Shown here: in pieces, positions 1-64,000 of the stretch | Position numbering within the stretch: position 1 is the stretch's first letter | Layout: the number at the start of each line of letters is the position of its first letter | Origin: a virus | Taxonomy: Duplodnaviria > Caudoviricetes | Virus record (IMG/VR): IMGVR_UViG_2974731955_000001 | Span: 34,827 to 98,826 of that record | DNA length: 64,000 bases | Reading direction: 5' to 3' (one strand) | Notes under the pieces: model-generated | The model's input: only the letters and a program-made list of their open reading frames with translations | What the model was told of the DNA's origin: nothing | Databases searched by the model: none | Translations under genes and position numbers: made by a program

Positions 1-158
1 AATCTCCAGAGTAAAGACAACCTCATCGTAGCTAACATGCTTTATTATCTACAAATTATCCGTTTCTACATCTAGTTTATTTCTATCTGTTAGCGGGTTC
101 TGGAGTCTAGTAGGTTTAAATTGCCGGGCTGAACGAATGCCAACGGCTACTGAAGCTA

Positions 159-563
159 ATGTCTTTAAAACTTGATCATTTAAATATATTAAATATGATT
201 CGAGTTATAGCGCAAAGGAGAGTACCATCTGCACATTCTTTTTTACAAAGAGTGAGGATGCTCCATAATACATTCAATATAAGTTATTTTAAGGCAATTA
301 AACTAGCTTATAAATTGAATAAAGGCTATGGAATTGTAATCAATACGACCATGGCTAGTAAAGACCAAGGGATGATGCTTATGATGAGTGACATCCACAG
401 TAAGTTGCATAGGATCTATGATACTCAATGGAAAATTGGTATCGAAGGATGTGGGCAACAAACACCACTAAAAGATTACAAACAAATAATCGTTAGAGGT
501 GGTTATAGGGTCTTTATCTCTCTAAAGCCCGGTTTTATAGATTCTAGATTAGAAATCTATTAA
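159..563 (+). CDS. Hypothetical early protein
   Basis: 134-aa ORF followed by a hairpin (agggggattattccccct, ~570-587). No recognisable motif. Confidence 0.6.
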   Translation: MSLKLDHLNILNMIRVIAQRRVPSAHSFLQRVRMLHNTFNISYFKAIKLAYKLNKGYGIVINTTMASKDQGMMLMMSDIHSKLHRIYDTQWKIGIEGCGQQTPLKDYKQIIVRGGYRVFISLKPGFIDSRLEIY

Positions 564-758
564 TTGGGTAGGGGGATTATTCCCCCTTTAAATAGACTAC
601 TTGTTAACTCAAAACTCTATTTTCGGTATCTGTTGTGAAACACATACTGATTAAACTTAAATCCTGAGTAAATACATGTAACAGCTTGGCGGCGTTAGTG
701 GCTTATGGTTTACTCAGGATTATTTATGTTGAATTATTAACAATAAAATATAATCAGT

Positions 759-1184
759 ATGATAAACATGAAAATTAAAATCGATTTTACGCATCCTAAT
801 GTACGTAGTTATAAATTACAAGCTATTAAAGCACTTAAAGAAATTACAGGCATGGGACTTAAAGAAGCAAAAGATACTGTAGATTCTGGCGATTACACTA
901 TTGTGCAGAGTAAAAAATCAGAGAAAGACGTAGAAGTAGAATATAGAACAGTATTAAATATATTTGAAATAAATGGTATAATAGAACCTCATTCATTCTG
1001 TACTTTAATTACAGAAAAGAATTCTGTTAAAGAAATTGAACCAGACGTCGTAAAAGTAGGTTCAGTATACATTATTACTGAGGAAAAATATCAGTATCTT
1101 CGCAAATCTCTAAGCATCCTTATGGATTTACTTGGTACATCCAAACAATTCATCCAAGCACACGATGCTTTATTAAATAAATAA
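759..1184 (+). CDS. Protein with a ribosomal bL12 (L7/L12) C-terminal-domain-like motif
   Basis: KLQAIKALKEITGMGLKEAKDTVD matches the bL12 CTD signature K-x-x-[VI]-I-K-x-[VL]-R-x-x-T-G-L-G-L-K-E-A-K-x-x-V-[DE]. Confidence 0.75.
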   Translation: MINMKIKIDFTHPNVRSYKLQAIKALKEITGMGLKEAKDTVDSGDYTIVQSKKSEKDVEVEYRTVLNIFEINGIIEPHSFCTLITEKNSVKEIEPDVVKVGSVYIITEEKYQYLRKSLSILMDLLGTSKQFIQAHDALLNK

Positions 1185-1186
1185 GT

Positions 1187-1408
1187 ATGGATACTATAAC
1201 AAAAAGTAGCATTAAATGCTTAATTTATATAATAATATTGTTTGTTACAATATGTGGTGGACTTTATGCTGTAATTTCTACAAAAGAATTAATAGCAGTA
1301 TCATTAGGTGCAGGAATTATATGTGGTTTATTATTTATATTAATAAATATAGAATCACAAAAAATCGAAAAATATTTAATTGAAGAAGAAGAAAAACAAC
1401 AAGATTAA
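1187..1408 (+). CDS. Small membrane protein with two TM helices
   Basis: Two hydrophobic stretches and a charged C-terminal tail. Confidence 0.7.
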   Translation: MDTITKSSIKCLIYIIILFVTICGGLYAVISTKELIAVSLGAGIICGLLFILINIESQKIEKYLIEEEEKQQD

Positions 1409-1447
1409 GGCAATATTGCAAAGTTTTATTAATAAATCAATTATTTT

Positions 1448-1912
1448 ATGAACAAATTTCGTGACTGGGCATTAGGATGCCTATGTTTAGTACTATTAGG
1501 AGCAATCCTATGGTACGGGTACGATAAGTACCATGGTACAAAACCAGAAATGGTTGAAGATCAACAAAGCACCGAAGTAATTATTCCTACTTTGGATCAA
1601 AAGTTAAACGATTGGAATGCAGAGAAACATAACACTGAACTGTATGATCTCTGTATGGAACTTCCCGAGCAAATAGTTAAAACTATTCTTAATAGAATAG
1701 GTACAACTGCAACTTATGAAGAGATAGCTGAGGAATATCTTCGTAATACTAATTATTATATTAGTATGCAGTTAAAAGAAGTTATGCCGGGAATAACTGG
1801 TCCAGATGCTAAAAATGCTAAAGTGGAAATAAGAACCGAGGTAGAAAGGCCAATACCAGAGAAAGATAAACCTGTAACTGTTCCAGTAATAGTGAAAGAT
1901 TCAGTCAAATAA
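1448..1912 (+). CDS. Membrane-anchored hypothetical protein
   Basis: N-terminal hydrophobic helix (WALGCLCLVLLGAILWYG) and an A/T-rich Bacteroidota-type leader. Confidence 0.75.
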   Translation: MNKFRDWALGCLCLVLLGAILWYGYDKYHGTKPEMVEDQQSTEVIIPTLDQKLNDWNAEKHNTELYDLCMELPEQIVKTILNRIGTTATYEEIAEEYLRNTNYYISMQLKEVMPGITGPDAKNAKVEIRTEVERPIPEKDKPVTVPVIVKDSVK

Positions 1913-2345
1913 TTCTCTTATACAAAGCCTTTGGTACGTATTGCCTGTGAAGGTAATACGTACAATCCTCAGGAGATGACAAGCATGTGGGGCGTAAGTA
2001 AATGCATATCTATATACTTAGCTGAATACGACAGAAAGAATATAGAAATACTCGTATTTGTGTTTATGATCGTGCAGATGTAAAAATCATGCCGTTAATA
2101 AGAATTGTACTGGCAATACAATTCTGCTACAACGTAAAATATGTTAGATAGCCAATTTTAAGAAGTTTTGTGTAAAAGTTTTTTAATATTTATTTTGCAG
2201 ACATAAAACTTCACAACAATTCTTGTTATTAGTTACTCACAGTACAATGTGAGTTGTTGTTAATCAACAATCGTTCATTCACAAACCTTCCCCATAGTTG
2301 TACATATGGGGACATCCTCAAAGTTATAACTTAAATTTATCAAAA

Positions 2346-2780
2346 ATGAAACAGTTATTATTGTATGGTAGCACAGGTAATAATGTCTGTGTTATCCAAA
2401 TTCCGACTAATTGGTCAGTTGATGAAGCTAGAGAATTTCTAGAAAAAGCTCTCTTAGAATTCGCAGCAAATAAGCAACACAACGAATTCTTTTCAATTTC
2501 AAATGAAGATGAACTCAACCAGAAATGGCCTAAGAAATCTTCAGAAATTGAAGAGTGTTGTAAAATTATTCTCAACAACATTGGCAGTCCAATTAATGGT
2601 GCTGGTGGTCTAATTTGGCAAGTCAGATTACAGTCATACATTATGACAAATCCTGATTTTACAAACAGACTATTCAAAGCCTTTGAGAAAAAATTAACTC
2701 GAGAAGAAGAGGCATTTCTAAGTGCCAATTATCTCGAGTTATTACCCACTTTAGTTAAAACTATTAAAAATAGTTTATAA
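2346..2780 (+). CDS. Hypothetical protein
   Basis: ORF track 2298..2780. The ATG of MKQLLL after 'ttatcaaaa' is the more likely start. Confidence 0.65.
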   Translation: MKQLLLYGSTGNNVCVIQIPTNWSVDEAREFLEKALLEFAANKQHNEFFSISNEDELNQKWPKKSSEIEECCKIILNNIGSPINGAGGLIWQVRLQSYIMTNPDFTNRLFKAFEKKLTREEEAFLSANYLELLPTLVKTIKNSL

Positions 2781-2896
2781 TGAGTAAAACATTTAAAGAC
2801 TCAAAAGGTACAAAACAAGGACGATCTGAAAAAGGTCGTCCTAAGCCAAAAATGACTCCTTACAAAAAGAGTACAAAAGTAAAAGAAGAATATTAA
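2780..2896 (+). CDS. Small basic peptide (38 aa, MSKTFKDSKGTKQGRSEKGRPKPKMTPYKKSTKVKEEY)
   Basis: ATG overlaps the upstream stop (TAATG). Lys/Arg-rich. Not in the ORF track. Confidence 0.55.
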   Translation: MSKTFKDSKGTKQGRSEKGRPKPKMTPYKKSTKVKEEY

Positions 2897-3116
2897 TCTC
2901 TCGCCAGTTATTGATATTTTTTAATTTTACATATATGGTGGTTATCCCCAAAAAGTCATGAATAAGCCAGAGTCCTAAGGCAAATCAAAGCTATATGAAG
3001 ATGTATAGTACGCTGATAAAGTAAAGGGGCTAGTGTATGATAAGACAACAAAGATTACACCGTGACTTTATTCTAAGACAACACAACATTTAACAAAATA
3101 AAATCAATTTATTAAA

Positions 3117-3509
3117 ATGCGAAGTAGAAAAAAGATGGAAACTACAAGAATTCGCAAAGCGAATGCTGTAGTAAAAGAAAAAGAGATTCTGTATTTTGCA
3201 CAGGATAGAGATGTAAGTACTCGCATGCTTGCAATACTATCCGTAAGTAAAACAAAATCTGGAGTAATGAAAGAGATAAAAGGTGCTGATGGAAAAGTCC
3301 AACAAATACTTTGTCCTGAAATTACTCGCTACAAAGTTATTTGTGGCTCCAATGGAAAAGTTGGAACAAGATTCAATACAGTAGCGTATGTTATTGTATG
3401 TAGGAAGGATATTCATAGAATAATCAATGAGACTCTAACTTGGAGTGAAACTAATCAAAGAATAAGTTTCTGGAACAATGTATATAATATGGCAGAAGAT
3501 ATAGAATAA
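3117..3509 (+). CDS. Hypothetical protein
   Basis: 130-aa ORF with an A-rich leader. Confidence 0.7.
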   Translation: MRSRKKMETTRIRKANAVVKEKEILYFAQDRDVSTRMLAILSVSKTKSGVMKEIKGADGKVQQILCPEITRYKVICGSNGKVGTRFNTVAYVIVCRKDIHRIINETLTWSETNQRISFWNNVYNMAEDIE

Positions 3510-3557
3510 AAACTTTTTTAAAAATCAATTTTATAAACCTTTTAAATTATCAAAATT

Positions 3558-3935
3558 ATGGCAGATTTCAATTTAGATGCAAAAATGCAAGAGCAAGAGA
3601 ACAATCAAGGTAAAGTTAACACTTCCGCAGTAGATAAAGCAAAAGAGAATATTGCTGCAAAGAAGTTAGAACAAGAGACTCGTGAGGTTGAACGTCGTCT
3701 ATCCAATGCAGAATCTACAGAAGATCGTGCATTAAAGGAATTACGTATGGCTCGTAAGAAAGAGGAAGCTCAAAAAGCATTTTTGACAGCTGTATCTACA
3801 GCTAAAACAAAGTTTGAGTCCGACGGAGATTATCGTGCATACGACAAAGCCGTTGAAGAAGCCGAAGAGAAGCGTGACAAGGCCGTTAGTGAGGCTAAGC
3901 GTGCTATCTATGGTGAAGATTATTGGCGTTATTGA
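3558..3935 (+). CDS. Coiled-coil hypothetical protein
   Basis: Ala/Glu/Lys-rich helical 125-aa ORF immediately upstream of the structured non-coding block. Confidence 0.8.
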   Translation: MADFNLDAKMQEQENNQGKVNTSAVDKAKENIAAKKLEQETREVERRLSNAESTEDRALKELRMARKKEEAQKAFLTAVSTAKTKFESDGDYRAYDKAVEEAEEKRDKAVSEAKRAIYGEDYWRY

Positions 3936-3939
3936 TACC

Positions 3940-4480
3940 CATTGATCACTCCAAATCAGAGCTGAGAGTGTCCGAGAGGCCTCTCAGTCTCTAATTATAG
4001 CTATATGCTGTAGTTAGAGATTAATGCCACGATTTAAAACTTCCGAATCGATAGTAGGAAAAATTACTCTGAATTAACAGAGTACTCAAGAGCCTTGAGC
4101 CAGAGTGGAAACTTTGAGCCACTGATCATGTGCCTAAGATCATTACTATCACTTGAAAAGTAACAGGATGTTACTGCTGAATCGCTAGAACCTTGAGTCA
4201 AGACCTAGTGATAGGCTTACGTAAGTAAGTTAAGTATAGTAATGATATCAAATCACACATAGAATTAGAGCTTTAAGCCGAAGTTGATGGTTATCGTCTT
4301 TTGATGGTAATTTAAAACTTCAAATTCTATAGATCTATCAAAGGCATTTACTATAGTAATAGAGAGCTTACATGCCTAAGTATTCTTTTTGAGGAGGTAA
4401 ATATGTATGCAAGCCGCATTGCGCACTCTTACAGAGTAATACACTCGCAATAAAGAAGGATACTTACTATTACTATAGAT
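3940..4480 (+). ncRNA. Candidate structured ncRNA (~540 nt) with a repeated RARCYUURAGYC motif
   Basis: No ORF. Nested helices such as 4351-4362/4467-4478 (12 bp), 4050-4056/4144-4150 and 4259-4266/4323-4330. Four motif copies. Boundaries approximate. Confidence 0.55.
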
Positions 4481-4558
4481 ATTTTAAAGAGAGTAAAGAG
4501 AGAGATCTCTTTACTTTCACTATCCCAATTTGGGAATTTGTTTGGAATTTTTCAAATT

Positions 4559-4639
4559 CATAGTATAAGAACTGTACTATGTCTTATTAGGTTTATTGGA
4601 AACTATTAGGACGAGGGTTCGATTCCCTCCAACTCCACA
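4559..4639 (+). ncRNA. ssrA: tmRNA acceptor piece (3' part of the tRNA-like domain) of a permuted two-piece tmRNA
   Basis: ACTATTA-GGAC-GAGGG-TTCGATT-CCCTC-CAACTCC-A: helix-2 strand, GGAC motif, T arm, 3' acceptor strand and discriminator A. The 5' boundary is uncertain. Confidence 0.85.
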
Positions 4640-4741
4640 TCTTTTTAAGTTTTAATTCGGTGATGTCACGCATGAATCATGGATAAAAGAATACGGCAGT
4701 AATCGCTTCCAGTACTATAAGTTCGTAATAGTATAAGGATA

Positions 4742-4790
4742 CCTGCCACCCACGGTCAGAAGCATAGAGGTTCGACTCCTCTTGGCAAGG
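4742..4790 (+). ncRNA. Mini tRNA-like element inside the tmRNA intervening segment
   Basis: TGCCA/TGGCA stem plus T arm AGAGG-TTCGACT-CCTCT (4766-4782). No canonical D or anticodon arm. Confidence 0.45.
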
Positions 4791-4851
4791 GTATAAACCA
4801 CTCCTAGATTAAAAGCCGCAAAGCTTCCAAGCAGGTGTGAGGCCTGCATAA

Positions 4852-4980
4852 GGGGTTGCATGGATTTGACTAGTAGTGAAAGGTAAAATAGGTTCGATTT
4901 AAAATTAAATGGCAATAACTTTGTCACAGATTATACTGCGATAGGAGCGTAATCTAACGTGCTAACTACGAAAGTGAGGG
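4852..4980 (+). ncRNA. ssrA: tmRNA coding piece (5' part of the tRNA-like domain plus tag ORF GNNFVTDYTAIGA*)
   Basis: GGGGTTG pairs with CAACTCC (4630-4636) including G3.U70. It is followed by CATGGATTTGAC and TAGTAGT (pairs with 4602-4608). Resume context AATTAAAT|GGC, tag ORF 4911-4952. Confidence 0.85.
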
Positions 4981-5053
4981 TATCTGATAGCTTAATGGTC
5001 AAAGCCTTGGATTTTACCAAGAGATTGTGGGTTCGAGTCCCACTCAGATAACA
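4981..5053 (+). tRNA. Non-canonical tRNA with a shortened anticodon arm (6-nt loop ATTTTA; possibly Lys-derived, anticodon undetermined)
   Basis: Acceptor TATCTGA/TCAGATA, D stem GCTT/AAGC, anticodon stem CTTGG/CCAAG, T arm GTGGG-TTCGAGT-CCCAC. Confidence 0.75.
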
Positions 5054-5085
5054 ACTTTTTATTAATCAATAATAATTAAAAGCGT

Positions 5086-5454
5086 ATGGATGTAAAATAC
5101 GAAAGTAAAAGACTAGTAATGTTTCGAAAGGAATGTATACTAGCAGGTCCTAGAGACTCTGTAGTAGGATTCTTTAGGTTTTTGAAGGAATTAGGGGCAG
5201 ATGTAGCCAAAACAGTTAATTCTGAAAATCTAGTAACTTCAAGAGGAAAAATAGTTCTTCTTCTTAAAAATGAGGGGAAAAATAAATTATTTCCACAAGT
5301 AACTGTGTTAAATAGAACATGGTGGGATTTCTACCATAATCCTAGAAAACACAAAACTAAGATTAAAACATACAATCTTCCAAAACAATGGAAACAAGTA
5401 TGTGAAAGTATCTTAATCCTTGAAAATGTACCACTATTAATTCCTGAATCATGA
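5086..5454 (+). CDS. Hypothetical protein
   Basis: 122-aa ORF, followed by an overlapping ~58-aa ORF (5451-5627). Confidence 0.7.
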   Translation: MDVKYESKRLVMFRKECILAGPRDSVVGFFRFLKELGADVAKTVNSENLVTSRGKIVLLLKNEGKNKLFPQVTVLNRTWWDFYHNPRKHKTKIKTYNLPKQWKQVCESILILENVPLLIPES

Positions 5455-5628
5455 AACTTGAACATTGGATTTATTTTGAAAAAGGAGAAAAAGCAAAACT
5501 CCAAGAAATAATGAATACTTACTCTGAAGAGTTTCAACAACTTGAGGCAATTCAGAAAGAATTTGAAGTTGATATGCTAACAGCTTCTAGAGTAATCAAT
5601 ATATATAATAATAAAATAAGAAAGTAAC

Positions 5629-6120
5629 ATGAAGGCGGGAATTTATCTAGTTAAAGACAAATTTAGTGAAGCTAAGCATCTACTATCTTTAAATGGTAAA
5701 GAACCATTTATAAGAATAGAGAATTGCATTAGTTTATCTGAATTTGCATGTGGTAAACTTGAAAAGGATCATTGTGTAGTAAAAGAAATTCTAGAAAATC
5801 CAGAGAATTTCGAGTTCTCTCTATTATCAAATGAAGTTGAGAAAACATTAGAAATAAGAGAAGAACCAGAAGAATTACCTACACTATCTGATGATGAATA
5901 CATGAGAATTACTCAAGATGAGTTCATTCAACCTGATGGAGAACTTAGTCAAGTACTAGCGATAGCAGAAATTAATGCTGTCTTTCATACAGACTGGGAT
6001 AAATCTCGTGAGATCTTTACAAACATAGTATTACCTAGATATGAGGCAGAAAAATGGGAAAGACTTCAGTTAAAGAATCGCTCATCTTCAATCAGCGAGG
6101 CGACCTCTGTGATAAGCTAA
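5629..6120 (+). CDS. Hypothetical acidic protein
   Basis: 163-aa ORF in an operon-like arrangement. Confidence 0.7.
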   Translation: MKAGIYLVKDKFSEAKHLLSLNGKEPFIRIENCISLSEFACGKLEKDHCVVKEILENPENFEFSLLSNEVEKTLEIREEPEELPTLSDDEYMRITQDEFIQPDGELSQVLAIAEINAVFHTDWDKSREIFTNIVLPRYEAEKWERLQLKNRSSSISEATSVIS

Positions 6121-6554
6121 AAACATTTTTACTACAGGAGTGTGATAAAGCATATATACCAACATGTACAGATCAAGGCTTTCGCTTTGATTGGAAAATT
6201 ATAGGTCTAGAGTATGAAAAATACTTTGGATATCCACATTTAGGTAAAGATGGTACTATGTATCCTATAAAACCAAATGATATCTCTTTTGAAGTATGGC
6301 AGAAAGCTATACCCCAAGTAAGAGAATGGATTTGGTGGGTATCCTACAAATTATTTTATCCTACAAGAATAATAGGTCGTAGTAACGCTGCTGATAGAGT
6401 ACTGTTAAGAATTTCAGTATCTCTACTTGACAAAATAGAGTTACCTAAATATTATATAGATAATATGTTTGATAATCTAGTAGTATGTTATTACTCTAGA
6501 AAAAGAGCATATAATTCATATTTCTATAAAAGTATTTTAGGTATACCATTTTAG
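6054..6554 (+). CDS. Hypothetical protein
   Basis: 166-aa ORF overlapping the upstream gene. Confidence 0.7.
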   Translation: MGKTSVKESLIFNQRGDLCDKLKTFLLQECDKAYIPTCTDQGFRFDWKIIGLEYEKYFGYPHLGKDGTMYPIKPNDISFEVWQKAIPQVREWIWWVSYKLFYPTRIIGRSNAADRVLLRISVSLLDKIELPKYYIDNMFDNLVVCYYSRKRAYNSYFYKSILGIPF

Positions 6555-6633
6555 TTTAGAAATAAGGAAGTGTAATAAGATTTGCCTACTTTCAGACAAG
6601 ATTGCTGTGTCGTCGCAGAGGGCGTTCTAAACA

Positions 6634-6664
6634 AAGTACTAGAGGTTCGACTCCTCTAGTACTT
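6634..6664 (+). other. tRNA minihelix-like hairpin (12-bp stem plus T loop)
   Basis: AAGTACTAGAGG-TTCGACT-CCTCTAGTACTT is a perfect 7+5 bp stem, 20 nt upstream of the sigma factor ATG. Confidence 0.7.
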
Positions 6665-6684
6665 ACTAACCAAACTGCTAGTTT

Positions 6685-7242
6685 ATGAATGATGAAAACT
6701 CATTAATAGACCAAGCGAAACGTGGTGATGAAAAGGCTTTTAATCAATTATATAATCGGTATTATAAATTGATAAGATATATTATTTTTGACATTGTTAA
6801 AGATGATAATCTTACTCAAGATTTATTGAGTAATACATTTATAAAAGCCTTCGGTAAACTCAATTCCTATGTAAATCCTATAAGCTTCGAAGCGTGGCTC
6901 AAAACAATTGCAGTAAATACTACAATTGATTATATTAGAGCCTCGAAGGATTTACAAAAGAATTTCAGCATAGATGATGAGAATAATAAGACTCAATTAG
7001 AAGAAACAGCTCCAGATCCCGAATCAGATATGATTAAAACAGAGAATGTAGAACTTCTTAGAGTTGCATTATCTCGCCTAAGATCTAAATATCGTAATTT
7101 ACTCGAGATGCGATATTTTGAAGGTCTTAGTTACGATCAACTTAGCGTTAAGCTTGGTATTCCTATTGGTACTGTAAAGTCCGATTTGAACAAAGCAAAA
7201 CATAAGTTGAGAGAAATATTTCAAAAACTTTCAAAAAATTAA
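6685..7242 (+). CDS. ECF-type sigma-70 family sigma factor
   Basis: Region 2 (GDEKAFNQLY...DLLSNTFIKAF...FEAWLKTIAVNTTIDYIR) and region 4 HTH (GLSYDQLSVKLGIPIGTVKSDLNKAKHKLR). Confidence 0.92.
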   Translation: MNDENSLIDQAKRGDEKAFNQLYNRYYKLIRYIIFDIVKDDNLTQDLLSNTFIKAFGKLNSYVNPISFEAWLKTIAVNTTIDYIRASKDLQKNFSIDDENNKTQLEETAPDPESDMIKTENVELLRVALSRLRSKYRNLLEMRYFEGLSYDQLSVKLGIPIGTVKSDLNKAKHKLREIFQKLSKN

Positions 7243-7248
7243 CAAAAC

Positions 7249-7638
7249 ATGACAACAACATCTTTCATCTGTATGTTAGTTGCTTTGGTTTTACTAATTG
7301 TTGCAATTGGTAGAGTACAAGGCAGTCCAAAAGTAGCTGCGAATCTTTTGATCGCTTTAGCTTTTGGAGTTGTTGTAGGCTTAGGAATCAATAGTAAGAA
7401 TGACATTCGTAAGTCATCTAAAAATGATACTAAGATTGAGAAGATCTCTAATGTAAACCAATTGCCCATACAGGCTATGCAGATTATTGGAGTGACACCA
7501 GTAATTACTGCAACAGTTGAGTCTGTAGGTAAGGCTCATAATTGGTTTATTAGAGATCAAGGAGACCTACAACAAAGTGTAAACCATCTCACCTATGTGA
7601 GTACTAGGGCCAGCCCTATATACGAGGATTCAAGTTAG
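7249..7638 (+). CDS. Membrane protein with two N-terminal TM helices
   Basis: Two hydrophobic helices. Starts 6 nt after the sigma factor stop. Confidence 0.75.
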   Translation: MTTTSFICMLVALVLLIVAIGRVQGSPKVAANLLIALAFGVVVGLGINSKNDIRKSSKNDTKIEKISNVNQLPIQAMQIIGVTPVITATVESVGKAHNWFIRDQGDLQQSVNHLTYVSTRASPIYEDSS

Positions 7639-7728
7639 ATTACAAGAATTTATCGGGATCATCGTATGTATAATTATTAGTTTAACAATTAAAACGCTGT
7701 AAAAAGGACAGTATAAAATCAATTTAAA

Positions 7729-9150
7729 ATGTCTAAAAATAAGAACAACAAAAACTCTCAGCAAGCAGTAGCTACTGAGAAGGAAAAGGAGAATAAGAAC
7801 GTGCAGACTACTGCACAAGTAAGTAACCCCACAAAGAAGGAGGACAAGCCAAAAGCTGATCCAAAACCTAAGAAAGATAAGGAACAGACGGCTACTCCAC
7901 CACCTGCAGCAGATCCTTCAGTAATTGATGCTACTAAAACAGCAGAAGTTATTGATCCGGAACCAAAAAAGAAATCCAATATCCCGAAGAAGATCGATCT
8001 TGCTAAGATTTCACTGACCACTAGTCAACGATTATCCGGTGATGGTTTTGCTCGTATGTTGGATGTAGCAGAGCGCTATATCTCTCGTATGAAAGCAGGT
8101 GAGCCAGCAACCATTAAGATGGAGCAGGCGTTCACTTATAATCTTGCTTGGGGCATCACAAAGATGTCAATTCAGGCTCGTGAGGAGAAGATTGAGTATG
8201 GTCTTAATGTACCGAATGATGATGTTATTGTAACTGATATCATTGATACATTCAATAGCCTTGGAGTGGCATTAGCTCCACATGTCTCTGAAGATGGCAA
8301 GCAAATGACGCTTGAGTTTCAGGAGATTAGTCCAGAAGCAGAGAAAGCAGCCAAAGAAGAGATCAAACAAGAGAAGACTCCGGTTGTTCCAGAGTTAGAT
8401 CCTGACAAATGGAAGAGTGAAGACGATGCAAAGAAAGGATTATCTTATATTCTTGCAAAACAAGATCAGTCATTTCCAAATCGGTTTAATGAAACTTTAT
8501 TAAAGGTTCGTACCTTTAAGAAAAATCAGGAGACAGATGAAGAAAAAAAGGCTGTATGGGACAAGATTGGTTTAGGTGCCCTATTCGAGAACGCAGTTCA
8601 ACTATTAGGAAACCGCTCAACTGCTCTTGTTCGTGGATTATGTCAAGGATGTGTATCTGCCTTAATTACGGATCACAATCCGATATTTGCTCATTCAACA
8701 GTTAAGTATAACTTACCAATGTTGTCTGAGGAAGAGGCCGCTGACTTGATTAAATCCTTTATTAAAGTACGTCAGGAAGATCCTAAACTTCCTATTGACG
8801 AGACTCCAGCTGTTAAGTTTGGTATTCTTGAGGCAACTCGTGAACAGTTCCTTAACATTCCAATGGATAACGAAATGCCGTTAGCCGAAATGGGATTGAA
8901 GAAGGATGATCCAAAGTACAAACAGATTACTCTGGCTAAGAAGATTATGAATAAGTTCCTTGAAGCGTATGGAAATGAAATCGGATATGATGATCCGAAA
9001 TTCTATTTACATGCGACTAACAAGATGATCGAAATTCGTAATCTATATGTCGATAAAGATGCGGCATTTACACCGTATACTGAAAGTGAATATCCAAAAA
9101 CTACTTCTACGGAAACTGCAGATCCTGAGAAGAAGAAAGAGGGTAAGTAA
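7729..9150 (+). CDS. Hypothetical protein with a disordered K/P/E-rich N-terminus
   Basis: 473-aa ORF. No family recognised. Confidence 0.85.
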   Translation: MSKNKNNKNSQQAVATEKEKENKNVQTTAQVSNPTKKEDKPKADPKPKKDKEQTATPPPAADPSVIDATKTAEVIDPEPKKKSNIPKKIDLAKISLTTSQRLSGDGFARMLDVAERYISRMKAGEPATIKMEQAFTYNLAWGITKMSIQAREEKIEYGLNVPNDDVIVTDIIDTFNSLGVALAPHVSEDGKQMTLEFQEISPEAEKAAKEEIKQEKTPVVPELDPDKWKSEDDAKKGLSYILAKQDQSFPNRFNETLLKVRTFKKNQETDEEKKAVWDKIGLGALFENAVQLLGNRSTALVRGLCQGCVSALITDHNPIFAHSTVKYNLPMLSEEEAADLIKSFIKVRQEDPKLPIDETPAVKFGILEATREQFLNIPMDNEMPLAEMGLKKDDPKYKQITLAKKIMNKFLEAYGNEIGYDDPKFYLHATNKMIEIRNLYVDKDAAFTPYTESEYPKTTSTETADPEKKKEGK

Positions 9151-9176
9151 GTAATTATTATTAAACCATTATCAAA

Positions 9177-9578
9177 ATGAATACACATGGTAATCTACTT
9201 ACGTATATCGCATTTGCTATTGTAGGTTTATTATTAGCTTACAATACGAACTTCTTTAAATTAGAGGAAGTTCGGGCAGACCCAGTAAAACCACTAGATT
9301 TGCCCGCATTACAGTTTAATCCTAAAGCTAATTTATCTTTAGAGATTGATCTAGACAAAGGTGTTTCCAACGTAAAAAGCGATATGCCGATTGCTAACGT
9401 TGATGTCACTGTCAATCACCCCACGAAACTCGTGGAAAAGGTAGTAAAGAAACCATCTAAGAAGGAGGTAATATATGAAACAAAAACTGAATATTTGGAG
9501 AAAGTAGTGATGTTTACTCTACCTACTCCTCACTTTCACGTACCAAGTATTCAGATCCCTAAAAGCGTAGAGAGATGA
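9177..9578 (+). CDS. Membrane-anchored or secreted hypothetical protein
   Basis: N-terminal hydrophobic helix (LLTYIAFAIVGLLLAY). Confidence 0.75.
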   Translation: MNTHGNLLTYIAFAIVGLLLAYNTNFFKLEEVRADPVKPLDLPALQFNPKANLSLEIDLDKGVSNVKSDMPIANVDVTVNHPTKLVEKVVKKPSKKEVIYETKTEYLEKVVMFTLPTPHFHVPSIQIPKSVER

Positions 9579-9670
9579 AAGCAAATAATAATACATTAGA
9601 TAAATTAGCATTTGTAGGCTTAATTATCTTCTTTATAATGTGTTTATTTTTTGCATGGTGTATAACATAA
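9575..9670 (+). CDS. 31-aa single-TM peptide (MKANNNTLDKLAFVGLIIFFIMCLFFAWCIT)
   Basis: ATGA overlap with the upstream stop and a hydrophobic helix. Not in the ORF track. Confidence 0.55.
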   Translation: MKANNNTLDKLAFVGLIIFFIMCLFFAWCIT

Positions 9671-12075
9671 CAGTTAAAGATAAAAGCTGTCAGGTCAAAC
9701 GACTCCTTACCTGTAATAAGAAGAAGAAGAGTGATATTGTAGCTGTACACTTAAAAAGCAATAAGATAGCGCATATTATATTTGGATGAGTCTGATCAAC
9801 AAATCGTATAATATGGACAAGAAAGACAGGATACGAGGATATGATAGTGCTAACACACGATTCAAAAGGTAGTATGATAACTTATTAAGAGTATTTTTTC
9901 TTTTACTCAGAAAAATTAATAAGAAAATGGGTAAGTGTAGATATCAACCCATTCTATTTATATATTGAGAACCGCTTGGAGAATATATAAATTAGAGAAG
10001 ACACTTATTAATACTTATCGATAAAGTAGAGAACTATTAATATAAACGATACCGGAGTATGCTTAAGCAGCTACCAATAATATTTAGTGACAGTAAATAT
10101 TATTATGTCTAGAGTAAAGACAGTAGTCAACTTCGTTAAGAGTCCGTGGAGGAAACCAATCCTGAAATCAAGAAGGGACTTTAAACAGCAACTGCAACTA
10201 TCACAAAGGGTGATAGAATTACTCAACAAAGAACTGACTAAGTTCCAGGTAGTGTCCAAAGCTACCTTACTGAATCCATTTTAATTAATTTGGATAGGTT
10301 AAATAAATTGCTATCTTAGTGTTCACTGCATCAGTTTTGAAACGCTTATATGAAAGAATATAGGGAAAATGTAGTTATGAAGGAGATTAGATATAATAGA
10401 GGGTGCTATAAGGTGCTACGAGTCTAAATAGAGTAGAATCAATTTCTACAACTTTTACTCTTGGAAGTAAAGGTTAATAGTAGGTATTACTAGTAAGATT
10501 CATATGGCTGAGAGGCTATGATCCATACATGGGAAAGTAGATAATCGAGACTATCTATGGATATTGTATGACAGATTATCCGGATTAGGTGCCAAACCTA
10601 TACTTTATAGAACTATTATATCAAACGTGATAGTGTTTTCTGCAATTGAGTTATATCACGATAAAATAATGGAAACGCAGAGGTTTGAAGAAGTGAGCCA
10701 AATCATTAGTTCATATTATAGAATATATCTGGCAAGTATAGTATATAAGGAGAAACTTATATTTTATCTATAGTAAGTTTAATCCACTTAATACGAATCT
10801 TTACGTCAGTAACACAGCTGTTGGTTGATATCCATAAATTGTGCAAAGTTCAGTTAAAGCTTTCCTTAAAATATACAGCGAAAGTAGGGCTTCGTGAATA
10901 AGCCAATGGGCTAAATTCAAGTCTATGAAAGTAGAGCTACTGAATCTAACGATTCATCACTGGCCCGAGAGTTAACGAGACTCTTAAATAAAAGCGTTAT
11001 TAACATGTTTAACCAAAGTAGTGGCTACACCCACGAAATAGTAAATTATCGAGAAGTCCTCGCTGGTCTTATTATAGTGAATGAGCTACTGTTGTTAAGT
11101 AGAGAGTAACTTAGGATGAATGCGACTCGATCAAGCCAACCGTTATAGCTAAAAGAAAACTATTAGAGTTATATTACCGCAATGATATAATGTTCAATAG
11201 AAAGCGTTTCGCAGAAGCTTATAGACCTTTAGACCTGTCGTAAGCAAGAGTAAGCGGAAATAGGTGAAAGTCCTAGATATTCGTGCTTGTAAAACAAACA
11301 AATCCTCGTAAGGGTCACATGGGCAGTATACTGCATGTGAAAGAATAGAGTGGTAACCACTTCAGGGTGAAAAGACTGAAAGAGTTAGGTTTAGTAACGT
11401 TTCCTTAAACGACCGTATGTGTGGAGCATTCGATAAAGTAATCCTATGTGGTTTATTATAACTATCAGTATACTTAGGCCAATCTAAGGTATACACACTT
11501 TCTAGTGTATTTGTTTTGATAAGATTATAATAGTTCGCTGAAGAAGCTCAGGAATTTATAAAACTAGTAGCATGTGCATATCCCTATCAATATACAGCGG
11601 TAGAAGATAGTAAATAACGTATTGATCTTGTGACTTATTAGTCAATGTCGTAAGATCTCATTAGTCTGATGTTGGGCAAACGTAGTGGACCATTTAGGCC
11701 ATGACACGAACCTTCATTGACGAGTATGAAGAGTAAAGAAAGATTCTAAAGTAAGACTAGTTCCATAATCTGTGGTGATGAAAACACAGTATTTAAGAAG
11801 AGGAAGTATCTACTTAAATATGTCTCTATGGAGTGCTAGAGTAATAGCAATAGCAGAATTACAGAGTGAAATAGAATCCAATCTATCTCATCAAGTATAA
11901 AGAAATAATTTCAAGGAGTAAGCAATTGAATTTGCGTAGGCGATCGGATAACAGGCAACTGGGCAACAAACTCCCCTATAAGAGAAAACTCCAGTAAAGA
12001 AGTTCTTTTTATTTTTGAGTTTATTAATTTTTTAACAACATTTTAAAAGTTTCGTTGGTGGAATCAACCACGAAA
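9671..12075 (+). ncRNA. Candidate giant structured ncRNA, or cluster of ncRNAs (~2.4 kb)
   Basis: No credible ORF. More than 20 local hairpins plus nested long-range helices. Strand inferred from the flanking genes and from G.U-compatible pairs. Confidence 0.6.
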
Positions 12076-12092
12076 TCAAGGAGGAAACAATT

Positions 12093-12626
12093 ATGAATTA
12101 TATTCGAGTAAATGCCGCCATTTGCGGTTCAGTATTAGGTAAAAAGATTCTAATCGTAGAACGGAATCCAGTAGATCCAAATTATTCAGAGGATAAGAAA
12201 AACGGACGGTTGTGTCTCAGTCGCCCTATTTATCTTTATTCTATTAAGCCGATTGATGTATCTTCAGTCGAGCTTGTAACTACAGCAAATGGTGAGGAAC
12301 GGATTGAGTTTAATCATGAGCCGACATTACGGCTAGATATTGCAAATGTTGAGGATATCAATAAAGTAATTCCCGTTCCATCGGCAGCCAGTGTACGTGC
12401 AGCTATTGAGAAGTACGAACGGTCTAAAGAAGATATTACTATCTTCGTCGATTACGAAAAATTATTACGGGAAGTAATTGCGCTAAATCTTGACGAGAAG
12501 AAGACTTATGCAGCATGGTTGTCTTATCAGATGAAGTTGTGCGGCACATTAGCCGAGGCAAACGAAGCTGAGATTGCAGCTTGTAAAGCGAGTATGAAAG
12601 AGTTTGGAATTGAGATTAATCTTTAA
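12093..12626 (+). CDS. Hypothetical protein
   Basis: 177-aa ORF preceded by a hairpin and AAGGAGG (12078-12084). Confidence 0.8.
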   Translation: MNYIRVNAAICGSVLGKKILIVERNPVDPNYSEDKKNGRLCLSRPIYLYSIKPIDVSSVELVTTANGEERIEFNHEPTLRLDIANVEDINKVIPVPSAASVRAAIEKYERSKEDITIFVDYEKLLREVIALNLDEKKTYAAWLSYQMKLCGTLAEANEAEIAACKASMKEFGIEINL

Positions 12627-12631
12627 TCGCA

Positions 12632-13162
12632 ATGGATGCCCTAAGTAAATGGGCATGGTTCGATCTTTGTTATATGTTCTCTGATAGAGATTTTGTTAGT
12701 GATATGCTAGAAACAGATGAGAAAGTTCTAGCAAAACATGTTACGGTAAACAAAGATGGATCAGTGACTCTAAAAAAAACAAAATATTCTTGGATTAATA
12801 AATTATTCCGAGGTGAGATTGTACTCAGTCCAGAGACAATTTGTCTTCGACTGATTAGGAAAGTAACCGGTTACGGTGGTGGTCGAAATGACGCTGCATA
12901 CAATGATTTGTGTCAACGTTTTTCTGAATATTATAAAGACGGAAATTATAGTTTGGCTATTTCCGCAATATTTGTGGCTTATCGTTTTGTTCTAGCTCCA
13001 GATATAAAACAAATGCAAGAGAATAATCCCGTAGTTGAGAGAGGGGTTATTCGTAAAAATTCAAATGTTTTATTAAATGGAGTTATGGTAAAAGACGGTT
13101 CAGGTCAAGCTGTTGTAGTTGATTGGTCTGATCCCAATCAAATTCTATTTCGTCGTCCATAA
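12632..13162 (+). CDS. Hypothetical protein
   Basis: 176-aa ORF starting 5 nt after the previous gene. Confidence 0.8.
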   Translation: MDALSKWAWFDLCYMFSDRDFVSDMLETDEKVLAKHVTVNKDGSVTLKKTKYSWINKLFRGEIVLSPETICLRLIRKVTGYGGGRNDAAYNDLCQRFSEYYKDGNYSLAISAIFVAYRFVLAPDIKQMQENNPVVERGVIRKNSNVLLNGVMVKDGSGQAVVVDWSDPNQILFRRP

Positions 13163-13242
13163 AAATCGACAATCCTAAGTAAGAATAATATTGACAGTAG
13201 ATGAGTTTTGTTAATATTATATCTTACTCAAGATATTTACTA

Positions 13243-13273
13243 AAAGAGAGACAGATGAGTTACGTCTCTCTTT
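13243..13273 (+). terminator. Hairpin, possible intrinsic terminator
   Basis: AAAGAGAGAC...GTCTCTCTTT inverted repeat with only a short U tract. Confidence 0.4.
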
Positions 13274-13442
13274 AAATATGGACGTGATAATGTATCTGTA
13301 ATGGATACTAAGTAGATGGCTAGCTCCAAGAATAAGACGGAGATGCTATATCGAGGATAGACACGTCCTCACGGGTAGTTGATCAAATTCAAGTATAAAT
13401 CGATTTAGACAAGATGAGTATTAATTTAAAATCAATTTGTAT

Positions 13443-13952
13443 ATGAAGACAAAATCAACGGAAATTAAAACAAAATTAGAGAAGTTACACAAAGATATCT
13501 CTTGGCAGTGGAATATCATTCGTAGTGAGAACAAAGTTGAGAAAGGTTATAAACGTCGTTATGATATGAAATCCTTACTTGAGGATATCTTCAGTAAAGC
13601 AGAGGAGCGAATTCAGTGTAAACTAGATCAGCTCTGTATAAATATGGGATTTAAGTCTCGTGCGGACTTACCAAAAGACTGTATTTATCCTACTATCTTC
13701 AAGTTGTCTGAGGTAAATGAGCAATATGTTCAAATTGGTATTATTATCGATAAGGCAACAATTGATCCTTCTTATAAGATGAAAAAAGGTAAGAAGAATC
13801 TAAAAGAAGAAGAGGAACTTACTCGTGACTTCTTAAATAAGATGAAGAATAATTTGCAATTGCAGATTATCGATCTTAAAAAGAAACTGGCTGACTTCAA
13901 TGATGCTGCGGAGTTAGATCTAGATAAGGCTTATATGTATTTAGCAGCATAA
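13443..13952 (+). CDS. Helical hypothetical protein (weak resemblance to DIP1984-like proteins), ends in YLAA
   Basis: ORF track 13437..13952, with ATG at 13443. The family resemblance is by eye only. Confidence 0.7.
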   Translation: MKTKSTEIKTKLEKLHKDISWQWNIIRSENKVEKGYKRRYDMKSLLEDIFSKAEERIQCKLDQLCINMGFKSRADLPKDCIYPTIFKLSEVNEQYVQIGIIIDKATIDPSYKMKKGKKNLKEEEELTRDFLNKMKNNLQLQIIDLKKKLADFNDAAELDLDKAYMYLAA

Positions 13953-13958
13953 GGAATT

Positions 13959-14026
13959 GATCTATCGTCTCCATTAAGTTGGATAAAAGATCTGGCAAGT
14001 CGGGTTCGAATCCCGGATAGATCTCA
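13959..14026 (+). ncRNA. tRNA-like element lacking a normal anticodon arm
   Basis: Acceptor GATCTAT/ATAGATC, T arm TCGGG-TTCGAAT-CCCGG and a 34-nt interior with one small hairpin. Confidence 0.65.
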
Positions 14027-14067
14027 AGTCTCGAATCTATTATTAACACTTTAAATTATCAAAATTT

Positions 14068-15210
14068 ATGGAAACTAAAGATATCAAATCTAAAGAAAAG
14101 AAAGCAACACTTTTAGATAAAGCAAAAGCATACAAAGAATTAATTATTAAGAATGCAAATGATCTTGCGGATCGGATTCTCAATAAAGCAATTGCCAAAG
14201 AAGAACAAGAAAAAGCTTGGCAAAAAAGAAAAAAAGAACTTAAAGCAGAAGCTGATAAAAAACGTAAAGAAGCTGCTTTAAAGAAGCGAGAGGAGAAAGC
14301 AAAGAAACTTATCTCTATTCATACTTCAATTCCTAGTAAAGATACTTCTGAAAAGCAAAAGAAGATCGATAAGGATATTGAAAAGAAACATGATGAAAAG
14401 ATGATTGCTAGTGAGACTAAATATGAAGATTGGTCACCTAAGCAACAGAAGCTTACTAAAGAAGAGAGGATTGAGCGTAATAAAAAACGTGCAATTAAAC
14501 TTATTCATCATGAAGAAGTTAAAGATAAAATAAAGCATACTACAGCTGAAGAGAGAGAAGCAAGTGCGGCAGAGCAACGTCGTATTGCTTACCAAAATTA
14601 TCTAGCTGAAATGCAACGTCAACAATCTGAAAAAGAAGCTGATCCAAAAGCAGCTGCAGAACGTAAAGAAAAACGTTTAACGGCGAAGAAAGATCGTATG
14701 CAGATGTTGGCAGAGAAACGAATTAAGCGAATGGAAAGACTCCAAATCGTTGAGTTAACTCAGAAGCAAAAGTTAGCTAAGGATCTTGAACACTTCAAAC
14801 AAGCACAAGAAGCTCGAAATGCTAAAAAGAAAGAGCAACGAGCCAAATATCTTACTAAGGGTGGAAAAGAAGTTCCCAAAGTAAAGAACAAAGTTGATAT
14901 AAGACCAACGATAATTGAGAACAAAGTAGATAACAAACATCGTTATATTACTAGAACTCAACATATTGAAAAAAATACACCTATTGGGGAGACAGTAGGC
15001 GCTATCATCTGTATACCTACAAAGTTAAAGGATATTGTAAAATATAACTTTAACAAATTAATGGAGAAAGAATCCGATAATCTAGTTGGAATCTTTATCT
15101 ATGATAGCGATAATCCTGAAGTGTGTATAATGGAAATGGTTAATTCAAAATATCGTGAGATAGATGGAGTAACTACTACGCGCATGAATCAGGAAAAACA
15201 AGCAGCATAA
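14068..15210 (+). CDS. Lys/Glu-rich coiled-coil protein
   Basis: 380-aa, highly charged helical ORF with a small C-terminal globular region. Confidence 0.85.
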   Translation: METKDIKSKEKKATLLDKAKAYKELIIKNANDLADRILNKAIAKEEQEKAWQKRKKELKAEADKKRKEAALKKREEKAKKLISIHTSIPSKDTSEKQKKIDKDIEKKHDEKMIASETKYEDWSPKQQKLTKEERIERNKKRAIKLIHHEEVKDKIKHTTAEEREASAAEQRRIAYQNYLAEMQRQQSEKEADPKAAAERKEKRLTAKKDRMQMLAEKRIKRMERLQIVELTQKQKLAKDLEHFKQAQEARNAKKKEQRAKYLTKGGKEVPKVKNKVDIRPTIIENKVDNKHRYITRTQHIEKNTPIGETVGAIICIPTKLKDIVKYNFNKLMEKESDNLVGIFIYDSDNPEVCIMEMVNSKYREIDGVTTTRMNQEKQAA

Positions 15211-15258
15211 GCTGATATTCGTCTATGAAACAGGGGCGCGTCTGTTCAACGCGCAAAT

Positions 15259-15339
15259 GATCCACTCGTCTATTGGTTAGGACGCAAGATTTTCTTGAGT
15301 GAAAATTTGAAAAAAAGTTCGATTCTTTTGTGGATCACA
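15259..15339 (+). tRNA. tRNA-Glu(TTC)-derived element with a remodelled anticodon arm
   Basis: Acceptor GATCCAC/GTGGATC, Glu-type D arm TCGTCTATTGGTTAGGAC, then GCAAGATTTTC followed by a non-canonical extension. T arm AAAAG-TTCGATT-CTTTT. Confidence 0.65.
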
Positions 15340-15353
15340 TAAATTCCATAGCT

Positions 15354-17270
15354 ATGAAAATTAAAGACAAAACTTGTATAGTCTTTGATATTGAAGTTCT
15401 TAAGAATATATTTACCTGTACGTGTAAAAATACAGAAACAGGAGTAATTACTACTTTTGAAATATCTTCTAGAAGAGTAGACATTCAAGAATTAGTATAT
15501 TATTTTACTCAAGACTGTTACTTTGTTGGTTATAATAACCATCATTATGATAATCCAGTACTAAATTATGTATTTTCTTTATATAATAAAAATTATATAA
15601 ACTATTTTAGTACTAGAGAGATAATAGAGTCTATATTCAGAATGAGTCAAATTGTAATTGATAAAAACTCTAATTTTGAATTATGGAAAGAATATAAATA
15701 TACTAAGAATTTCTTATCAATTGATCTATTAACTATGCTATATTCTAAAGCATTACGAGTATCTTTAAAAGAGATGCAAGTAACTATGCAATATAAGAAT
15801 GTAGAAGAATTCGTAGTAGATTGGCAACAAGATCTTCCTGAGAAAGATATGGATCGATTAATATCCTACAACATTAATGATGTAGAATCTACTGAGGAAC
15901 TTTTGTATCGATGTAAGGATTTACTTGAACTAAGAGTAGAAACTGAAAGAGATTTTGGACTACAATGTTTAAGTTTAGATAGAGTAAATTTAGGAGATAA
16001 ACTATTGCAGCTTAAGGTTATGCAAAAAGCAAACCTAAGTAAAGATCAATTAGAAAATATGAAATCTCCTGTTGATCGTGTAGATCTAGAGAAAGTAATA
16101 TTTCCTTGGATTAAATTTAGCAATCCAATACTTCAAAAAGCATTGCAAGATATGAAAAATCAACACAATGTATCTCCGGGTAGAAAAGGCTATATAAATA
16201 CTTTTATATTTGGTGAAATGGAAGTAACTATTGGAGTAGGTGGTATTCATGGTGATAATGGTTGTTGTTCAATCAAGTGTAATGATGATGAACTATTATT
16301 AGATTCTGATGTAAATTCACTATACCCAAGTTTAATTGCTAAATATGAATTATACCCTCCTAAATTAAAATTTATTCTTAAAGAAGTATATCCAGAAATT
16401 ATTCGAGATAGACTTGAATTTAAGAGAACTAAACAGAAAAACAAAAACGAAACATATAAATATATGCTTAATGGAGTAACTGGTAAAATGCAACAAGAAG
16501 TATCTTGGTTATATGCACCATTCTCTATTATGCAAGTACGTATCAATGGTCAATTATTACTTTTAATGCTTGCTGAAAGACTTTTAAATTTAGGATGTAA
16601 GTTATATCAGATTAATACTGATGGTATCTTATATAAGATAAAAAAGACTAAATATGAGGAATTACAACAAATATTAAAGGAGTGGGAAGAATTGACTAAA
16701 CTTACTTTGGAAACCGAACAATTTACTTCATTCTATCAATTAGCAATAAATGATTATTTTGGAGTAGATCCTAATGGAAATATTAAAAAGAAAGGATTCT
16801 TTTTAACTGATGTTGAATTAGGAAAAGGTTTATCACCAAAGATCATTCCCGAAGCGATTATTAATTACTTTGTACATAACGTTCCAGTAGAAGATACTAT
16901 TAAATCTTGTAGAGATATACGTAAATTCTTACAAGCAGAGAAGACAGGTAAACAATGGACAGTTGAATATAACGAACAAGTTCAACAAAGAACCAATAGA
17001 TTTTACGTTAGTAATAGTGGATACTATTTATGGAAATGGAAACTTGATGATACTGGTAAGAAATCATATCAGAATATGTTAAAAGGTTACGGAGTAAGAC
17101 TTCATAATCGATTTTATTCTGATGAAGATCTTCAATGGAAGTATTCTCAAGGAGAAACATTCCAGAGTATATACGATATTAATTATCAATATTATATTAC
17201 TCAATGTATTAAAGTAATAGAACAGTTAAAACCTAAACAGTTAAACCTATTTAATTTTGACGAATTTTAG
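15354..17270 (+). CDS. DNA polymerase family B
   Basis: Exonuclease motif FDIE; polymerase motifs DSDVNSLYPS, KYMLNGVTGK and NTDG. ATG at 15354 chosen because the GTG at 15330 lies inside the tRNA-like element. Confidence 0.92.
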   Translation: MKIKDKTCIVFDIEVLKNIFTCTCKNTETGVITTFEISSRRVDIQELVYYFTQDCYFVGYNNHHYDNPVLNYVFSLYNKNYINYFSTREIIESIFRMSQIVIDKNSNFELWKEYKYTKNFLSIDLLTMLYSKALRVSLKEMQVTMQYKNVEEFVVDWQQDLPEKDMDRLISYNINDVESTEELLYRCKDLLELRVETERDFGLQCLSLDRVNLGDKLLQLKVMQKANLSKDQLENMKSPVDRVDLEKVIFPWIKFSNPILQKALQDMKNQHNVSPGRKGYINTFIFGEMEVTIGVGGIHGDNGCCSIKCNDDELLLDSDVNSLYPSLIAKYELYPPKLKFILKEVYPEIIRDRLEFKRTKQKNKNETYKYMLNGVTGKMQQEVSWLYAPFSIMQVRINGQLLLLMLAERLLNLGCKLYQINTDGILYKIKKTKYEELQQILKEWEELTKLTLETEQFTSFYQLAINDYFGVDPNGNIKKKGFFLTDVELGKGLSPKIIPEAIINYFVHNVPVEDTIKSCRDIRKFLQAEKTGKQWTVEYNEQVQQRTNRFYVSNSGYYLWKWKLDDTGKKSYQNMLKGYGVRLHNRFYSDEDLQWKYSQGETFQSIYDINYQYYITQCIKVIEQLKPKQLNLFNFDEF

Positions 17271-17313
17271 CAAAGCGTATCATATCATGTCAGGTTCTTA
17301 AAAGAAGAAGAAC

Positions 17314-17874
17314 ATGATCATTGAACTAGATACAAATCTAATGGAAACATTAGATATTTCAATAAATCAGCTAGTATTTTTAAGTCTTGTATTAGATAAG
17401 AATCAAAAGTCCAATCAAGGTATCACAACCATTATTCGCCGGGTCAGTGATAATGAGATACAAGACTTAATCGATAGAAATTTTATTCAAAAGAAAGACG
17501 ATAGTAAAAAAGTAACATATAAACCTACTAAGGAATTAGTAGATAAATTAACTCCTAAAGATATACTTTTCGAGCAATTTTATATGTTATATCCTATCAT
17601 GGTTACTAGACCAGATGGAACTAGAGGCTTTCTTAGAAGTAATCTAAAGAAATGTAGAGAATATTATAACAAATTAGTTAAAGGTAATCCCGATCTTCAT
17701 AACAGAATCGTAACTGCTTTAAACTTTGAGCTTACTGATAAGGCAATGACAGGAAAGCTTGGTTATATGAAAACTATGTGGAAATGGCTTACTTCACATG
17801 AATGGGAATTACTTGAAGAACAAATGAATGCTAACCAATCTGTATTTCAAAGTTATGGAACAGAATTACGATAA
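17314..17874 (+). CDS. Replication-associated protein (possible wHTH initiator or helicase loader)
   Basis: Lies between the polymerase and helicase genes. Has an FEQFYMLYP motif of the type seen in phage replication organisers. Confidence 0.55.
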   Translation: MIIELDTNLMETLDISINQLVFLSLVLDKNQKSNQGITTIIRRVSDNEIQDLIDRNFIQKKDDSKKVTYKPTKELVDKLTPKDILFEQFYMLYPIMVTRPDGTRGFLRSNLKKCREYYNKLVKGNPDLHNRIVTALNFELTDKAMTGKLGYMKTMWKWLTSHEWELLEEQMNANQSVFQSYGTELR

Positions 17875-18766
17875 CTTACCTATCTTTAAACATATATCTG
17901 AAGTAACAGAAGATACTAAAGAATATATTAAAAAGAGACAAAATCATGAAATTGAACCATTAAAAACAAGATGGAATAAATTTAATGAAATGTGTAGTAT
18001 AGAACCTGGCATGGTTTGTACTATAGCAGGTATATCAGGAACTGGTAAGTCTTCATTTGTAAATACGTTACAAACTGATTTAATTGAACTTAATCCTAAT
18101 CAAGATATAGTTATTCTTTCTTTCTCGTTTGAGATGCTTAGCCGTGCACAAGTAGGAAGAACTTTATCTAATAAGTTGCATCAAACAACTAAGGCTTTGT
18201 ATTCTTTAAAAGATATTTCATTAAACGAAATAGATAATACTTTAAATACAATTAAAGATTATCCAATATATTTTGTTGATGAATATCTAACAGTACAACA
18301 AATAGATAAAACTATATCATATTTTCAAGAAACTATTGCTAAAGATAAATGGTTAATCATAGTACTAGATCATACTTTATTAGTTAGTAGTGATAATTAT
18401 AAAGATGAAAGAATGATTATATCAGAACTTGAAAAAGTATTTATTAAAGCAAAGAAAATTGGAAAAACTACAATTTTTCAATTATCTCAAATGAATAGAA
18501 ATATTGAAAATATAGATAGGATTAATAATCCATCGGCTCACTATCCGATGAGAAGTGATTTATCTGCATCTGATTCTGTATTTCAAGGAAGTGATGTTAT
18601 AGCTGTCTTACATAGACCTGAAATTTTAAATTTGATGGCATATGGCGTTCAAAGACTACCCGTACAAAATCGTATATATCTTCATTTTCTTAAAGTAAGA
18701 GAAGGAGAATTAGCGATACTTGAATTTGAAAACGACCTGAAATATAACAACCTAATTGAATTATAG
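17855..18766 (+). CDS. DnaB-like (SF4) replicative helicase
   Basis: Walker A GISGTGKS, SFEM, VLDH, LSQMNR, SDLSASDSVFQGSDVI and KVREG motifs. Confidence 0.9.
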   Translation: MEQNYDNLPIFKHISEVTEDTKEYIKKRQNHEIEPLKTRWNKFNEMCSIEPGMVCTIAGISGTGKSSFVNTLQTDLIELNPNQDIVILSFSFEMLSRAQVGRTLSNKLHQTTKALYSLKDISLNEIDNTLNTIKDYPIYFVDEYLTVQQIDKTISYFQETIAKDKWLIIVLDHTLLVSSDNYKDERMIISELEKVFIKAKKIGKTTIFQLSQMNRNIENIDRINNPSAHYPMRSDLSASDSVFQGSDVIAVLHRPEILNLMAYGVQRLPVQNRIYLHFLKVREGELAILEFENDLKYNNLIEL

Positions 18767-18783
18767 ATAAAGATTTTTATTAA

Positions 18784-19299
18784 TTGGTTAAAATTTTGGC
18801 GAATATGACAACAGTATTTAATTCAAACGGCAACAATAAGAAATTTAACGAGAACAATAACTTTGATTATAAAATCGATTTGACTAAGTATTTCGCTACT
18901 CCTACTACAAAGTATCATAGTGACTATACGTCAGATATTCTGAATAAGATTCGATCGATCTTTCCGTGGGCTACAAAGAAGAACGATACTTCTTATACTA
19001 TTACTCTAGATAATGCTCCTATTGAGTCTTATACTCTATTAGGCGTTACTCCTGAGGCATTAAATCTTGAATGGAATAAGGCAGCTTCTCGCCTGTATGA
19101 TTATATTTATTATACAGAGAATCCGTCCTATGACTTCATGATCGGTGGTATTCCGGTTAAGATTCATGGGAATTACATTCAAGTTGGTACGAAGATTGTT
19201 CCGAAGTTTACGACTTCGAAATTCTTTAATAACTTATCTAAGAAAGAGCAGATTATTATTTATAATATTTCTATAAATATTAATGCAATTTCTGCATAA
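18784..19299 (+). CDS. Hypothetical protein
   Basis: 171-aa ORF, start uncertain. Confidence 0.65.
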   Translation: MVKILANMTTVFNSNGNNKKFNENNNFDYKIDLTKYFATPTTKYHSDYTSDILNKIRSIFPWATKKNDTSYTITLDNAPIESYTLLGVTPEALNLEWNKAASRLYDYIYYTENPSYDFMIGGIPVKIHGNYIQVGTKIVPKFTTSKFFNNLSKKEQIIIYNISININAISA

Positions 19300-19395
19300 T
19301 TAAAATAAACAGATCTTTTCAGAATTTTTTCAAATATTATCGAACTGTATCAAACTTTTTCATTCATTTCTGAAAAGTAGATAAAACTTCAATTT

Positions 19396-19869
19396 ATGAT
19401 AGTATTACCTACTGAAAAAGTCAAGGCAAAAGTAAATAATCCACGATTTTTAATTATATACGGTCGTCCAAAGACCGGTAAAACCTCTTGTGTAGCGGCT
19501 CTAGAAAACAATTTGATTATTGATCTTGAAGGTGGATCTGAATTTTTAGATTGTTTGTCTATACAAGCAAGATCTGTAGCAGATTTAGGTGATATTGCAA
19601 ATGCAATTAGAACTAAAATTAAAGAAACTGGAGTAAAGCCATATAAATTTATTACTCTAGATAATGCTACACGACTAGAAGAAATATGTCTATCTTATGC
19701 AGCTACGCTTTATAAAGCGCAACCTCAAGGTAAATCTTGGCAAGGTACAGACGTTAGATTATTACCACAAGGAAGTGGATATCAATATATTCGTCTAGCT
19801 GTAAGAAAAGTAATAGATATGTTTAAAGAACTTACAGATAATCTTATTTTAATTGGTCACACTAAGGAT
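19396..19869 (+). CDS. AAA/Sak4-like ATPase, exon 1
   Basis: Walker A YGRPKTGKT, IDLEGG, TLDN. The frame breaks after LIGHTKD at the intron. Confidence 0.85.
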
Positions 19870-20874
19870 TAAAAATAGTCCCTTTAGCTGGTAACAGTTA
19901 TAGCAAATCTCTTGAATTGCTGGAAACTCTTCTATAAATAGAACACATATACTGTTATAACGTTAATATGATATATGTACAATTTATATAAGACAATCAG
20001 CAGCTATGGAAAAATATAGTATTTTAGATAAAAAAACAATAATAGGACAAAATAAAAAAGGTAAAACTTATAGATATTTAATACAAGTAAAATGTAATGA
20101 TTGTGGACATATTAAATGGGTAAATCCATCTAATCCTTTTTATAAAAAAGGAATATGTAGAAAATGCAATGAATCTAATTATAGAAATCAAGTATTAAAT
20201 ATTGAAAATGATACTTTTAAGGTTCTTTCTATCGATAATGAAAGTACTGCAAAAAATCCTCGTCATACAAAATATTTTGTACAATGTAAAAGATGTGGAA
20301 AAATTTTTAGTAGACGAGCGAGTGTAATACGAAAAAGTTTAGAAAGTGTTGTTTGTTCTAATTGTAGAAAACTTCGAAATAATAAACCATTAAACGTTAT
20401 AAAATATAAAGAATACTGTTATTATAGATCTGGTGCAAAAGCTAGAAATTTAGAATGGAATTTAACGGAAGAACAATTTGCACATTTAATAAATCAAAAT
20501 TGTGTATATTGCGGAGAAAAGCCTTCTAAAAAACAAACAGTATCTTATAAAAATGAATATGAATTAGTAAATGGTATAGATAGAATAGATTCTTCTAAAG
20601 GATATACAGTTAATAACTGTGTACCTTGTTGCAGTAAGTGTAATCTTATGAAAAATAATTTTAAGAAAGAAGAATTTTTACAACATATAACTAAAATATA
20701 TAATTATTCTATTAGTTCAACGACTATCCCGAAAGGGAGTACATTCGAAGCTAATGCGAATGGAAGCGAGAGAATTCCTAACAAAAGGAATATGATATAG
20801 TCTATTCTACATGGTGACATGTAGCAGTTCATAAGAGAACGTATACAAACTTGCGAATTGTATAGAATATTAAG
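19870..20874 (+). mobile_element. Group I self-splicing intron carrying a homing endonuclease
   Basis: Exon ends in U, which pairs with G of the IGS (GTCC). P (AATTGCTGGAAACTC), Q (AATCAGCAG), R (TTCAACGACTA) and S (ATGATATAGTC) elements are present. Terminal G at 20874. Splicing restores GHTKD|KLINKNGED in frame. Confidence 0.9.
20006..20800 (+). CDS. Intron-encoded HNH homing endonuclease with CxxC zinc motifs
   Basis: CVYCG...NGIDRIDSSKGYTVNNCVPCCSKCNLMK, plus several N-terminal CxxC pairs. Confidence 0.88.
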   Translation: MEKYSILDKKTIIGQNKKGKTYRYLIQVKCNDCGHIKWVNPSNPFYKKGICRKCNESNYRNQVLNIENDTFKVLSIDNESTAKNPRHTKYFVQCKRCGKIFSRRASVIRKSLESVVCSNCRKLRNNKPLNVIKYKEYCYYRSGAKARNLEWNLTEEQFAHLINQNCVYCGEKPSKKQTVSYKNEYELVNGIDRIDSSKGYTVNNCVPCCSKCNLMKNNFKKEEFLQHITKIYNYSISSTTIPKGSTFEANANGSERIPNKRNMI

Positions 20875-21147
20875 AAATTGATCAATAAAAATGGTGAAGA
20901 TATGACAGAAATGTCCTTAGATTTAGTAGGTAAACTAGGGGATATTGTCTGTGGAGAAGCAGATGCTGTAGGTTTTATGTATAGAAAAGGTAATCAAACC
21001 ATTGTTAATTTTGATAGTGGTGATGATACTACAAAAGGTGCTAGAGCACCACACATTAGAGAAAAAAGAATCGTTTTAGCTGAAAGCGATGAAAATGGAA
21101 ATTTAAGTTTTCATTGGAATAAAATTTATTTGCCAGACCAAGAATAA
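20875..21147 (+). CDS. AAA/Sak4-like ATPase, exon 2 (spliced product 248 aa)
   Basis: In frame with exon 1 after intron removal. EADAVGFMYR is typical of this family's C-terminal half. Confidence 0.85.
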   Translation, partial: KLINKNGEDMTEMSLDLVGKLGDIVCGEADAVGFMYRKGNQTIVNFDSGDDTTKGARAPHIREKRIVLAESDENGNLSFHWNKIYLPDQE

Positions 21148-21165
21148 CCAAAATAATAGAATAAG

Positions 21166-21798
21166 ATGATTTACAGTTCACAAAGAGCACAAGCAATCCA
21201 AAAGAAAGATGTAGCATATTTAGGTGCAGGTATCCAAGATAATGTAGTATTAGAAGCAATTAGAGTTGATAAATCCATTAATGGAAATAACTTTATTGAA
21301 TTTAAGTTTACTGCAAAAGATGGTAAATTTATGACCCATACTGAATGGGAACCATCTAAAGGTCCTAATATGACTGATGAAGATCTACAGAAGAAGTGTG
21401 ATAACCAATTCTCTAGAATCGATCAAATCCTAGAATGTTACTATCCTAATAAGGAAGATCGAGTATTTACCGGTGAGAGTTTTAAAGAATTCATCGAATG
21501 GGTTGCTGAAATGCTTAATAAAGCAGACAGATCTACATTACTTCGTATTAAAGTAGTATATAACAATAGTGGTTATACTACACTTCCGAAGTATGCAAAA
21601 TATAGATTTATCGAACCTATGTCAATAGTAGATAAAAATGAATCAGTAATTGTCAAGTTAAACATTGATAATTTTGAGAAACCTATTATTGCAGATGTAG
21701 AGCAGTCTAATCCAAATCCACTAACATCTAGTTCATTTGTAATAACAGATGGAACTTTAGATAATACAGAAGATAATCCTAACGGATTACCATTTTAA
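21166..21798 (+). CDS. Putative single-stranded DNA-binding protein
   Basis: Follows the Sak4-like gene and has an acidic tail ending GLPF, like SSB C-terminal tips. Confidence 0.65.
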   Translation: MIYSSQRAQAIQKKDVAYLGAGIQDNVVLEAIRVDKSINGNNFIEFKFTAKDGKFMTHTEWEPSKGPNMTDEDLQKKCDNQFSRIDQILECYYPNKEDRVFTGESFKEFIEWVAEMLNKADRSTLLRIKVVYNNSGYTTLPKYAKYRFIEPMSIVDKNESVIVKLNIDNFEKPIIADVEQSNPNPLTSSSFVITDGTLDNTEDNPNGLPF

Positions 21799-21915
21799 AA
21801 ATATAAAGCTATTCGTACGATAGAACGAAAACTATACGGCCTCTGACTTTTGTCATGTAAGTATACCAGATCGTAGGCTGGCACTGACCACACAGGGGGT
21901 ATTGTAAAGGTGGAA

Positions 21916-22023
21916 GAAGAGTAAGCACATAACTATAATAGTTAAGCAGATGTGTGAATGGGCCTAATACAAACGCTAACTAGCGTGTATTTAAATGGGG
22001 CGGTTCGAGTCCGCCACTCTTCA
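21916..22023 (+). ncRNA. tRNA-like element with an enlarged non-canonical interior
   Basis: Acceptor GAAGAGT/ACTCTTC, T arm GGCGG-TTCGAGT-CCGCC. Interior hairpins do not form canonical D or anticodon arms. Confidence 0.6.
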
Positions 22024-22047
22024 CTGATTATTAAAAAATTATATCAT

Positions 22048-23013
22048 ATGTATGACTCTAATAGAATAACAAAACAAGATAATCCTATTACTCTAGACTA
22101 TATCTTATCCAAAGTCACAGAATATGATATTTATGCTAGATATTTAGGCCAATTTAAAGTTGGTTTTATCTATAACAGTCCGTTTCGAAAGGATAAGAAT
22201 CCTTCATTTGGAATATTCCGAAGTAAGAAGACTGGAAAATTACTATTTAAAGATCATGGTAATGGAGAATGCGGAGATGTAATTAAATTCGTAGAGTTAT
22301 ATACTGGTATAACTAATTATAATGATCTACTAAATCAAATAGTAAAGGATATGCAAATTACTAATAATACGGTATTGCATAGTAATAAAGAAGTAGAGAA
22401 ATCTACTGAAACAGTTATTGGAGTAGTTAGACAAGATTGGACAGATATAGATAAACAATATTGGTCACAATTTGGAATTTCTCTAAAGACTTTAAAGAAA
22501 TTTGGTGTAAGTAGTATAAAATATTATTTGTGTGATGGTGTAGTAAAGGGAGTGTATAAGGAAAATAATCCTATGTATGCATATAAAGTATATGATAGAT
22601 TCAAGATTTATAGACCTTTAGCAGATAAATATACTAAATGGCGTAATAATTTAACTCCATATGATATTCAGGGATATGAACAATTACCTAAAAAAGGTGA
22701 TTTACTAATTATTACTAAATCTATGAAGGATGTTATGTGTTTATATGAAATGGGTTATACTGCAATATCACCAGCTTCAGAAAGCACATTTCTTACTCCA
22801 GATGTTATAGATGCACTTAAACTTCGATTTAAGCGTATTTTAATATGTTTTGATAGAGACGTTCCTGGAGTTAAAAATATGCGTAAGATAAGCCTTAAAA
22901 CAGGTTTAAATGGATTCTTAGTACATAAGAAATTCCAAAGTAAAGACATATCTGATGCTATTAAGAATAATGGCTTTGAAGTAATTAAAAATTGGTTAAA
23001 AGAAACACTATGA
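22048..23013 (+). CDS. DNA primase (zinc-finger-like N-terminus plus Toprim domain)
   Basis: SPFRKDKNPSF...FKDHG...GDVIKFV, ITKSMKDVM, CFDRDVPG and KDISD motifs. Start moved to MYDSN. Confidence 0.88.
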   Translation: MYDSNRITKQDNPITLDYILSKVTEYDIYARYLGQFKVGFIYNSPFRKDKNPSFGIFRSKKTGKLLFKDHGNGECGDVIKFVELYTGITNYNDLLNQIVKDMQITNNTVLHSNKEVEKSTETVIGVVRQDWTDIDKQYWSQFGISLKTLKKFGVSSIKYYLCDGVVKGVYKENNPMYAYKVYDRFKIYRPLADKYTKWRNNLTPYDIQGYEQLPKKGDLLIITKSMKDVMCLYEMGYTAISPASESTFLTPDVIDALKLRFKRILICFDRDVPGVKNMRKISLKTGLNGFLVHKKFQSKDISDAIKNNGFEVIKNWLKETL

Positions 23014-23597
23014 TATGGTTTACTTCAGATCTACATTTCTTTCATGACCGTATATTAGAATTTCATCCTAAGCGAAAAAAGATATTTGGGGATACTGTTG
23101 AAAAAGCTAAAGAAGCTATGATACAGTTATGGAATTCTAGAGTAAACAAGAAAGATACTATATATATTTTAGGTGATCTTGCATTTGGTGAAGTAGAAGA
23201 TAAAAGAAAACTATTTCAAAGACTAAATGGTAACAAAGTACTAATACTTGGTAATCATGATAAAGTACCAGATCATTTAAAATGCTATTTCAATCATATT
23301 ACTCAGATCAAGAATATTAAATTTAAGAAATCTGTATATAATTTCTTACATAAAGATCTAGAAGTAATAATGTGTCATTTTCCGATATTAAGTTGGGAAC
23401 ACAAAGATAAAGGATCTGTTATGATACACGGTCATTGTCATGGAAAAGTAGATAAAATAAATACAGATTCTAAAGAATTAAGAGTAGATGTAGGTATAGA
23501 TGGAAATCTAGCTAATTATGATCTAATATCTTTAGAAAAACTTGCAAATCATTTTACAAAAATAGAAAAAGACAATGAACATGGAATGGTTAAATAG
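23010..23597 (+). CDS. Calcineurin-like metallophosphoesterase
   Basis: SDLHFFH, LGD, GNHD and HGHCH motifs. Confidence 0.9.
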   Translation: MIWFTSDLHFFHDRILEFHPKRKKIFGDTVEKAKEAMIQLWNSRVNKKDTIYILGDLAFGEVEDKRKLFQRLNGNKVLILGNHDKVPDHLKCYFNHITQIKNIKFKKSVYNFLHKDLEVIMCHFPILSWEHKDKGSVMIHGHCHGKVDKINTDSKELRVDVGIDGNLANYDLISLEKLANHFTKIEKDNEHGMVK

Positions 23598-23686
23598 TAC
23601 ACCAGGTCTAACATGGTTACAATTAATTCTGATTAGTTTTATTGGAAATCTTTGTGGAAGTATACTTTGTACATATATTGATCGTT

Positions 23687-24094
23687 ATGAAGCAAAGAAA
23701 AACAAAAAGAAAGAAAACGACAAATCAGAAAGTTAAAAATGCCACACCAAATATATATGATGGTATTGAATTTAAAAGTAAACTTGAAACATATGTTTAT
23801 AAACAATTAAAGGCTCATAATCTCAAAGCAGAATATGAGCCTATTAAGTTTGAATTAATACCAGCATTTACTTTTTGTGGTAAAAAGATCCGAGCGATGA
23901 CTTATACTCCAGACTTTGTTGGAGATAATTTTATTATCGAAGCTAAAGGAAGACCTAATGATGTATGGCCATATAAATGGAAATGGTTTATGTGGTCTTT
24001 ATTAAATAAAGGTCTAGCTGAAAAGTATAAGTTATTTGTAGTACATAATCATAAGGAAACTGATGAATGTATTAAACAAATTCAAGAACTGTAA
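23687..24094 (+). CDS. PD-(D/E)XK endonuclease (DUF1064 / T7 endonuclease I-like)
   Basis: DGIEFKSKLE...YTPDF...IEAKG motifs. Confidence 0.8.
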   Translation: MKQRKTKRKKTTNQKVKNATPNIYDGIEFKSKLETYVYKQLKAHNLKAEYEPIKFELIPAFTFCGKKIRAMTYTPDFVGDNFIIEAKGRPNDVWPYKWKWFMWSLLNKGLAEKYKLFVVHNHKETDECIKQIQEL

Positions 24095-24125
24095 GATAAA
24101 GTACAAAAACTAAAACCAAACAAAG

Positions 24126-24434
24126 ATGAAAAATATATCTGAAAATACAATTAAGTTATTTAAGAGTAATTATAAGTTAGCTATTTCAGAACTCGAAAAT
24201 AAGATTTTAGAGAAAGAAATAGAACTTGAGAACTTTTTTAATAATGATAATATATCCAAAAGTAAAGATAGTTATACAGTAAGTTTATTTGGTTCTTATT
24301 ATGATAGGAATTTATTTAAGAGATATCATGATTTGAAACAGGATCTTATAAGACATTATGATCTATTACAAGAATATAAAACAACTTATGATAACTTTAT
24401 TTTAGGATTAAAAAATGAAAGTAACAGCAATTAG
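24126..24434 (+). CDS. Hypothetical protein
   Basis: 102-aa ORF in the operon. Confidence 0.6.
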   Translation: MKNISENTIKLFKSNYKLAISELENKILEKEIELENFFNNDNISKSKDSYTVSLFGSYYDRNLFKRYHDLKQDLIRHYDLLQEYKTTYDNFILGLKNESNSN

Positions 24435-25125
24435 TGACTTACATGGCAATCTTATTGATATAGAACCATGTGATCTATTATTGATATGTGGTGATATATC
24501 TCCATTAGAGATTCAAAGAGACTATATTCAAATGACAAAATGGATATTTAATGAATTTCAAGAATGGATAATGAAGATAGATTGCCCTACTATTATACTT
24601 ACTCCAGGTAATCATGATTTTTGGTTCGAAAAGATGATTACTCAATCAAATACTTACTTATTTAATAAGTTAACTATATTGATTGATGGAGAAACAAAAG
24701 TATACAATAGTACTGACGACAAATGGTATAAAATCTATGGAACACCTTGGTGTAAACAATGTGGACCATGGGCATTTATGGCTAATCACGCTGAATTAGC
24801 TAAGAAATACGAAAAAATACCAAAAGATTTAGATATATTAATGACTCACGAAGCGTCTAATCTTGCAGAAGTAGGAACTACACACGATAATGGAACTGAA
24901 ATCCAATATTGTTGTGCTGCATTAACTGATGAAATTAGACGAAAGAAACCAAAGTATGCATTATGTGGACACGTTCATACTGGAAATCATAATATTACAG
25001 CATGTCCTGTATATGATTATGTATTTCAAGAGGAAACAGAATGGACTAATGTACGTGTAGCAAACGTAAGCATACTTGATGAATCTTATTCGATTTATTT
25101 TAGACCAACAACATTTGAACTATAA
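24415..25125 (+). CDS. Second metallophosphoesterase
   Basis: ISDLHG, CGD, PGNHD, MTH and CGHVH motifs. Confidence 0.9.
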   Translation: MKVTAISDLHGNLIDIEPCDLLLICGDISPLEIQRDYIQMTKWIFNEFQEWIMKIDCPTIILTPGNHDFWFEKMITQSNTYLFNKLTILIDGETKVYNSTDDKWYKIYGTPWCKQCGPWAFMANHAELAKKYEKIPKDLDILMTHEASNLAEVGTTHDNGTEIQYCCAALTDEIRRKKPKYALCGHVHTGNHNITACPVYDYVFQEETEWTNVRVANVSILDESYSIYFRPTTFEL

Positions 25126-25143
25126 CTTAAAAAATTTACGATT

Positions 25144-25311
25144 ATGAAGAATTACGAATTAGTTAATTTACAATTAGACGAGCAAAATATGAATAATGAT
25201 ATAATGTCTCAGACTGAACAAGATATTTATTTTGAAGCAGATGAACTAAATGACATTGCATTCATTAATGAGTTAATGGAAGCAGATCGTTTAAGTAAAT
25301 TAGAAGAGTAA
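25144..25311 (+). CDS. Small acidic protein (55 aa)
   Basis: MKNYELVNLQLDEQ...RLSKLEE fills the gap between two genes almost exactly. Not in the ORF track. Confidence 0.6.
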   Translation: MKNYELVNLQLDEQNMNNDIMSQTEQDIYFEADELNDIAFINELMEADRLSKLEE

Positions 25312-25313
25312 TT

Positions 25314-26309
25314 ATGGATATAAGTATACCTTATTATGAGGATATGTCTAGAATATCCAATTCAAATATCGGATGGTTCCTAAAAAAGGGACCCCGATAT
25401 CTAAAGGATATGCTAGATGGAAAAATTGAAGGATTAAAAGCAAGTTTCTTAGATAAAGGAACTATGATTCATGAATATATTCTTCAACCAGAAGAATTCT
25501 GGAATGATTATATTATTTTAGACTTTGCAGTACCTAAAGTAAAGCAACAAAAAGATCTTCTAGAATTTTATTCTACTGCAAGATTAACCGATCCTTTTGC
25601 TACTGAAGAAGATATATTATTAATGAGTTATAATGCAGCTTATAGTAATAATAAATCTATCGATAAAAGAATTCAAGAAGCAAGAGAATTAGTAGAATTA
25701 TATAAAAACTACATTGAATACTTTAGAAATAAAGATAGTAAGAAAGTTATTTCTTTTGCTGATTTGGCTCTTCTAAAGACCATAAAGCAAAATATGCAAG
25801 AGCATAAAAAAGCAAATGAGATTTTATTTGCTTATCCAAAAACATTTGAAGTTCACAATGAATTTCATATAAATTGGGAATTTCCAAATGCTTCTAAATT
25901 AGGAGATTTTCCTTGTAAATCTTTACTCGATAGAGTAATGATTGATCATACAAATAAGAAAGTAGTACTCGTTGATATTAAAACTACAGCTGATGTGTAT
26001 AATTTCAGACATTCTATAGAAGAATTTGACTATTGTAGACAATTAGCTTATTACTGGTTTGCAATTTATTGGTATTTTAAAAATGAATTAAAACTAGATT
26101 TAGAAGAATATACACGAGAAACATATATAATAGCTGTTCAAAGTCATGACGGTTATGAAGTAAAGGTTTTTAATATTGAGAATCAATACATCGAAGCCAA
26201 AGTATGTGTTATTGAAGATGCTATCAAACGCATAGCTTGGCACAAAGATAATGACTTATGGGATCATATAAAAGAATATTATGAAGGAGATGGAGCAGAA
26301 CTACTATGA
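25314..26309 (+). CDS. PD-(D/E)XK exonuclease (RecE / ExoVIII-like)
   Basis: ISNS, GTMIHEYIL, KSLLDRV, VDIKTT and YCRQLAYY motifs. Confidence 0.82.
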   Translation: MDISIPYYEDMSRISNSNIGWFLKKGPRYLKDMLDGKIEGLKASFLDKGTMIHEYILQPEEFWNDYIILDFAVPKVKQQKDLLEFYSTARLTDPFATEEDILLMSYNAAYSNNKSIDKRIQEARELVELYKNYIEYFRNKDSKKVISFADLALLKTIKQNMQEHKKANEILFAYPKTFEVHNEFHINWEFPNASKLGDFPCKSLLDRVMIDHTNKKVVLVDIKTTADVYNFRHSIEEFDYCRQLAYYWFAIYWYFKNELKLDLEEYTRETYIIAVQSHDGYEVKVFNIENQYIEAKVCVIEDAIKRIAWHKDNDLWDHIKEYYEGDGAELL

Positions 26310-26812
26310 TTATTAATAAATATACAAAACATAGTATATTTTCACTTCCTCAAATATTTTATGATACCTTTACAAAATATGATTTGAAAAATAGTGAGTT
26401 TGTAAATATGTACACAAGTGATATGAATAACCCATTACTTTCAAATCATATTTTTTTAGTATTTCATAATACTAAAACTTACTTAATAGAGAGATTAAAG
26501 AAACATAGACTATATTATTGTGATTATACTTTAACAATAGATAGAATTAATTATAGAGTATTTGCCTTTAATAAGGCTTATTCAATTCATTCCATAGTAA
26601 ACAAAATAGATCTTGGTTTATATGAACGTCTAGGATATCAAGCTAAATTACAAATATTAAATTTTTGGAATATTAGTGTTGATAGTAAAGTTCATGAATA
26701 CCTATTTAATCCTCTTGCAAAAGTAACAAAACCGGTAGGTGAAAGTATATCACTACAAGATTTAAAATATAGAAAAGCCCCAACAGCAAAAACTGAAGGG
26801 GCTTTATTGTAA
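26306..26812 (+). CDS. Hypothetical protein (last + strand gene)
   Basis: ATGA overlap with the upstream gene. Confidence 0.7.
   Translation: MIINKYTKHSIFSLPQIFYDTFTKYDLKNSEFVNMYTSDMNNPLLSNHIFLVFHNTKTYLIERLKKHRLYYCDYTLTIDRINYRVFAFNKAYSIHSIVNKIDLGLYERLGYQAKLQILNFWNISVDSKVHEYLFNPLAKVTKPVGESISLQDLKYRKAPTAKTEGALL
26773..26805. terminator. Probable terminator hairpin near the convergent gene junction
   Basis: AAAGCCCC...GGGGCTTT flanked by short A and T runs. Confidence 0.5.
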
Positions 26813-26835
26813 TGGCCGTTAAAATTTTTGTGGCT

Positions 26836-29800
26836 TTAAAAGTTAAATATTGAAATCACATTATCGTAATACTCCATTTTTGATCTTGGATCTTGTGCTT
26901 CCCATATACTTCTTAAAGGAGTAGCCTTAATTAATGATCGTTGGAATCGGTTCATACCCTTGTATGGACCTTTTTTTATCTCCTGTGTAGGATCATTCAA
27001 CATCATTGTAATTAAGTCACCCCAATATTGTAAAGTAGACCATGCAGCAGTAGGAGTATTAAGTAAGTTAATTACTTCAATAGGTAATATGTTACCACGT
27101 GTCTCTAATGAAGCTCTTAGAGTAAGATAAGCTGCTTCTTGTTTCCACCAATTACGTTTGTCATCATCTGCCATCGCTCTTACTAAAGAAGAAATGATCA
27201 TAAAACCTACTGTGGAAAATAAAACTTCATAAGTAACTCTTTTAAGACATCCTTTTTCGAAATCGTCCAATTCATCATAATGATTTTGATATAGTTCCTT
27301 TAATTGATCTATTTTATTCTGATTAAAGTAATGTCTATATACATATTTAACTGCAGCTGGTACTTGAGCTTCGCTCCACATGCCTGTAGAATAGTTAAAT
27401 TGACGTTTAGTTAAGAACTTAGTTTGTAAATTAACCAAAATAAAGTTACGGAAGATAAGTAATAATTGTCCAATTACAGTTGCATGTAATTTACTTCTAT
27501 CCAAGTCTGTTAATTGCGTGTCAATTCTGGTACCTACTTGTTTTGCCGTATTTCTAACTTTGTTTATAGTAGCTTCATCGAGAGATTTAGCATACTCTGG
27601 TTTTATTACTAGTTTGTTGTTTTTAACTTCAAATGCATCATAAAAAGTTACACTTAAAGTATTCCATTTGGCATTGCCTTCCTTTTTACTCTTAAATCTT
27701 CTTAGGAATTCGTTCTTATTTAAGAATTTACCAGATTCAGGATCATATTTATAGTATAAACCAATTGCCAATGCCATTTTACCTTTTGTTACATAATCTG
27801 ACATTTCATGTCCAAAATACCAGAAGTGTTGATTTAATGCTCTTAAAAATCTAGATTGATTAAGTTTACTAAAGGTTTGAGCATTTTCTCTTACTACACC
27901 TAAATACTCCATATAACATAGAACCTTGTCTTTGTTGTTTGAATGACCTATGTTCTTTATTGCATTTGCATATGACGGTATGATTAATTTTGTTGCTTGT
28001 GCAAGTTCCTTATTTCCAAAGTATATACCAGAAATTGCTTCGAGTCTATTTTGTATTTTGTTTGTAATAAGACCAGTAAGAATCACATTCATATTTTGAG
28101 CTATGCCTTGTATTCTAGTGTATGCAGCTAAATTAGCAGCTAACTTACCAACACTTACTGTCACATGTTTGCCTTTTGGTAAAGGAACATCTAATTCTAA
28201 TGCATTCTTTTCCATACCATATACCAATTGATCTAGTACAGATTTTAATTTATCATATGTCTTACTTTCCAAACCTTGTATTCTACCACCCTTCTTATCG
28301 GTAAAATCTGTACGACTAACAAAATCAAGAGCTACTTCTAATTCTGGGGCAATTTCACTCATTTGTTCATAATTTTCTGCCATTTTGTAATAAGCAATGA
28401 CAGATCCTACTATATCGTTTGTTAAAGCGTCTGGATTTGATAACATCTTAATATACCTAGTAGGTATAAGTTTAACAAGTGACCCATCTGATCGTTTAGC
28501 ATTTTCCAACATATATGCATTATCATCATCCTTTACGGTGTAAGTATCTTCTATTGCATACGCTAACCCCTTTAAAATATTGTCCTTACTTCGGATTTGT
28601 GTCCATGCCCCACCTTCTATTTGTGGTAGTCTATATTTATTTTCATACTTTAAGAATTGAATCTTAGAATTTGATAATTCCATTACATCAACAAGTTTAT
28701 CGTAAAGCTTTTTTAAGTTTGAATCAGAAGTTATTTTACGATAATTTGCACTGTTGTCATACAATTCAGGATTTGGAATTCTTGTTTCTCCACGATCTGC
28801 ATATTTAGTAAATCTTTTATCGTAGAAAGGTGATTCTTTATCGATTTCAGACCAAGATCTATTAGGTACTTTGCGCATGTATTTAGATCTTAACTCTTTC
28901 TTCGGAACTAATTTCTTCCAAAAAGAAGCTGGTACAAGATTTCCTTCATAGTCATATCTAGCATTTATAGAAACCCACGCATTATATTCAGCTTGACCTA
29001 ATTTTTCAACTCTTTCTAATTCTTCATAGAATCTAGGGTTTACTTCCCATTCAGCTATGTCCATTACTTTGGATTTCTTTGATTTATCACGAGTTTTCAA
29101 ACTTTCCTCAGAAATCAATTCATCATAAGTATTAATCCACGACTTTACTTGGTCAGGCATGCTATCAACATCTACTTTACCATCTTCTCTGGTGTAAAGT
29201 CTTAACATGTTCTTTCTAGCCGTTTCATATAGTATTTGATCATCAGATTTATTTGCGTTTGATGAAAGAGTTTTAATATCGTCCCAGAATTCTTCAATTA
29301 TTTGATCAACTGTATTGCGTTGTTCCCACTTAGCAAATTTCTCTGGACTTAAATTCTTCTTTGCCTTTTGTAGAGCTTTATTAAACTTTTCCATATTTGG
29401 AGTATAATGTAATTTCTCTCTTAATTTTTCATTATACTCTCTCATTTCTATTGCTATTTCTTTATCTAATCCAACTTTTACTGAACCATCTGGATAATAT
29501 GGATTAGCTAAATTTCTACGTCTAGTTTCTAACTCTTGTAATTTTAGATAATCTTCATCGGATAAATCTTCTCTGTGGTAATCTCCGTTCTTATCAACGG
29601 TAGTACTTAACAATAGGTTTATTTCCATATTTATGGAATCTCTACGAGATCTTGCTTCTTCACTAAGACTGTTAGTTAGCTCGTAATACTCTGGAGTAAA
29701 CTTACGAATCGTATGTTTAGCTTCCCAATCATTATTTGCTTTATTCCATTTCTTTAGTTGCTCTGGATTCAATAAACCAGGCACTTCAGCAATATCTTTA

Positions 29801-30996
29801 TCTCCAAATCCTAACTTTTCGGCTAACTTTTTTTGATGTTCCAAGTAATCTTGATAGTGTTGACCGTAATTTAAGTCTCTTGTTATAAAGCCTGTTTTAT
29901 GACCATCTTTATTTTTTTCATGCATATAAGCTAACTTAGATTTATCTACATGTGATAGTATTTCTACAAGCTCTTTACCTACTTCTAGTTCTTTTTCAGC
30001 AACATTATTTTTAGTATTAACTATCTTGTTAAGAATTATACGTACTAACTCACTATTAGAATATTGTGTATTACCTGCCCACTGATCCCATAGATTTATA
30101 TCCACATCACCTTCATCTAATATTTTTTTAAGATGATCTATAGTAAATGAACCGGCTTTGGTTGCTTCTCTAATAAAATTATCTTTAGCAACAATGTCTG
30201 CTAAATTGTTATAGTTTCTTACTAATTCATAGTAGTCACCTACAGTCCTTTTTAAGTTTTGTTTTGTATCCTCAACTAATTGAGGATCATTTAAATAGTC
30301 AAACGTAGATTCATCATCCAACATGTTCTGGATATTAGTAGCAATGTTACCATAAAAACCAATATAACCTTTCTTTATCATATCTAATTCTGCAGAAGTT
30401 ATATCTAGCGGGTTATTGTACTTTTGGTTTTCATTTACTTTGGTTTGTAAAGCCTTTACTTCATTTAATGCAGATATTACATCACTTGCCATATAATCTA
30501 CAAATTCAAAAGTAGCTTGATCGTTTTCCAATTGATTTAATTTAAATTCCAATGCTCTTAGTTCATCTACTTTCTTACTGTCACTATATTTTGCATATTG
30601 AATATCTTTTATTCGCCTTGACAAAGCTTGAATAAGTTTATTATACGTTTCGTGTATTTTTTTTGGAACGTATGATGGATTATTTATTTTATCTGAATTA
30701 TTTAATAACACATCTATAGATACTTCTCCATCATTATTTAATACAATGTTTCTTATCTGTCTAAATTGTGCAGAATATATTAATGACTTTGTTCGTATAG
30801 CTTCTTTCTTATTACCATTAAAATGATTAACTAAATCTGAAAATAGCTTAGATGGCTCCCCATTGGGAGCCTTATCTAAACCATAACCATTGTTTTCTGA
30901 TAACACATAATATGCAGCATTTTCATTACCCAATATCTTTGTATATTTCTTGAGTAAAGCTGCAACCTCTTTATTTTTAATATTTAAACACTGCAT
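26836..30996 (-). CDS. Large virion cargo / ejected protein
   Basis: 1386-aa helical protein downstream of the virion RNAP, the usual crAss-like arrangement. Confidence 0.7.
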   Translation of the reverse strand: MQCLNIKNKEVAALLKKYTKILGNENAAYYVLSENNGYGLDKAPNGEPSKLFSDLVNHFNGNKKEAIRTKSLIYSAQFRQIRNIVLNNDGEVSIDVLLNNSDKINNPSYVPKKIHETYNKLIQALSRRIKDIQYAKYSDSKKVDELRALEFKLNQLENDQATFEFVDYMASDVISALNEVKALQTKVNENQKYNNPLDITSAELDMIKKGYIGFYGNIATNIQNMLDDESTFDYLNDPQLVEDTKQNLKRTVGDYYELVRNYNNLADIVAKDNFIREATKAGSFTIDHLKKILDEGDVDINLWDQWAGNTQYSNSELVRIILNKIVNTKNNVAEKELEVGKELVEILSHVDKSKLAYMHEKNKDGHKTGFITRDLNYGQHYQDYLEHQKKLAEKLGFGDKDIAEVPGLLNPEQLKKWNKANNDWEAKHTIRKFTPEYYELTNSLSEEARSRRDSINMEINLLLSTTVDKNGDYHREDLSDEDYLKLQELETRRRNLANPYYPDGSVKVGLDKEIAIEMREYNEKLREKLHYTPNMEKFNKALQKAKKNLSPEKFAKWEQRNTVDQIIEEFWDDIKTLSSNANKSDDQILYETARKNMLRLYTREDGKVDVDSMPDQVKSWINTYDELISEESLKTRDKSKKSKVMDIAEWEVNPRFYEELERVEKLGQAEYNAWVSINARYDYEGNLVPASFWKKLVPKKELRSKYMRKVPNRSWSEIDKESPFYDKRFTKYADRGETRIPNPELYDNSANYRKITSDSNLKKLYDKLVDVMELSNSKIQFLKYENKYRLPQIEGGAWTQIRSKDNILKGLAYAIEDTYTVKDDDNAYMLENAKRSDGSLVKLIPTRYIKMLSNPDALTNDIVGSVIAYYKMAENYEQMSEIAPELEVALDFVSRTDFTDKKGGRIQGLESKTYDKLKSVLDQLVYGMEKNALELDVPLPKGKHVTVSVGKLAANLAAYTRIQGIAQNMNVILTGLITNKIQNRLEAISGIYFGNKELAQATKLIIPSYANAIKNIGHSNNKDKVLCYMEYLGVVRENAQTFSKLNQSRFLRALNQHFWYFGHEMSDYVTKGKMALAIGLYYKYDPESGKFLNKNEFLRRFKSKKEGNAKWNTLSVTFYDAFEVKNNKLVIKPEYAKSLDEATINKVRNTAKQVGTRIDTQLTDLDRSKLHATVIGQLLLIFRNFILVNLQTKFLTKRQFNYSTGMWSEAQVPAAVKYVYRHYFNQNKIDQLKELYQNHYDELDDFEKGCLKRVTYEVLFSTVGFMIISSLVRAMADDDKRNWWKQEAAYLTLRASLETRGNILPIEVINLLNTPTAAWSTLQYWGDLITMMLNDPTQEIKKGPYKGMNRFQRSLIKATPLRSIWEAQDPRSKMEYYDNVISIFNF

Positions 30997-30998
30997 AA

Positions 30999-33900
30999 TT
31001 ATTCACATTCTTTTCTACGTTGTTTACCATTTGCTGTTAACTCATCAATTGAATCCTGTAAAGATGCTTTTATTGCTTGTTCTTCTGTAGCTGGTTCAAA
31101 TTCTATATCATCTAATAAATCCTCTTCAGCTATTTCGTTTCTCATAGAAACTTTCTTTTTATTTTCAGCTTCTGAATTTATTATAACAAAGTTTTTAGCA
31201 CGTGACACAGCTACATATCTCAACTCGTTTCTTAATTGCATTGCATCTTTACCATAACCAAACGTATCAATTTCATTAGAGAGTATTAAAACTTTACTGT
31301 ATGTACTATCTTGCGATTTCCAAACAGTTTGTGCATATCCATAATCAATTGCTTTCCTAATTTTTAATCTACCTTGATTGTCTTTTAAATTTTTGGTAAT
31401 ATTCAATTCATTATCTACACTGTATGCCATTTGATTTAAATCTCTAGACCTAGATATTTGTCCATTTTGTTTGGCTTCTTTAGCCATTTTAAACAATCTA
31501 TCTTTATATTCTACTATTTCAAATATCTTAGAATCTGGTTCATTTTTATCAATTACAGTAAGTTGAAAATCGTTCATGATAGTACCGCCAACAGGTCTAA
31601 TTGATAGATTAAACGCTTTAAATTCTATTGTACCTTTATCTGTTCTAAATTTTACAGTAGTATCTCTAACATTCTGTACTATATAATCCATAGAATTTAT
31701 TAATCTATAAGACCCATCTGGTTTTCTAAGTTTGTTTGAGTACCCCATTAGAATGTCGCCTTTTACAAAGGGCTTAGCAAATTTTCCATATCTTAAAGAT
31801 CTAATCTTTGAATTATATGTAGCTGCTGCAGCATTTGTAGCAGTAATAACTCTAAAATGCAAAGGATCAGCATTAAACTCTTCAGAAGATATAATTTGTT
31901 TTAAGTTTTCATTTATAACTGTATCATTAGAAGTATACAACACCCCTTGACCTTTATCATTTATATCAGTTTGGTAACTCAATCCTTCACCTCGTCTAAG
32001 TCTGGTGGCTTCTTTTAAAATAGGATTATCACCCGTTCTTTCTACTTTGGTTAAAGTTATTTGAGGTACGCCATCAGATGTGAATACTTTAGAAATATGA
32101 TTTGATTTTACAGGTCTTAATTGTGCAGAATCTCCAACATATATTACACTACCATTATATTTGGCTATAATTTCTTGAACGTATTCATACAAACCATCTT
32201 GTACCATTGAAGCTTCATCAATGATAATTAATTGACCTGCTTCATATTTCATTTGATTCTTAGCTCTGAATTTCAAATCATTTAAATCTAATGATTCATG
32301 TTCCATTGCTTCATCCGTATCTGGAGTAAACCCAAATAGAGCAGAAAGCGTATATACATTAGCATTAGGATTGTTTTGTTTAGTTATAACATTTGCTCTA
32401 TGAATAGGAGCAGTATATACAATGTTGCCTCTACCAATTCTGTGATCTAACCACTTACTAAATATACCAATGATAGTAGATTTACCTGTACCAGCATAAC
32501 CAGATAAAGTAATTTCAGTTCCATAGTCTTCAATGAACTTCTCTAGTTCATATAGAGCTGATTTCTGTTGATCATTTAATGAGAATGGTAAATTGATCTT
32601 AAACCCATCATTAAATGTAAATACGTACTCTTCTTCTACTTTCTTAGCTTCTTCAACTGCTTTTGGTAAGTCTTTTGCAAGTGAAGCAGCTTCATCAGTA
32701 AAACCAAATTGATTAGCATAATCTAAGAATTCATTAGTGGTATCTTTTTCTTTCTGAACTTCTGTAGACCAACCTTCTTTTTGAGACCATGCTTCTGCAA
32801 GGTTTGTAGATGCATTCAGTTGTACTGGAGACTGTTCATCGGCTTTAGATTCTCTAGTAATAGAAATTAGTTCATTGAATTCTTGTTCAAATACAATGTT
32901 ATTGGGAATTGGTTCACTACTAAACATGTCTGCCATTTCTTGATTTGAATAAGCATTTAAATTTGTTCCCTTACCAGAGTAAGCTACTAAGAACTCTTTA
33001 TCTGGATTCTCTCTAGCATACTCATACAAATTATGAATTTGTTCTTTGATTTGTTCCGGAGTTCTAGAAGGATGCGTATTCTTAGTCAAATCTTTAGTAA
33101 TTATTGCATAGGATTGTCCTTGTGGCCCTTCTGCTTGACCATATATTGCACCAAATTTATTTTTAGCAGTTAACGCTGCACCTTTACCATGTTTACCTTG
33201 CGTATTGCTACCAAATACAAATACTTGATTTGGAGCAAGATTCTGGATCATACCAGAATAAGTCTTTCGCTGAATAGCACTAGGTTTACTGTATTCAAAA
33301 TTATCCAGATATTGTTGATATGCCGCTTCTGCATCAGCTTCACCTTTTTGAGTTTGATAGTCTTTAACCCATTCTTGATAAGATAATGGTTCAGTTGCTT
33401 GTTGAGTTTTAACCGTTTGCTGTATATTAGCAAACATGTCTGTGTTAAATTCACCAGCTTGATTAAATGCCTTTGCTTGTAAGCTAGCTTTTACCGGAGT
33501 AAGATCAGTAACCCAAGTTATTGGTTCTTCTGGCATAATTTCATAACCCTTTGGTACAACATTATTGTACTTTAAAACTGATTTACTACGACCATTTTCT
33601 ATTAATACATTGCCTCTATATGCAATTCCCTTTTTATTAATTAATCGATATACTGGAGCTTCATCTTCATTAATACCTATATATTCATATAAGAATGTTG
33701 TTCTAGGATCATTATTTCTATCTAATTTTACTTTTTTAAATGGTGGATATATAGGTTGATCATTTTGATTGAATGAAATTATAGATTGAGACTTTTTATC
33801 ATATATGATGCCAGGAATTTGTACTTCTACTCCTTTCTTGTTTACTACAGTAAAACCACTATCTTCGTGAGGTAACGCCCTGTATACAGGTCTACCTTCT

Positions 33901-36900
33901 TCTTCAATAGTTTCTCTACTAGAATCTAATACGTAATAATCAATAGTAGGAACTACGTGGTCGTTCCACCACAAGTCTTTTATTACTTGGAATACTTTAA
34001 TATCTTTAACTGCATCATCAGGATTTCGTTCTAAATCTCTAATGTAATCAAAATAACCTATTTCCTCTCTGATTGAATTAGGTACATATCTAAAGATATT
34101 ATTCTTACCAAATGCATCACCAGAAGTATAGAAAGCATACAATGCAAGATCTTTTGCAAAATCTCTTATTTCCTGATAATCACTATCCCACAATTCCTCC
34201 CAAGCTCTAATGATCTCATTTTCCAAGTTATTATCACCACTCTTGTTTGGTTTGTAAGCAATAAAATCAGGACCATTTAATTCAGTTGTATCTTCCTTTG
34301 GTCTACTAAAGATGTTATTAATAAGTACATTTTCAAATGAACCATCACTACTTAATAAATCTGGATATTTGCCACTTCTTACATCAGATTTAATTCTATC
34401 CAATCTCTTAGAGATACTATTTGGACCACCTAACAAACTACTGAGCTTTATTCCATTTTCAGCTAAATACTTATTAAAGAAACCAGCTTTATACGTAGCT
34501 TCCATACTTCTGGTAATATTATTAATGTACGTATCATCACTAATTGCATAACCCTTAGTATAGAATTCTATTAATATTCTTAAGTTTTCAAATTCTGGAG
34601 TAAGTCTAATCATTGTGTTTTGGAAGGCAATTCTAGGGAATATTAATGCATCTTGCATTTTCTTACCTAAGAATGTATTTGAGAATACCTTTATAGGATC
34701 TTCAAATACTTGTTGCTCTACCATGAATTGTTTCCATTTATCCAAGAATGCACTTTGTAAACCAAAATTATTACCAAAGCGCTTAGTATCAATTTGAGAT
34801 AATGTAGTTAATTCAGACAAAGATCTTGAGAACGGATCAAGTTCTTGATAAGTCTTCATAATAAGCAACTGATTGTAGTACCAATCAAATGTTTCTTCTT
34901 TTTTCAACTGCTTTTTCAAGTAATTGACATCAAACATCTTTTCTCTTTGTTTAACACCTACACCTTTATCATTCAAAAAGTCTAAAAGCTGATCATATTT
35001 ACCTTTAGATAAAGATTTTGCTTTCTCAAAATATGTATTCCAAATAGTTCTATATGCTAGACTTTCAGGATTTTTGTTTTGTGTATCTACATTATAAAAG
35101 CCAGAGTATTTGTCATATTCTATTGCAAAGTCTTTTAATATCTGTTGAGGCAAGAAATAAAATGTACTTTCGCCTTTACCAGATCTAATCAAGAAGTTAG
35201 TCATATTAAATGTTAACTTCCTTACATTCAATCGAATGATGTATGGATCTTTTGCAACGTCCACATGAGCATTGATTAATGCTGATAACCAGTCAAGGAT
35301 ATTAATCTTATTTCTATCATTACTCTGGATACCATACAAATTGCTTATACCATAGTCTCTTAAAATTTTATTTGGTTTAAATCTTAATTTGACCAATTGA
35401 GTAAGAACTTGATGAGCATTTGCTAATGCAAATGGACCAATACCAAATTTACCACCATTCAACTCTGCTTTAGTTCTACTTTGGAATGTTGGAGTAGCAT
35501 AATACAATTGAGATTTACTTGTACGTTTACCTTGACCAGTTATTGTATCTACTTCTTTAAGAATAGTATCTTTTAAGTAATCGGTTACTGTATCCAGTGG
35601 TTGTCTGGCTTCTGCAAAGTTTAATGGATTAGAAATAACTGATATATACATATCAAGAAGCATATTTTCATTTGCTTCCTTTGAATTAGCTTCAAAATCA
35701 GTTTTACCATTATATCTTTCGTAGACTTTACGAACTATGGTTTCATCATCTAAGCCAGCTTCTCTGAGTCTGTTAGTGTAATCTTCTTTAGTCTCAAATT
35801 TGATTCTATTACCATTCTTATCATAATTGTACCTAGCAACAAATAACTTATCAATATCGAAGTCAGAACCAGTAAGAGATGTAAATTCATCAGGTAATGT
35901 GATAGTATCACCAATTTGCTCAGGATACAAATCTACTACTTTAAGAGCTGCAGTTGATGCTTGACCTTGAGCAGGAATACGATAACCCATTGCAAGAGCT
36001 TTAGAATTTGGACCAACAACACCCCGATCTATCAACCACTTTTTAGCTTCACTGAAAGTCTTTTTATCGTAATCTGGAATTATGTGTTTCAATAAGTTGA
36101 TTGAAATAACACAATCCATAGTACCATCAGTGTTTGCAAATCTTAGCTTTCTTTCATTTTGTGCGTCTGAAGTTACAGCAATTCTATTATACAATATTGA
36201 AGACATTTGAATAAACATACCACCTGGTAAGTTAGTATCAACAATTGACTTATTCAACATTGATATAAGACCACTTTCTATCCAAGAGTTATCAGATAAA
36301 CCAGAAATTGGTGCAACAGTTTCACCATTTTCAACATCCAAACCATTAATAACATTGTCATTCATGTTTGAACTTAAAGCTTTGCGTTGCATAATTTCAG
36401 CAAATCTTTGTACACTTACTTGAGGTTTATCTGGAGTAATACCAAAATCTCTTTCTATCTCTCTTCTACCAGCTTCAGTAATGGCATTGTGAGCACCGTT
36501 AAAATTATTAATCAACTCATCACCATTATATACTTTACCATCTGGTGTAGTATATTTCCATGCACTTCTGATGTTACCCATGGCAGCTTTTTGTGCTTGA
36601 GATACAAACATTTGTCTTTCTGCATGGTGAGGATCAGTAATTAACTGACGTCTAAAGTTAGTTAAAGACTGTTTATGAGTAGGCATTGACATTAAACTGT
36701 CCATGTCTATTTCTTTATTAGTCTTATCTTTATAGATTCTTGATTTAACTTCTTTAGCCCTTTGTCCTACTTTTACTGCGGAATCAAAAGCAAGCATATG
36801 GATATTACGTGATTGCATAACTTCCAATACTTTACCCATATCCCCAGTAGAGAAGATACGATGTACAGGGAACATTGCCATCTTATCAAATACTGGTATA

Positions 36901-39900
36901 TCTCTTTTAGCATCTACATCATAGTGATCACCAAAATACATGAATTTCAAAGGTTTCAATGTAACAGCTAATGCTTCGGCATATGTATCCACATCTGCTT
37001 CAAGATCTGCATTTGGATCATTAAGTAAATCAAATGCTTTTGCTACTTGTGGTGTCCATCCATCTACTCTACGTACTAGTTCTTTGTAAAACTCTGGAGA
37101 TATTAGTACTGTGGCATCAGTTTGATTTACTTTACCTTTTGGATTAAGATAACCATCAAATTTATCTCTTACTATAAGATTAGCTGCATCTTCTACATCC
37201 TGAGGTAAAGCTTCAGAACTATCATAAGTTCTAATTGCTTCATCTAATGTCATGTTATGCATTTCCTGAAGTAATCGTATAGCTGCAGATCTTTTAGCGT
37301 ACTCTGCAATTTGATCAGCTTGTCTACTTACTATAATGTTATCCGATAATGTACCTACATTTACTTCAGTAAGGTCTGCCATTGGGTTTCCTTCTTCGTA
37401 GTCTATTCTTGGAGTAACACCGGTGGATAATACTTCACGTAGACGTTTAATTTTATCTACAGGATTTTTGTAGTAGGCTGGATCTTTTATAAAAAGTTTC
37501 TCAAATTCAATTACTGAAGAAATGGTATTAGCAAAATAATTACCAATCATTTCAGCAGCACCAAGATTTTCGCTATAATTAGAAACTGTTGCAGATTTTT
37601 TATAATGTGATGATGCTTCTTCTAATGCCTTCTGTGGTAATGCTAAACTCGTTACACTAGCTATTTTATTACCATCCCATTTAATTATACCTAATTCTTG
37701 TGCATAATTTAACTCATCTTTAAATGCATCCCATAGATAGTTATTCATCAGATTTGCTTTCTCAGCATTACTGAACTTATTCCAATTATTTCTTATTTGA
37801 GAAATAATAGAAGTTCCATATTCATTACCACCAAGATCTTCTGCTAGGTCTAATGCTTCGTTAAAGTTTGAAAAATCTTTTTCAAATTCAATACCATTTA
37901 ATGTAGGTCTTTCTTTCAATTTAAAGAATCCGTTGAAATATCTGAATCTATAACCGTTTCTGTTTCCAGTGTCATAGTTCTTTATTTTTTGTTCTTCAGT
38001 CAAATTCTTCTCATTCTTGTAATTAAATTCAATGGTATCTAATTCAGTTTCAAAGTAATTGATAAATCTTTTAAGAATTTGAGCATCGAACTTTATTTCA
38101 CCATTGCTTACATCAAATGGATTCTTGAAGTTATTTATTGCAGTACCATACAATGTATTATATGTTTGAGAATCACCCATAGTAGGTAAGATAATTCTAC
38201 CTGCTCTAGTGAATGTCATTTTAGCAATATAGTCTTCAAGAGGGGATATTTCTGTATACTTACGTCCTTTATCTGCACTTCCTTGTTCTTTAAAATAAAC
38301 AAGAGTTTCAAACCCTATTTTACCTTTAACGTCTGCATTATTATATAAATTTGTTAACAATACAGAACCCTTGAAGTAATTAGGATTGTCATTATTACCA
38401 GTATTGTATAATACTTTGGTAAGTGCTTCTACTGTTGCTGGGTCATTATCCAATCTTTGAACCATGTCAGACAAATAATTGTGTTCTGATATAGGATACA
38501 ACAATTTACCATCAGTAGATAATACTGATAATTCATCAGAAGAAGGATGCAACATTGCATATGTCTCAGCGAGTCTTCCTAAGAATTTAGAATCAGCATA
38601 ATATTTTGTAATACTTCTATTGTATTGATCAGGAACTACACCACTTTCTTGAATTTTTGCCAAGTCCTTTACTTTGGAATTAAAGAAGAAGTATATACTC
38701 TTATTGGATCTATCTGATAACATTGAAACTAATGCTTCAGTAGGATCTGAATTGTAATATTCCTTAGTAAGGAAAGAATTTAGTGACTCTAAATCAATTT
38801 CTACTCCAACTTTATTAAGTAAATCAACTATCTTGTTCTTAATAGTAATTAACTTCTCTGGTACATACTCTTTATAAGTTTGACCATTTACTAGTTTCTT
38901 GTTAGGTGTAGTTTTGTATTTTTCTACAATCTTTATTATTTTATTGAATTCATTGTTGATTTCTCTAGCTACGAATTCTTCAGACTCACTAACTTTTGCT
39001 TTAAATAAGTTATCAGAAGTATCTAATACACTACTGTTTGTTATTAAATTGTAATTCCAACCCTCTAATATATTTTTAGATACTTTATTTGCATTCTCAT
39101 CTTTAACATACAAGTTAGTTTGTTCATTACCGTTTTCATCTTCAACTTTTTCTGATAAAATACCAACTAACTTGTGTCTAGCTTTACGGAATGTATTTCT
39201 AAACTGAGTTTGTAAATTCTCTCTTGCTATTTTTTGAACTTCGTCCTCTTGAATACCTTTCTTTTGTACATATTCATTCGTAATCTTGTATAATTCATTA
39301 TACAAAGTTTTAAATAATGGTGTTACTTTAGCAAGTTTTGCACTCTTGTTCATCATTCCTTTGAATGTGTTTTCAGAGTGAATTTCATTAATAATTGTAT
39401 TCCAAGATTTATCAAAGTCAACCATTAGAGGTAAGCCTGTAACAGGACTCTTTATTGCAGCAACACCTTGTACTTGAGTCACAGTGCCATCAGGATTTGT
39501 TTTTTGTTTCATGACAAATTCTGTTCTAGGCATTGTTGCAATGAAAATCTTTATAGATGCAAGAGCATTATCTTTAACTGAAACAGCCAATTGTTCTTGA
39601 ATGTAGTTAGCCATCTGATCACCTACATCATTACCAACTGCTTTCTCATCAATCTCTGCATCAATATTTTCCTGCTTATCCACTGCTCTTATTTGATACT
39701 CATTTAATTTATTTATAATTTCTGGTTTAAATACAGTATCAAATGTATTGTATATTTCATTTCTAACTTCCCCTTGCTCCTTAGTAATAGTTCCTTTTTC
39801 AACTAACTTTGCTGTTATTTCTGGTTTTAATGCAGCTTTCAACACTCCGTAATTAAGATTCTGTAAATCATCACGCAATCTTACATTATTTAATGTAAAT

Positions 39901-42900
39901 AAAGCACCTACAAGTGAATTTACAGTTTCTTTAAATTGTGTGTTATTAATGTTTTTAAATTTATGACCTCTTACCTTAAATGGGGCACCTGCACCTTTAT
40001 ATGCAGCAAGAAATTCATTTACAGCATCTGAATTTTGTTTAGATCTATTATAATAACCAGAAGCGATTCTATTAAAAATATTATCGATGCTAGTATCAGT
40101 TCTCCAAACCCATTTACTTATGAAATTCTTAATAGCTTTCCAAGCTCTTTTAAGAAGATTTAATTCAGGATCTACTTTATTCAGCATATACTGCCTAAAG
40201 TCTTCTGCTAAAGCTTCCTCTACTTGTTTATCACTTCCAACAAAACCAGTTCTATTTCTATAGAATTCATAAATTTTCTTTCTTTCCTTTGGAGAAATAG
40301 TTAATAATGATACTCTATGGAATGCTTCATGATACAATGTACCACGTTCTGCACCTTTCCACAGTATGGTAGAATCTTTTCTAACAAGACCCATAGCATA
40401 TTCATTACCACCAAGTGCAATAGCATCTTCAACGATATGTAAAGAATCTTCTGGTAATCCTAATTTATTTCTAAACCATTGAATTTCTTCTGGAGTTACT
40501 ACTTCTGATATATTTCCTGCAACTTTACGAAAAGGTACATCAAAATCTTCATCAATTCCCAAACTCAAAGGATCTATTTCTCCATCATTAGTTATTTCCT
40601 TTATGTAAGAATCATCTTTAGTTGTAACTTCAGAAGTCGTAACATCTTCAGTAACCTCTGTCTGTGGTTCTGGGGTGCTAGGAATATTTGGTAACGAACT
40701 GGCTTTATTTTCAACAGCTTCTTTTACTTCAGGATTATTGATCTTTCTTGGTATCTTTTGAACATCTTCAGCATATGCGAAAGAATCTTTGAACAGTTGA
40801 TCATCTAAATCACTTTTTATTATACCAGCTTTTTCTAATACTCCCATAGTATAAACTGGAGTAGAAGAAACGAAATCATCCTTAGTAAGAGTTATACCTG
40901 GAATAATTTCAATTGAATCAACAGAATTATGATTAAAATAATCATATATTGATGGTAATGCTTCTTTTATAGGTCTAAAGAAATTCTTTCTAGCTACACG
41001 CCAATGGAATCCCATTAAAGCTTCAACTATGTCTTTTTTATCCTGAGTAGATAAATTGCCTATATTGAATGTTTTTTCACCAACTATTAGATTGGAGTTA
41101 TCATCAATATACAATTGCTTTTCTTTTAACCAATCAAATGTTTTATCTGCAGTGGTTACTTTGGTAGCATCTCCAAATCTAACCATAAAGTCAATTAATT
41201 CTCCAGCAATAACTCCTGTATCTCTGTATTCAGAGTTAGTATTAGTGCCATAATTGATTAACAATTCAGCTAAAAACTCAGCTTGATTTCTATCAAATCT
41301 TTGAAGAGTTAATTGTAATGGCAACATTTGATTTGATAAAGTACTAGATTTCGGTGGATAAATAAATAATTGTCCACTACCCCCTTTACCTGGCAACATT
41401 TCACCATTGGCTCCTATTATATCGGAATCTTTTACAATACCATCACTTATACCAAATGTTACATTTTCTGGAGTAATATCAGTAATTTCTGTTGGTACTT
41501 CTAACCCTTTTACTTCATGAATTGGTCTGAACACTGCTCTACCATCTTTTCTAACAACATTAGGTATTCCTTTGGTTCTAACTATTGTGCTAGGTACTAC
41601 AGCTTCATCATTTGTTGCAGACTCTATTGTAGAAATTACTGCATTTCTAAATCTACGTAAATCTGCTATAGATAAATCATTAGCATTATTAATAAGATTA
41701 ATATCCTCTTCTGTAAGCCTTTCTTTAGGTATGCTAGATAATTTTGCTGCTAAGAAAGTTCTAGCTCCAGAAGGAGTTTTCAAAGCCATTGCATAATCGC
41801 CAGTGCCATGATGAATTAACATTATTATAGATGCAGAATCATATGTACTAGGATCATTTTCTTTATATGGTTTATGCCCCTTTTCTGTATAATCTTTATT
41901 TATAACAAACTCACAGAAACTATCATTAAAAAAGTTTGGATCTTTTATTCTCTCTGCTAATTCCTTGCCTGGCTTGGTACCAGGATAAATAGGCGTTGTA
42001 GCATCAGGATTAAAGAACAGTGTATGAGATACCTTATCTTGTACTAATTCTTCCATTTCTAAAGATTCATCCAAATCTCTAGTCTCAGAGTCCATATCTG
42101 CTCTTCTGTTCATTTTAGATTCTGTAGCAATCTTCTTACGGGCCCATTTTACTTGAGATTCTTCAGTTACTTCAGGATTAGAAGTTTCATAAGTTTCAGA
42201 TACTTTTTTATCATCCTCGTCTGAAACAGCTTCAGAATTTGCAAGATCTATCAGAGCTTTTTCATCAGCTCGCTCAAATTCTATTTCATCCTCTTCGTCT
42301 TCTTGAGTTTCAACAACTGGTTTAGGCTCAGGTTTAGGTTTCCTCTCAGTATCTTCTTGTTTTTTTTCTTTTACTTTGGCTAAGGTATCTTCAAACTCCT
42401 TACTTAACTCTTCTAATCCTTTAGTAGGAAATTCTTCATCTTCTTTTACTTCCTTCTCTGCTACTGGTATTTTAGTATCAATGTCAGAAGTAGCCCTGTC
42501 ATCCATAATAGGAGTTTTTGGAGACGTTGCCTTTTCTTGCTCTACTTCAGTAGCTACTTGATTATCTACTTGAGTTTCGTTGTTAGTAATAGGTTGTTGA
42601 TCATCACTTTGATTAGCTGCTTCTCTAGACATTTCTTTTGCAGATTCTGCTTCAACAACATCCTTTGCATTTTCTTCTACTATCTTTGATGATTCATCTG
42701 AATTGTTTATATAATTATCAATTCTTTCTTTTATCTTTTTACCTATCTTCTTTTTTGATTCATTAGAAGCGTTGTTGAAGTTTATAAGTTTACCATCTTC
42801 CAAAGTATTACCGAATATTTCATTCATCTTATGCTCAGCTACCAAAAGGTCATGATTTGCAATCATTGTGTTGACATAACTATCAATACCTTTGTTAACC

Positions 42901-45323
42901 AAATTTGGAGTGGCTATGAAGTTTGAACTGAATCTAGTACCTTCTGATAATTGATTTAGTTTAGCATCTATGTCTTTTAATATATTAGGTATTTCTTTTG
43001 AAATAGATTTACCAACAGCATTTGACTCATTCGTTATACCAAACTTTTGTTGATTTTCTTCTGGCTTAGATTCGAGTGCTGTTTTTAATTGTTCTAATGC
43101 TTGCTTTTGAATGTTTAACTTAGTTAATGCAACAGCAGTAAGCTTCTCTTCTGGAGAATAATGATTTAACATTTGATCATTTTCCAAAGTAGTATAGAAA
43201 GCATTGTCTGCCTCTTGTGCTTGATTGGCATTGTCAAGTGCTTCTTGTGCATCTATTGTAGCCAAGTGTTGCAATCCAATTAAAGTATTATATTCAGTAG
43301 TTCCAGGATTGTATCCAATAGTCTTACCAATATTTTGGTTTACTTTAGATTTAGATAAACTGAAAATGTTATTTGCAGTAGCTATTTCATCATTTAAATC
43401 TTGTTCAGTAATACCTTCTGGCAAATTATACTTATAATTTTCAAGTACATCAAGTACATTTTGTTGATAATTCAACTTTTTATTTGCCATTTCAGAGTAT
43501 GATATAGCTTTGATCATTGCATCTTTTTTACCAATGTGATCTGCAACTACGTCTCTTACAAAAGAATTGGCAGTCATATCTTTGTAAGTTTTCAATCCAG
43601 AATGATAAGCAATCGTAGGTCCCCCCATGTACAAACCTAATGCAAATCCCCCTTTTACATCATTCCAAAATTGTGGATCATTTGCTAATTCAGATTCAGT
43701 ATCTATTCCAGATAATATTTTTGCAGTACGATAATTGGCGTCAGCTAAGCCCATTAAAGATTGAAAAATACTGCTAGACTTTCCATCATACTTACCAGAA
43801 ATATAATCATAATCAAATACATCTTGATTGGCTTCTTCAAACGCTTCTCCAGTAGCAGAAAAACCCAATCTACCAAGTGCTTTGGCAGCTTGCAGACTAG
43901 CATTTTTTACTGGGGAATTGTATGCAAGTCTAGCATTAAACCCAGTATAAGCGTCTATAAGTTTGTTATATTTACTTGCTGCAGCTTCGCTTAATTTCGT
44001 ACCTGTTTTTAACAATGGGTTTAAAGCAGTTTTAATTGGAGCTGTTATTATTTTACCCATAGCTTTACCAAGAGGTGCAAATACTAAAGCAGATTGAGCA
44101 ACATCCATAGCAGATAATGCCATGTTGTTATCATAAACTCTTTCTAATCCATCTTTTAAAGATCTTTTAGCATTTGCTAGAGTTGCATCATTTATGTTTA
44201 TCTCTCCAGATATAACTCTATCTATTATCTCATCATCAGAGATCTTAGAAACATCTATATTGGGGTATTGTTGTTTTAACTGGTTTCTACCAATTTCAGC
44301 ATATTGTTTAATGTCAATACCTTGTTCCTTTAAACTATCTTCAATTCTAGATCTATACGCACCATATACTTGAGCTAGAGACTCTCTATGTCTACTGTAT
44401 ATATTACCAGCAACACTAGCTGCAGTAGCTGCAATTGCACTACCCCACCCAATTAAATTAGATGCAGCACCAATTCCAGGTACAGCGTTCAATGCTCCAG
44501 TAGTAGCATAATGTCTACCTAACCATAAAGCTCCAGTAGCTAAAGCATCTGCAATATAACCATTAACAGTTGCCATAGAAGAACCTGTTAAACCTGGACC
44601 AGCGTATAAGAAATAATCTGGGGAATACCAAGGTTTATCTTGAGCTCTTTGTTCCTTTATTCTAAATTCAGAAGACGGTGTATAATTTTCAGATCTTTCT
44701 CGTAAGTTAGAATATATATTATTTATTTCTTCATTTACTTTAGATCTTTCTTCTTCCCACGATTTTCTAGAATTACTTAGATATTCAATTCTCGCATCAA
44801 TGTTATCACCCTCTTTTTCACCATATTTAGACAAGATGCTATCGTATTGCTCTTGTCTATCTGCTAATGTTCTTTGAAGTTGAAAATATTCAGATATTGC
44901 ATTTTTGTATTCTTCAGAATTCTCATCCAAAGTAGGAATAGTATTTTCAAGATTTTTAAGCTTTTGCTTATCACTAAGAAAATTCAATTCATAATCAATA
45001 TCATCTAATACGGGATTTATATCCTTAGCTAATTTAGCTCTTTCCGACATTAGATTGATTTGATCTCTACTATTCATAAAAGTGGTCCATGCATCTTTTA
45101 AGTAGCTCTTATCTTTAAGAGTTTCCTCTGGATTTTCTTTGTCCAATAGATACATTTCTTCATAATCATCAATTGGAGTTTGTTCCAATTCACGATCGTA
45201 CCCTGTTTTAATTTTTGTTAAAGGGGAATGCTGTGCATTTACTTGCCGTATAGCGGCAGTAGTGGCATTGGTTTTAGAGGGAATTAAACCAGCATTGTAT
45301 TTGTCTAATATAGATGTTTCCAT
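30999..45323 (-). CDS. Virion-packaged RNA polymerase polyprotein with zincin-like, macro-like and SF1 helicase domains
   Basis: GYRIPAQ and GSDFDIDK (crAss-like RNAP catalytic motif), LYHEAFH (HEXXH), VFVFGSNTQGKHGKGAA, and GYAGTGKST / IIDEASMV / YVAVSRAK (RecD/Dda-like). Confidence 0.9.
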   Translation of the reverse strand: METSILDKYNAGLIPSKTNATTAAIRQVNAQHSPLTKIKTGYDRELEQTPIDDYEEMYLLDKENPEETLKDKSYLKDAWTTFMNSRDQINLMSERAKLAKDINPVLDDIDYELNFLSDKQKLKNLENTIPTLDENSEEYKNAISEYFQLQRTLADRQEQYDSILSKYGEKEGDNIDARIEYLSNSRKSWEEERSKVNEEINNIYSNLRERSENYTPSSEFRIKEQRAQDKPWYSPDYFLYAGPGLTGSSMATVNGYIADALATGALWLGRHYATTGALNAVPGIGAASNLIGWGSAIAATAASVAGNIYSRHRESLAQVYGAYRSRIEDSLKEQGIDIKQYAEIGRNQLKQQYPNIDVSKISDDEIIDRVISGEININDATLANAKRSLKDGLERVYDNNMALSAMDVAQSALVFAPLGKAMGKIITAPIKTALNPLLKTGTKLSEAAASKYNKLIDAYTGFNARLAYNSPVKNASLQAAKALGRLGFSATGEAFEEANQDVFDYDYISGKYDGKSSSIFQSLMGLADANYRTAKILSGIDTESELANDPQFWNDVKGGFALGLYMGGPTIAYHSGLKTYKDMTANSFVRDVVADHIGKKDAMIKAISYSEMANKKLNYQQNVLDVLENYKYNLPEGITEQDLNDEIATANNIFSLSKSKVNQNIGKTIGYNPGTTEYNTLIGLQHLATIDAQEALDNANQAQEADNAFYTTLENDQMLNHYSPEEKLTAVALTKLNIQKQALEQLKTALESKPEENQQKFGITNESNAVGKSISKEIPNILKDIDAKLNQLSEGTRFSSNFIATPNLVNKGIDSYVNTMIANHDLLVAEHKMNEIFGNTLEDGKLINFNNASNESKKKIGKKIKERIDNYINNSDESSKIVEENAKDVVEAESAKEMSREAANQSDDQQPITNNETQVDNQVATEVEQEKATSPKTPIMDDRATSDIDTKIPVAEKEVKEDEEFPTKGLEELSKEFEDTLAKVKEKKQEDTERKPKPEPKPVVETQEDEEDEIEFERADEKALIDLANSEAVSDEDDKKVSETYETSNPEVTEESQVKWARKKIATESKMNRRADMDSETRDLDESLEMEELVQDKVSHTLFFNPDATTPIYPGTKPGKELAERIKDPNFFNDSFCEFVINKDYTEKGHKPYKENDPSTYDSASIIMLIHHGTGDYAMALKTPSGARTFLAAKLSSIPKERLTEEDINLINNANDLSIADLRRFRNAVISTIESATNDEAVVPSTIVRTKGIPNVVRKDGRAVFRPIHEVKGLEVPTEITDITPENVTFGISDGIVKDSDIIGANGEMLPGKGGSGQLFIYPPKSSTLSNQMLPLQLTLQRFDRNQAEFLAELLINYGTNTNSEYRDTGVIAGELIDFMVRFGDATKVTTADKTFDWLKEKQLYIDDNSNLIVGEKTFNIGNLSTQDKKDIVEALMGFHWRVARKNFFRPIKEALPSIYDYFNHNSVDSIEIIPGITLTKDDFVSSTPVYTMGVLEKAGIIKSDLDDQLFKDSFAYAEDVQKIPRKINNPEVKEAVENKASSLPNIPSTPEPQTEVTEDVTTSEVTTKDDSYIKEITNDGEIDPLSLGIDEDFDVPFRKVAGNISEVVTPEEIQWFRNKLGLPEDSLHIVEDAIALGGNEYAMGLVRKDSTILWKGAERGTLYHEAFHRVSLLTISPKERKKIYEFYRNRTGFVGSDKQVEEALAEDFRQYMLNKVDPELNLLKRAWKAIKNFISKWVWRTDTSIDNIFNRIASGYYNRSKQNSDAVNEFLAAYKGAGAPFKVRGHKFKNINNTQFKETVNSLVGALFTLNNVRLRDDLQNLNYGVLKAALKPEITAKLVEKGTITKEQGEVRNEIYNTFDTVFKPEIINKLNEYQIRAVDKQENIDAEIDEKAVGNDVGDQMANYIQEQLAVSVKDNALASIKIFIATMPRTEFVMKQKTNPDGTVTQVQGVAAIKSPVTGLPLMVDFDKSWNTIINEIHSENTFKGMMNKSAKLAKVTPLFKTLYNELYKITNEYVQKKGIQEDEVQKIARENLQTQFRNTFRKARHKLVGILSEKVEDENGNEQTNLYVKDENANKVSKNILEGWNYNLITNSSVLDTSDNLFKAKVSESEEFVAREINNEFNKIIKIVEKYKTTPNKKLVNGQTYKEYVPEKLITIKNKIVDLLNKVGVEIDLESLNSFLTKEYYNSDPTEALVSMLSDRSNKSIYFFFNSKVKDLAKIQESGVVPDQYNRSITKYYADSKFLGRLAETYAMLHPSSDELSVLSTDGKLLYPISEHNYLSDMVQRLDNDPATVEALTKVLYNTGNNDNPNYFKGSVLLTNLYNNADVKGKIGFETLVYFKEQGSADKGRKYTEISPLEDYIAKMTFTRAGRIILPTMGDSQTYNTLYGTAINNFKNPFDVSNGEIKFDAQILKRFINYFETELDTIEFNYKNEKNLTEEQKIKNYDTGNRNGYRFRYFNGFFKLKERPTLNGIEFEKDFSNFNEALDLAEDLGGNEYGTSIISQIRNNWNKFSNAEKANLMNNYLWDAFKDELNYAQELGIIKWDGNKIASVTSLALPQKALEEASSHYKKSATVSNYSENLGAAEMIGNYFANTISSVIEFEKLFIKDPAYYKNPVDKIKRLREVLSTGVTPRIDYEEGNPMADLTEVNVGTLSDNIIVSRQADQIAEYAKRSAAIRLLQEMHNMTLDEAIRTYDSSEALPQDVEDAANLIVRDKFDGYLNPKGKVNQTDATVLISPEFYKELVRRVDGWTPQVAKAFDLLNDPNADLEADVDTYAEALAVTLKPLKFMYFGDHYDVDAKRDIPVFDKMAMFPVHRIFSTGDMGKVLEVMQSRNIHMLAFDSAVKVGQRAKEVKSRIYKDKTNKEIDMDSLMSMPTHKQSLTNFRRQLITDPHHAERQMFVSQAQKAAMGNIRSAWKYTTPDGKVYNGDELINNFNGAHNAITEAGRREIERDFGITPDKPQVSVQRFAEIMQRKALSSNMNDNVINGLDVENGETVAPISGLSDNSWIESGLISMLNKSIVDTNLPGGMFIQMSSILYNRIAVTSDAQNERKLRFANTDGTMDCVISINLLKHIIPDYDKKTFSEAKKWLIDRGVVGPNSKALAMGYRIPAQGQASTAALKVVDLYPEQIGDTITLPDEFTSLTGSDFDIDKLFVARYNYDKNGNRIKFETKEDYTNRLREAGLDDETIVRKVYERYNGKTDFEANSKEANENMLLDMYISVISNPLNFAEARQPLDTVTDYLKDTILKEVDTITGQGKRTSKSQLYYATPTFQSRTKAELNGGKFGIGPFALANAHQVLTQLVKLRFKPNKILRDYGISNLYGIQSNDRNKINILDWLSALINAHVDVAKDPYIIRLNVRKLTFNMTNFLIRSGKGESTFYFLPQQILKDFAIEYDKYSGFYNVDTQNKNPESLAYRTIWNTYFEKAKSLSKGKYDQLLDFLNDKGVGVKQREKMFDVNYLKKQLKKEETFDWYYNQLLIMKTYQELDPFSRSLSELTTLSQIDTKRFGNNFGLQSAFLDKWKQFMVEQQVFEDPIKVFSNTFLGKKMQDALIFPRIAFQNTMIRLTPEFENLRILIEFYTKGYAISDDTYINNITRSMEATYKAGFFNKYLAENGIKLSSLLGGPNSISKRLDRIKSDVRSGKYPDLLSSDGSFENVLINNIFSRPKEDTTELNGPDFIAYKPNKSGDNNLENEIIRAWEELWDSDYQEIRDFAKDLALYAFYTSGDAFGKNNIFRYVPNSIREEIGYFDYIRDLERNPDDAVKDIKVFQVIKDLWWNDHVVPTIDYYVLDSSRETIEEEGRPVYRALPHEDSGFTVVNKKGVEVQIPGIIYDKKSQSIISFNQNDQPIYPPFKKVKLDRNNDPRTTFLYEYIGINEDEAPVYRLINKKGIAYRGNVLIENGRSKSVLKYNNVVPKGYEIMPEEPITWVTDLTPVKASLQAKAFNQAGEFNTDMFANIQQTVKTQQATEPLSYQEWVKDYQTQKGEADAEAAYQQYLDNFEYSKPSAIQRKTYSGMIQNLAPNQVFVFGSNTQGKHGKGAALTAKNKFGAIYGQAEGPQGQSYAIITKDLTKNTHPSRTPEQIKEQIHNLYEYARENPDKEFLVAYSGKGTNLNAYSNQEMADMFSSEPIPNNIVFEQEFNELISITRESKADEQSPVQLNASTNLAEAWSQKEGWSTEVQKEKDTTNEFLDYANQFGFTDEAASLAKDLPKAVEEAKKVEEEYVFTFNDGFKINLPFSLNDQQKSALYELEKFIEDYGTEITLSGYAGTGKSTIIGIFSKWLDHRIGRGNIVYTAPIHRANVITKQNNPNANVYTLSALFGFTPDTDEAMEHESLDLNDLKFRAKNQMKYEAGQLIIIDEASMVQDGLYEYVQEIIAKYNGSVIYVGDSAQLRPVKSNHISKVFTSDGVPQITLTKVERTGDNPILKEATRLRRGEGLSYQTDINDKGQGVLYTSNDTVINENLKQIISSEEFNADPLHFRVITATNAAAATYNSKIRSLRYGKFAKPFVKGDILMGYSNKLRKPDGSYRLINSMDYIVQNVRDTTVKFRTDKGTIEFKAFNLSIRPVGGTIMNDFQLTVIDKNEPDSKIFEIVEYKDRLFKMAKEAKQNGQISRSRDLNQMAYSVDNELNITKNLKDNQGRLKIRKAIDYGYAQTVWKSQDSTYSKVLILSNEIDTFGYGKDAMQLRNELRYVAVSRAKNFVIINSEAENKKKVSMRNEIAEEDLLDDIEFEPATEEQAIKASLQDSIDELTANGKQRRKECE

Positions 45324-45326
45324 ATA

Positions 45327-47240
45327 TTATTGTAACAGATTAAGCATAGTTTGATAAAGTTCGATATCAGAAGAATATGATTCGTTATATGAACTATCAT
45401 ATAAATCATTTTGTAGTTTAGACCCACCATGTTCTTTATTGACTTCTTGATCAAAAGTCATTCTTGTCATACCATGTGGATCAATTGGTTCCATTGCATC
45501 AAATGTAAAGTATTCTCCAGTAAGAGCTGCACCACCTCTGGTGTCAGAGTGACCCCATGCATCTTCCACACTTTCACCTTTTATTGGCTTAACACTTAAA
45601 CCAACTTCAGATGTTAAACCCATAGTTTTATTAACCATTTCTTTAAAACTGTCAACATCATAGTTAGCATTTCTTATAGACTGAATAGGTATCTTAACAC
45701 TAACCCTTTGAAATAATTGTGGTTGGCCATTGGATTCACCTACCATTATTTTGTTTCTAGGCACCTTTATAACATCTTGGAATACTCCAGATTTTAGGTC
45801 TTCTGCAAAGTTTCTATTAAGTCTTGAATTATCCTGAACAGTGTATTTCATAGAAGGTACCTTCATCATTTTGTTTACAAAGTCTGTGGACAATATTAAT
45901 CCATTAGTATCTGGAATAGTAAACCCATTAGTTATAGCATCATTACTATTGATTTCTACTTCTTTAGAAGATTTTATTTTATTGTAACGGTTCATAACTA
46001 ATCCTGAAGTAGGATAAGTAAGCTCGTTCAACACCCTGGACGCAGTATCATAGTACAATGGTAACTTTTCTTGTTTTACTCCAACAGCTGGGAATATATC
46101 AGATTGTTTAGCAAACATATCCCTAACATCCTCTGCATAAGCATTTGCCATAGCTTCATTACTGTAGTTCTTTGATGCAGATTCTTGGTATGCCTTATAC
46201 ATAGTGTTGTATTCTTCTGGAGTAATAGCACCTAATTCTAGAGCATTAGCAGCGTCTGTCAAAGTCTGTATCATAGATGCTTGACCTTCTATAAATGATC
46301 TTGTTCTAGTTAGATTTGGATTATTTTGCATTTGACGCTTTTCTTGAACTACTGCGTCATTATACAATTTAGTATAAGCATCTGGATAATCAGTTGGTTG
46401 TTCACCATTTTTTCCTTTTCGTGTAGCTGCAACTCTTAAAGCTTGTTGTTCTTTCAAAGCTTGCATTGCATATGGGTCTACTGTAATATTATTTCTAATG
46501 TATTCTTGATTATCTATATATGCTCTTTCCATAAAAGCATTTGCAGCATCTTCAGCGGTTGCTCCAGGGTTCTGTTTTAAGTACACTTGCATATGCATTT
46601 GAGCCTCAGGAGTAGATAGTATACCACTTTTATTTTCATCCAATATTTTTTTAATTTGATCCCCAGTTACACCAGTATGAATAAAACCATTGGATCTACC
46701 CAAATAGCTATCTTTAAGATTATTTACATATTTATCTGTAAGATCTTTTATTGATTGATAACCTAGTGGAGATACATCATTATAAATACCTGAAGTAAGT
46801 GTGTTATAACCAGTAAAATCAACATCGTGCCACAAGGGATTATATTTACCTTCTAGCATTAGACGTTGATTTACTTTTTGTCTCTCTCTTAAACCTTCAG
46901 CACTTTGACGAAGCATACTTAATTTAGCTCTGTCTACATTGTTTATTGCTGAATATATCTTAGATCTACCTTCTGCAGTTTTTATCATGTCTAAGTTTTT
47001 AGACAATTCTTCAGCCACAGGCAAAGCTCTACCATAAGTTTCATCATAGTATGCTTTTGTGTCAGCAGCGGATGGAGATTGAAATTCAGCCCATTTATCC
47101 AAAGCTGTTGAATAATCTTTTAATGCTTGATCTACGTTTTCTTTTGCCTGCTTCCCAAGTGTATACAATTGTTCAAATGGAATTGGAACGTATGTATTTA
47201 TGAATTCTGCTTGTGCAGGATTATCATATCTATTTACCAT
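45327..47240 (-). CDS. Virion cargo protein
   Basis: 637-aa ORF with an NRYD...YVPIPF N-terminus, directly upstream of the RNAP. Confidence 0.65.
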   Translation of the reverse strand: MVNRYDNPAQAEFINTYVPIPFEQLYTLGKQAKENVDQALKDYSTALDKWAEFQSPSAADTKAYYDETYGRALPVAEELSKNLDMIKTAEGRSKIYSAINNVDRAKLSMLRQSAEGLRERQKVNQRLMLEGKYNPLWHDVDFTGYNTLTSGIYNDVSPLGYQSIKDLTDKYVNNLKDSYLGRSNGFIHTGVTGDQIKKILDENKSGILSTPEAQMHMQVYLKQNPGATAEDAANAFMERAYIDNQEYIRNNITVDPYAMQALKEQQALRVAATRKGKNGEQPTDYPDAYTKLYNDAVVQEKRQMQNNPNLTRTRSFIEGQASMIQTLTDAANALELGAITPEEYNTMYKAYQESASKNYSNEAMANAYAEDVRDMFAKQSDIFPAVGVKQEKLPLYYDTASRVLNELTYPTSGLVMNRYNKIKSSKEVEINSNDAITNGFTIPDTNGLILSTDFVNKMMKVPSMKYTVQDNSRLNRNFAEDLKSGVFQDVIKVPRNKIMVGESNGQPQLFQRVSVKIPIQSIRNANYDVDSFKEMVNKTMGLTSEVGLSVKPIKGESVEDAWGHSDTRGGAALTGEYFTFDAMEPIDPHGMTRMTFDQEVNKEHGGSKLQNDLYDSSYNESYSSDIELYQTMLNLLQ

Positions 47241-47241
47241 A

Positions 47242-49263
47242 TTAAACTCTATTTCTAGTTCTTGTTAATAAATTATCCACTTGTTCTTTAGTAAATCCTT
47301 GACTTAAGAAATCAGCTAAGAATGGTAGTGTCATTTGATCCCTATTGTATTGATTTTGCATTTGTCTATTTACTTGAGACCATTTACCAAGTTGACTAGT
47401 TGCAGTTGCTCCAAAGTTTCTAGCAGCAGCTCTGTTTCTAGCATTAAGATCGTTGTACATATTTTCACTTTGTACAAATTGTTGTCCTAAATTATTAAGA
47501 GTATTTGCGTATTCTCCTAAGTAAGCATTGTCAGCATTTTGTTTAGTGGCGTACATGTTTGCATTAGAAGCATACTCATCAACAGCGGCTTGAGTTCTTG
47601 CTGCTAAATTAGCACCAGTATTAGCATTAATATTTGCTAAGTTATAATTTGAAATGGCCCTTGATCTACTGTTAGCTAATCTAGCTGGTTCAATGTTCAT
47701 TCTACGTCTAGCCATTGTATTTCTAACTGCACCAGCATATGGGTTTAATACTAATGGTTCTTCTTCTGGTCCTCTTAATGATTGTAAAGTATTATACACT
47801 GTAGGAGCCAATGATAACCAATCTGGTGAATATCCACTTTTTGGTTTACCAAGTGCACGTTTCTTAGTAGCTTCATCTGCAGACGTTGGTATATTTACTG
47901 GAGTAACAATATCCTCCCAATCTATTGCCATACTAGTGTTTACTAGTGGTATTGTTGGTTCAGATAATCTTTGAGTAGTAGTTTTAGTAATGTTAGGTTT
48001 GGTTGTCTGTTTGGTGGTTACAGAACCAGTAGTACTAGGGGTTTTTGTAACTTGTTTATTCGATGCATTTGTATACGTGTTTGTTAAAGTTGGTTCAGAT
48101 TCAATCGGTAAAAGAGGTATATCAACAGCGATTGGTTCATCGTTTGCATATGTGATTGCATCTATCATTTGTGTTGGATATGAAAACCAAGCACCAGTAG
48201 TAGGAGAGCCAATTGATAAAGGATTCATAGATGTACTTCTGTTAAATACTTTACCAACGTTGGAGTCACCAGTATAATTGGTAGAAGTGACAGAAGGTTT
48301 TGTATCTCTTGCGGATTTTACAGCGTCAGTTATACCCTTGTTATTTATAAGAGGACCAAATATGCGTTTTGGAAAATACCCCAATGCTTCACCAAATTTA
48401 TTTAATCCTGTACCTAGTTCATCGAAGAAATCAGAATATGCAGCGTATGTATCTGCATTCATCTTACTTCTAACATCGTCTACAGTTTTACCTTTACCAT
48501 CTGCATATGCAGGTATTCCTTTTACTTTGGGTTTAACTCCTTTAGCAGCTTTAACTGCTTCTTGTTCTGCTAATAATTTATTGTAAGCTTTATTAGCATT
48601 TATTTTATTTAATCTGTTTGTATTTTCAGCAAACTTGTCTTTGCCTTTGCTAGGTTTCGTCATCTTAGATAATATTTGTCCTTCCTTAGCAAATGTGTTC
48701 TTTGTACCAGGTCTTTTAATTTTGTCAGATAACACAGATTCCAAAGTAGACGCATCAACTAAATGATTATCTGTGCCTGGTTGAGTATTTGGAACTTGAA
48801 CAATATTTCCATAATCATCTCTAACCACTTCATTGTTGTCCAAGTAAGCTAAGTCTGGGAGTATTCCACCATTCTCGAATGTATATGCAAGATCATTATC
48901 ATCCCAATATTCTCCTTCAGTTTCAGCTGCGGCATTCATACCTATTTTAGTTTTATTGAGAGTTTCTTTTCTGCGTCTTAACGCTTGCATTTGTTTCTTG
49001 CGTTTAATTGAACCAATAAGTCCACTCACTAATCCTAATCCACCACCAACAGCAGCACCAATAGGACCACCTACAGTGAGACCAGCACCGGCTAACGAAG
49101 CTGCACTGCCAATAGTACTACCTGCAATATCACCTGTTGAACCTTCTTCTGATAAACCAGAAATGGCAGAGCCAAATACATTAGCTCCACCAAGGTAGTT
49201 TGACAACTGATCCATGCCAAACGCATATGCTGGTATAGTATTTTTGTTATTTTTCTTTTTCAT
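47242..49263 (-). CDS. Virion structural / ejected protein
   Basis: Gly/Ala-rich hydrophobic N-terminal segment and Asn/Ala/Gln-rich helical C-terminus. Confidence 0.65.
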   Translation of the reverse strand: MKKKNNKNTIPAYAFGMDQLSNYLGGANVFGSAISGLSEEGSTGDIAGSTIGSAASLAGAGLTVGGPIGAAVGGGLGLVSGLIGSIKRKKQMQALRRRKETLNKTKIGMNAAAETEGEYWDDNDLAYTFENGGILPDLAYLDNNEVVRDDYGNIVQVPNTQPGTDNHLVDASTLESVLSDKIKRPGTKNTFAKEGQILSKMTKPSKGKDKFAENTNRLNKINANKAYNKLLAEQEAVKAAKGVKPKVKGIPAYADGKGKTVDDVRSKMNADTYAAYSDFFDELGTGLNKFGEALGYFPKRIFGPLINNKGITDAVKSARDTKPSVTSTNYTGDSNVGKVFNRSTSMNPLSIGSPTTGAWFSYPTQMIDAITYANDEPIAVDIPLLPIESEPTLTNTYTNASNKQVTKTPSTTGSVTTKQTTKPNITKTTTQRLSEPTIPLVNTSMAIDWEDIVTPVNIPTSADEATKKRALGKPKSGYSPDWLSLAPTVYNTLQSLRGPEEEPLVLNPYAGAVRNTMARRRMNIEPARLANSRSRAISNYNLANINANTGANLAARTQAAVDEYASNANMYATKQNADNAYLGEYANTLNNLGQQFVQSENMYNDLNARNRAAARNFGATATSQLGKWSQVNRQMQNQYNRDQMTLPFLADFLSQGFTKEQVDNLLTRTRNRV

Positions 49264-49264
49264 A

Positions 49265-52200
49265 TTATATCATTGAGTATCTATAAGCTGTACTAATATA
49301 TGGTACTTTAAATTCATTACCACCATTACAATCATACTTATAATTACAGATAAGATATTTTCCTTTCATCCTATCTTTGTATGATTTGTTAGCCAGTTGT
49401 TCTACTTCATTAAGCTTCAAAGAATTACGAGGGATTGCAAATTTATAAGTATCCTCCCTGTAATCAATATCTTCACTAGTTAATGTTTCACTAGTCTGTC
49501 TTTTTGTAGTAAATAATATCAAATCAAAATTAGTATCTGTAGTAAAATCACCACCATATTCAACATTATCAAATGTTTTGGTTTGTGGATAATCTTTGTT
49601 AACTACAAATTCTATTTCAGATACCTTTGCTTTGTCAGAATCTAAATCAGCTTGTTCACCACCATTATATTTAAACAGTTTCAATGATTTAAATAAATAT
49701 AGTTTATCACTAAACTCTGCATAATAGTCTGGATTATAGTTATAGAATGAAGTAAATACTCCTAATTGTTCATTAAACGCTAATGTTTTATCTCCTAGAG
49801 TAAACAGAACTTCATTGTATTTCTTATCATATACTGCAATAGGATCTTTTTTAAACAAGTCTTTATTCTTATTCAAATAAGATTGAACTCCTTTTAATTT
49901 AGATACTGTTTGTAATTGACCATTAAAACCACATATCTCATTACGTTTACTATCATACCAGTACACAGTGCTATCTGATTGAGTATTTGCTCTTAACTGG
50001 TTTGGACTTTCACCATTCATTGTAGTAAAATAGTCATATCTATCTAGTATACCACCAGTACCTAGAGTAAGAGTACCGGGATTATTATCAGTTATAATAG
50101 AACGTTCGTTCACTGCAACTGTGCCAAAAGCGTCGGTTTGCCAGAATACTAGATTGTTTTTAAATAACTTCATATCATTAATTGGTCCAAATCTAGTATC
50201 TACATCAAGATAATTGGCTACTTTGAATTTTGTCCATGAATCAGTAACTTCATTATTTGTTTTAAGCTCTGAAGATATGATACGAGTATCTGTTAATAAA
50301 TTATCTATATTGTAAATAGATTTAGCTACAAACTTTTTTGCATTAGGTTGAGCAGAGTAAGCATCATTGTATGCATATGATGGAGTGTTCTGAGTATATA
50401 AATCACCAACAGTAATTATATCGTCTTCTACAAAGTGATTAGCATATCCATCACCAGCTTGATAAGTTCTATTTATAGATGAATCAGCATGGGTTAACGC
50501 TAGATTAACACTTGACTCGCATGGTATGAAAGCCCCTAAGAACAATCTATTTGCTTTATTGTTATAATAATCGTCTGTATTATAACTAAACATACAGTTA
50601 TTATAATCAAATATGTTTAGATATGTATCACCACCATAGCACAGTACTGTGGAAACACTAGATTCAGCGCTAGCACCAGTAGTAATATATACAGAATTCT
50701 GTATAGCAGAGTATGAATTACCGCCATATGCATTTACGCTTTGCTTTATATTACACAAAACAACTGCATTGACATATCTGTAACTAGAAGTACTTACAGC
50801 TAGTGGTATATTAGCAACCATGTTGTCACTCTTGAATATGGCACATATTCCATGAGGACCATATTTTCTAACATTATTTGCATCAGTCTTATCTACTTCA
50901 CTGTCTCCTGCAGTTCTAATATTATCCCACACCCAGTTATAATATACTTTATCACCAATAGTAATTGCTTCAGCATTATACCAAGGTTGATCACCATTTG
51001 TTAACCAAGGACTACTGGGTCCTGCATATTTCGCACTTTCTATTGCAGCAGATTGAACACCATTTTCAACATATAAACCATAGTATTTAGCAAGTAACGC
51101 TGAATAAAAATCATCATTGTTTATTACTATGGCTCCATTAGCCACATAACCATTACTAGATTGACCTCCTAATGATTTAGTTGGTTTTATTGTAGAACCG
51201 TCATACTTTATAGATCTGGCATTTGCTAATACTTTTAGAGAACCATCTGTAATACCCCAGTTACCATCTGCAGTAATAGGAGATGTCATAATCCCTACCT
51301 TTTCAACTGTTTGAAACTTATCAATTAACGCATCTGCATTTTCTCTGTTAATCGCTATCTCTGGAGACACGAACATGAAATAATTATTAGATTGCGTATC
51401 TGATAAGTTAAAAGTATATTGAAAATCTCCATCGTTATGAGTCTTTGCATAGTAACCATGCTTATTTGAATAAGCTAGATATGGGAATGGTGTTAAGATG
51501 TTAGAATCTCTGTCATAATTTGTAATACAACTTACTACTCCTTGAGCTAATATAGTTCTATCAGATAGAGTTCTTTCGCATCTAACTATCTCATATCTTA
51601 CTACGTCTGATGGTAAATTCTTTACTTCAAATTCAATACCAAGAGGTTTAGTAACAACTGATAAATTAGATCCATAATCACTAGCCTCATTAGAAGTAAA
51701 AAACTTATAACCTGTATCTTTATTAGATGGCATTCTTATGTCACCTATCCAATGCACTGGTGATGCCAAACCTTGCTTATTATACAATACTATACCAAAT
51801 CTATAAATCTCATCCCTCATATATCCTTTTACTTTGGATTCTATTTCAGCATTAGAATAGTTTGGTATTTTGTTACCAGATGATAAGCTTATTGTATTTG
51901 ATTTATCATTACCTTCATAGTTGATACCTAAACTAGTAAGTGATCTTGAAGAAGAATTGAATGTAAATTCTTCGTCTATCATTCCTCTAGATGTGGTAGA
52001 TGCATCTTCTAGTAAGTCCGTAGTAATAAACCTATATGATACGTTCTTACCCTTTCCACCTTGTATATATCCTCCTGTTGGAGAAGTAGTGTATTTATAA
52101 GCACTACCATCAACATTAAATGGGCATATACAATCATGATCCTTTGGTATATTTGTAGTGGTTAACGCAGATAAAGCAAAATTTAATGAAGAACCAGAAT

Positions 52201-53278
52201 TAGATAGTAATAGTACATTACCAGATGAATTGGCTCTAAATGCTCTGGCATCATATTCTACATCCCACGTTTCCTCAGTAAGATTAGCAGCGAATAACCT
52301 ATTGTCTTTAGATTCTATTACTTCAGGTACAAATGTGTAATTAGCTAATGAATTAAATTCATCAATACTTAATTCTGATACTAAACTACCACCTTTATCT
52401 TCATAGTTTATTACAGAACCAGTTCCAATAACTATATCATCTACTATAGATATTACAGGTACCTCATTCTTTGCCTTATAGAATAAAGAGATTATTCTAA
52501 GTCTATCAAATCCAGTACTATTGTTTCTTACTTGTAACTTTATGGACTTACCAGTATTTTGTCCTTTAGAACTTCCTTTTACAGCATTGTAATTAGTTTT
52601 TTGATCTCCGTCACTCAAATGATAAAGAGGGGTAAGTGGAGATATTGCAGACTCTGTACCTCTTACTTTAAACAATTGATAACAGTACTGTATCATTCCA
52701 GATTCTAAACTACCTGTTCCAAATCCATTAAATTCAAATGGAGGTAATGTAGCCTTTGGTAGCATTACTATAGTATCCGAAGTAATAGATGAATTACTAG
52801 ATATGTGATCATCATCCACATTGATTACTTTAATTTGTGAATGACCATCTGCCCAATATACTTTTACATTATTACTTGCTTCCCATCTACATACACTACT
52901 AATTGCAGCTACGTTGCTAGATGATACTTCTATATCTAAAGGTCTATTAGTTACTACTTTTGTTACAATTGGTTCCTCTTGGGATCTAGAAAAATCAATT
53001 CTATAGACATTATTGTTATTTGTACCATTAACCTTAGTAAAAACAATCGCCCAATCTCTTACTGTGGTAACGTGTATAATAGTTTCACCAGACAAATTTG
53101 AAGAAGGTCTACACATTAAGAATCCTTCTATATTCTGCATTGCTGCAAAAGAAGATCCTTCATTCGTTAATATTCGAATGTTCTCTGCATATATGTACTG
53201 GTTGTCTTTTAACACAGAATAGTCTACATCCATGTTAAGTCCACCAGCAAATGTGTTTGTTTGTCTAGTAGCGTTCAT
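49265..53278 (-). CDS. Tail stabilisation (muzzle; P22 gp10-like) protein
   Basis: 1337 aa; N-terminal TFAGGLNMD...AENIRI and YRFGIVLY motifs; position in the tail module. Confidence 0.75.
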   Translation of the reverse strand: MNATRQTNTFAGGLNMDVDYSVLKDNQYIYAENIRILTNEGSSFAAMQNIEGFLMCRPSSNLSGETIIHVTTVRDWAIVFTKVNGTNNNNVYRIDFSRSQEEPIVTKVVTNRPLDIEVSSSNVAAISSVCRWEASNNVKVYWADGHSQIKVINVDDDHISSNSSITSDTIVMLPKATLPPFEFNGFGTGSLESGMIQYCYQLFKVRGTESAISPLTPLYHLSDGDQKTNYNAVKGSSKGQNTGKSIKLQVRNNSTGFDRLRIISLFYKAKNEVPVISIVDDIVIGTGSVINYEDKGGSLVSELSIDEFNSLANYTFVPEVIESKDNRLFAANLTEETWDVEYDARAFRANSSGNVLLLSNSGSSLNFALSALTTTNIPKDHDCICPFNVDGSAYKYTTSPTGGYIQGGKGKNVSYRFITTDLLEDASTTSRGMIDEEFTFNSSSRSLTSLGINYEGNDKSNTISLSSGNKIPNYSNAEIESKVKGYMRDEIYRFGIVLYNKQGLASPVHWIGDIRMPSNKDTGYKFFTSNEASDYGSNLSVVTKPLGIEFEVKNLPSDVVRYEIVRCERTLSDRTILAQGVVSCITNYDRDSNILTPFPYLAYSNKHGYYAKTHNDGDFQYTFNLSDTQSNNYFMFVSPEIAINRENADALIDKFQTVEKVGIMTSPITADGNWGITDGSLKVLANARSIKYDGSTIKPTKSLGGQSSNGYVANGAIVINNDDFYSALLAKYYGLYVENGVQSAAIESAKYAGPSSPWLTNGDQPWYNAEAITIGDKVYYNWVWDNIRTAGDSEVDKTDANNVRKYGPHGICAIFKSDNMVANIPLAVSTSSYRYVNAVVLCNIKQSVNAYGGNSYSAIQNSVYITTGASAESSVSTVLCYGGDTYLNIFDYNNCMFSYNTDDYYNNKANRLFLGAFIPCESSVNLALTHADSSINRTYQAGDGYANHFVEDDIITVGDLYTQNTPSYAYNDAYSAQPNAKKFVAKSIYNIDNLLTDTRIISSELKTNNEVTDSWTKFKVANYLDVDTRFGPINDMKLFKNNLVFWQTDAFGTVAVNERSIITDNNPGTLTLGTGGILDRYDYFTTMNGESPNQLRANTQSDSTVYWYDSKRNEICGFNGQLQTVSKLKGVQSYLNKNKDLFKKDPIAVYDKKYNEVLFTLGDKTLAFNEQLGVFTSFYNYNPDYYAEFSDKLYLFKSLKLFKYNGGEQADLDSDKAKVSEIEFVVNKDYPQTKTFDNVEYGGDFTTDTNFDLILFTTKRQTSETLTSEDIDYREDTYKFAIPRNSLKLNEVEQLANKSYKDRMKGKYLICNYKYDCNGGNEFKVPYISTAYRYSMI

Positions 53279-54248
53279 TTGCGTTATAAATTATTTGTCT
53301 TTCCCCAGTATGTGAATAAAAAGTATTATGATCTCTAAATTCTGGAACAATTTTATTCCAGTTATTTTTAATAGACTCCATGCCATCTTCATTTGGCATC
53401 AATGCTTCAGCATATGCTTGGTTTCTATAAAAATTCCAGGATCTTTTAATATCATAGTATACTTCTCTATTTAATTTACCATTCAAATACTCAGGGTATT
53501 TCAGTTTCATTGTAACATACCAGTATATAGCTTCAGTATAAGAAGTTAAATCTGGTATTAAAGTATATCCATCTTCATCAGTAGGTATTGCACTATAGGA
53601 TAGTTTTAAGTAACCTGATGGAACATTACACATTATAAATCCAGGTTTAATACTATATTGCAGCCCTCCACTAGGATTTGCAGTATTAAATCCATCATTG
53701 TATGTTCGTTCATTTATAAGATTTGAAATGATTGTACGTAAATTTTGATTAGTGTTTAACAATTCTAAAGCCTCTGTTTTATCAATGTTACCAATCATAT
53801 CTACTACTAAATTTACCATTGTATCTTCTTGTACAATCATATTTGGATCGCAATGTTCACAACAATTGCTGTGTCTACATTCCTTTTTGTGCCCAAGTTC
53901 ATCATAACAGTCACAGTTGCAACAGCATTTGCCATGTCCCCAAACAGCAAATGAACCTGTAGCTTTCCTCATAGGAAACCAAGGTCCATCACAATTAAAA
54001 GAGTATGCAACTTGATGCAATTGATGAAGATCACATGGTAATGATGCTTGATACCCACACAATTTAGTAATTGGAGTACCATCTTGACCAGATACTTTTG
54101 GAATAAATTGTGTAACAGCACCAATCTTTTCAATTGCTTCTCCACACCAAGATCTGATGTCACTTATTCTCATGTCATCTTCTTTCAAATCTAGATCAGC
54201 AATTATCTTAGCAATTACCGTTTTAATTGAAGTTAATTTTGTAATCAT
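53265..54248 (-). CDS. Tail ring / tubular protein
   Basis: Upstream of the stabiliser; LSYSAIPTDEDGYTLIPD motif; Cys-rich insertion. Confidence 0.65.
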   Translation of the reverse strand: MITKLTSIKTVIAKIIADLDLKEDDMRISDIRSWCGEAIEKIGAVTQFIPKVSGQDGTPITKLCGYQASLPCDLHQLHQVAYSFNCDGPWFPMRKATGSFAVWGHGKCCCNCDCYDELGHKKECRHSNCCEHCDPNMIVQEDTMVNLVVDMIGNIDKTEALELLNTNQNLRTIISNLINERTYNDGFNTANPSGGLQYSIKPGFIMCNVPSGYLKLSYSAIPTDEDGYTLIPDLTSYTEAIYWYVTMKLKYPEYLNGKLNREVYYDIKRSWNFYRNQAYAEALMPNEDGMESIKNNWNKIVPEFRDHNTFYSHTGERQIIYNANERY

Positions 54249-54688
54249 AATTCTCTATAATCTCTAATATGATTTTTGATAATCTGAGCAAGATGCCTTT
54301 TATTATCCCTCGTCATTACTAACTGATATTTAGTTTTATTTGGTGTTATCATATTTTGTTTATTCCAATATACTCTATATTTATAGAAATTGGAATGTTC
54401 ATTTAAATGATAAATAATTTTACCAGCTTTCTTACTCTCAGCATAATCAATTCGAAGACTCTTCCCAGTATACTCTTTAGGTTTGTGTTTTACTATTTGA
54501 ATGGTTCCCATTCTACAAGGTAACTTAACCTCTTTTCCGTTTTCTATTAACTCATCTCTAAGATATTTAAAGTAATCGTTTATTATGTCTCTAAATACTC
54601 TATATTCAACTTGATATAGTGGATTATCTTCCACATACTCAGAGTATGAATCATAAAAATTGTGTCCTGTATAAGCTTTCGTCTCCAT
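54245..54688 (-). CDS. IHF/HU-like DNA-binding protein
   Basis: ELIENGKEVKLPCRMGTIQIVK resembles the IHF/HU fold and sits at the usual crAss-like position. Confidence 0.6.
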   Translation of the reverse strand: METKAYTGHNFYDSYSEYVEDNPLYQVEYRVFRDIINDYFKYLRDELIENGKEVKLPCRMGTIQIVKHKPKEYTGKSLRIDYAESKKAGKIIYHLNEHSNFYKYRVYWNKQNMITPNKTKYQLVMTRDNKRHLAQIIKNHIRDYREL

Positions 54689-55338
54689 TATTGAACTTTT
54701 ACATCATTTGTACTATTGTTAGTAGTATCATTTGGCATTTGCAGCATCAAATTTAATTCTTTACTAAAGATCATATCTTTAATCGTAGGTATCATGTTTG
54801 CAGGAACAGGATATGGTGTATCATCCCTATCAAAACATTCACCAATTGATGTTGGATCTTCTAGAATCCCATCTATTTTTACATACTCTAGATGTTCTGG
54901 TCCCACTATGTACAAATGATTTCCTTTAAGATATGCAATATAATCATTGCATGTATATTTTCTATTAATTTGATACTTTGCTTTGGTTTCAGTTCCAACT
55001 TGAATCAAATTACCATCTAAGTCTTTTACACAAATCAATCCAGATCCAAAATGTAAATCTATAAACTTTGGTAGTTCTTCATCAGATTTATAATTGTATC
55101 CATCTGTAGGGCAATTACGTACTTTAGAAATGTGCAATGGTCCTATTGTTTGAACATACGATTCATTTATGTCTCTACCTTTATCCAAATCTTGTTTGAT
55201 TAGATAGGCCCTGTATTGATGAATCCATTGTTCTACCTGTATACGACTTAGATTTTCACTTTCTGATACATTGTTGTCTCTCAGAATGTTGTAAATATCG
55301 TCTATAATTGCATTTAGTGAATTAAATGTCATTTCCAC
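54688..55338 (-). CDS. Tail ring protein
   Basis: 216-aa ORF in the tail module, with GILEDP and YPVP motifs. Confidence 0.6.
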   Translation of the reverse strand: MEMTFNSLNAIIDDIYNILRDNNVSESENLSRIQVEQWIHQYRAYLIKQDLDKGRDINESYVQTIGPLHISKVRNCPTDGYNYKSDEELPKFIDLHFGSGLICVKDLDGNLIQVGTETKAKYQINRKYTCNDYIAYLKGNHLYIVGPEHLEYVKIDGILEDPTSIGECFDRDDTPYPVPANMIPTIKDMIFSKELNLMLQMPNDTTNNSTNDVKVQ

Positions 55339-55748
55339 AAGTTATTAATTGTTATTGTTATCTTTTCTTTGTTGTTTGCAGCTTTCTGGAGTAAAGACAT
55401 GAGTTCATTAAAAGCTATTCTAGAATTAGAAATCCAATTTGTGTCTTTGCCATTCCATTCACCAACCCCAATACATCCTTCACTCTCTTCAGCTTTATTT
55501 AAACTATGAATTCTAATACCACTAAAATTGGGAACATTTAGTATCTCTGGTAATATTTTCTTAAACCTTGGTGAATAAGTTAATTTAACTTCATATGTAC
55601 CTTCAGGTATTGCAGTTTTACCATAAACTTTTTCTCCTTCTGGTCTCACTCTATCTTCAAGAGTGTCTGCTATGTGTTCCCCATCAACATACAATTCTCC
55701 AATGGTTGCAGAACTACCTAGAAAGATTCTATTTAATTTTAATTCCAT
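55329..55748 (-). CDS. DUF5675-like putative L,D-peptidase
   Basis: TIGEL...DTLED...TAIPEGTY...GIRIH...SEGCI motifs. Confidence 0.75.
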   Translation of the reverse strand: MELKLNRIFLGSSATIGELYVDGEHIADTLEDRVRPEGEKVYGKTAIPEGTYEVKLTYSPRFKKILPEILNVPNFSGIRIHSLNKAEESEGCIGVGEWNGKDTNWISNSRIAFNELMSLLQKAANNKEKITITINNLWK

Positions 55749-55749
55749 T

Positions 55750-56163
55750 TTATGCAGCTGGCGTTTCTAATGCAGCAACTCTTGCTTCCAAAGCTTCATA
55801 ATCACCTTCTAGAGTAGTCAATCTAAGATTTAAAGCTGAAATCAATTCTCTTACTTCATTATCGTTGTAATTAGATAGACCTGCAAGTTTAGATTTTTCA
55901 GCTGTTGTATAATCTTCAGTAGATAATTGCTTACCTTCCACTTTGTCTACTTTGGATTCTTTAAGAGTTTCCACATCTTGTTTTAAAGTACTAATGTCTT
56001 CAGTAGCTTTGTTATTTACCAAAACCCACTTGGTACCGTCAAAATATTTCAAATCTCCACCATTTGCATTAGATGATAAATCTGCCCAATATTTAACAGA
56101 AGCAGGGTTGGGTTGAATTGTACTAGCTAGGATATCGTATTTGTTATTGTATAATGTGCTCAT
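55750..56163 (-). CDS. Small fibre-like structural protein
   Basis: KVDKVEGKQLSTEDY repeat shared with the 780-aa fibre; coiled-coil C-terminus. Confidence 0.6.
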   Translation of the reverse strand: MSTLYNNKYDILASTIQPNPASVKYWADLSSNANGGDLKYFDGTKWVLVNNKATEDISTLKQDVETLKESKVDKVEGKQLSTEDYTTAEKSKLAGLSNYNDNEVRELISALNLRLTTLEGDYEALEARVAALETPAA

Positions 56164-56179
56164 ATTGTTTAAAATAAAA

Positions 56180-56205
56180 AAAGGTTGACTAAATAGCCAA
56201 CCTTT
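56180..56205 (-). terminator. Intrinsic terminator
   Basis: AAAGGTTGACT/AGCCAACCTTT hairpin followed by a T run on the - strand. Confidence 0.6.
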
Positions 56206-56210
56206 GTGTT

Positions 56211-56804
56211 TTAGATTTCTTTTTTTATTTCTCCTTCTGGTTCTACTTTTTTGTCTTCAGTAGAATTAGGTGGAGTATTTTTTATTACTTCCGGACGAAC
56301 AGCAGATACGTTTTGTAAAAGTTGTTTAAGCTCTTTCACTTCAGCTTTTAAGTCATCAAGTTCTTTGAAATCTTTTGTCACATTGGTTGTTATGTCCGAA
56401 TTTACATTAAGTATTTTTAAGATGTCTTCACATCTCCTCATCTCCTCATCAATCTTACTCAGGCTCTCTTTCTTAATTCTACAATCATCAAGAGACTGTC
56501 TAACCATGTTAACAATTTGTGATTTTTCTGTGGCTATAGTAAGACCGATGGATGAATCGGTCATCATTGTTTTATCTTCAGATACTGACAGTTTTCTTTG
56601 TTCACCATCACACGAAATCACTAGATCCACGAGCTTACGTCTATTTTGCATAGGCATCGGAAATTGTGTCGGTGGCACTGGTTCGTCATAGGGTTTTGAT
56701 ACACTGACTACCGTTCCTAAACTGTACGTTGTGTTCTTTTTAAAAGTACCTGTTATCTCGAGTACGTGTATTCTAGTACCCGACGTTAACTGAGAGAATG
56801 TCAT
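56211..56804 (-). CDS. Hypothetical protein with a coiled-coil C-terminus
   Basis: 197-aa ORF. Confidence 0.8.
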   Translation of the reverse strand: MTFSQLTSGTRIHVLEITGTFKKNTTYSLGTVVSVSKPYDEPVPPTQFPMPMQNRRKLVDLVISCDGEQRKLSVSEDKTMMTDSSIGLTIATEKSQIVNMVRQSLDDCRIKKESLSKIDEEMRRCEDILKILNVNSDITTNVTKDFKELDDLKAEVKELKQLLQNVSAVRPEVIKNTPPNSTEDKKVEPEGEIKKEI

Positions 56805-56866
56805 ATCTTTATAAATTTAAAGAATATGGGCAACTCTCATAGCTGCCCATATATCTTGATTAATAT

Positions 56867-57250
56867 TTAGGCAGCTGGTGCAGGAGTATAATTCATCAAC
56901 TGTATTACATTGTCACATTTATTAAAATATGCGATGTATCTGTTCCCAGCACTAACTTGTGAACCAGTAATTGGCTCACTTGAAGCATTTACTAAAGGTA
57001 TATTGCGAGTATTTGAAGCAGTACTTACAGAACCAGAAACCGAGATAAATACAGGTAGACTAGCTCCTGAAGCTTCTGCTGTGTGTCTAACTTCCAAAAC
57101 AATTACACCTTCTTTGGGTAATCTACACCATACTTTAGGGCAGATACCTAATACTACATTTTCAGTGGATTCACCTATTGCTATAGTTTTTACTTTAGGT
57201 ATTACTAGATCTAAAATATTTACGGTGTTATTTCTACCAAATGGATTAAA
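56867..57250 (-). pseudogene. Open frame with no ATG near its 5' end (FNPFGRNN...TPAPAA), in frame directly after the upstream stop
   Basis: 127 sense codons begin immediately after the TAA at 57251-57253. The TTG start at 57097 would omit 51 protein-like codons. Confidence 0.5.
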
Positions 57251-58012
57251 TTAGAAATATCTAACAGATGTGTTACGTCTATCTCTGGATTCTTTATCAC
57301 GGTCACGCATTTCTTTTTCACGATCTTCACGATCATAATCTAACTCATAATATCTATTACGACCAGGTCTTTCATACTCGTCATAATATTTAGAGTAAGG
57401 ATATCGGTAATCGTTTTCTTTATTTGCGTATTCCATTCTACCAGAACGTCTTGCATAACGACCATATTCTTCTTCACGATCTCTGTGCATACGTTCGTAT
57501 GCTTTATAATCGTTTTCTTCGTCGTCACACATAATGTACACATAGTAGTGCCACATCTTGCCTTCTGAAATGTCTTTGTCACAAAGCCAAGCTTTAGCTA
57601 ATTCTGCGAAATATTTGGTATTTGCGCTACCAGTCATTGCTACTACTGCTTTATAAAAGTCTGAGTATATCATATTCATAGCAACATACCAGTCCCACTT
57701 ATTGTGTTTCTCTGATTTTAAATTTATGCCCATTTGATTGGCAACGGACGTTGTCTCTTCAACCGTCCAGTGAGGTCCTTTTGTACCATCCTCATTTTCC
57801 ATACCCTCTACTGCGTAATGAGCATGTTCCTCATCAAAATGAGGGCCATTTATAGCTTCATACATATTTGCAGCCAATTCTGACTTCAAAATGGTGAAAC
57901 CTTTTTCCAACAGACTGCCTTCATGTTTTTCTAAAGCTGTTGCCAACTTATCTATAGCTTCTGTAGGAGATTGATGGCGTTTAATTTGTTCTAATATTTT
58001 GTTCAAATGCAT
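57251..58012 (-). CDS. Hypothetical protein with an R/D/E/Y-rich tail
   Basis: GPHF...GPHW...WDWYVAMNMIYSD...AWLCDKD motifs. Confidence 0.8.
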   Translation of the reverse strand: MHLNKILEQIKRHQSPTEAIDKLATALEKHEGSLLEKGFTILKSELAANMYEAINGPHFDEEHAHYAVEGMENEDGTKGPHWTVEETTSVANQMGINLKSEKHNKWDWYVAMNMIYSDFYKAVVAMTGSANTKYFAELAKAWLCDKDISEGKMWHYYVYIMCDDEENDYKAYERMHRDREEEYGRYARRSGRMEYANKENDYRYPYSKYYDEYERPGRNRYYELDYDREDREKEMRDRDKESRDRRNTSVRYF

Positions 58013-58059
58013 AGTTTCAATTTATTTATTGATTAACACTAAATTGAAATGTATTGCAA

Positions 58060-58668
58060 TTATTCTGATATGTGTATTACTCTAGTATCTAATACTTGAA
58101 TTAAATCGTTAGAGTTTATAATTTGATATTTACTTATTTTATCTTTTTTAAAATCGAAGTGAATTAATCTTTGAAACCAATTCTTATAACGTCTTCTATA
58201 GACTTTATCTTCATATACAAATAAATCTTGATGATTTAGTATTTCCATAGTATGTGTGAACACGCTATCTTTTCTAGCCACCGTGATGGTTGTCAATTGA
58301 TTTGGTTTTAGCTCTACACAGAAATCCTTTTCTTTCGAAGGGATTATTTTTACTGTGGTATCTCTAATTACGGTCTCAGTAGATGCTACTTGACGTAGTT
58401 GCTTATCTTTGATATTTAGCTTCTTTTGTTGACCTCTGGCGACCTTTATTAGACTATCGTTAGAATTTTTAAAATCATTTACTGTCAATTCCAACAACCT
58501 TGCTTCATTTTTATTTTGATTTGCAATATCTTCCCATACTTGAGCATTGTTCATTGCAATCCCTACTTGTTTATCTAAGTCATTTACTTTCTTGGTAAGT
58601 CTGACATTATTAAACAATAGTAAACTAAAAATAACAGCAATTGCTAATTTTACTTTGGAAAATATCAT
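58060..58668 (-). CDS. Putative spanin-like lysis protein
   Basis: N-terminal TM helix plus coiled coil, overlapping the holin gene. Confidence 0.55.
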   Translation of the reverse strand: MIFSKVKLAIAVIFSLLLFNNVRLTKKVNDLDKQVGIAMNNAQVWEDIANQNKNEARLLELTVNDFKNSNDSLIKVARGQQKKLNIKDKQLRQVASTETVIRDTTVKIIPSKEKDFCVELKPNQLTTITVARKDSVFTHTMEILNHQDLFVYEDKVYRRRYKNWFQRLIHFDFKKDKISKYQIINSNDLIQVLDTRVIHISE

Positions 58669-59210
58669 TTTATTTTCTTTACTAATTTCTTTATTTTTGG
58701 TAAATCATCTTTTTCTATTGTAATGTCTAAATACTTTTCTCCTTTGCTACGTATGAATTTGCTAAAGATTTTCCACGGTCCAGTAGGATCAATTGCTTGA
58801 AGGTTTTCGATCATCGACCATAACTCAACTCCACAAACAATACCAGAAAATGCTTCTACTAAATGCATGTCAATTGACTTTACTATTTCTGTGTCCATAA
58901 GATGACAACAAGAAATTATCATTGCACAGTTTCCGAATTTCTTTAAAGTAGACCATAATCTTCTAGATTCAAACTTACCACCATGAGTAATTGATACTTT
59001 GGTGCCAAGAATTGCATCTGTAAGTATAAATACACACACTACAACTATTACTGTCCATATTGGAGCAAAGAATGTAGATAACCAACCCATTGCACCAGAT
59101 AGTAAACAGGCAACAAATTTAATCGGTCCGTCATTAACTAATTCTTTAAAGTAATTCACTGTAGCTACACTTTGAGCCGTTAATATAATATTATTTAGTC
59201 TTTGTAACAT
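58665..59210 (-). CDS. Holin
   Basis: Several TM helices, D...G...S and ELWSMIENL motifs, basic C-terminus. Likely start MLQRL. Confidence 0.75.
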   Translation of the reverse strand: MLQRLNNIILTAQSVATVNYFKELVNDGPIKFVACLLSGAMGWLSTFFAPIWTVIVVVCVFILTDAILGTKVSITHGGKFESRRLWSTLKKFGNCAMIISCCHLMDTEIVKSIDMHLVEAFSGIVCGVELWSMIENLQAIDPTGPWKIFSKFIRSKGEKYLDITIEKDDLPKIKKLVKKIK

Positions 59211-59350
59211 TACAATAATTTGAAAGAAGATGATTGAAAAACAAAACGCTAACCAATACAAGATTAGCTAGCGTTCTGATATCTTTTGACAGTTTATTTA
59301 GTAAACGTCAATAAGGTTTAAAAGTTCTTTATTTATAAATTGACACTATC

Positions 59351-59737
59351 CTAAGTAATAGCGGTTATTTGTCCACTATTTAATTCCTCTTGCATTTGTT
59401 CATAAGCAACAAAATCTGAATCTACTTGCTCTTTTAATTGCTTTCTCTTTTGTAGGAAATCTTTATATATGTCTATATAACTTTCATCTAATATTCCCAA
59501 TAAGGCAGCATTGTAGTCATTCAATTTCTTTGCTTCAACATCTGTACCCCATAGTTCATTAATACATGTTTCTAATATCTTATTAGCAGTTAATGTAGGC
59601 CATACAATCACTTCATAATAAGAATAACCAGTATACTCATCTTTTTGTTCTGTTTGTACATCCCATCTATATAAATAAGATCCATTCACACATTTTTCTA
59701 ATACTGTTGGATATGTATCACTATATACTCTTTTCAT
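59351..59737 (-). CDS. Fibre-associated protein (possible chaperone), paralogue of 62085..62429
   Basis: Shares RWD[VI]...GY.YYE with the 114-aa protein and directly follows the fibre gene. Confidence 0.6.
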   Translation of the reverse strand: MKRVYSDTYPTVLEKCVNGSYLYRWDVQTEQKDEYTGYSYYEVIVWPTLTANKILETCINELWGTDVEAKKLNDYNAALLGILDESYIDIYKDFLQKRKQLKEQVDSDFVAYEQMQEELNSGQITAIT

Positions 59738-59739
59738 AT

Positions 59740-62082
59740 TTATGCAGTTATTTGAGTTGATTTATATTTTGGGAAAAAGCAAAGGCGCGAACCGATGTAA
59801 CGATACGCATCGGAAGGCGTATGAGCCGTATGCACGTAAGCGAGGCCCGCATACGACCCGTCGCCCGCGTTACCGCCAACCAGCACCACCTGCATGCGGT
59901 TAGCCGATGTGTAGGTGTAGTAGTCGCACCAGTAGGTAGAACTACTACCGCCGATCTCCGTAGCTACGATATCACCATCTTCCCCAAGCAACATCTTCTT
60001 GGCATAACCTTTTGTACGGCAGATATTGCCCTTCTTGTCATAGCCGGTGTAAGAGGTATCGCCGAAATTCGACGGGTCATCGGTAGTCCATAATATGGAT
60101 AATCCGGCATCGCCCGTGGTGACCTGTATATTGGCCCCGTCTGTGTATTTCCATATATGGCCGAACGGATTCTCTATACCACGATACCTGTTAGCCATCA
60201 ACGTGGCGTGAGTACCGCCGGAAGCGTTCTTCACCACATATGCCTTCTCTCCCGAGCCGTTCCCGAACTCGTTGGTATAGCCGCATGGGATAAGGGGATT
60301 GGTGTTGTTGAAGTTCGCCCAATCAGTCATTTGAGTAGGTCCCGGACCTAAGCCGCCTTGGGCGAAACCGTTAGCGTCCTTCTGGGCGTTGAAAGGCTTC
60401 TGGCTGTCCAAAGTGGCGTACTCGACGGCGAATAGCCAGAACAGTATCTTATGGGCGTTATAGGTATACATCTCCCAACCACTACCACGTTTCCTTGCAG
60501 CTTGTCGGAATTGGTCTCGGGTGAGGTTGGTGACGGGACATCCTAGCAAGGAACGGTAGGTATCATCCCATTCAGCGGTGTTGTCACCACCTCTAAAATT
60601 AATTGAATTAGGATCACTTAATTTACTAGCTCCAGCCGCCGAACATAATAAATTATCGGTTCTATACATTCTGGCTTCATGTGTTGAGATATAGAACTTA
60701 TCTACATGTTTATACCCAGGTAATGGAATTTCGGACAACATCATCCTAAATTTAGTGCCATTAAAATACAATTTATACCAATGTTCAGGCATCTCTGTCA
60801 TAACGGCATAATCCAAATAGCTTCCACCCCATGAAAACTCATTATCCAAATATTCTTTAACTCCACCATCTCTATCCAACAAACACCTTCTCATCTTACT
60901 CTGGATAGGTAGCTCTCTATGCAATTGAATATTACCTACTCTAACCCCATCAGGACTAGATGATGCAGTATCCCATTCGACACCATATGCGTATTGATCC
61001 TCTAATGAAGGAATTGATTTGTAAGTTCCATCATCCATTAAAGCTTTAGTTCCATCACCTGTAGTATGTATTGTTAACTGCTTAGTATTATTCTCAGAAA
61101 GACCACTTATTAGATTTGTATATACATCAATCCCATTACTTACTGGTATTAAATAATTCATACCAGAATCTACACTCACAGTTAAATCTTGATATATAGA
61201 GATTTGTGCAGAATTATTCTGTAGTACTCCATTATTCAATTCTAGACGAAACCAAATATTATTATCATCATTAACATTATATCCACCAAAAAGACTTGAT
61301 ATATACACCCCATTATCTCTTACTGGAAATATATTAACAGCGTTGCTTGGAAGCTTCTCTAATAATTTATTATAATTTTCCTGAGATATAGATGGATTGT
61401 CACTTGATGCTATCTCCATAACAATGTCAAATACAGTATAATCTGGCAAGTCAGATTTAGTAGCCAATTGAGTATCGACATATTCTTTATTAACATCTAC
61501 AGTAGGTATAGTAGGTTTACTAGTAAGATCATTGTAACTACCAGATGTAGCTACAGTAGATAATGTAGGTTTATTCAATATCAATGCATCTCCTTCTGTA
61601 GCATTCCAATCAGCATTAACATTTACTTCGGCACCAGCAGCAATGCCATTCAACTTTGTCTTATCTGAAGGTAACATCAAACCAGCTAAAGCTGTAGTAG
61701 ATGCAGGAAGATTTAATTCTATATTTTCTACTACATTGGTTACTAAGTTCCTTTTATCCAGAGTAATAGAGATACCTGTTGCTGTAATATTCTTAGTAGC
61801 AGCTTCAATTACCTCATTGATGTTTGTAACTTTAGTTTTATCTGCAGTAACATAGTCATTAGTACTTAAACCCTTACCTTCTACTTTATCAACTTTAGTA
61901 TCAATAGCATTATATACCTCAGTAAAGTCAACTTCTGGTATATTAACTACAGACCATACTCCATTCTGTCTAGCATATTGTTCACCATCTTTAGGTGCTT
62001 CTTCTACTAGTTCCTGACCATGATCACTACTTAAGTATGGTATTTTAACCCATTCACCATTATATTTTACTTTAATTACCAT
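59740..62082 (-). CDS. Tail fibre / receptor-binding protein with a C-terminal CLec-type (DGR-target-like) domain
   Basis: Fibre repeats (EAPKDG..YAR, KVDKVEGKGLSTNDY) and YRGIENPFGHIW...VLVGG...IGSRLCF. The 3' third is GC-rich. Confidence 0.85.
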   Translation of the reverse strand: MVIKVKYNGEWVKIPYLSSDHGQELVEEAPKDGEQYARQNGVWSVVNIPEVDFTEVYNAIDTKVDKVEGKGLSTNDYVTADKTKVTNINEVIEAATKNITATGISITLDKRNLVTNVVENIELNLPASTTALAGLMLPSDKTKLNGIAAGAEVNVNADWNATEGDALILNKPTLSTVATSGSYNDLTSKPTIPTVDVNKEYVDTQLATKSDLPDYTVFDIVMEIASSDNPSISQENYNKLLEKLPSNAVNIFPVRDNGVYISSLFGGYNVNDDNNIWFRLELNNGVLQNNSAQISIYQDLTVSVDSGMNYLIPVSNGIDVYTNLISGLSENNTKQLTIHTTGDGTKALMDDGTYKSIPSLEDQYAYGVEWDTASSSPDGVRVGNIQLHRELPIQSKMRRCLLDRDGGVKEYLDNEFSWGGSYLDYAVMTEMPEHWYKLYFNGTKFRMMLSEIPLPGYKHVDKFYISTHEARMYRTDNLLCSAAGASKLSDPNSINFRGGDNTAEWDDTYRSLLGCPVTNLTRDQFRQAARKRGSGWEMYTYNAHKILFWLFAVEYATLDSQKPFNAQKDANGFAQGGLGPGPTQMTDWANFNNTNPLIPCGYTNEFGNGSGEKAYVVKNASGGTHATLMANRYRGIENPFGHIWKYTDGANIQVTTGDAGLSILWTTDDPSNFGDTSYTGYDKKGNICRTKGYAKKMLLGEDGDIVATEIGGSSSTYWCDYYTYTSANRMQVVLVGGNAGDGSYAGLAYVHTAHTPSDAYRYIGSRLCFFPKYKSTQITA

Positions 62083-62084
62083 AA

Positions 62085-62429
62085 CTAGTTATTAAATATT
62101 TGTTTGCCAATTGTTTTAGCTTCTGTTCTAAGTGTTTGAAAAGATTGCCATTCATCAAACCTAGATGGTGGTTGACTACCACTAAGTAATTGTTCGACCA
62201 TGTTAGATTTTAATGCTGCTTCCTCATCTATACTATAAGTGCTTCTAATGATCTTACTTACGAAAGATTCATAGGTTGGTTCTTCATTAAATTTTAATTC
62301 ATAATAAGCATAACCATGTATATCTTCAGAATTAACTTCTTCAATATCCCATCTAACTGCCCATTCATTCATTCCTAGGTATTCTATTACTTTAGGTATA
62401 TGATCACCTTGTACTTTCTTTAATTCCAT
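62085..62429 (-). CDS. Fibre-associated protein, paralogue of 59351..59737
   Basis: RWDIE...GYAYYE motif; overlaps the end of the RT gene. Confidence 0.6.
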   Translation of the reverse strand: MELKKVQGDHIPKVIEYLGMNEWAVRWDIEEVNSEDIHGYAYYELKFNEEPTYESFVSKIIRSTYSIDEEAALKSNMVEQLLSGSQPPSRFDEWQSFQTLRTEAKTIGKQIFNN

Positions 62430-63444
62430 AACTACTTAATAATTTTTGTCTATAATCTTTAAAATTATAAGATCTCGTAAAGCGATACCATAAATTATGA
62501 CAGTTTCCATATTTACACCATCCCCAATAAGCTGCTAGTGATGTTAACCTCTTATTCTTACTTTTATAACTTAATTTATGAATAAACTTCTTTTTGATAT
62601 CTTTCCTGAGTAAAGTATGACCGTGATAAAATACATAACCAATAAAATCTATACCTCTTACTTCTACAGGAAATATCTGCCAATTACGTTTTACTTTTAG
62701 TTTCAAGTTATCAGCTAGATATTTTTCAATCTCTTGTAAGCAATATCTTAAGTAATCTTTATCTGGGTGTAATATAACAATATCATCACAATACCTGTAA
62801 TAATATTTTATTTTTAATACTTGTTTAATCCACCTATCGAACCAAGTCAAATTCAAATTTGCTGCAAATTGAGATATGTAATTTCCAATTGGTAAACCTT
62901 TTGGTGTAGAATAAACTACATGATGTAATAATCTTAATAGTTTCTTATCCTTAAATATCTTTTCAAATTGTGAGTATAACACATCTTGATCTATAGAAGG
63001 AAAGAACTTTTTAATATCTAATTTTAAACAATATTTTGTGCCTTCTTTATCAGCTTTTAAATCTCTTTTCAATCTCTTTACTCCATAATGAATACCTCTT
63101 CCTTTTAAACAGTTAAAGGTATCTACAGTAAATCTACTAACAAGGTAAGGTTCTATAACATTCATTATAGCATGATGGACTATTCTGTCTGGATAATACG
63201 GTAGCCTATATATTTCTCTTTCTTTGTTACCACGATCGGCGATGATTGTATATACGCAGTATTCCGAAGTACGATAAGTATCTTCTATTAATGCCTTTTG
63301 TAACCGGACCAGATTTTCATATGGGTTCCTGTCAAATTTCTTAACGCCGTATCTTTTAGTTTTACCTAGCCTAGCCTTCTTTTCAGCCCGGACCAGATTT
63401 TCATATGATATTATCCTGTTAAATAAATTGCCTATTCTTTTCAT
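62404..63444 (-). CDS. DGR reverse transcriptase
   Basis: KLDIKKFFPSI, the DGR-type LPIGNYISQ, YYRYCDD and GIDFIGY motifs, with an adjacent TR. Confidence 0.95.
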   Translation of the reverse strand: MKRIGNLFNRIISYENLVRAEKKARLGKTKRYGVKKFDRNPYENLVRLQKALIEDTYRTSEYCVYTIIADRGNKEREIYRLPYYPDRIVHHAIMNVIEPYLVSRFTVDTFNCLKGRGIHYGVKRLKRDLKADKEGTKYCLKLDIKKFFPSIDQDVLYSQFEKIFKDKKLLRLLHHVVYSTPKGLPIGNYISQFAANLNLTWFDRWIKQVLKIKYYYRYCDDIVILHPDKDYLRYCLQEIEKYLADNLKLKVKRNWQIFPVEVRGIDFIGYVFYHGHTLLRKDIKKKFIHKLSYKSKNKRLTSLAAYWGWCKYGNCHNLWYRFTRSYNFKDYRQKLLSSYGIKESTR

Positions 63445-63590
63445 AAGCTATTTTGGTGGTAAGACCCGTTCGCCCAATACTACTAGGGTCTCTTCAAAGC
63501 ACCTGTTATCTTTTACCTAGAGGTAAGGCTGATCTAAGTTCAACAAACATTTTTGAAAGTATCTGAAAGTATTTGTTAGTTCCAAAATTT

Positions 63591-63687
63591 CACTGATATT
63601 CGTCTATGAATTCGAGGATGCATTATTAGCATTAGCTATGAAGACTCTGCATTGAGAACCATTATCTGAATTACCTGACTGTTTTTT
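63591..63687 (-). repeat. DGR template repeat (TR)
   Basis: Aligns to 63861-63960 with substitutions only at TR adenines. AAT-rich and non-coding. Confidence 0.95.
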
Positions 63688-63792
63688 CAAGTATGAAATA
63701 ATGTGACAGCAGTCTTACTATAAAGTCATCTCATAGTAATTCTTTTAGATCCGCCCTTGTTATTAATATTTAATTATCTATATTACTCAGGA

Positions 63793-64000
63793 CTATGCCT
63801 GCATTTTCTTAAATGTATCTGAATCAACTACAACAATCTTACCATAAAAGGCTAATCTTGCACCGAGAGCCGTCCATGAAAGCGAGGAGGCAGCATAATC
63901 AGCATAAGCCACGAAGACCCCGCATCGAGAACCATCACCCGAAGAACCCGACCGCAGAAAGATTCTATTTGCTGTTGGATTAAACCAGCTATAATCGGAA
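63793..64000 (-). CDS. 3' end of the DGR target gene (CLec-type fibre tip), truncated by the window edge
   Basis: ...IFLRSGSSGDGSRCGVFVAYADYAASSLSWTALGARLAFYGKIVVVDSDTFKKMQA* contains the VR. Confidence 0.88.
   Translation of the reverse strand, partial: SDYSWFNPTANRIFLRSGSSGDGSRCGVFVAYADYAASSLSWTALGARLAFYGKIVVVDSDTFKKMQA
63861..63960 (-). repeat. DGR variable repeat (VR)
   Basis: 23 A-to-N differences from the TR over the 91-nt core, plus one extra codon. Confidence 0.95.

Follow-up and report, generated by a model that had tools for sequence, protein, structure and literature searches.

The window analysed here, 64,000 nt long, comes from a phage genome of 98,826 bp that is complete and carries direct terminal repeats. 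The closest public records are the crAss-like Suoliviridae phages cr55_1, cr1_1 and cr10_1. Comparison with Rfam identified four RNAs in the first 5 kb at the gathering thresholds: a hatchet ribozyme, RAGATH-22, a permuted tmRNA and a tRNA. RAGATH-22 falls within a long block between an ORF for a small helical protein and the tmRNA. The features of this region are listed in Table 1.

Table 1. Features of the RNA block and its surroundings. Positions are those of the window unless preceded by a locus label; a slash separates the two strands of a helix.
Feature	Position	Strand	Basis or remark
Hatchet self-cleaving ribozyme	1965-2092		Rfam gathering threshold
Upstream ORF, 125 aa	3558-3935	+	Predicted helical hairpin; conserved left neighbour of the RNA
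5′ leader	3945-3961	+	Short C-rich word 3948-3955, recurring just past the stop codon in most types (alignments)
Rfam RAGATH-22 match	3962-4128	+	5′ domain and part of core; model positions 1-166
P1	3962-3987	+	RAGATH-22 part
P2	3988-4020	+	RAGATH-22 part
P3	4042-4059	+	RAGATH-22 part
P4	4065-4084	+	RAGATH-22 part
Rfam P5	4099-4119	+	RAGATH-22 part
Core module	4063-4146	+	P4 hairpin with conserved loop, helix S1, A-rich linker, invariant 26-nt segment
Helix S1	4084-4087/4103-4106	+
Motif copy I	4090-4101	+	Loop closed by S1; conserved in types A, B, H and E
Invariant 26-nt segment	4119-4144	+	Can form hairpin 4123-4127/4138-4142
Central domain	4130-4347	+	Closed by P6; MFE fold and pair counts on 33 sequences
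P6	4130-4135/4342-4347	+
P7	4139-4149/4236-4246	+	Extension 4151-4156/4230-4235
Alternative helix X/X′	4146-4153/4207-4214	+	Competes with inner P7 for one strand
Variable hairpin	4160-4174	+
Second hairpin	4181-4212	+
P9	4216-4229	+
P10	4259-4266/4323-4330	+
Motif copy II	4268-4279	+	One-sided P10/P11 junction loop; conserved in types A, B and H
P11	4280-4285/4316-4321	+
Apical stem	4289-4312	+
3′ domain	4349-4480	+	Variable interior 4390-4453
P13	4351-4362/4467-4478	+
Motif copy III	4364-4376	+	P13/P14 junction, one-sided loop between stacked helices
P14	4377-4389/4454-4466	+
Boundary hairpin	4493-4514	+	9-bp stem, GAGA loop, no U-run
Right neighbours	4548-5052	+	Two-piece permuted tmRNA and tRNA; Rfam, ARAGORN
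tmRNA_permuted	4584-4952	+	Rfam
tRNA	4981-5051	+	Rfam, ARAGORN
tmRNA introns in relatives	L145:3747-3991 (cr55_1); L147:3138-3382 (cr1_1); L148:3568-3827 (-); L050; L012; L036; L172:1571-2152
Type B ORF	L145 about 3505-3640; L147:2896-3027		Between RNA and boundary hairpin
Further RAGATH motifs and ribozymes in relatives	L124:10808-10951; L146:1679-1857; L148:5036-5189 and 8806-8993; L361:6685-6901

An earlier reading of this DNA, made from its letters without database searches (the sequence-only reading), had described the block as free of ORFs. Inspection of positions 3936-4520 agreed with this, as no plausible ORF was found under translation table 11, table 4 or with TAG read as Gln. Coding under an alternative code (TGA as Trp or TAG as Gln) was considered and rejected, because no frame spans the block. 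Indels between relatives of the RNA block are not multiples of three. When the fold energy of the whole block was compared with shuffled sequences, z-scores of -7.2 for the plus strand and -3.7 for the minus strand were obtained, and the region outside the Rfam model (4129-4480) folded alone gave -6.1. The original proposal of a large structured non-coding RNA with a recurring motif is upheld.

In an nhmmer search 25 viral IMG/VR contigs aligned over positions 3951-4535. Conservation ends only 3′ of the boundary hairpin, and the spacer at 4515-4560 is unalignable even between close relatives. The block first delimited as 3940-4480 is therefore real, but its true span is from about 3945 to the hairpin, slightly beyond the original limit. 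We consider it likely that positions 3945-4515 of the plus strand are the gene for one large structured non-coding RNA of approximately 530 nt plus a terminal hairpin, and very likely that a real, single structured RNA family extends well past the Rfam models.

Scans for consensus promoters and terminators gave nothing usable: no promoter-like site was found directly upstream of the RNA, the Bacteroides-type -7 word was absent there, and neither promoter-like nor terminator-like sites were seen between the RNA domains. In the window, but not in its relatives, positions 3943-3952 of the 5′ leader resemble the 16S rRNA 3′ terminus with its anti-Shine-Dalgarno word; this is probably due to chance. 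Two conserved GATC sites were considered as a DNA-level signal and dismissed, since the count of GATC in the window is unremarkable (233 observed versus 191 expected).

The 5′ third of the RNA corresponds to RAGATH-22 (RF03098), which was matched over its full 166-position model with 155.6 bits, the gathering score being 120.3. In this part P1, P2, P4 and P5 show two-sided changes between the window, other type A loci and type B loci, and support for P3 is poor. The end of the RAGATH-22 model (4128) falls within a conserved hairpin at 4123-4142, and an Rfam search at E ≤ 5 returned nothing for 4129-4480. The sequence-only reading described below had assigned no family; the 5′ third scores above the RAGATH-22 threshold, and the core is related to RAGATH-20.

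Across the end of the Rfam model runs the core module, which was found in seven of the eight sequence types among the matches listed and is missing from type F (cr10_1). Plain MAFFT alignment placed helix S1 in three different registers, and a covariance model, R1, was therefore built for realignment. It was constructed from types A, B, C, D, E and H, with no RAGATH-20 loci included. These six types scored 75-105 bits, the unseeded type G scored 46-49 bits (E about 1e-5), and cr10_1 gave no match to R1. In the window's own 98,826-bp genome R1 detected a single copy. In the R1-fitted alignment the covariation score of P4 and S1 was 0.462, compared to 0.10 or less for slid controls, and all variable pairs covaried. 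S1 is not part of the RAGATH-22 model; since it crosses the model's P5, which itself covaries between types A and B, this region probably forms an H-type pseudoknot.

The consensus of a second Rfam entry, RAGATH-20 (RF03048), consists of P4, S1, the linker and the invariant segment, which in the alignment follow the same order as in the core of the window. The window itself reached 46.2 bits for RAGATH-20 at 4066-4141, below the gathering score of 101.4. Type G loci (Loutivirinae) scored 119-124 bits for RAGATH-20, type H scored 125 bits for RAGATH-22, type B likewise matched RAGATH-22, and types C, D and E fell below both thresholds. Taken together, the scores of types G and H and the identity of the RAGATH-20 consensus with the core indicate that RAGATH-20 and RAGATH-22 are overlapping fragments of one larger modular family. 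Rfam gives no clan for either entry. Our literature search found no paper naming RAGATH-22, RAGATH-20 or their accessions, and no substantive link of Suoliviridae to non-coding RNA; the two names are not used in the main text of the 2017 paper that is the source of the RAGATH motifs.

Downstream of the RAGATH-22 match two helix-closed domains, 4130-4347 and 4349-4480, comprise about 350 nt outside the Rfam part and match no Rfam family. Their helices were analyzed in an alignment (A1) of 33 distinct sequences from two clades, A and B. All 55 pairs tested, drawn from P6, P7, P9, P10, P11, P13 and P14, lie outside the Rfam model. A standard pair was formed in 98.7% of cells, compared to 30-44% in slid controls; 11 pairs were changed on both sides (0-2 in slid controls) and the covariation score was 0.214 (0.02-0.03 in slid controls). 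The G-U and U-G pairs in P6, P7, P10 and P13 are compatible with the plus strand only. Many of the paired changes outside the core trace to the single split between A and B, and for types H, G and E the reading relies on folds of single sequences, so that independent events are modest in number and fewer than the cells. P7, P9 and P10 are kept with different sequences in L259 and L170/L173, and the same helices in the same order but with different sequences were found in L259, the Loutivirinae records and L169. The layout of the 3′ domain, a long helix followed by the motif and a second helix, recurs in types B, H and E with unrelated helix sequences; the domain is missing in type G.

Several pairings put forward in the sequence-only reading could be judged against these data. 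The two long helices that we call P13 and P14 are real and covary between clades. The third proposed helix, 4050-4056/4144-4150, has complementary strands in the window, but the second of them is part of the conserved P7; close relatives and the L259 clade have lost this pairing, and it was discarded. AGGC segments had been noted at 4213 and 4342 as complements of GCCT cores; both are present, and 4130-4135 pairs with 4342-4347 in a long-range helix that closes the central domain. A closing helix within the molecule is the best explanation of the AGGC/GCCU complementarity. A duplicated 8-mer is indeed found at 4131 and 4373; an 11-mer was likewise reported at 4033 and 4311, but its copy at 4033 is not conserved. 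Lack of covariation had been named as grounds for giving up the RNA, and this objection falls because covariation is clear.

The RNA occurs in at least eight sequence types, as established by pattern scans, clustering and record look-ups: A, the type of the window; B, cr55_1 and cr1_1; C, D and E, IMG/VR contigs; F, cr10_1, a reduced form; G, Loutivirinae Buchavirus (cr60_1, cr109_1, cr113_1 and cr52_1); and H, L259. The first scan, with a 14-mer, was unspecific (11 of 119 loci were true), and degenerate scans of genome and metagenome collections returned mostly chance matches and at least 18 true loci. All types listed occupy one locus, in which an ORF for a helical protein is followed by the RNA (about 330-620 nt), a hairpin, the two-piece tmRNA and a tRNA. 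The types come from two Suoliviridae subfamilies, and synteny is kept in Boorivirinae and Loutivirinae records. Types A, B and H have the RNA domains in the same order and at the same spacing; the 5′ domain of A/B/H is wholly unlike that of C/D/E/G. Outside the core, C and D are unalignable to A and B and no collinear structure could be derived; in both, the S1-type motif hairpin is seemingly located 3′ of the invariant segment and not 5′. The RNA of cr10_1 is shorter, with the motif kept and the core absent. Thus the family is modular rather than collinear. L259, a divergent member, is on a contig filed among prokaryote genomes; it shows the complete crAss-like setting of hatchet ribozyme, RAGATH-22, tmRNA and tRNA, and so probably represents phage DNA that was binned into a MAG. 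The early region of relatives also carries the orphan motifs RAGATH-9, RAGATH-14 and RAGATH-7 and up to two hatchet ribozymes; no RAGATH-9 match was found at E ≤ 5 in positions 1500-5200 of the window.

The recurring motif was first noticed as the 12-nt pattern RARCYTTRAGYC, four copies of which are all located in 4090-4279 with none elsewhere in the 64 kb. The chance expectation is 0.29, and four copies were reached in 0 of 100 shuffles. All four reported copies are present, but only those at 4090-4101 and 4268-4279 are conserved; the copy at 4109-4120 is mostly a helix strand, the one at 4188-4199 lies within an ordinary local hairpin, and a conserved copy at 4364-4376 had been missed. Expressed as G(A/U)GC-N5-(A/U)GCC, the motif is conserved at three places, and the invariant segment contains a half-site. 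The copies were first described as mostly in loops; in the conserved architecture the motif occupies helix junctions, not free hairpin loops. In type G the loop of copy I is swapped for a GNRA-capped hairpin and that of copy II for a 4-bp hairpin. The N5 part has thus become an extended hairpin at two motif places, one of these hairpins itself covarying, and so the two G-C pairs of the motif look like the base of a mini stem-loop. The number of copies per RNA varies by type from 2 to 5, and the motif is the one feature kept in all types listed, including cr10_1 without the core. It fits a recurrent architectural module or docking site; a sponge of free loops or a kissing loop fits less well.

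On the left side, types A, B, C, D and E have ORFs homologous or equivalent to the upstream ORF of the window that stop 3-30 nt 5′ of the RNA. For the 125-aa protein, which is mildly acidic (pI 5.5), AF2 returned an all-helix model with a pLDDT of 78; it matched no Pfam or PHROG family and no PDB fold, and the same was true of the neighbouring proteins. Protein type and RNA 5′ domain type are discordant, with A proteins resembling those of C/D and A RNAs those of B/H, so a specific protein-RNA pair is unsupported. Within type A the upstream protein (3558-3935) is 98% identical and the RNA 5′ domain (3950-4061) 72%, with compensatory changes; this contrast reflects either fast structure-preserving evolution or recombination at the border between ORF and RNA.

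On the right side, a hairpin occupies the boundary position in every type listed, with stems and loops that differ. It is likely to mark the 3′ end of the RNA or a processing site. GNRA-capped hairpins of at least 8 bp recur in intergenic gaps of the window (627-646, 1939-1958, 4494-4513, 17336-17355 and 20806-20825); the one at 4494-4513 is the boundary hairpin, and the one at 1939-1958 lies directly 5′ of the hatchet ribozyme. Their recurrence suggests 3′-end-protecting or processing marks.

As to function, the reading we prefer, which is a tentative one, is that of a stand-alone folded RNA with a scaffold or docking mechanism. We infer a discrete transcript, its ends and even its strand from the data above. 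The RNA would be made as part of a rightward early transcript, would be bounded on its 3′ side at the GNRA-capped boundary hairpin, being either released from that transcript or ended within it, and would act in trans as a folded RNA. The G(A/U)GC-N5-(A/U)GCC junction module may then serve as a repeated architectural or docking element for a putative partner; the replacement of its loop by a hairpin in type G suits a structural role as well as a docking role.

The main rival to this stand-alone RNA is a cis-acting processing or stability element, that is, a structured spacer in the long early transcript that insulates the upstream mRNA, guides cutting and forms the 5′ leader of the precursor of the two-piece tmRNA. 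We regard this as possible but rather doubtful. It would account for a start no more than about 10-30 nt past the stop codon of the upstream ORF, for the lack of a promoter-like site there, for the constant position directly 5′ of the tmRNA, and for the presence in the same region of a hatchet ribozyme with a similar GNRA-capped hairpin just before it; RAGATH motifs were reportedly found by Weinberg et al. in 2017 through association with ribozyme-linked genes, which points the same way. However, a covarying multi-domain fold of about 530 nt with an invariant 26-nt core goes far beyond the needs of known processing signals, and a hairpin and an unalignable spacer separate the RNA from the tmRNA. 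The two readings are moreover not exclusive, as an RNA freed by processing can still act in trans. A multivalent sponge or decoy, in which 3-5 motif copies each bind one host or phage protein and so titrate it, was the first proposal made for this RNA and seems to us unlikely. The strong over-representation of the motif, its confinement to the RNA, its retention even in cr10_1 and its variable copy number would all suit titration. CsrB/RsmZ-type sponges are non-coding RNAs that likewise repeat one short motif, on exchangeable hairpins; in the RNA of the window the copies occupy fixed junctions between helices, within an architecture that is conserved and covaries, and one clade, type G, can dispense with the 5-nt loop. 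The upstream protein, which is the closest candidate for a partner, is acidic and has no match to an RNA-binding family.

Arguments concerning the architecture itself bear on three further readings. If RAGATH-22, a central RNA and a 3′ RNA were separate molecules, each acting alone, the closing helix of the 3′ domain, its loss from type G and the wholly different 5′ domains of A/B/H and C/D/E/G would be readily understood. We consider such a division improbable, as the core bridges the end of the Rfam model, P6 and P7 tie it to the central domain, no promoter-like or terminator-like sites lie between the domains, and order and spacing are maintained in A, B and H. A homo-oligomer made of RNA only, like those of ROOL and GOLLD and held together by loop-loop and A-minor contacts, is equally improbable in our view. 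This reading draws on the similar setting of those RNAs and on a conserved core with variable flanks as in GOLLD, as well as on the A-rich linker and a 6-nt self-complementary word (4123-4128) in the invariant segment; that word can pair intramolecularly (4123-4127/4138-4142), and neither sequence nor structure matches ROOL or GOLLD at E ≤ 5. Finally, strand X (4146-4153) might toggle between X′ (4207-4214) and 4236-4240 in P7 in response to a ligand, a protein or the order of transcription, and so alter the central domain's junction; of the two partners, one lies 5′ and the other 3′ of P9. In three clades a best-helix search gave pairings of 8, 10 and 11 bp for X and X′, and of 11, 11 and 16 bp for X and X′′ (P7); the sequences of X/X′ and X/X′′ differ between the three clades and both pairings are kept, and in L259 the two partner strands of X are a 10-nt duplicate. 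A switch remains highly improbable in our estimate: the overlap in A and B is only 4 nt, a three-way junction with some branch migration would explain the data equally well, and no evident ligand-type pocket or expression platform was seen. The alternative pairing may represent junction breathing or a real switch. A further argument for a single unit is that strand 4139-4142 is common to hairpin 4123-4142 and P7, and that the loop of that hairpin is used by P6.

The first third of the RNA is already known as RAGATH-22. What is new with respect to Rfam and searchable papers is the RNA at full length, with its two additional domains, S1 and the junction module, together with the connection between RAGATH-20 and RAGATH-22. 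The RAGATH-22 model shares the 5′ domain and part of the core with the RNA of the window but spans only the first third of the conserved RNA and lacks S1 and the central and 3′ domains (about 350 nt); the RAGATH-20 model has the same core elements and covers about 100 nt of a roughly 430-nt RNA.

A resemblance to ROOL and GOLLD had been suggested from the size and position of the block. Neither of them (RF03087 and RF01998) was detected by Rfam in positions 1500-5200 of the window up to E = 5; the phage setting beside tmRNA and tRNA is that reported for both. ROOL and GOLLD are large ornate RNAs of phages and prophages that form RNA-only nanocages; they are found beside tRNA-type genes, have no known protein partner and, in the case of GOLLD, combine a conserved core with variable flanks (PMC12286853). 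The RNA described here is similarly phage-encoded, about 0.5 kb long and folded into several domains, with tmRNA and tRNA directly downstream. It differs in its helices and motifs, and it was found in one crAss-like family among the matches listed. ROOL and GOLLD are its closest analogues in setting, but it belongs to neither family. Two long intergenic regions of phage phi14:2, more highly transcribed than most of its genes (bioRxiv 10.1101/2020.03.07.982082), are a precedent among crAss-like phages. Like the RNA of the window, they are long, non-coding and located early in a crAss-like genome, and in phi14:2 they are transcribed rightward; that phage belongs to a different family and has a different host, and the two are likened by description.

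These results turn two unconnected orphan Rfam entries into one full-length RNA of about 430-620 nt with a defined locus, a shared core, an unmodelled helix that probably forms a pseudoknot, two new domains and a recurrent junction module. They supply a concrete construct for transcription, probing and imaging, and give annotators a reason to merge and extend two models. Crassvirales are among the most abundant human gut viruses, and to our knowledge almost nothing is known about their non-coding RNAs. The fixed place of the RNA beside the phage tmRNA offers a testable link of large ornate phage RNAs to translation, a link also suspected but unproven for ROOL and GOLLD. RAGATH-20 and RAGATH-22 could even represent pieces of large ornate phage RNAs that form a class of their own and have their own activity, for example a higher-order RNA or RNP assembly that cooperates with the two-piece tmRNA in the takeover of host translation, the junction module docking and the exclusive helices switching; we put this forward as a distinctly unlikely extension.

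Some additional features of the tmRNA and tRNA region were observed. The tRNA at 4981-5052 has a 6-nt anticodon loop: ARAGORN reported a two-base anticodon, and the Rfam alignment is one loop position short. Its counterparts in relatives are annotated as tRNA-Lys. In type B a 43-codon ORF lies between the RNA and the boundary hairpin; it contains an in-frame TGA in cr55_1 where cr1_1 has TGG, and this TGA could be read as Trp or could indicate a decaying ORF. In several relatives the T-arm of the tmRNA is split by a group I intron, often with an HNH or other endonuclease ORF. The window's own tmRNA has no intron; three type A loci show a break in the alignment at this same T-arm position.

Follow-up and report, generated by a model that had tools for sequence, protein, structure and literature searches.

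tRNA-derived elements in intergenic slots of a crAss-like phage: candidate processing marks for early and replication transcripts

What role might tRNA-like structures play between phage genes when none of them has a standard anticodon loop? The source phage of the 64-kb window (the whole stretch of DNA analysed here) is crAss-like and belongs to the Suoliviridae (Boorivirinae). A preliminary description of this DNA had reported six elements with a T arm and an acceptor-like stem, and scanning both strands of the window for a 5-bp stem enclosing TTC[GA]AN[TC] recovered every one of them in place. The scan found seven perfect T arms, all intergenic, all on the + (coding) strand and confined to the 4.6-22 kb part of the window (at 4613, 4766, 5027, 6641, 14000, 15313 and 21999), and on the - strand only two weak TTCAA matches. 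The sequence GTTCGANTC occurs seven times in the window, exclusively on the + strand, against a chance expectation of 0.77 (sd 0.81; 100 dinucleotide shuffles), and none of the 100 shuffles contained seven. A tmRNA accounts for the T arm at 4613, and the remaining six define elements A-F. Beyond the window's seven, the whole 98.8-kb genome holds a single T arm, and an ORF begins about 25 nt after it. Some 340 nt upstream of the window there is an eighth element, Z (48.6 bits, Rfam tRNA), whose anticodon loop has 9 nt. The features are as follows.

1965-2092, + strand: Hatchet self-cleaving ribozyme (Rfam, 82 bits; context only)
4584-4637, + strand: acceptor piece of a permuted (two-piece) tmRNA (Rfam tmRNA_permuted, 60.3 bits; T-arm scan; relatives' alignment)
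4742-4790, + strand: element A, T arm (4766-4782) and acceptor-like stem
4852-4980, + strand: tmRNA coding piece, its 3' end abutting element B
4981-5052, + strand: element B, near-complete tRNA with a one-position deletion in the loop (Rfam tRNA, 54.4 bits)
6634-6665, + strand: element C, perfect 12-bp minihelix (7+5), loop TTCGACT
13959-14035, + strand: element D, acceptor GATCTAT/ATAGATC, T arm 14000-14016, no anticodon arm
15236-15254, + strand: conserved 5-bp hairpin 5' of slot E, GYGCG/CGCRC, preceded by ACAGGGG
15259-15337, + strand: element E, cloverleaf with acceptor GATCCAC/GTGGATC, D arm, T arm 15313-15329 and A15337
21916-22023, + strand: element F (allele F1), four-way junction with acceptor GAAGAGT/ACTCTTC, T arm 21999-22015 and A22023

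Anatomy of the elements in the window

The acceptor stem is fully paired (7/7 bp) in B (4981), C (6634), D (13959), E (15259) and F (21916), the five elements for which seven pairs had been claimed, and A has 6 bp plus a bulged A (CCTGCCA/TGGCA(A)GG). Five elements were also said to end shortly before start codons, and they do, at distances of about 33 nt (B), 20 nt (C), about 43 nt (D), 17 nt (E) and 25 nt (F); in a count of 83 distinct elements, the next ORF start follows within 50 nt in 60. Such nearness is weak evidence, since in a compact genome a start codon is close to any intergenic element. A 7-nt anticodon loop is found in none of A-F, and A, C and D lack the anticodon arm altogether. 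No terminator-like site on the + strand adjoins any element, and no U run directly follows one. With the standard code in use and ORFs of up to 4774 aa, the genome does not need suppressor tRNAs.

The tmRNA acceptor piece comprises a T arm (4613-4629), a 3' acceptor strand CAACTCC (4630-4636) and discriminator A4637; the coding piece begins GGGGTTG, forms a G3.U70 pair with the acceptor piece and encodes the tag GNNFVTDYTAIGA* at 4911-4952. Element A sits within the excised spacer (4638-4851) that separates the two pieces, a hypervariable region of about 15 to 330 nt among relatives. It has no Rfam tRNA match, its T arm occurs among the relatives compared only in the window and cr10_1, its 5' strand only in the window, and a metagenome contig nearly identical to the window lacks it; A is thus lineage-specific and not conserved. 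The reported 18-nt identity between A (4765-4782) and C (6640-6657) is real.

Element B is derived from tRNA-Lys(UUU). Its acceptor stem (4981-4987/5044-5050), D arm carrying GG, and T arm (5027-5043) are followed by A5051 and C5052, and its anticodon stem (5006-5010/5017-5021) closes a loop of only 6 nt, ATTTTA (5011-5016), in which ARAGORN reads a 2-nt "anticodon". The anticodon arm had been described as altered in every element; at 54.4 bits, B is a near-complete tRNA.

Element C is followed by A-C-U-A-A and ends 20 nt short of the start (6685) of an ECF sigma factor gene assigned by Pfam; a CAGAGGG motif is conserved upstream. Its 12 bp equal the summed length of an acceptor and a T stem. 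Element D begins 6 nt past a stop codon, with the next ORF starting at 14068; its interior holds a D-loop-like TTAAGTTGG segment and GGCAAG before the T arm, its discriminator T14024 is followed by conserved CAAGTCTCGAA, and it has no Rfam match. In E, whose end lies 17 nt before the DNA polymerase ATG (15354), an "anticodon" stem of 8 bp carries a 6-nt loop, and the D arm and anticodon stem resemble those of a phage tRNA-Gln with a collapsed loop. ARAGORN reads E as tRNA-Ser(tga), but the element has no match to Rfam tRNA at E<=10. Element F has a variable tip insertion in arm 1 and a 4-nt loop in arm 2, and its best Rfam match, with nothing else, is tRNA-Sec at 13.6 bits; ACAGGGG is conserved upstream. 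The primase starts at ATG 22048, 25 nt past the end of F, and not at ATG 21958, which falls inside the element.

The slots across related phages

Slots B-F are syntenic throughout Boorivirinae (about 80 related loci compared), and in the sister subfamily Loutivirinae the slots before pol and primase are likewise filled. Loutivirinae also has an acceptor/T-arm element of about 41 nt before gp12, only possibly syntenic with B. In the relatives' alignments the acceptor and T stems remain paired through compensatory double changes, with 96-100% of cells paired despite many variable stem columns. What lies between the stems differs greatly: interiors range from true tRNAs in Culoivirus (Val-CAC, Lys-UUU) to a bare 12-bp minihelix, and at a single slot there may be a true tRNA, a loop of 6, 4 or 9 nt, a palindromic hairpin or no middle at all. 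Several of the relatives' elements score above the Rfam tRNA threshold. Although described earlier as a family, the elements are not one by descent; the slots are filled with different tRNA-derived cassettes. At E and F, alternative cassettes have been exchanged at the edges of the acceptor stem, leaving leader and A-C trailer unchanged.

Slot B contains a canonical-looking tRNA-Lys(UUU) in close relatives (Culoivirus), a 7-nt loop in cr55_1/cr1_1 and a 4-nt loop in cr10_1. According to ARAGORN the 6-nt loop is present in 26 of 27 clade-1 loci, with covarying stems, and ATTTTA is invariant in the window and all 13 distinct clade-1 sequences aligned. Both sides have changed in five of the seven acceptor pairs with pairing kept, and position 1:72 is frequently mismatched. 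In slot C the helix keeps its length of 12 bp while stem sequence and loop differ: cr10_1 has a 12-bp helix of other sequence, clade 1 a helix with two mismatches and Culoivirus a 12-bp hairpin with a non-T loop, and in all four lineages (these and the window) ACTAA stands directly 3' of the helix. Slot D shows three wholly different acceptor haplotypes among clades, each paired 7/7, around an interior of 34 to about 100 nt, of which 28-83 nt precede the conserved GGCAAG.

Slot E holds an intact tRNA-Val(CAC) in Culoivirus and another element, of 90 nt, in clade 1, the nearest relative included; in one metagenome contig 15260-15348 is swapped for 96 other bases. The clade-1 acceptor has changed on both sides in four of seven pairs and is still 100% paired. 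Within clade-1 E, variable columns are concentrated in this stem (9/14 against 21/144 elsewhere, p=1e-4), whereas only 7 of the 58 interior columns vary and the interior counts as conserved. Acceptor haplotype and the allele of the adjacent pol are decoupled. The hairpin 5' of the slot is also 100% paired in clade 1, and a double change (U-A to C-G) separates clade 1 from the window. Allele F1 has 26 pairs, 100% paired, with double changes in three; covariation falls in the T stem and arm 2, the acceptor is invariant and the interior is conserved among relatives. Other genomes, including the nearest relative, carry allele F2 between the same flanks, an element of about 54 nt with 11 bp instead of 12 and an off-consensus loop, ATCGTTA.

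The suggestion that selection rather than random decay shaped the elements is upheld by the synteny of B-F, by stems kept paired through double changes and by the constant helix of slot C. The stems do covary as that suggestion predicted, but the interiors are variable, or degenerate, only in part, since the loop and stem of B and the interiors of clade-1 E and F1 are conserved; this pattern is not simple decay. Intact tRNAs do occur at E and B in close relatives, yet divergence from them is strongly biased, and the idea of selection survives.

A proposed role in transcript processing and its rivals

The reading I favour, with about even confidence, is that the elements are tRNA-derived, cis-acting processing marks for RNase P and RNase Z in the early/replication transcript or transcripts. 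Each slot retains the features by which these two enzymes of bacteria, and the CCA-adding enzyme, recognise a substrate, namely a coaxial acceptor/T-stem helix of about 12 bp, a T loop, and a discriminator (mostly A) that is left unpaired and has C after it; usually there is also a GG-containing D-loop-like segment that could form the elbow. What the sequences show is the elements' anatomy, synteny, covariation and cassette exchange, whereas polycistronic transcription of these genes, cutting by RNase P and RNase Z and any consequence for expression are inferred. RNase P, cutting at the 5' edge, would generate the upstream RNA's 3' end, that of the tmRNA coding piece among them, as had been proposed for B, which directly follows that piece. 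RNase Z, cutting past the discriminator, would leave the downstream mRNA an A/U-rich leader of 17-43 nt ahead of its start codon, which fits Bacteroidota-type initiation. A slot might then accept a real tRNA (Val-CAC in Culoivirus) or any cassette that retains the top half, and the anticodon arm, being unneeded for processing, would be free to shrink, grow or be replaced. The conserved loop and stem of B and the clade-1 E and F1 interiors point to selection beyond this top-half signal. Counted in favour of processing marks were the excess of T arms on one strand, the syntenic slots, the double changes, the constant helix length of slot C, the variable middle, cassette exchange at the stem edges, the number of elements ending close to an ORF start, the lack of adjoining terminator-like sites and the precedent of plant-mitochondrial t-elements; counted against them were the unconserved A, the 11 bp and odd loop of F2 and the two mismatches of clade-1 C.

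The same conserved interiors, with B's odd loop, would be expected if released tRNA-like small RNAs acted in trans as decoys, sponges or regulators, the cuts being secondary. Their targets could be tRNA-directed defence nucleases, acceptor-stem toxins or tRNA-binding or -modifying enzymes of the host; genomic position would merely give early expression, and RNase P/Z processing would be compatible as the release step. I consider this unlikely, although variation in clade-1 E is concentrated in the acceptor stem, with haplotypes decoupled from the pol allele, natural populations are polymorphic for the cassettes at E and F, a pattern resembling an arms-race locus, and B stems from tRNA-Lys(UUU), a classic anticodon nuclease target. 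A constraint on pairing alone likewise predicts hypervariable stems, F1 has an invariant acceptor, C is no more than a minihelix and in Culoivirus lacks even the T loop, and phages normally cluster their tRNA or decoy genes, whereas these elements occupy fixed gene-specific slots across subfamilies. With a 7-nt anticodon loop in no element, an anticodon nuclease substrate is not mimicked, and the earlier idea of decoys against such nucleases is improbable because no standard anticodon loop remains; decoys for acceptor-stem-directed toxins are a possible reading. Quite unlikely is a role as stable 5'-UTR or 3'-end structures that act in cis uncut, shielding mRNAs from exonucleases or adjusting translation or transcription (by attenuation or pausing), with the shape of a tRNA being a convenient inherited stable fold. 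Fixed 5'-leader positions 17-43 nt from start codons, conserved upstream companions (ACAGGGG and hairpin at E, ACAGGGG at F, CAGAGGG at C) and the placing of D, like a 3'-end cap, 6 nt past a stop codon would suit such a role, but a generic hairpin needs no T-loop consensus, 7+5 bp geometry or GG elbow partner, which are found nearly everywhere, and a U run follows none of the elements.

Intact tRNAs at B and E in relatives, several of the relatives' elements above the Rfam threshold, the likeness of E to a collapsed tRNA-Gln, the lineage-specific A and a genome whose standard code and long ORFs leave suppressor tRNAs unneeded are all compatible with relics, that is, once-useful phage tRNA genes decaying without present function, whose acceptor and T arms outlast the rest by chance or through slow mutation of G+C-rich stems. 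This is very unlikely, and already disfavoured: double changes hold 96-100% of cells paired amid many variable stem columns, slots persist across subfamilies with cassettes replaced instead of lost, slot C keeps helix length and not sequence, and dead DNA is usually lost from compact phage genomes. Most improbable of all is that B and Z, with loops of 6 and 9 nt, are working tRNAs with non-standard decoding (frameshifting, doublet or quadruplet), unrelated to the other elements. Their scores (54.4 and 48.6 bits), intact D and T arms and elbow residues, and the invariant ATTTTA on a covarying stem (window and 13 distinct clade-1 sequences) would be explained, but no frameshifted or interrupted genes were seen, long ORFs run intact under code 11, 1:72 of B is frequently mismatched and the same slot in cr10_1 has a loop of only 4 nt. 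Natural decoding tRNAs are not known to have anticodon loops of 6 nt.

Comparison with known systems

A search of the literature found no paper on such elements in crAss-like phages. The closest parallel may be the t-elements of plant mitochondria, reportedly described by Hanic-Joyce and Gray in 1990. These resemble the phage elements in their conserved T arm and acceptor stem, non-canonical cloverleaf, location in mRNA leaders and trailers and sharing of the role with true tRNAs. Those with GGTTCRANYCC mark mRNA ends via RNase P/Z: ends map to the element edges and carry non-templated C, CC or CCA, and both enzymes are implicated (Forner et al., 2007; PMC1920247). The t-elements are, however, organellar, few per genome and experimentally mapped, whereas the phage elements, known here from sequence, stand in an operon in family-wide syntenic slots with cassette polymorphism, and their forms run from the 12-bp minihelix up to a four-way junction of 108 nt.

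In the punctuation model for mitochondria, reportedly due to Ojala, Montoya and Attardi in 1981, intergenic tRNAs are cutting signals in polycistronic RNA. In Culoivirus the tRNA-Val that precedes pol and the tRNA-Lys that precedes the first early gene fit it directly; punctuating tRNAs of animal mitochondria also decode, however, whereas no element of the window phage has a standard anticodon loop. Acceptor/T-arm minihelices are in vitro model substrates of RNase P, RNase Z and the CCA-adding enzyme, and element C matches them in having exactly 7+5 bp, a T loop of 7 nt and one unpaired A, although model substrates end in (A)CCA and the phage elements, candidate substrates from their sequence, encode A-C only. 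Wilusz et al. are said to have reported in 2008 that tRNA-like 3' ends of MALAT1 (mascRNA) and MEN-beta are processed by RNase P and RNase Z. There too a non-decoding tRNA-like fold in a long transcript is cut to set RNA ends, releasing a small RNA, but the system is eukaryotic, of single loci, with a CCA-tailed and exported RNA and no operon punctuation. Phages also encode tRNAs and pseudo-tRNAs, and some of these tRNAs counter tRNA-cleaving defences, as T5 tRNA-Lys does against PARIS. A tRNA origin is common to these and the present elements (B from tRNA-Lys(UUU), window E tRNA-Gln-like, tRNA-Val in relatives), but phage tRNAs are clustered and decoding-competent with 7-nt anticodon loops, whereas the window's elements are dispersed in gene-specific slots and anticodon-defective.

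A single phage spans the series from near-complete tRNA to minihelix in family-wide syntenic slots, beside a permuted tmRNA. The Hatchet ribozyme occupies another intergenic slot of the same + strand gene series and was counted as support for processing marks; none of slots C-F in six relatives is occupied by a self-cleaving ribozyme, and a Hatchet ribozyme is likewise present in cr10_1 and cr56_1.

tRNA-like elements on the early strand

By megablast, the closest phage records to the window are the uncultured crAss-like phages cr55_1, cr1_1 (Culoivirus) and cr10_1 (Canhaevirus), all of the Suoliviridae, subfamily Boorivirinae. CrAss-like phages are among the most abundant gut viruses.

Features of the window, with one element upstream of it
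0 to ~26 kb, + strand: small early genes, ECF sigma factor, DnaB-type helicase, DNA polymerase, DnaG-type primase
1965-2092, + strand: Hatchet ribozyme (Rfam, 82 bits), intergenic, early region
3962-4128, + strand: RAGATH-22 (Rfam, 155.6 bits), intergenic, early region
4584-4952: permuted tmRNA (Rfam)
4981-5051: tRNA, element B (Rfam; sole tRNA match in the window)
6685-7242, + strand: ECF sigma factor
Minus strand: huge late ORFs, up to 4774 aa, intact under code 11
4742-4790, 4981-5052, 6634-6665, 13959-14035, 15259-15337, 21916-22023: elements A to F, in that order
Genome 34414-34488 (85-158 of locus L086), ~340-410 nt upstream of window base 1: element Z, tRNA-like (Rfam tRNA, 48.6 bits)

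Scanning both strands of the window for T arms, defined as a 5-bp stem around TTC[GA]AN[TC], I found seven matches on the + strand and two weak TTCAA matches on the - strand. The motif GTTCGANTC occurs seven times, always on the + strand, against an expectation of 0.77, and none of 100 shuffles reached seven. The acceptor piece of the tmRNA supplies the T arm at 4613, and the remaining six matches are elements A-F. A preliminary description had placed six elements here, each with a T arm and an acceptor-like stem, and the scan recovers all of them; directly 3' of the T arm the acceptor-like stem is 7 bp in five, as described, and 6 bp with a bulge in A. The 18-nt T-arm identity reported between A and C is real on direct comparison. 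Across the whole 98.8-kb genome there is a single further T arm, that of element Z, which has an A1.A72 mismatch, lies ~25 nt before an ORF start and is called tRNA-Cys(aca) by ARAGORN. For 60 of the 83 distinct elements from all loci, the next ORF begins no more than 50 nt past the element's end.

The anticodon arm was also said to be altered or absent throughout, and indeed no 7-nt anticodon loop occurs in any of A-F. The loop has 6 nt in B and also in E, where its stem is 8 bp, 4 nt in F and 9 nt in Z; A, C and D are without the arm. No element among A-F and Z presents a 3-nt anticodon in a 7-nt loop; the genome thus has no standard decoding tRNA, nor a decoding-competent tRNA of the kind that anti-defence replacement calls for. 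When tRNA membership is defined as an Rfam RF00005 score of at least the gathering score of 29 bits, B alone passes among the six (54.4 bits). No tRNA match at E<=10 was obtained for A, D, E and F in narrow searches, or for C in the whole-window scan. By this test the six together do not qualify as tRNAs. The best match to the Y RNA-like YrlA (RF02553, cut-off 69 bits) overlaps B and scores 15.2 bits, below the cut-off.

The anatomy is instead that of a minihelix substrate, in which acceptor and T stem stack coaxially over 12 bp, the T loop has 7 nt and the discriminator is unpaired. C fits this perfectly, with 12 bp, TTCGACT and A; the stems are 7+5 bp long in B, D, E and F and 6+5 bp, with the bulge, in A. 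The exception is F2, an allele of slot F in relatives, at 11 bp. In the ViennaRNA folds B and E are cloverleaves and C is the 12-bp minihelix; D lacks an anticodon arm, and its acceptor stem encloses the T arm and a second hairpin. Of the 3' end only N73-C74 is encoded, with no RCCA; D has T-C there, and B, C, E, F and the tmRNA have A-C. A 3' RCCA favours bacterial type A RNase P, and precursors without CCA take the RNase Z route.

Slots and cassettes among relatives

The permuted tmRNA scores 60.3 bits with Rfam RF04321 (gathering score 47). Its order, from the Rfam alignment and relatives, is acceptor piece (CAACTCC-A, ending at 4637), spacer, and coding piece from G4852; CAACTCC pairs with GGGGTTG, giving G3.U70, and the tag, GNNFVTDYTAIGA*, is conserved, with covariation, in relatives. 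The acceptor stem itself covaries (CAACTCC/GGGGTTG, CAGCTCC/GGGGCTG, ATTCTCC/GGGGAAT). The spacer (4638-4851 in the window; relatives L058-L082 and L002) is hypervariable, ~15 to 330 nt of unrelated sequence, and it is here, outside the RF04321 model, that A sits. The T arm of A is found in the window and cr10_1 only and its 5' strand in the window only, and a metagenome contig of at least 90% identity lacks A, since 4629 is joined to 4861 by 38 other bases. A is real as sequence, yet it is the weakest candidate for a conserved function.

The tmRNA coding piece ends in a conserved 3' tail, and B begins directly after it. For 26 of 27 loci of clade 1, a group of related loci, ARAGORN gives one shared two-base 'anticodon', meaning a 6-nt loop, ATTTTA. 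The anticodon stem varies by double changes (CCTGA/TCAGG versus CTTGG/CCAAG). In pair counts on B over 16 distinct sequences, 96% of cells are paired and 10 pairs are changed on both sides, a number that none of 500 shuffles reached. Because the stem covaries and the 6-nt loop is maintained, B is not decaying at random. At the same slot, that is, the syntenic position, Culoivirus has a 7-nt Lys(TTT) loop and cr10_1 a 4-bp stem with a 4-nt loop; the odd loop is maintained in one clade, and slot B tolerates other loops elsewhere. In Culoivirus an HNH endonuclease gene lies on the opposite strand just upstream of tRNA-Lys (L001 2959-3468, L003 2945-3454), at the position of the window's tmRNA gene, and ARAGORN finds no tmRNA at that site.

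At slot C the window has AAGTACTAGAGG / CCTCTAGTACTT and cr10_1 has AAATGTTAGGGG / CCCCTAACATTT. Clade 1 shows a window-like geometry with two mismatches, and Culoivirus a 12-bp hairpin with a 6-nt, non-T loop. In all four lineages the helix is followed by ACTAA and then by the sigma factor start. What is kept at slot C is the 12-bp helix and its trailer, and not the sequence.

Three acceptor haplotypes were read at D (GATCTAT/ATAGATC, GATTTGT/ACGAATC, TGGTCTC/GAGACCA), each paired at 7/7 positions and differing at up to all seven pairs; they were read directly, because a cross-clade MAFFT alignment misplaced the 5' acceptor strand. Invariant are GGCAAG with the T arm and the trailer CAAGTCTCGAA; the interior, of 34 to ~100 nt, includes a long hairpin with a hypervariable tip. 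Slot D is occupied by tRNA-like genes in two other phages: that of cr10_1 scores 54.1 bits with Rfam and its loop has 6 nt, and that of a phage with only 55% polymerase identity scores 31.1 bits and has a palindromic hairpin with a 4-nt loop. The D trailer (14025-14035) resembles a copy of D's T-arm segment GGCAAGTCGGGTTCGAATC minus GGGT, and it could base-pair with TTCGAA, a palindrome in the T loop.

E deviates in its T-arm motif (AGTTCGATTCT) but keeps the 5-bp stem and loop. Its flanks are homologous in all lineages (leader ACAGGGG and hairpin; trailer A-C...ATAGCT-ATG), and the cassette is of three types: in Culoivirus a tRNA-Val(CAC) with a conserved 7-nt loop and a covarying anticodon stem; in clade 1, to which the nearest relative, L055, belongs (95% polymerase identity over the 73 N-terminal residues present in that locus; 98% for the rest of that contig, L015), a 90-nt element; and in the window a third type, whose D arm and anticodon stem match phage tRNA-Gln with a collapsed loop. 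In exact-word searches of IMG/VR, a 23-mer of the window allele had no match and a 17-mer matched only unrelated phage tRNA-Gln and three chance or coding sites. In a metagenome contig, 15260-15348 is replaced by 96 other bases. Every variant seen of the otherwise canonical Culoivirus tRNA-Val(CAC) (L001 14090-14162, L018, L042) is mismatched at 1:72, as A.A or C.A.

The acceptor helix of the clade-1 E element is 100% paired, with both-sided change in 4 of 7 pairs, and it is enriched in variable columns (9/14 acceptor columns versus 21/144 others, p=1e-4; interior 7/58). Its haplotypes are independent of two polymerase alleles (L004-L039, locus 10001-11911) that differ by ~18% of nucleotides (four-fold sites ~0.22) in otherwise near-identical clade-1 genomes, an uncoupling that argues for frequent recombination.

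ACAGGGG has only two copies in 64 kb, ~25 nt upstream of E and of F (15230-15254; 21892-21898), the former followed by a covarying 5-bp hairpin; CAGAGGG lies at 6616-6622, 18 nt upstream of C. ACAGGGG could be a leader, promoter or processing motif. Perfect palindromes occupy the anticodon-arm position in relatives, namely CTATATAAGCGCTTATATAG, CTATATATCCGGATATATAG and ATAAGCAATTGCTTAT (L004 9945-9964, L055 9945-9964, L045 ~7737-7752); they are self-complementary even in the 4-nt 'loop', which hints at a constraint at the level of DNA or of dimers.

Slot F has two alleles with shared flanks, ...AAAGGTGGA upstream and A-C-T-T...ATATCATATG downstream of the cassette. F1 is a four-way junction of 96-150 nt with insertions of 0-65 nt at the tip of arm 1, and F2 is a mini element of 54 nt that contains a GGGG/CCCC hairpin and AATGGTTAG, which resembles a D loop. 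The two alleles do not follow the phylogeny, the window carrying F1 and the nearest-relative contig L015 carrying F2. Pairing in F1 is 100% at all 26 pairs, and both the T stem and arm 2 show double changes. The four-way junction is observed in the folds of the relatives' copies; the MFE of the window copy keeps only the acceptor stem of that fold, and alignment suggests the junction there. Outside the subfamily, cr56_1 (Loutivirinae) has three such elements. Its polymerase gene is preceded by a tRNA-like element with a long insertion (Rfam 33.8 bits) and its primase by a cloverleaf whose arms are not anticodon arms; the third is a ~41-nt acceptor/T-arm element that contains a 10-nt linker and precedes an early gene.

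Proposed processing marks and rival readings

These slots, alleles and lineages have in common ~12 bp of acceptor stem stacked on T stem, a T loop and an unpaired discriminator with C after it, as well as, in most cases, a GG partner at the elbow. This is the part that RNase P, RNase Z and the CCA-adding enzyme recognise, and punctuation of messages by tRNAs is established for mitochondria. The closest described system is the t-elements of plant mitochondria, which carry the motif GGTTCRANYCC and whose RNase Z and RNase P ends were mapped experimentally (PMC1920247). The same motif, in a non-canonical fold with an acceptor stem, occurs in A, B, C, D and F, and E deviates from it; the ends, mapped there, are predicted here.

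Chance is ruled out by the data, and plain decay is unlikely: the preference of the preliminary description for selection is borne out by the alignment of orthologous loci, in which stem pairing is kept by double changes and interiors vary or swap. I give an even chance to the view that the elements are cis-acting processing marks, whereby RNase P and RNase Z would cut them out of the + strand RNA and B would also set the 3' end of the tmRNA coding piece. This reading fits the fixed leader positions, the strand specificity, the interchange of tRNA, cassette and minihelix, and the Hatchet ribozyme in the same operon; I go no further because several interiors are conserved beyond the needs of a cutting signal. 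Those conserved interiors, the polymorphism of the cassettes and the paired but fast-evolving acceptor of E would suit released RNAs that act in trans, a reading that I consider unlikely; a decoy for anticodon nucleases is also unlikely, since no anticodon loop is left. Another role in cis, without cleavage, is improbable. That the elements are relics I consider quite improbable, and odd decoding by B and Z very improbable.

A long shot is that the slots are arms-race loci, in which exchangeable tRNA-mimic cassettes cut from the early transcript would act in trans against tRNA-directed immunity or hijack tRNA-handling enzymes. The signs of it would be the hypervariable paired acceptor of E, the conserved non-anticodon interiors (E, F1 and the AUUUUA loop of B) and the population-level swapping of cassettes. 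One module would in that case serve both for punctuation and for counter-defence.

In the papers searched I found no report of such elements in crAss-like phages, or of punctuation of phage mRNAs by tRNA trimming. Punctuation by tRNAs and t-elements is already known; what these comparisons add is its putative occurrence in a phage family with syntenic, exchangeable slots. If the slots are RNase P/RNase Z sites, a whole phage family punctuates its messages via the host tRNA-trimming machinery, which would explain the 'pseudo-tRNAs' and undetermined tRNAs annotated in these genomes, and how a two-piece phage tmRNA obtains its ends. The slots also offer a one-locus natural series, from true tRNA to 12-bp minihelix, for the in vivo needs of processing enzymes, and the cassette polymorphism and fast-evolving acceptor stems leave a possible second, immune-related role.

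Other features of the early region

A candidate ECF promoter motif, AAC-N16/17-CGT[TC], occurs 8 times on the + strand and 6 times on the - strand, and its single overlap with an element (E) looks like chance. Sigma-70 promoter-like sites (100 versus 86.6 in shuffles) are not above expectation, and the scan found no terminator-like site next to an element on the + strand. Sub-threshold RAGATH-9 and RAGATH-20 matches join the Hatchet ribozyme and RAGATH-22 in early + strand intergenic slots, which together cover 1965-2092, 2938-3070 and 3962-4141. Both cr10_1 and cr56_1 have Hatchet and RAGATH-9, and cr56_1 alone has RAGATH-7 and RAGATH-20. Exchange of ribozymes for tRNAs was not seen in slots C-F of six relatives, where Hatchet and RAGATH RNAs are confined to the far-upstream early region.

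Between 9580 and 12090, ~2.5 kb are without ORFs under codes 11, 4, TAG=Q and TAA=Q. Stop-codon recoding was rejected as a cause of the odd tRNAs, because codes 4, TAG=Q and TAA=Q leave this 9.6-12.1 kb gap closed and the late ORFs are intact under code 11. From ~10.36 kb the stretch lies within a megablast match of ~80% identity to cr55_1/cr1_1, and at this position 2.1-2.5 kb are unannotated in cr55_1, cr1_1 and cr10_1. Two wastewater 'RNA-Seq' libraries hold 6-7% of sampled words, as contigs, mainly from 9.2-13.1 kb (8 of the 9 pieces of X19 and 6 of the 8 listed for X20; their RNA status is a guess) and covering no element; a single 34-nt piece matches at the tmRNA T arm, but the sequence on either side of it differs. 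One search of sequencing runs listed no RNA run that contains the window's sequence as raw reads. The 9580-12090 stretch may be a large, abundant non-coding RNA. A further intergenic stretch of 275 nt (13162-13437), not tRNA-like, has a strong predicted fold (-71.6 kcal/mol over 291 nt) with 13-bp and 9-bp hairpins.

Follow-up and report, generated by a model that had tools for sequence, protein, structure and literature searches.

An apparently undescribed, very large structured RNA locus in crAss-like phages of the family Suoliviridae

Comparison with known large RNAs

Large ornate RNAs are rare, and the recently solved ones form unexpected RNA-only cages. GOLLD is a large, multi-domain RNA supported by covariation, with many conserved junction nucleotides, and is encoded by phages or prophages near tRNA genes. 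ROOL (Rumen-Originating, Ornate, Large; ~580 nt) is a large ornate RNA associated with gut and rumen that often lies in phage contexts beside tRNAs. OLE (~600 nt), which has Oap protein partners, is encoded in an operon adjoining genes for small membrane proteins. The Suoliviridae, or delta crAss-like phages, count among the abundant crAss-like phages in the guts of humans and animals, and for one member Prevotella is the predicted host (PMC12697116). In a 64,000-nt stretch of a Boorivirinae-like crAss-like phage of this family (the window), we analysed an ORF-free locus of ~2.3 kb (9671..12005, + strand, the end being approximate) that is a real, very large structured RNA locus and apparently undescribed.

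The locus shares with GOLLD all the features listed above and differs from it in being about three times longer, in matching no Rfam model and in its carriers, which are phages of Bacteroidota. GOLLD forms a homo-oligomeric cage (PMC12286853). The gut association and the phage context beside tRNAs are likewise common to the locus and ROOL, but the locus is four times longer, lacks an Rfam match and is restricted to one phage family, in which it occupies a fixed syntenic site. The likeness to OLE is one of gene neighbourhood only; OLE is bacterial (Bacillota) and not a phage RNA, the Suoliviridae neighbour proteins are unrelated to OapA, OapB and OapC or to any family, and again no Rfam match was found. 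The placement of an RNA gene beside small-membrane-protein genes in both cases suggests a membrane-linked ribonucleoprotein.

To our knowledge, among the structured RNAs of bacteria and phages only the rRNAs (16S ~1.5 kb, 23S ~2.9 kb) reach a similar length. They too consist of locally closed domains in a string with conserved unpaired nucleotides, but their domains are joined by long-range helices, none of which was found in the Suoliviridae locus. If made as one molecule, the RNA would surpass in size every other structured RNA known from phages or bacteria except rRNA. A class three- to fourfold larger than the ornate RNAs solved so far, with dozens of covarying helices and many invariant junctions, is a strong candidate for a new kind of RNA architecture or catalysis. 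Hatchet ribozymes and RAGATH motifs occupy the same early arm of Suoliviridae genomes, where Rfam scans identified many separate small RNAs (Hatchet, RAGATH motifs, tmRNA). The RAGATH and Hatchet RNAs differ from the locus in being 70-220 nt long and sited elsewhere, none overlapping the 2-kb gap in the eight genomes scanned. They show how rich the Suoliviridae early arm is in structured RNAs, part of which metagenomic work had already catalogued.

The preliminary description of this DNA had recognised no known RNA family, and the Rfam scans agree. At the gathering score, the GOLLD, ROOL, OLE, HEARO and raiA models were not matched in the window; at E < 10, positions 9000-12700 returned nothing but two chance matches; the gaps of seven relatives gave no match, and the SSU and LSU rRNA models showed no similarity to the locus. 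We found no mention of the locus in the main comparative paper (PMC7886860), the Crassvirales review (PMC10136315), the large phage structured-RNA survey (PMC10690425) or papers on GOLLD, ROOL and OLE. About 2% of the Suoliviridae genome is conserved RNA that is seemingly undescribed.

A conserved non-coding gap at a fixed genomic site

The position of the locus is fixed, with a cluster containing an ECF-sigma gene upstream and genes leading to the DNA polymerase downstream. Each of the five Suoliviridae subfamilies has an ORF-free gap of 1.85-2.5 kb at this site, with the ECF-sigma gene cluster before it and the replication genes after it. From sequence signals we infer that the locus starts after the stop codon of a 31-aa ORF and ends at a T-rich terminator-like site. 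That ORF (9575..9670, + strand), which encodes a transmembrane peptide and marks the 5' border, is kept at the protein level, with a nucleotide divergence of only 2% between lineages A and B. On the other side, a conserved hairpin (12051-12060/12065-12074) with compensated pairs and an AAGGAGG leader precede the 177-aa gene; this element (12049..12092, + strand) was matched by nhmmer in cr6_1 (E = 8e-7), adjoins the RNA and is possibly, though not necessarily, part of it. The upstream neighbours encode small membrane proteins and the downstream ones 177/176-aa proteins. For the neighbouring proteins, Pfam and PHROG gave no family and the protein atlas no neighbours.

The locus is non-coding. 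As the preliminary description had noted, the stretch holds no credible gene: across 9579/9671-12092 no ORF exceeds 69 aa under table 11, or 115 aa when TGA is read as W, TAG as Q or TAA as Q. Between lineages A and B, substitutions fall evenly over the three codon phases in the locus (chi2 0.1-4.6), as compared with a third-position excess in all flanking genes except a short 133-aa gene (chi2 12-109). The ORF-free state is maintained in 13 lineages and in seven further genomes. The RNA is also conserved above the genes that flank it, at 82% nucleotide identity against 67% amino acid identity for the adjoining protein, and between lineages it holds blocks above 85% where the 473-aa upstream protein is only 26-36% identical.

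Two covariance models were built, R2 for the 5' domain and R1 for the second part of the core. All their matches fall inside the gaps and on the + strand, and where both domains were found their order never changed and their spacing was about 1.2-1.4 kb. The 5' domain was found in five of the five subfamilies, with R2 matches ranging from 77 to 16 bits, and the core in four of five. R1 matched the gaps of cr56_1 (42.9 bits), cr6_1 (33.8), cr7_1 (26.3), cr131_1 (19.3) and cr272_1 (19.0), and its search of two Uncouvirinae genomes returned no core-2 domain. A pattern scan of genome contigs placed the Boorivirinae-type 5' motif in no prokaryote assembly. The two models can be used as a Suoliviridae marker.

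Covariation-supported domains

Covariation was assessed against column shuffles that preserved the gap pattern, with a coding alignment as control. We adopted these nulls because raw RNAalifold counts of pairs changed on both sides were misleading, the coding control giving similar counts. Against the nulls, the alignment-fold z ranged from -2.5 to -10 in every segment of the locus as compared with -0.9 in the coding control, where 12 compensated pairs were counted against 13.4 in shuffles. With lineages A and B only, compensated pairs still exceeded the shuffled null in every segment and the control was flat. The fold favours the + strand (alifold -485.8, against -435.9 on the - strand), and the compensatory changes, spread over dozens of helices, are G-U-tolerant and strand-asymmetric. 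These statistics draw on few effective independent lineages, about six plus seven. The covariation is strong, and significant beyond both the shuffled null and the coding control. At least in the 5' domain (9726-10010) and the core (10853-11300), compensatory changes preserve the helices across subfamilies.

The first part of the core (10853..11130, + strand), supported by covariation, the column-shuffle null and a lineage held out of the alignment, contains helices 10858-10864/10880-10886 and 10888-10890/10902-10904. Next comes a three-way junction, which 10908-10913/10961-10966 closes and from which hairpins 10922-10925/10932-10935 and 10941-10946/10951-10956 extend. A further hairpin (10967-10971/10981-10985) and the helix 11049-11053/11126-11130 follow, and the invariant joiners include CACTGGCCCGAGAGT, TAACATGTTTAA and GAAGTCCTCGCT. 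The second part (model R1; 11124..11300, + strand) is closed by 11131-11136/11285-11290 and 11141-11148/11275-11283 and bears hairpins 11168-11173/11185-11191, 11217-11225/11238-11245 and 11262-11264/11272-11274 (AGG-UGAAAGU-CCU). Over the whole core, 29 of 74 pairs are compensated and 98.6% of cells are paired; the column-shuffle test gave z = -10, with 38 compensated pairs against 8.9±2.6. In the held-out lineage (L189), found later, 68 of the 74 predicted pairs were kept, 11 pairs had changed on both sides, and three previously invariant pairs had switched to new Watson-Crick pairs. The R1 alignment shows compensation at 21 of 29 pairs, with 95.9% of its cells paired, values to be read with the bias of model-built alignments towards their own structure.

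Upstream, two small hairpins (9670-9675/9685-9690 and 9691-9695/9709-9713, within 9670..9713, + strand) are kept among 36 sequences with four and two compensated pairs, respectively, and their loop sequences are swapped between lineages. The 5' domain proper (model R2; 9726..10010, + strand) comprises helices 9734-9740/9828-9834, 9742-9746/9766-9770, 9772-9781/9806-9815, 9881-9887/9917-9923, 9928-9930/9949-9951 and 9963-9966/9982-9985. In the equally model-built R2 alignment, both partners have changed at 29 of 37 pairs, and pairing is kept in 96% of cells. The column-shuffle test gave z = -6.5 (34 compensated pairs against 11.5±2.8), and further pair types numbered 62 against 45.5±3.2, a value reached in none of 500 shuffles.

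The middle region (10046..10680, + strand), matched by nhmmer in cr125_1 (E = 8e-12), has supported hairpins and helices at 10150-10153/10160-10163, 10198-10204/10210-10216, 10395-10399/10613-10617, 10451-10459/10466-10474 and 10626-10638/10649-10660. Its alignment-fold z was -10 in 10046-10330 and -3.2 in 10331-10680, with eight compensated pairs against 1.6 and four against 0.8, respectively, in lineages A and B. Between this region and the core lies a linker (10681..10852, + strand) with the lowest conservation and a weak z of -2.5. The 3' region (11296..12005, + strand) is conserved mainly within Boorivirinae lineages A-C; its hairpins include 11315-11321/11334-11340, 11468-11475/11487-11494, 11770-11774/11785-11789, 11790-11797/11813-11820 and 11922-11925/11932-11935, and lineages A and B have 9 compensated pairs against 1.5±1.1 in 11296-11640 and 10 against 1.1±1.1 in 11641-12010. 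The RNA probably ends within 11986..12033 (+ strand), where a short stem (11988-11992/11999-12003) is followed by the region's only T-runs, a signal conserved in lineages A and B only. At 12010, TATTTTTG fits the -7 promoter motif of Bacteroidetes and could be used by the gene that follows.

All the hairpins, helices and repeats quoted in the preliminary description are literally present at the positions given there, and these elements fared differently under comparison. Four of the hairpins are fully kept in lineages A and B: 9772-9780/9807-9815 and 10198-10204/10210-10216 with five compensated pairs each, 11315-11321/11334-11340 with one and 11790-11797/11813-11820 with three. The long-range helices proposed to enclose domains (9762/10310, 10495/10795, 11291/11510 and 11562/11756) are disrupted in lineage B, which aligns reliably, and show little or no compensation, and the proposed pseudoknot (9932/10001) fails there in the same way. 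The repeated ATATACAGCG occurs in the sequence as described and is not conserved in both copies. The abundance of hairpins, one of the cues in the preliminary description, carries no significance by itself, their density and stability being unexceptional: in sliding 240-nt windows single-sequence folding gave z around -1, no better than the flanking genes, and against dinucleotide shuffles, the comparison that had been called for, the core (z = -1.19) and the 5' domain (z = -1.41) fold no better than shuffled sequence. Among other approaches tried, the minimum-free-energy fold of the full 2.4 kb was mostly wrong, with only a modest enrichment of compensated pairs, and an unrestricted test of antiparallel against parallel stems suffered from excess background at long range.

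A proposed single long RNA and its alternatives

On balance we favour the view that the + strand encodes a large, structured non-coding RNA with many domains, the founder of a new family conserved throughout the Suoliviridae. The broader suggestion made earlier, of one very large structured RNA with several domains or else an array of RNAs, is supported by the lack of a coding signal and of Rfam matches, by conservation, covariation and the held-out lineage, and by the covariance-model homologues. As a single RNA, the whole 2.3 kb would be transcribed rightward with the early/middle operon, possibly trimmed afterwards, and would terminate at the only T-rich site, near 12005. It would fold into a series of domains, each closed locally, 50-450 nt in size and rich in invariant nucleotides at the junctions, and, by analogy with OLE, ROOL and GOLLD, might act in trans as a scaffold or ribozyme-like particle, its partners probably being the adjacent phage proteins, the small membrane proteins upstream and the 177/176-aa proteins downstream. 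More tentatively, and with rather less confidence than we place in the family itself, we propose that these 2.0-2.4 kb are made as one stable, highly structured RNA by every Suoliviridae phage during infection and would form the largest non-ribosomal class of structured RNA in bacteria and their viruses, a self-assembling particle or ribozyme-like RNP that, with the neighbouring proteins, would re-program the Bacteroidota host. The locus is in any case a concrete, testable element of the crAss-like phage early/middle programme.

Relatives of the locus are covered by assembled contigs from three RNA-library studies, contigs that carry no strand and may derive from DNA. One 4,995-nt contig from a chicken-gut RNA library, in which DNA carry-over is possible, bridges the whole region and both flanks; contigs over the region from pig and 'organism A' RNA libraries are short pieces. 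Uncovered stretches, depth differences between bins and RNA runs contributing a small share are uninformative in such data.

The short contigs would also suit a tandem array of three to six separate sRNAs or ribozymes of 100-450 nt, with their own promoters or cut from a precursor, which we regard as possible but rather unlikely. All covariation-supported helices are local, and closed domains do not exceed about 450 nt. None of the long-range helices withstood testing, the longest supported closures spanning ~160-290 nt and no kilobase-range covarying helix joining domains. The poorly conserved linker (10681-10852) parts conserved blocks, the domains differ in spread, from R2 in all five subfamilies through R1 in four to the 3' third in Boorivirinae alone, and the arm carries the many separate small RNAs mentioned above. 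Against an array, no promoter-like or terminator-like signal (internal T-runs or TAnnTTTG motifs) is conserved inside the locus, order and spacing are preserved wherever both modelled domains are found, and the chicken-gut contig spans everything.

That contig, by linking the locus with both flanks, would also suit a cis-acting untranslated part of the operon mRNA, either a structured trailer of great length behind the sigma-cluster genes or a leader preceding the 177-aa gene, controlling transcript stability, antitermination or translation of the neighbours instead of working as a free RNA. The locus lies on the same strand as the genes without an obvious promoter of its own, the conserved hairpin and Shine-Dalgarno-like leader follow directly 3', and structure may begin within the upstream ORFs, where segment 9480-9667 has an alignment-fold z of -6.7. 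We nevertheless consider this reading improbable, as 2 kb of conserved multi-junction structure with invariant unpaired nucleotides far exceeds all known bacterial and phage leaders, lineages A and B have a T-rich terminator-like site and a promoter-like motif before the downstream gene, and the locus is conserved above the genes that it would regulate.

An element acting at the DNA level, for example an origin of replication or a packaging site, with hairpins that are either incidental or formed in single-stranded DNA, would account for the lack of genes and the position upstream of the replication module. It is very improbable given the size of ~2 kb, the G-U-tolerant, strand-asymmetric compensation in dozens of helices, the lack of iterons or repeat arrays (the locus has only two-copy short repeats) and a cumulative GC skew that rises smoothly through the locus and turns at ~27 kb. 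Decayed or recoded coding sequence, or an ORF-less self-splicing intron, is the least credible origin, even though stop-codon recoding and introns occur in crAss-like phages (PMC7886860) and relatives have small ORFs annotated here, for no long ORF appears with any of the three recoded stops, codon periodicity is absent, 13 lineages and seven further genomes are ORF-free, group I and group II intron models find no Rfam match even at E < 10, and the flanking genes are complete, the upstream ORFs ending in a stop and the downstream gene having its own leader and start codon.

Some minor observations concern annotation and the neighbouring genes. Small ORFs are annotated within the gap in relatives, and those annotated within the locus in reference genomes are probably spurious. 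The AlphaFold model of the 473-aa upstream protein has a pLDDT of 69, with about 90 in its helical C-terminal part, and found no fold match in the PDB. Relatives of this protein are 31-64% identical, pointing to intermediate lineages.

Homologous loci and coding potential

The window belongs to a 98.8-kb virus record that, among named phages, is most closely related to cr55_1, cr1_1 and cr10_1, uncultured crAss-like phages representing one each of the three genera of the subfamily Boorivirinae (family Suoliviridae). Every gene from position 1 to about 27 kb lies on the + strand. Upstream of the RNA locus (9671 to ~12005) are an ECF-type sigma factor gene (Pfam) and then 129-aa, 473-aa, 133-aa and 31-aa transmembrane-peptide ORFs, and downstream are four unknown genes followed by a tRNA and the replication genes. 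The neighbouring proteins have no Pfam, PHROG or protein-atlas relatives. The conserved 473-aa protein (7729-9150) has 35 relatives, many at 50-64% identity. Its N-terminal ~86 residues are disordered and Lys/Pro-rich, and its C-terminal domain, confidently modelled as all-helical, gave no match in a PDB fold search.

Scanning viral and metagenome collections for homologues, by pattern and by protein anchor, yielded more than 130 loci. The 62 distinct full-length copies from the viral collection form five deep lineages, A (the window) to E, and a sixth, F, was found later; a 2.4- to 2.5-kb ORF-free stretch is kept in all of these copies. Lineages A and B are 82% identical in the RNA and 67% in the adjoining protein, and the 473-aa protein retains only 26-36% identity between lineages. 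In one copy, L003, the RNA (2489-5000, against window 9579-12092) is 94% identical though the flanking protein is 99% identical, and the first-hairpin loop is of the lineage C type, not that of lineage A, which suggests that the locus has recombined internally. Metagenome runs from bovine and bear gut contain near-identical DNA of 9671-12075 (at least half of the sampled words), and wastewater runs contain smaller shares. Metagenome contigs carrying the element are mostly from human gut and ~100 kb long.

The preliminary description had seen no credible gene here, and we agree: ORFs in 9671-12092 reach at most 69 aa (table 11), or at most 115 aa with TGA, TAG or TAA read through. Substitutions between lineages A and B show a third-codon-position excess in the flanking genes (chi2 12-109) and are even over codon positions in six RNA-region segments (chi2 0.1-4.6; sliding windows at most 3.2); divergence is 9-25% in the RNA region versus 25-31% in the flanking genes, the short 133-aa ORF being excepted in both comparisons. 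A replication origin is unsupported, as the region has neither iterons nor a skew change. Hypothetical ORFs annotated inside the RNA region of three relatives are probably spurious calls: 61 aa in cr10_1 (L002, 4174-4359), 53 aa in cr125_1 (L204, 9874-10035, overlain at 9798-9990 by a match to R2, the covariance model of the 5' domain) and 160 aa on the opposite strand in cr7_1 (L208, 10379-10861). Nor was a known family recognised, since Rfam 15 gave no match in 9000-12700 even at E < 10.

Covariation in the alignment

For the core of the locus (10853-11295; 36 sequences), RNAalifold predicted 74 pairs, 29 of them changed on both sides, with 98.6% of cells pairing; slid controls gave 2-6 both-side-changed pairs. 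Since RNAalifold reports such pairs in coding sequence too, the null was built by shuffling alignment columns within gap-pattern classes, segment by segment. Against this null the proposal of a structured RNA held up, with z = -10.0 in the core (38 compensated pairs against 8.9+-2.6), -6.5 in the 5' domain at 9726-10010 (34 against 11.5+-2.8) and -2.5 to -10 in the remaining segments; the coding control, 12093-12435, gave -0.9 (12 against 13.4). With lineages A and B only, compensated pairs exceeded the null in every segment, as in the 3' third (9 versus 1.5 and 10 versus 1.1); the coding control gave 4 versus 4.0. The alignment fold was better on the + strand (-485.8 versus -435.9).

Lineage F (L189), discovered only after the core prediction, allowed that prediction to be tested blind. 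Of its 74 pairs, 68 are kept in lineage F; 11 have both sides changed, two have a single side changed and one is newly broken, and three previously invariant pairs became new Watson-Crick pairs. An alignment-fold signal was also present at 9480-9667 (z = -6.7; 12 compensated pairs versus 4.5), where the 133-aa ORF ends and the membrane-peptide ORF lies, so the structured RNA may begin 5' of 9671, overlapping coding sequence.

The locus in other Suoliviridae subfamilies

Other Suoliviridae were reached via the sigma factor. Seven genomes outside Boorivirinae share this gene order and have an unannotated gap of 1.85-2.2 kb in the corresponding place: cr56_1 (Loutivirinae), cr6_1 (Bearivirinae), cr125_1 and cr118_1 (Uncouvirinae), and cr131_1, cr272_1 and cr7_1 (Oafivirinae). 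The longest ORF in the gap is 52-83 aa in six and 125 aa in cr272_1, and an Rfam scan found no family in any gap. With nhmmer, which the preliminary description had named for finding homologues, the Boorivirinae profile gave collinear + strand matches in the gaps (E down to 4e-12), and the gaps are interconnected by blastn. R1, the model of core part 2 (11124-11300; 29 pairs), was found inside five gaps (42.9, 33.8, 26.3, 19.3 and 19.0 bits), and R2 (37 pairs) in all seven (76.8 to 16.4 bits). Both-side changes affect 21 of 29 pairs in the R1 alignment and 29 of 37 in that of R2, 96% of cells pairing in each; further pair types in R2 exceeded all 500 shuffles. Where both domains are found, their order is constant and ~1.2-1.4 kb separates them.

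Folding, extent and proposed role of the RNA

The hairpins, helices and repeated 10-mer quoted in the preliminary description are all literally in the sequence. Hairpin richness, its cue, is no more than expected by chance, and the case for the RNA therefore rests on comparison, not thermodynamics. Folding-energy z-scores have a local mean of about -1, weaker than in the flanking genes, and the two best domains of the RNA give -1.19 and -1.41. The long-range helices and the pseudoknot that the preliminary description had proposed are broken in lineage B; a search for substitute long-range helices found none, and all helices with support are local. In a 1-kb part of the RNA (10023-11021) the + strand has five copies of AAAGTAG, often at hairpin feet, against ~0.7 expected from the window-wide rate.

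We lean towards one long RNA. An array of several RNAs is a more doubtful reading, against which stands the lack of conserved promoter-like (TAnnTTTG) or T-run signals within the region. The sole T-rich, terminator-like site, at ~12000-12033, comes ahead of a promoter-like motif and the next gene's conserved leader hairpin. One 4,995-nt contig from a chicken-gut RNA library runs from the upstream gene through the entire region into the downstream genes, and pig and 'organism A' RNA libraries contain shorter pieces; these contigs derive from lineage B-like relatives and indicate that the sequence is present in RNA libraries, which is not proof of its transcription.

In the best-supported working model, we infer that the RNA would act as a trans-acting scaffold or ribozyme-like particle, because of its invariant junction nucleotides and covarying helices, its location in the phage beside tRNA and tmRNA genes, and its operon linkage to small membrane proteins. 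Such a particle might be likened to OLE, ROOL and GOLLD. No description of the locus was found in a crAss-like comparative paper (PMC7886860), a Crassvirales review (PMC10136315), papers naming Suoliviridae, the large-RNA literature or an IMG/VR structured-RNA survey (PMC10690425); candidates in that survey average 67 nt (PMC10690425), so fragments of the locus could be among them. We provisionally regard it as undescribed, since the literature covered is incomplete.

In Suoliviridae genomes the early arm forms an island of RNAs. Rfam 15 places Hatchet, RAGATH-22, a permuted tmRNA and a tRNA-like gene at 1965-5051, and the early arms of relatives (L202-L208) carry RAGATH-7, RAGATH-7-assoc, RAGATH-9, RAGATH-20, hammerhead, group I intron, Hatchet and tmRNA. 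At 12049-12092, the leader hairpin (12051-12060/12065-12074) precedes a strong Shine-Dalgarno-like AAGGAGG and a 177-aa gene. This hairpin is conserved with compensatory changes, and cr6_1 has a match to it (E = 8e-7) and cr131_1 a weak one; the AAGGAGG is odd in phages of Bacteroidota, because ribosomes there largely ignore such sequences (PMC9976891). The strongest local folding in the 6 kb scanned (z = -4 to -5) is at 12860-13460, which includes a 274-nt intergenic gap (13163-13436) and may hold another structured RNA.
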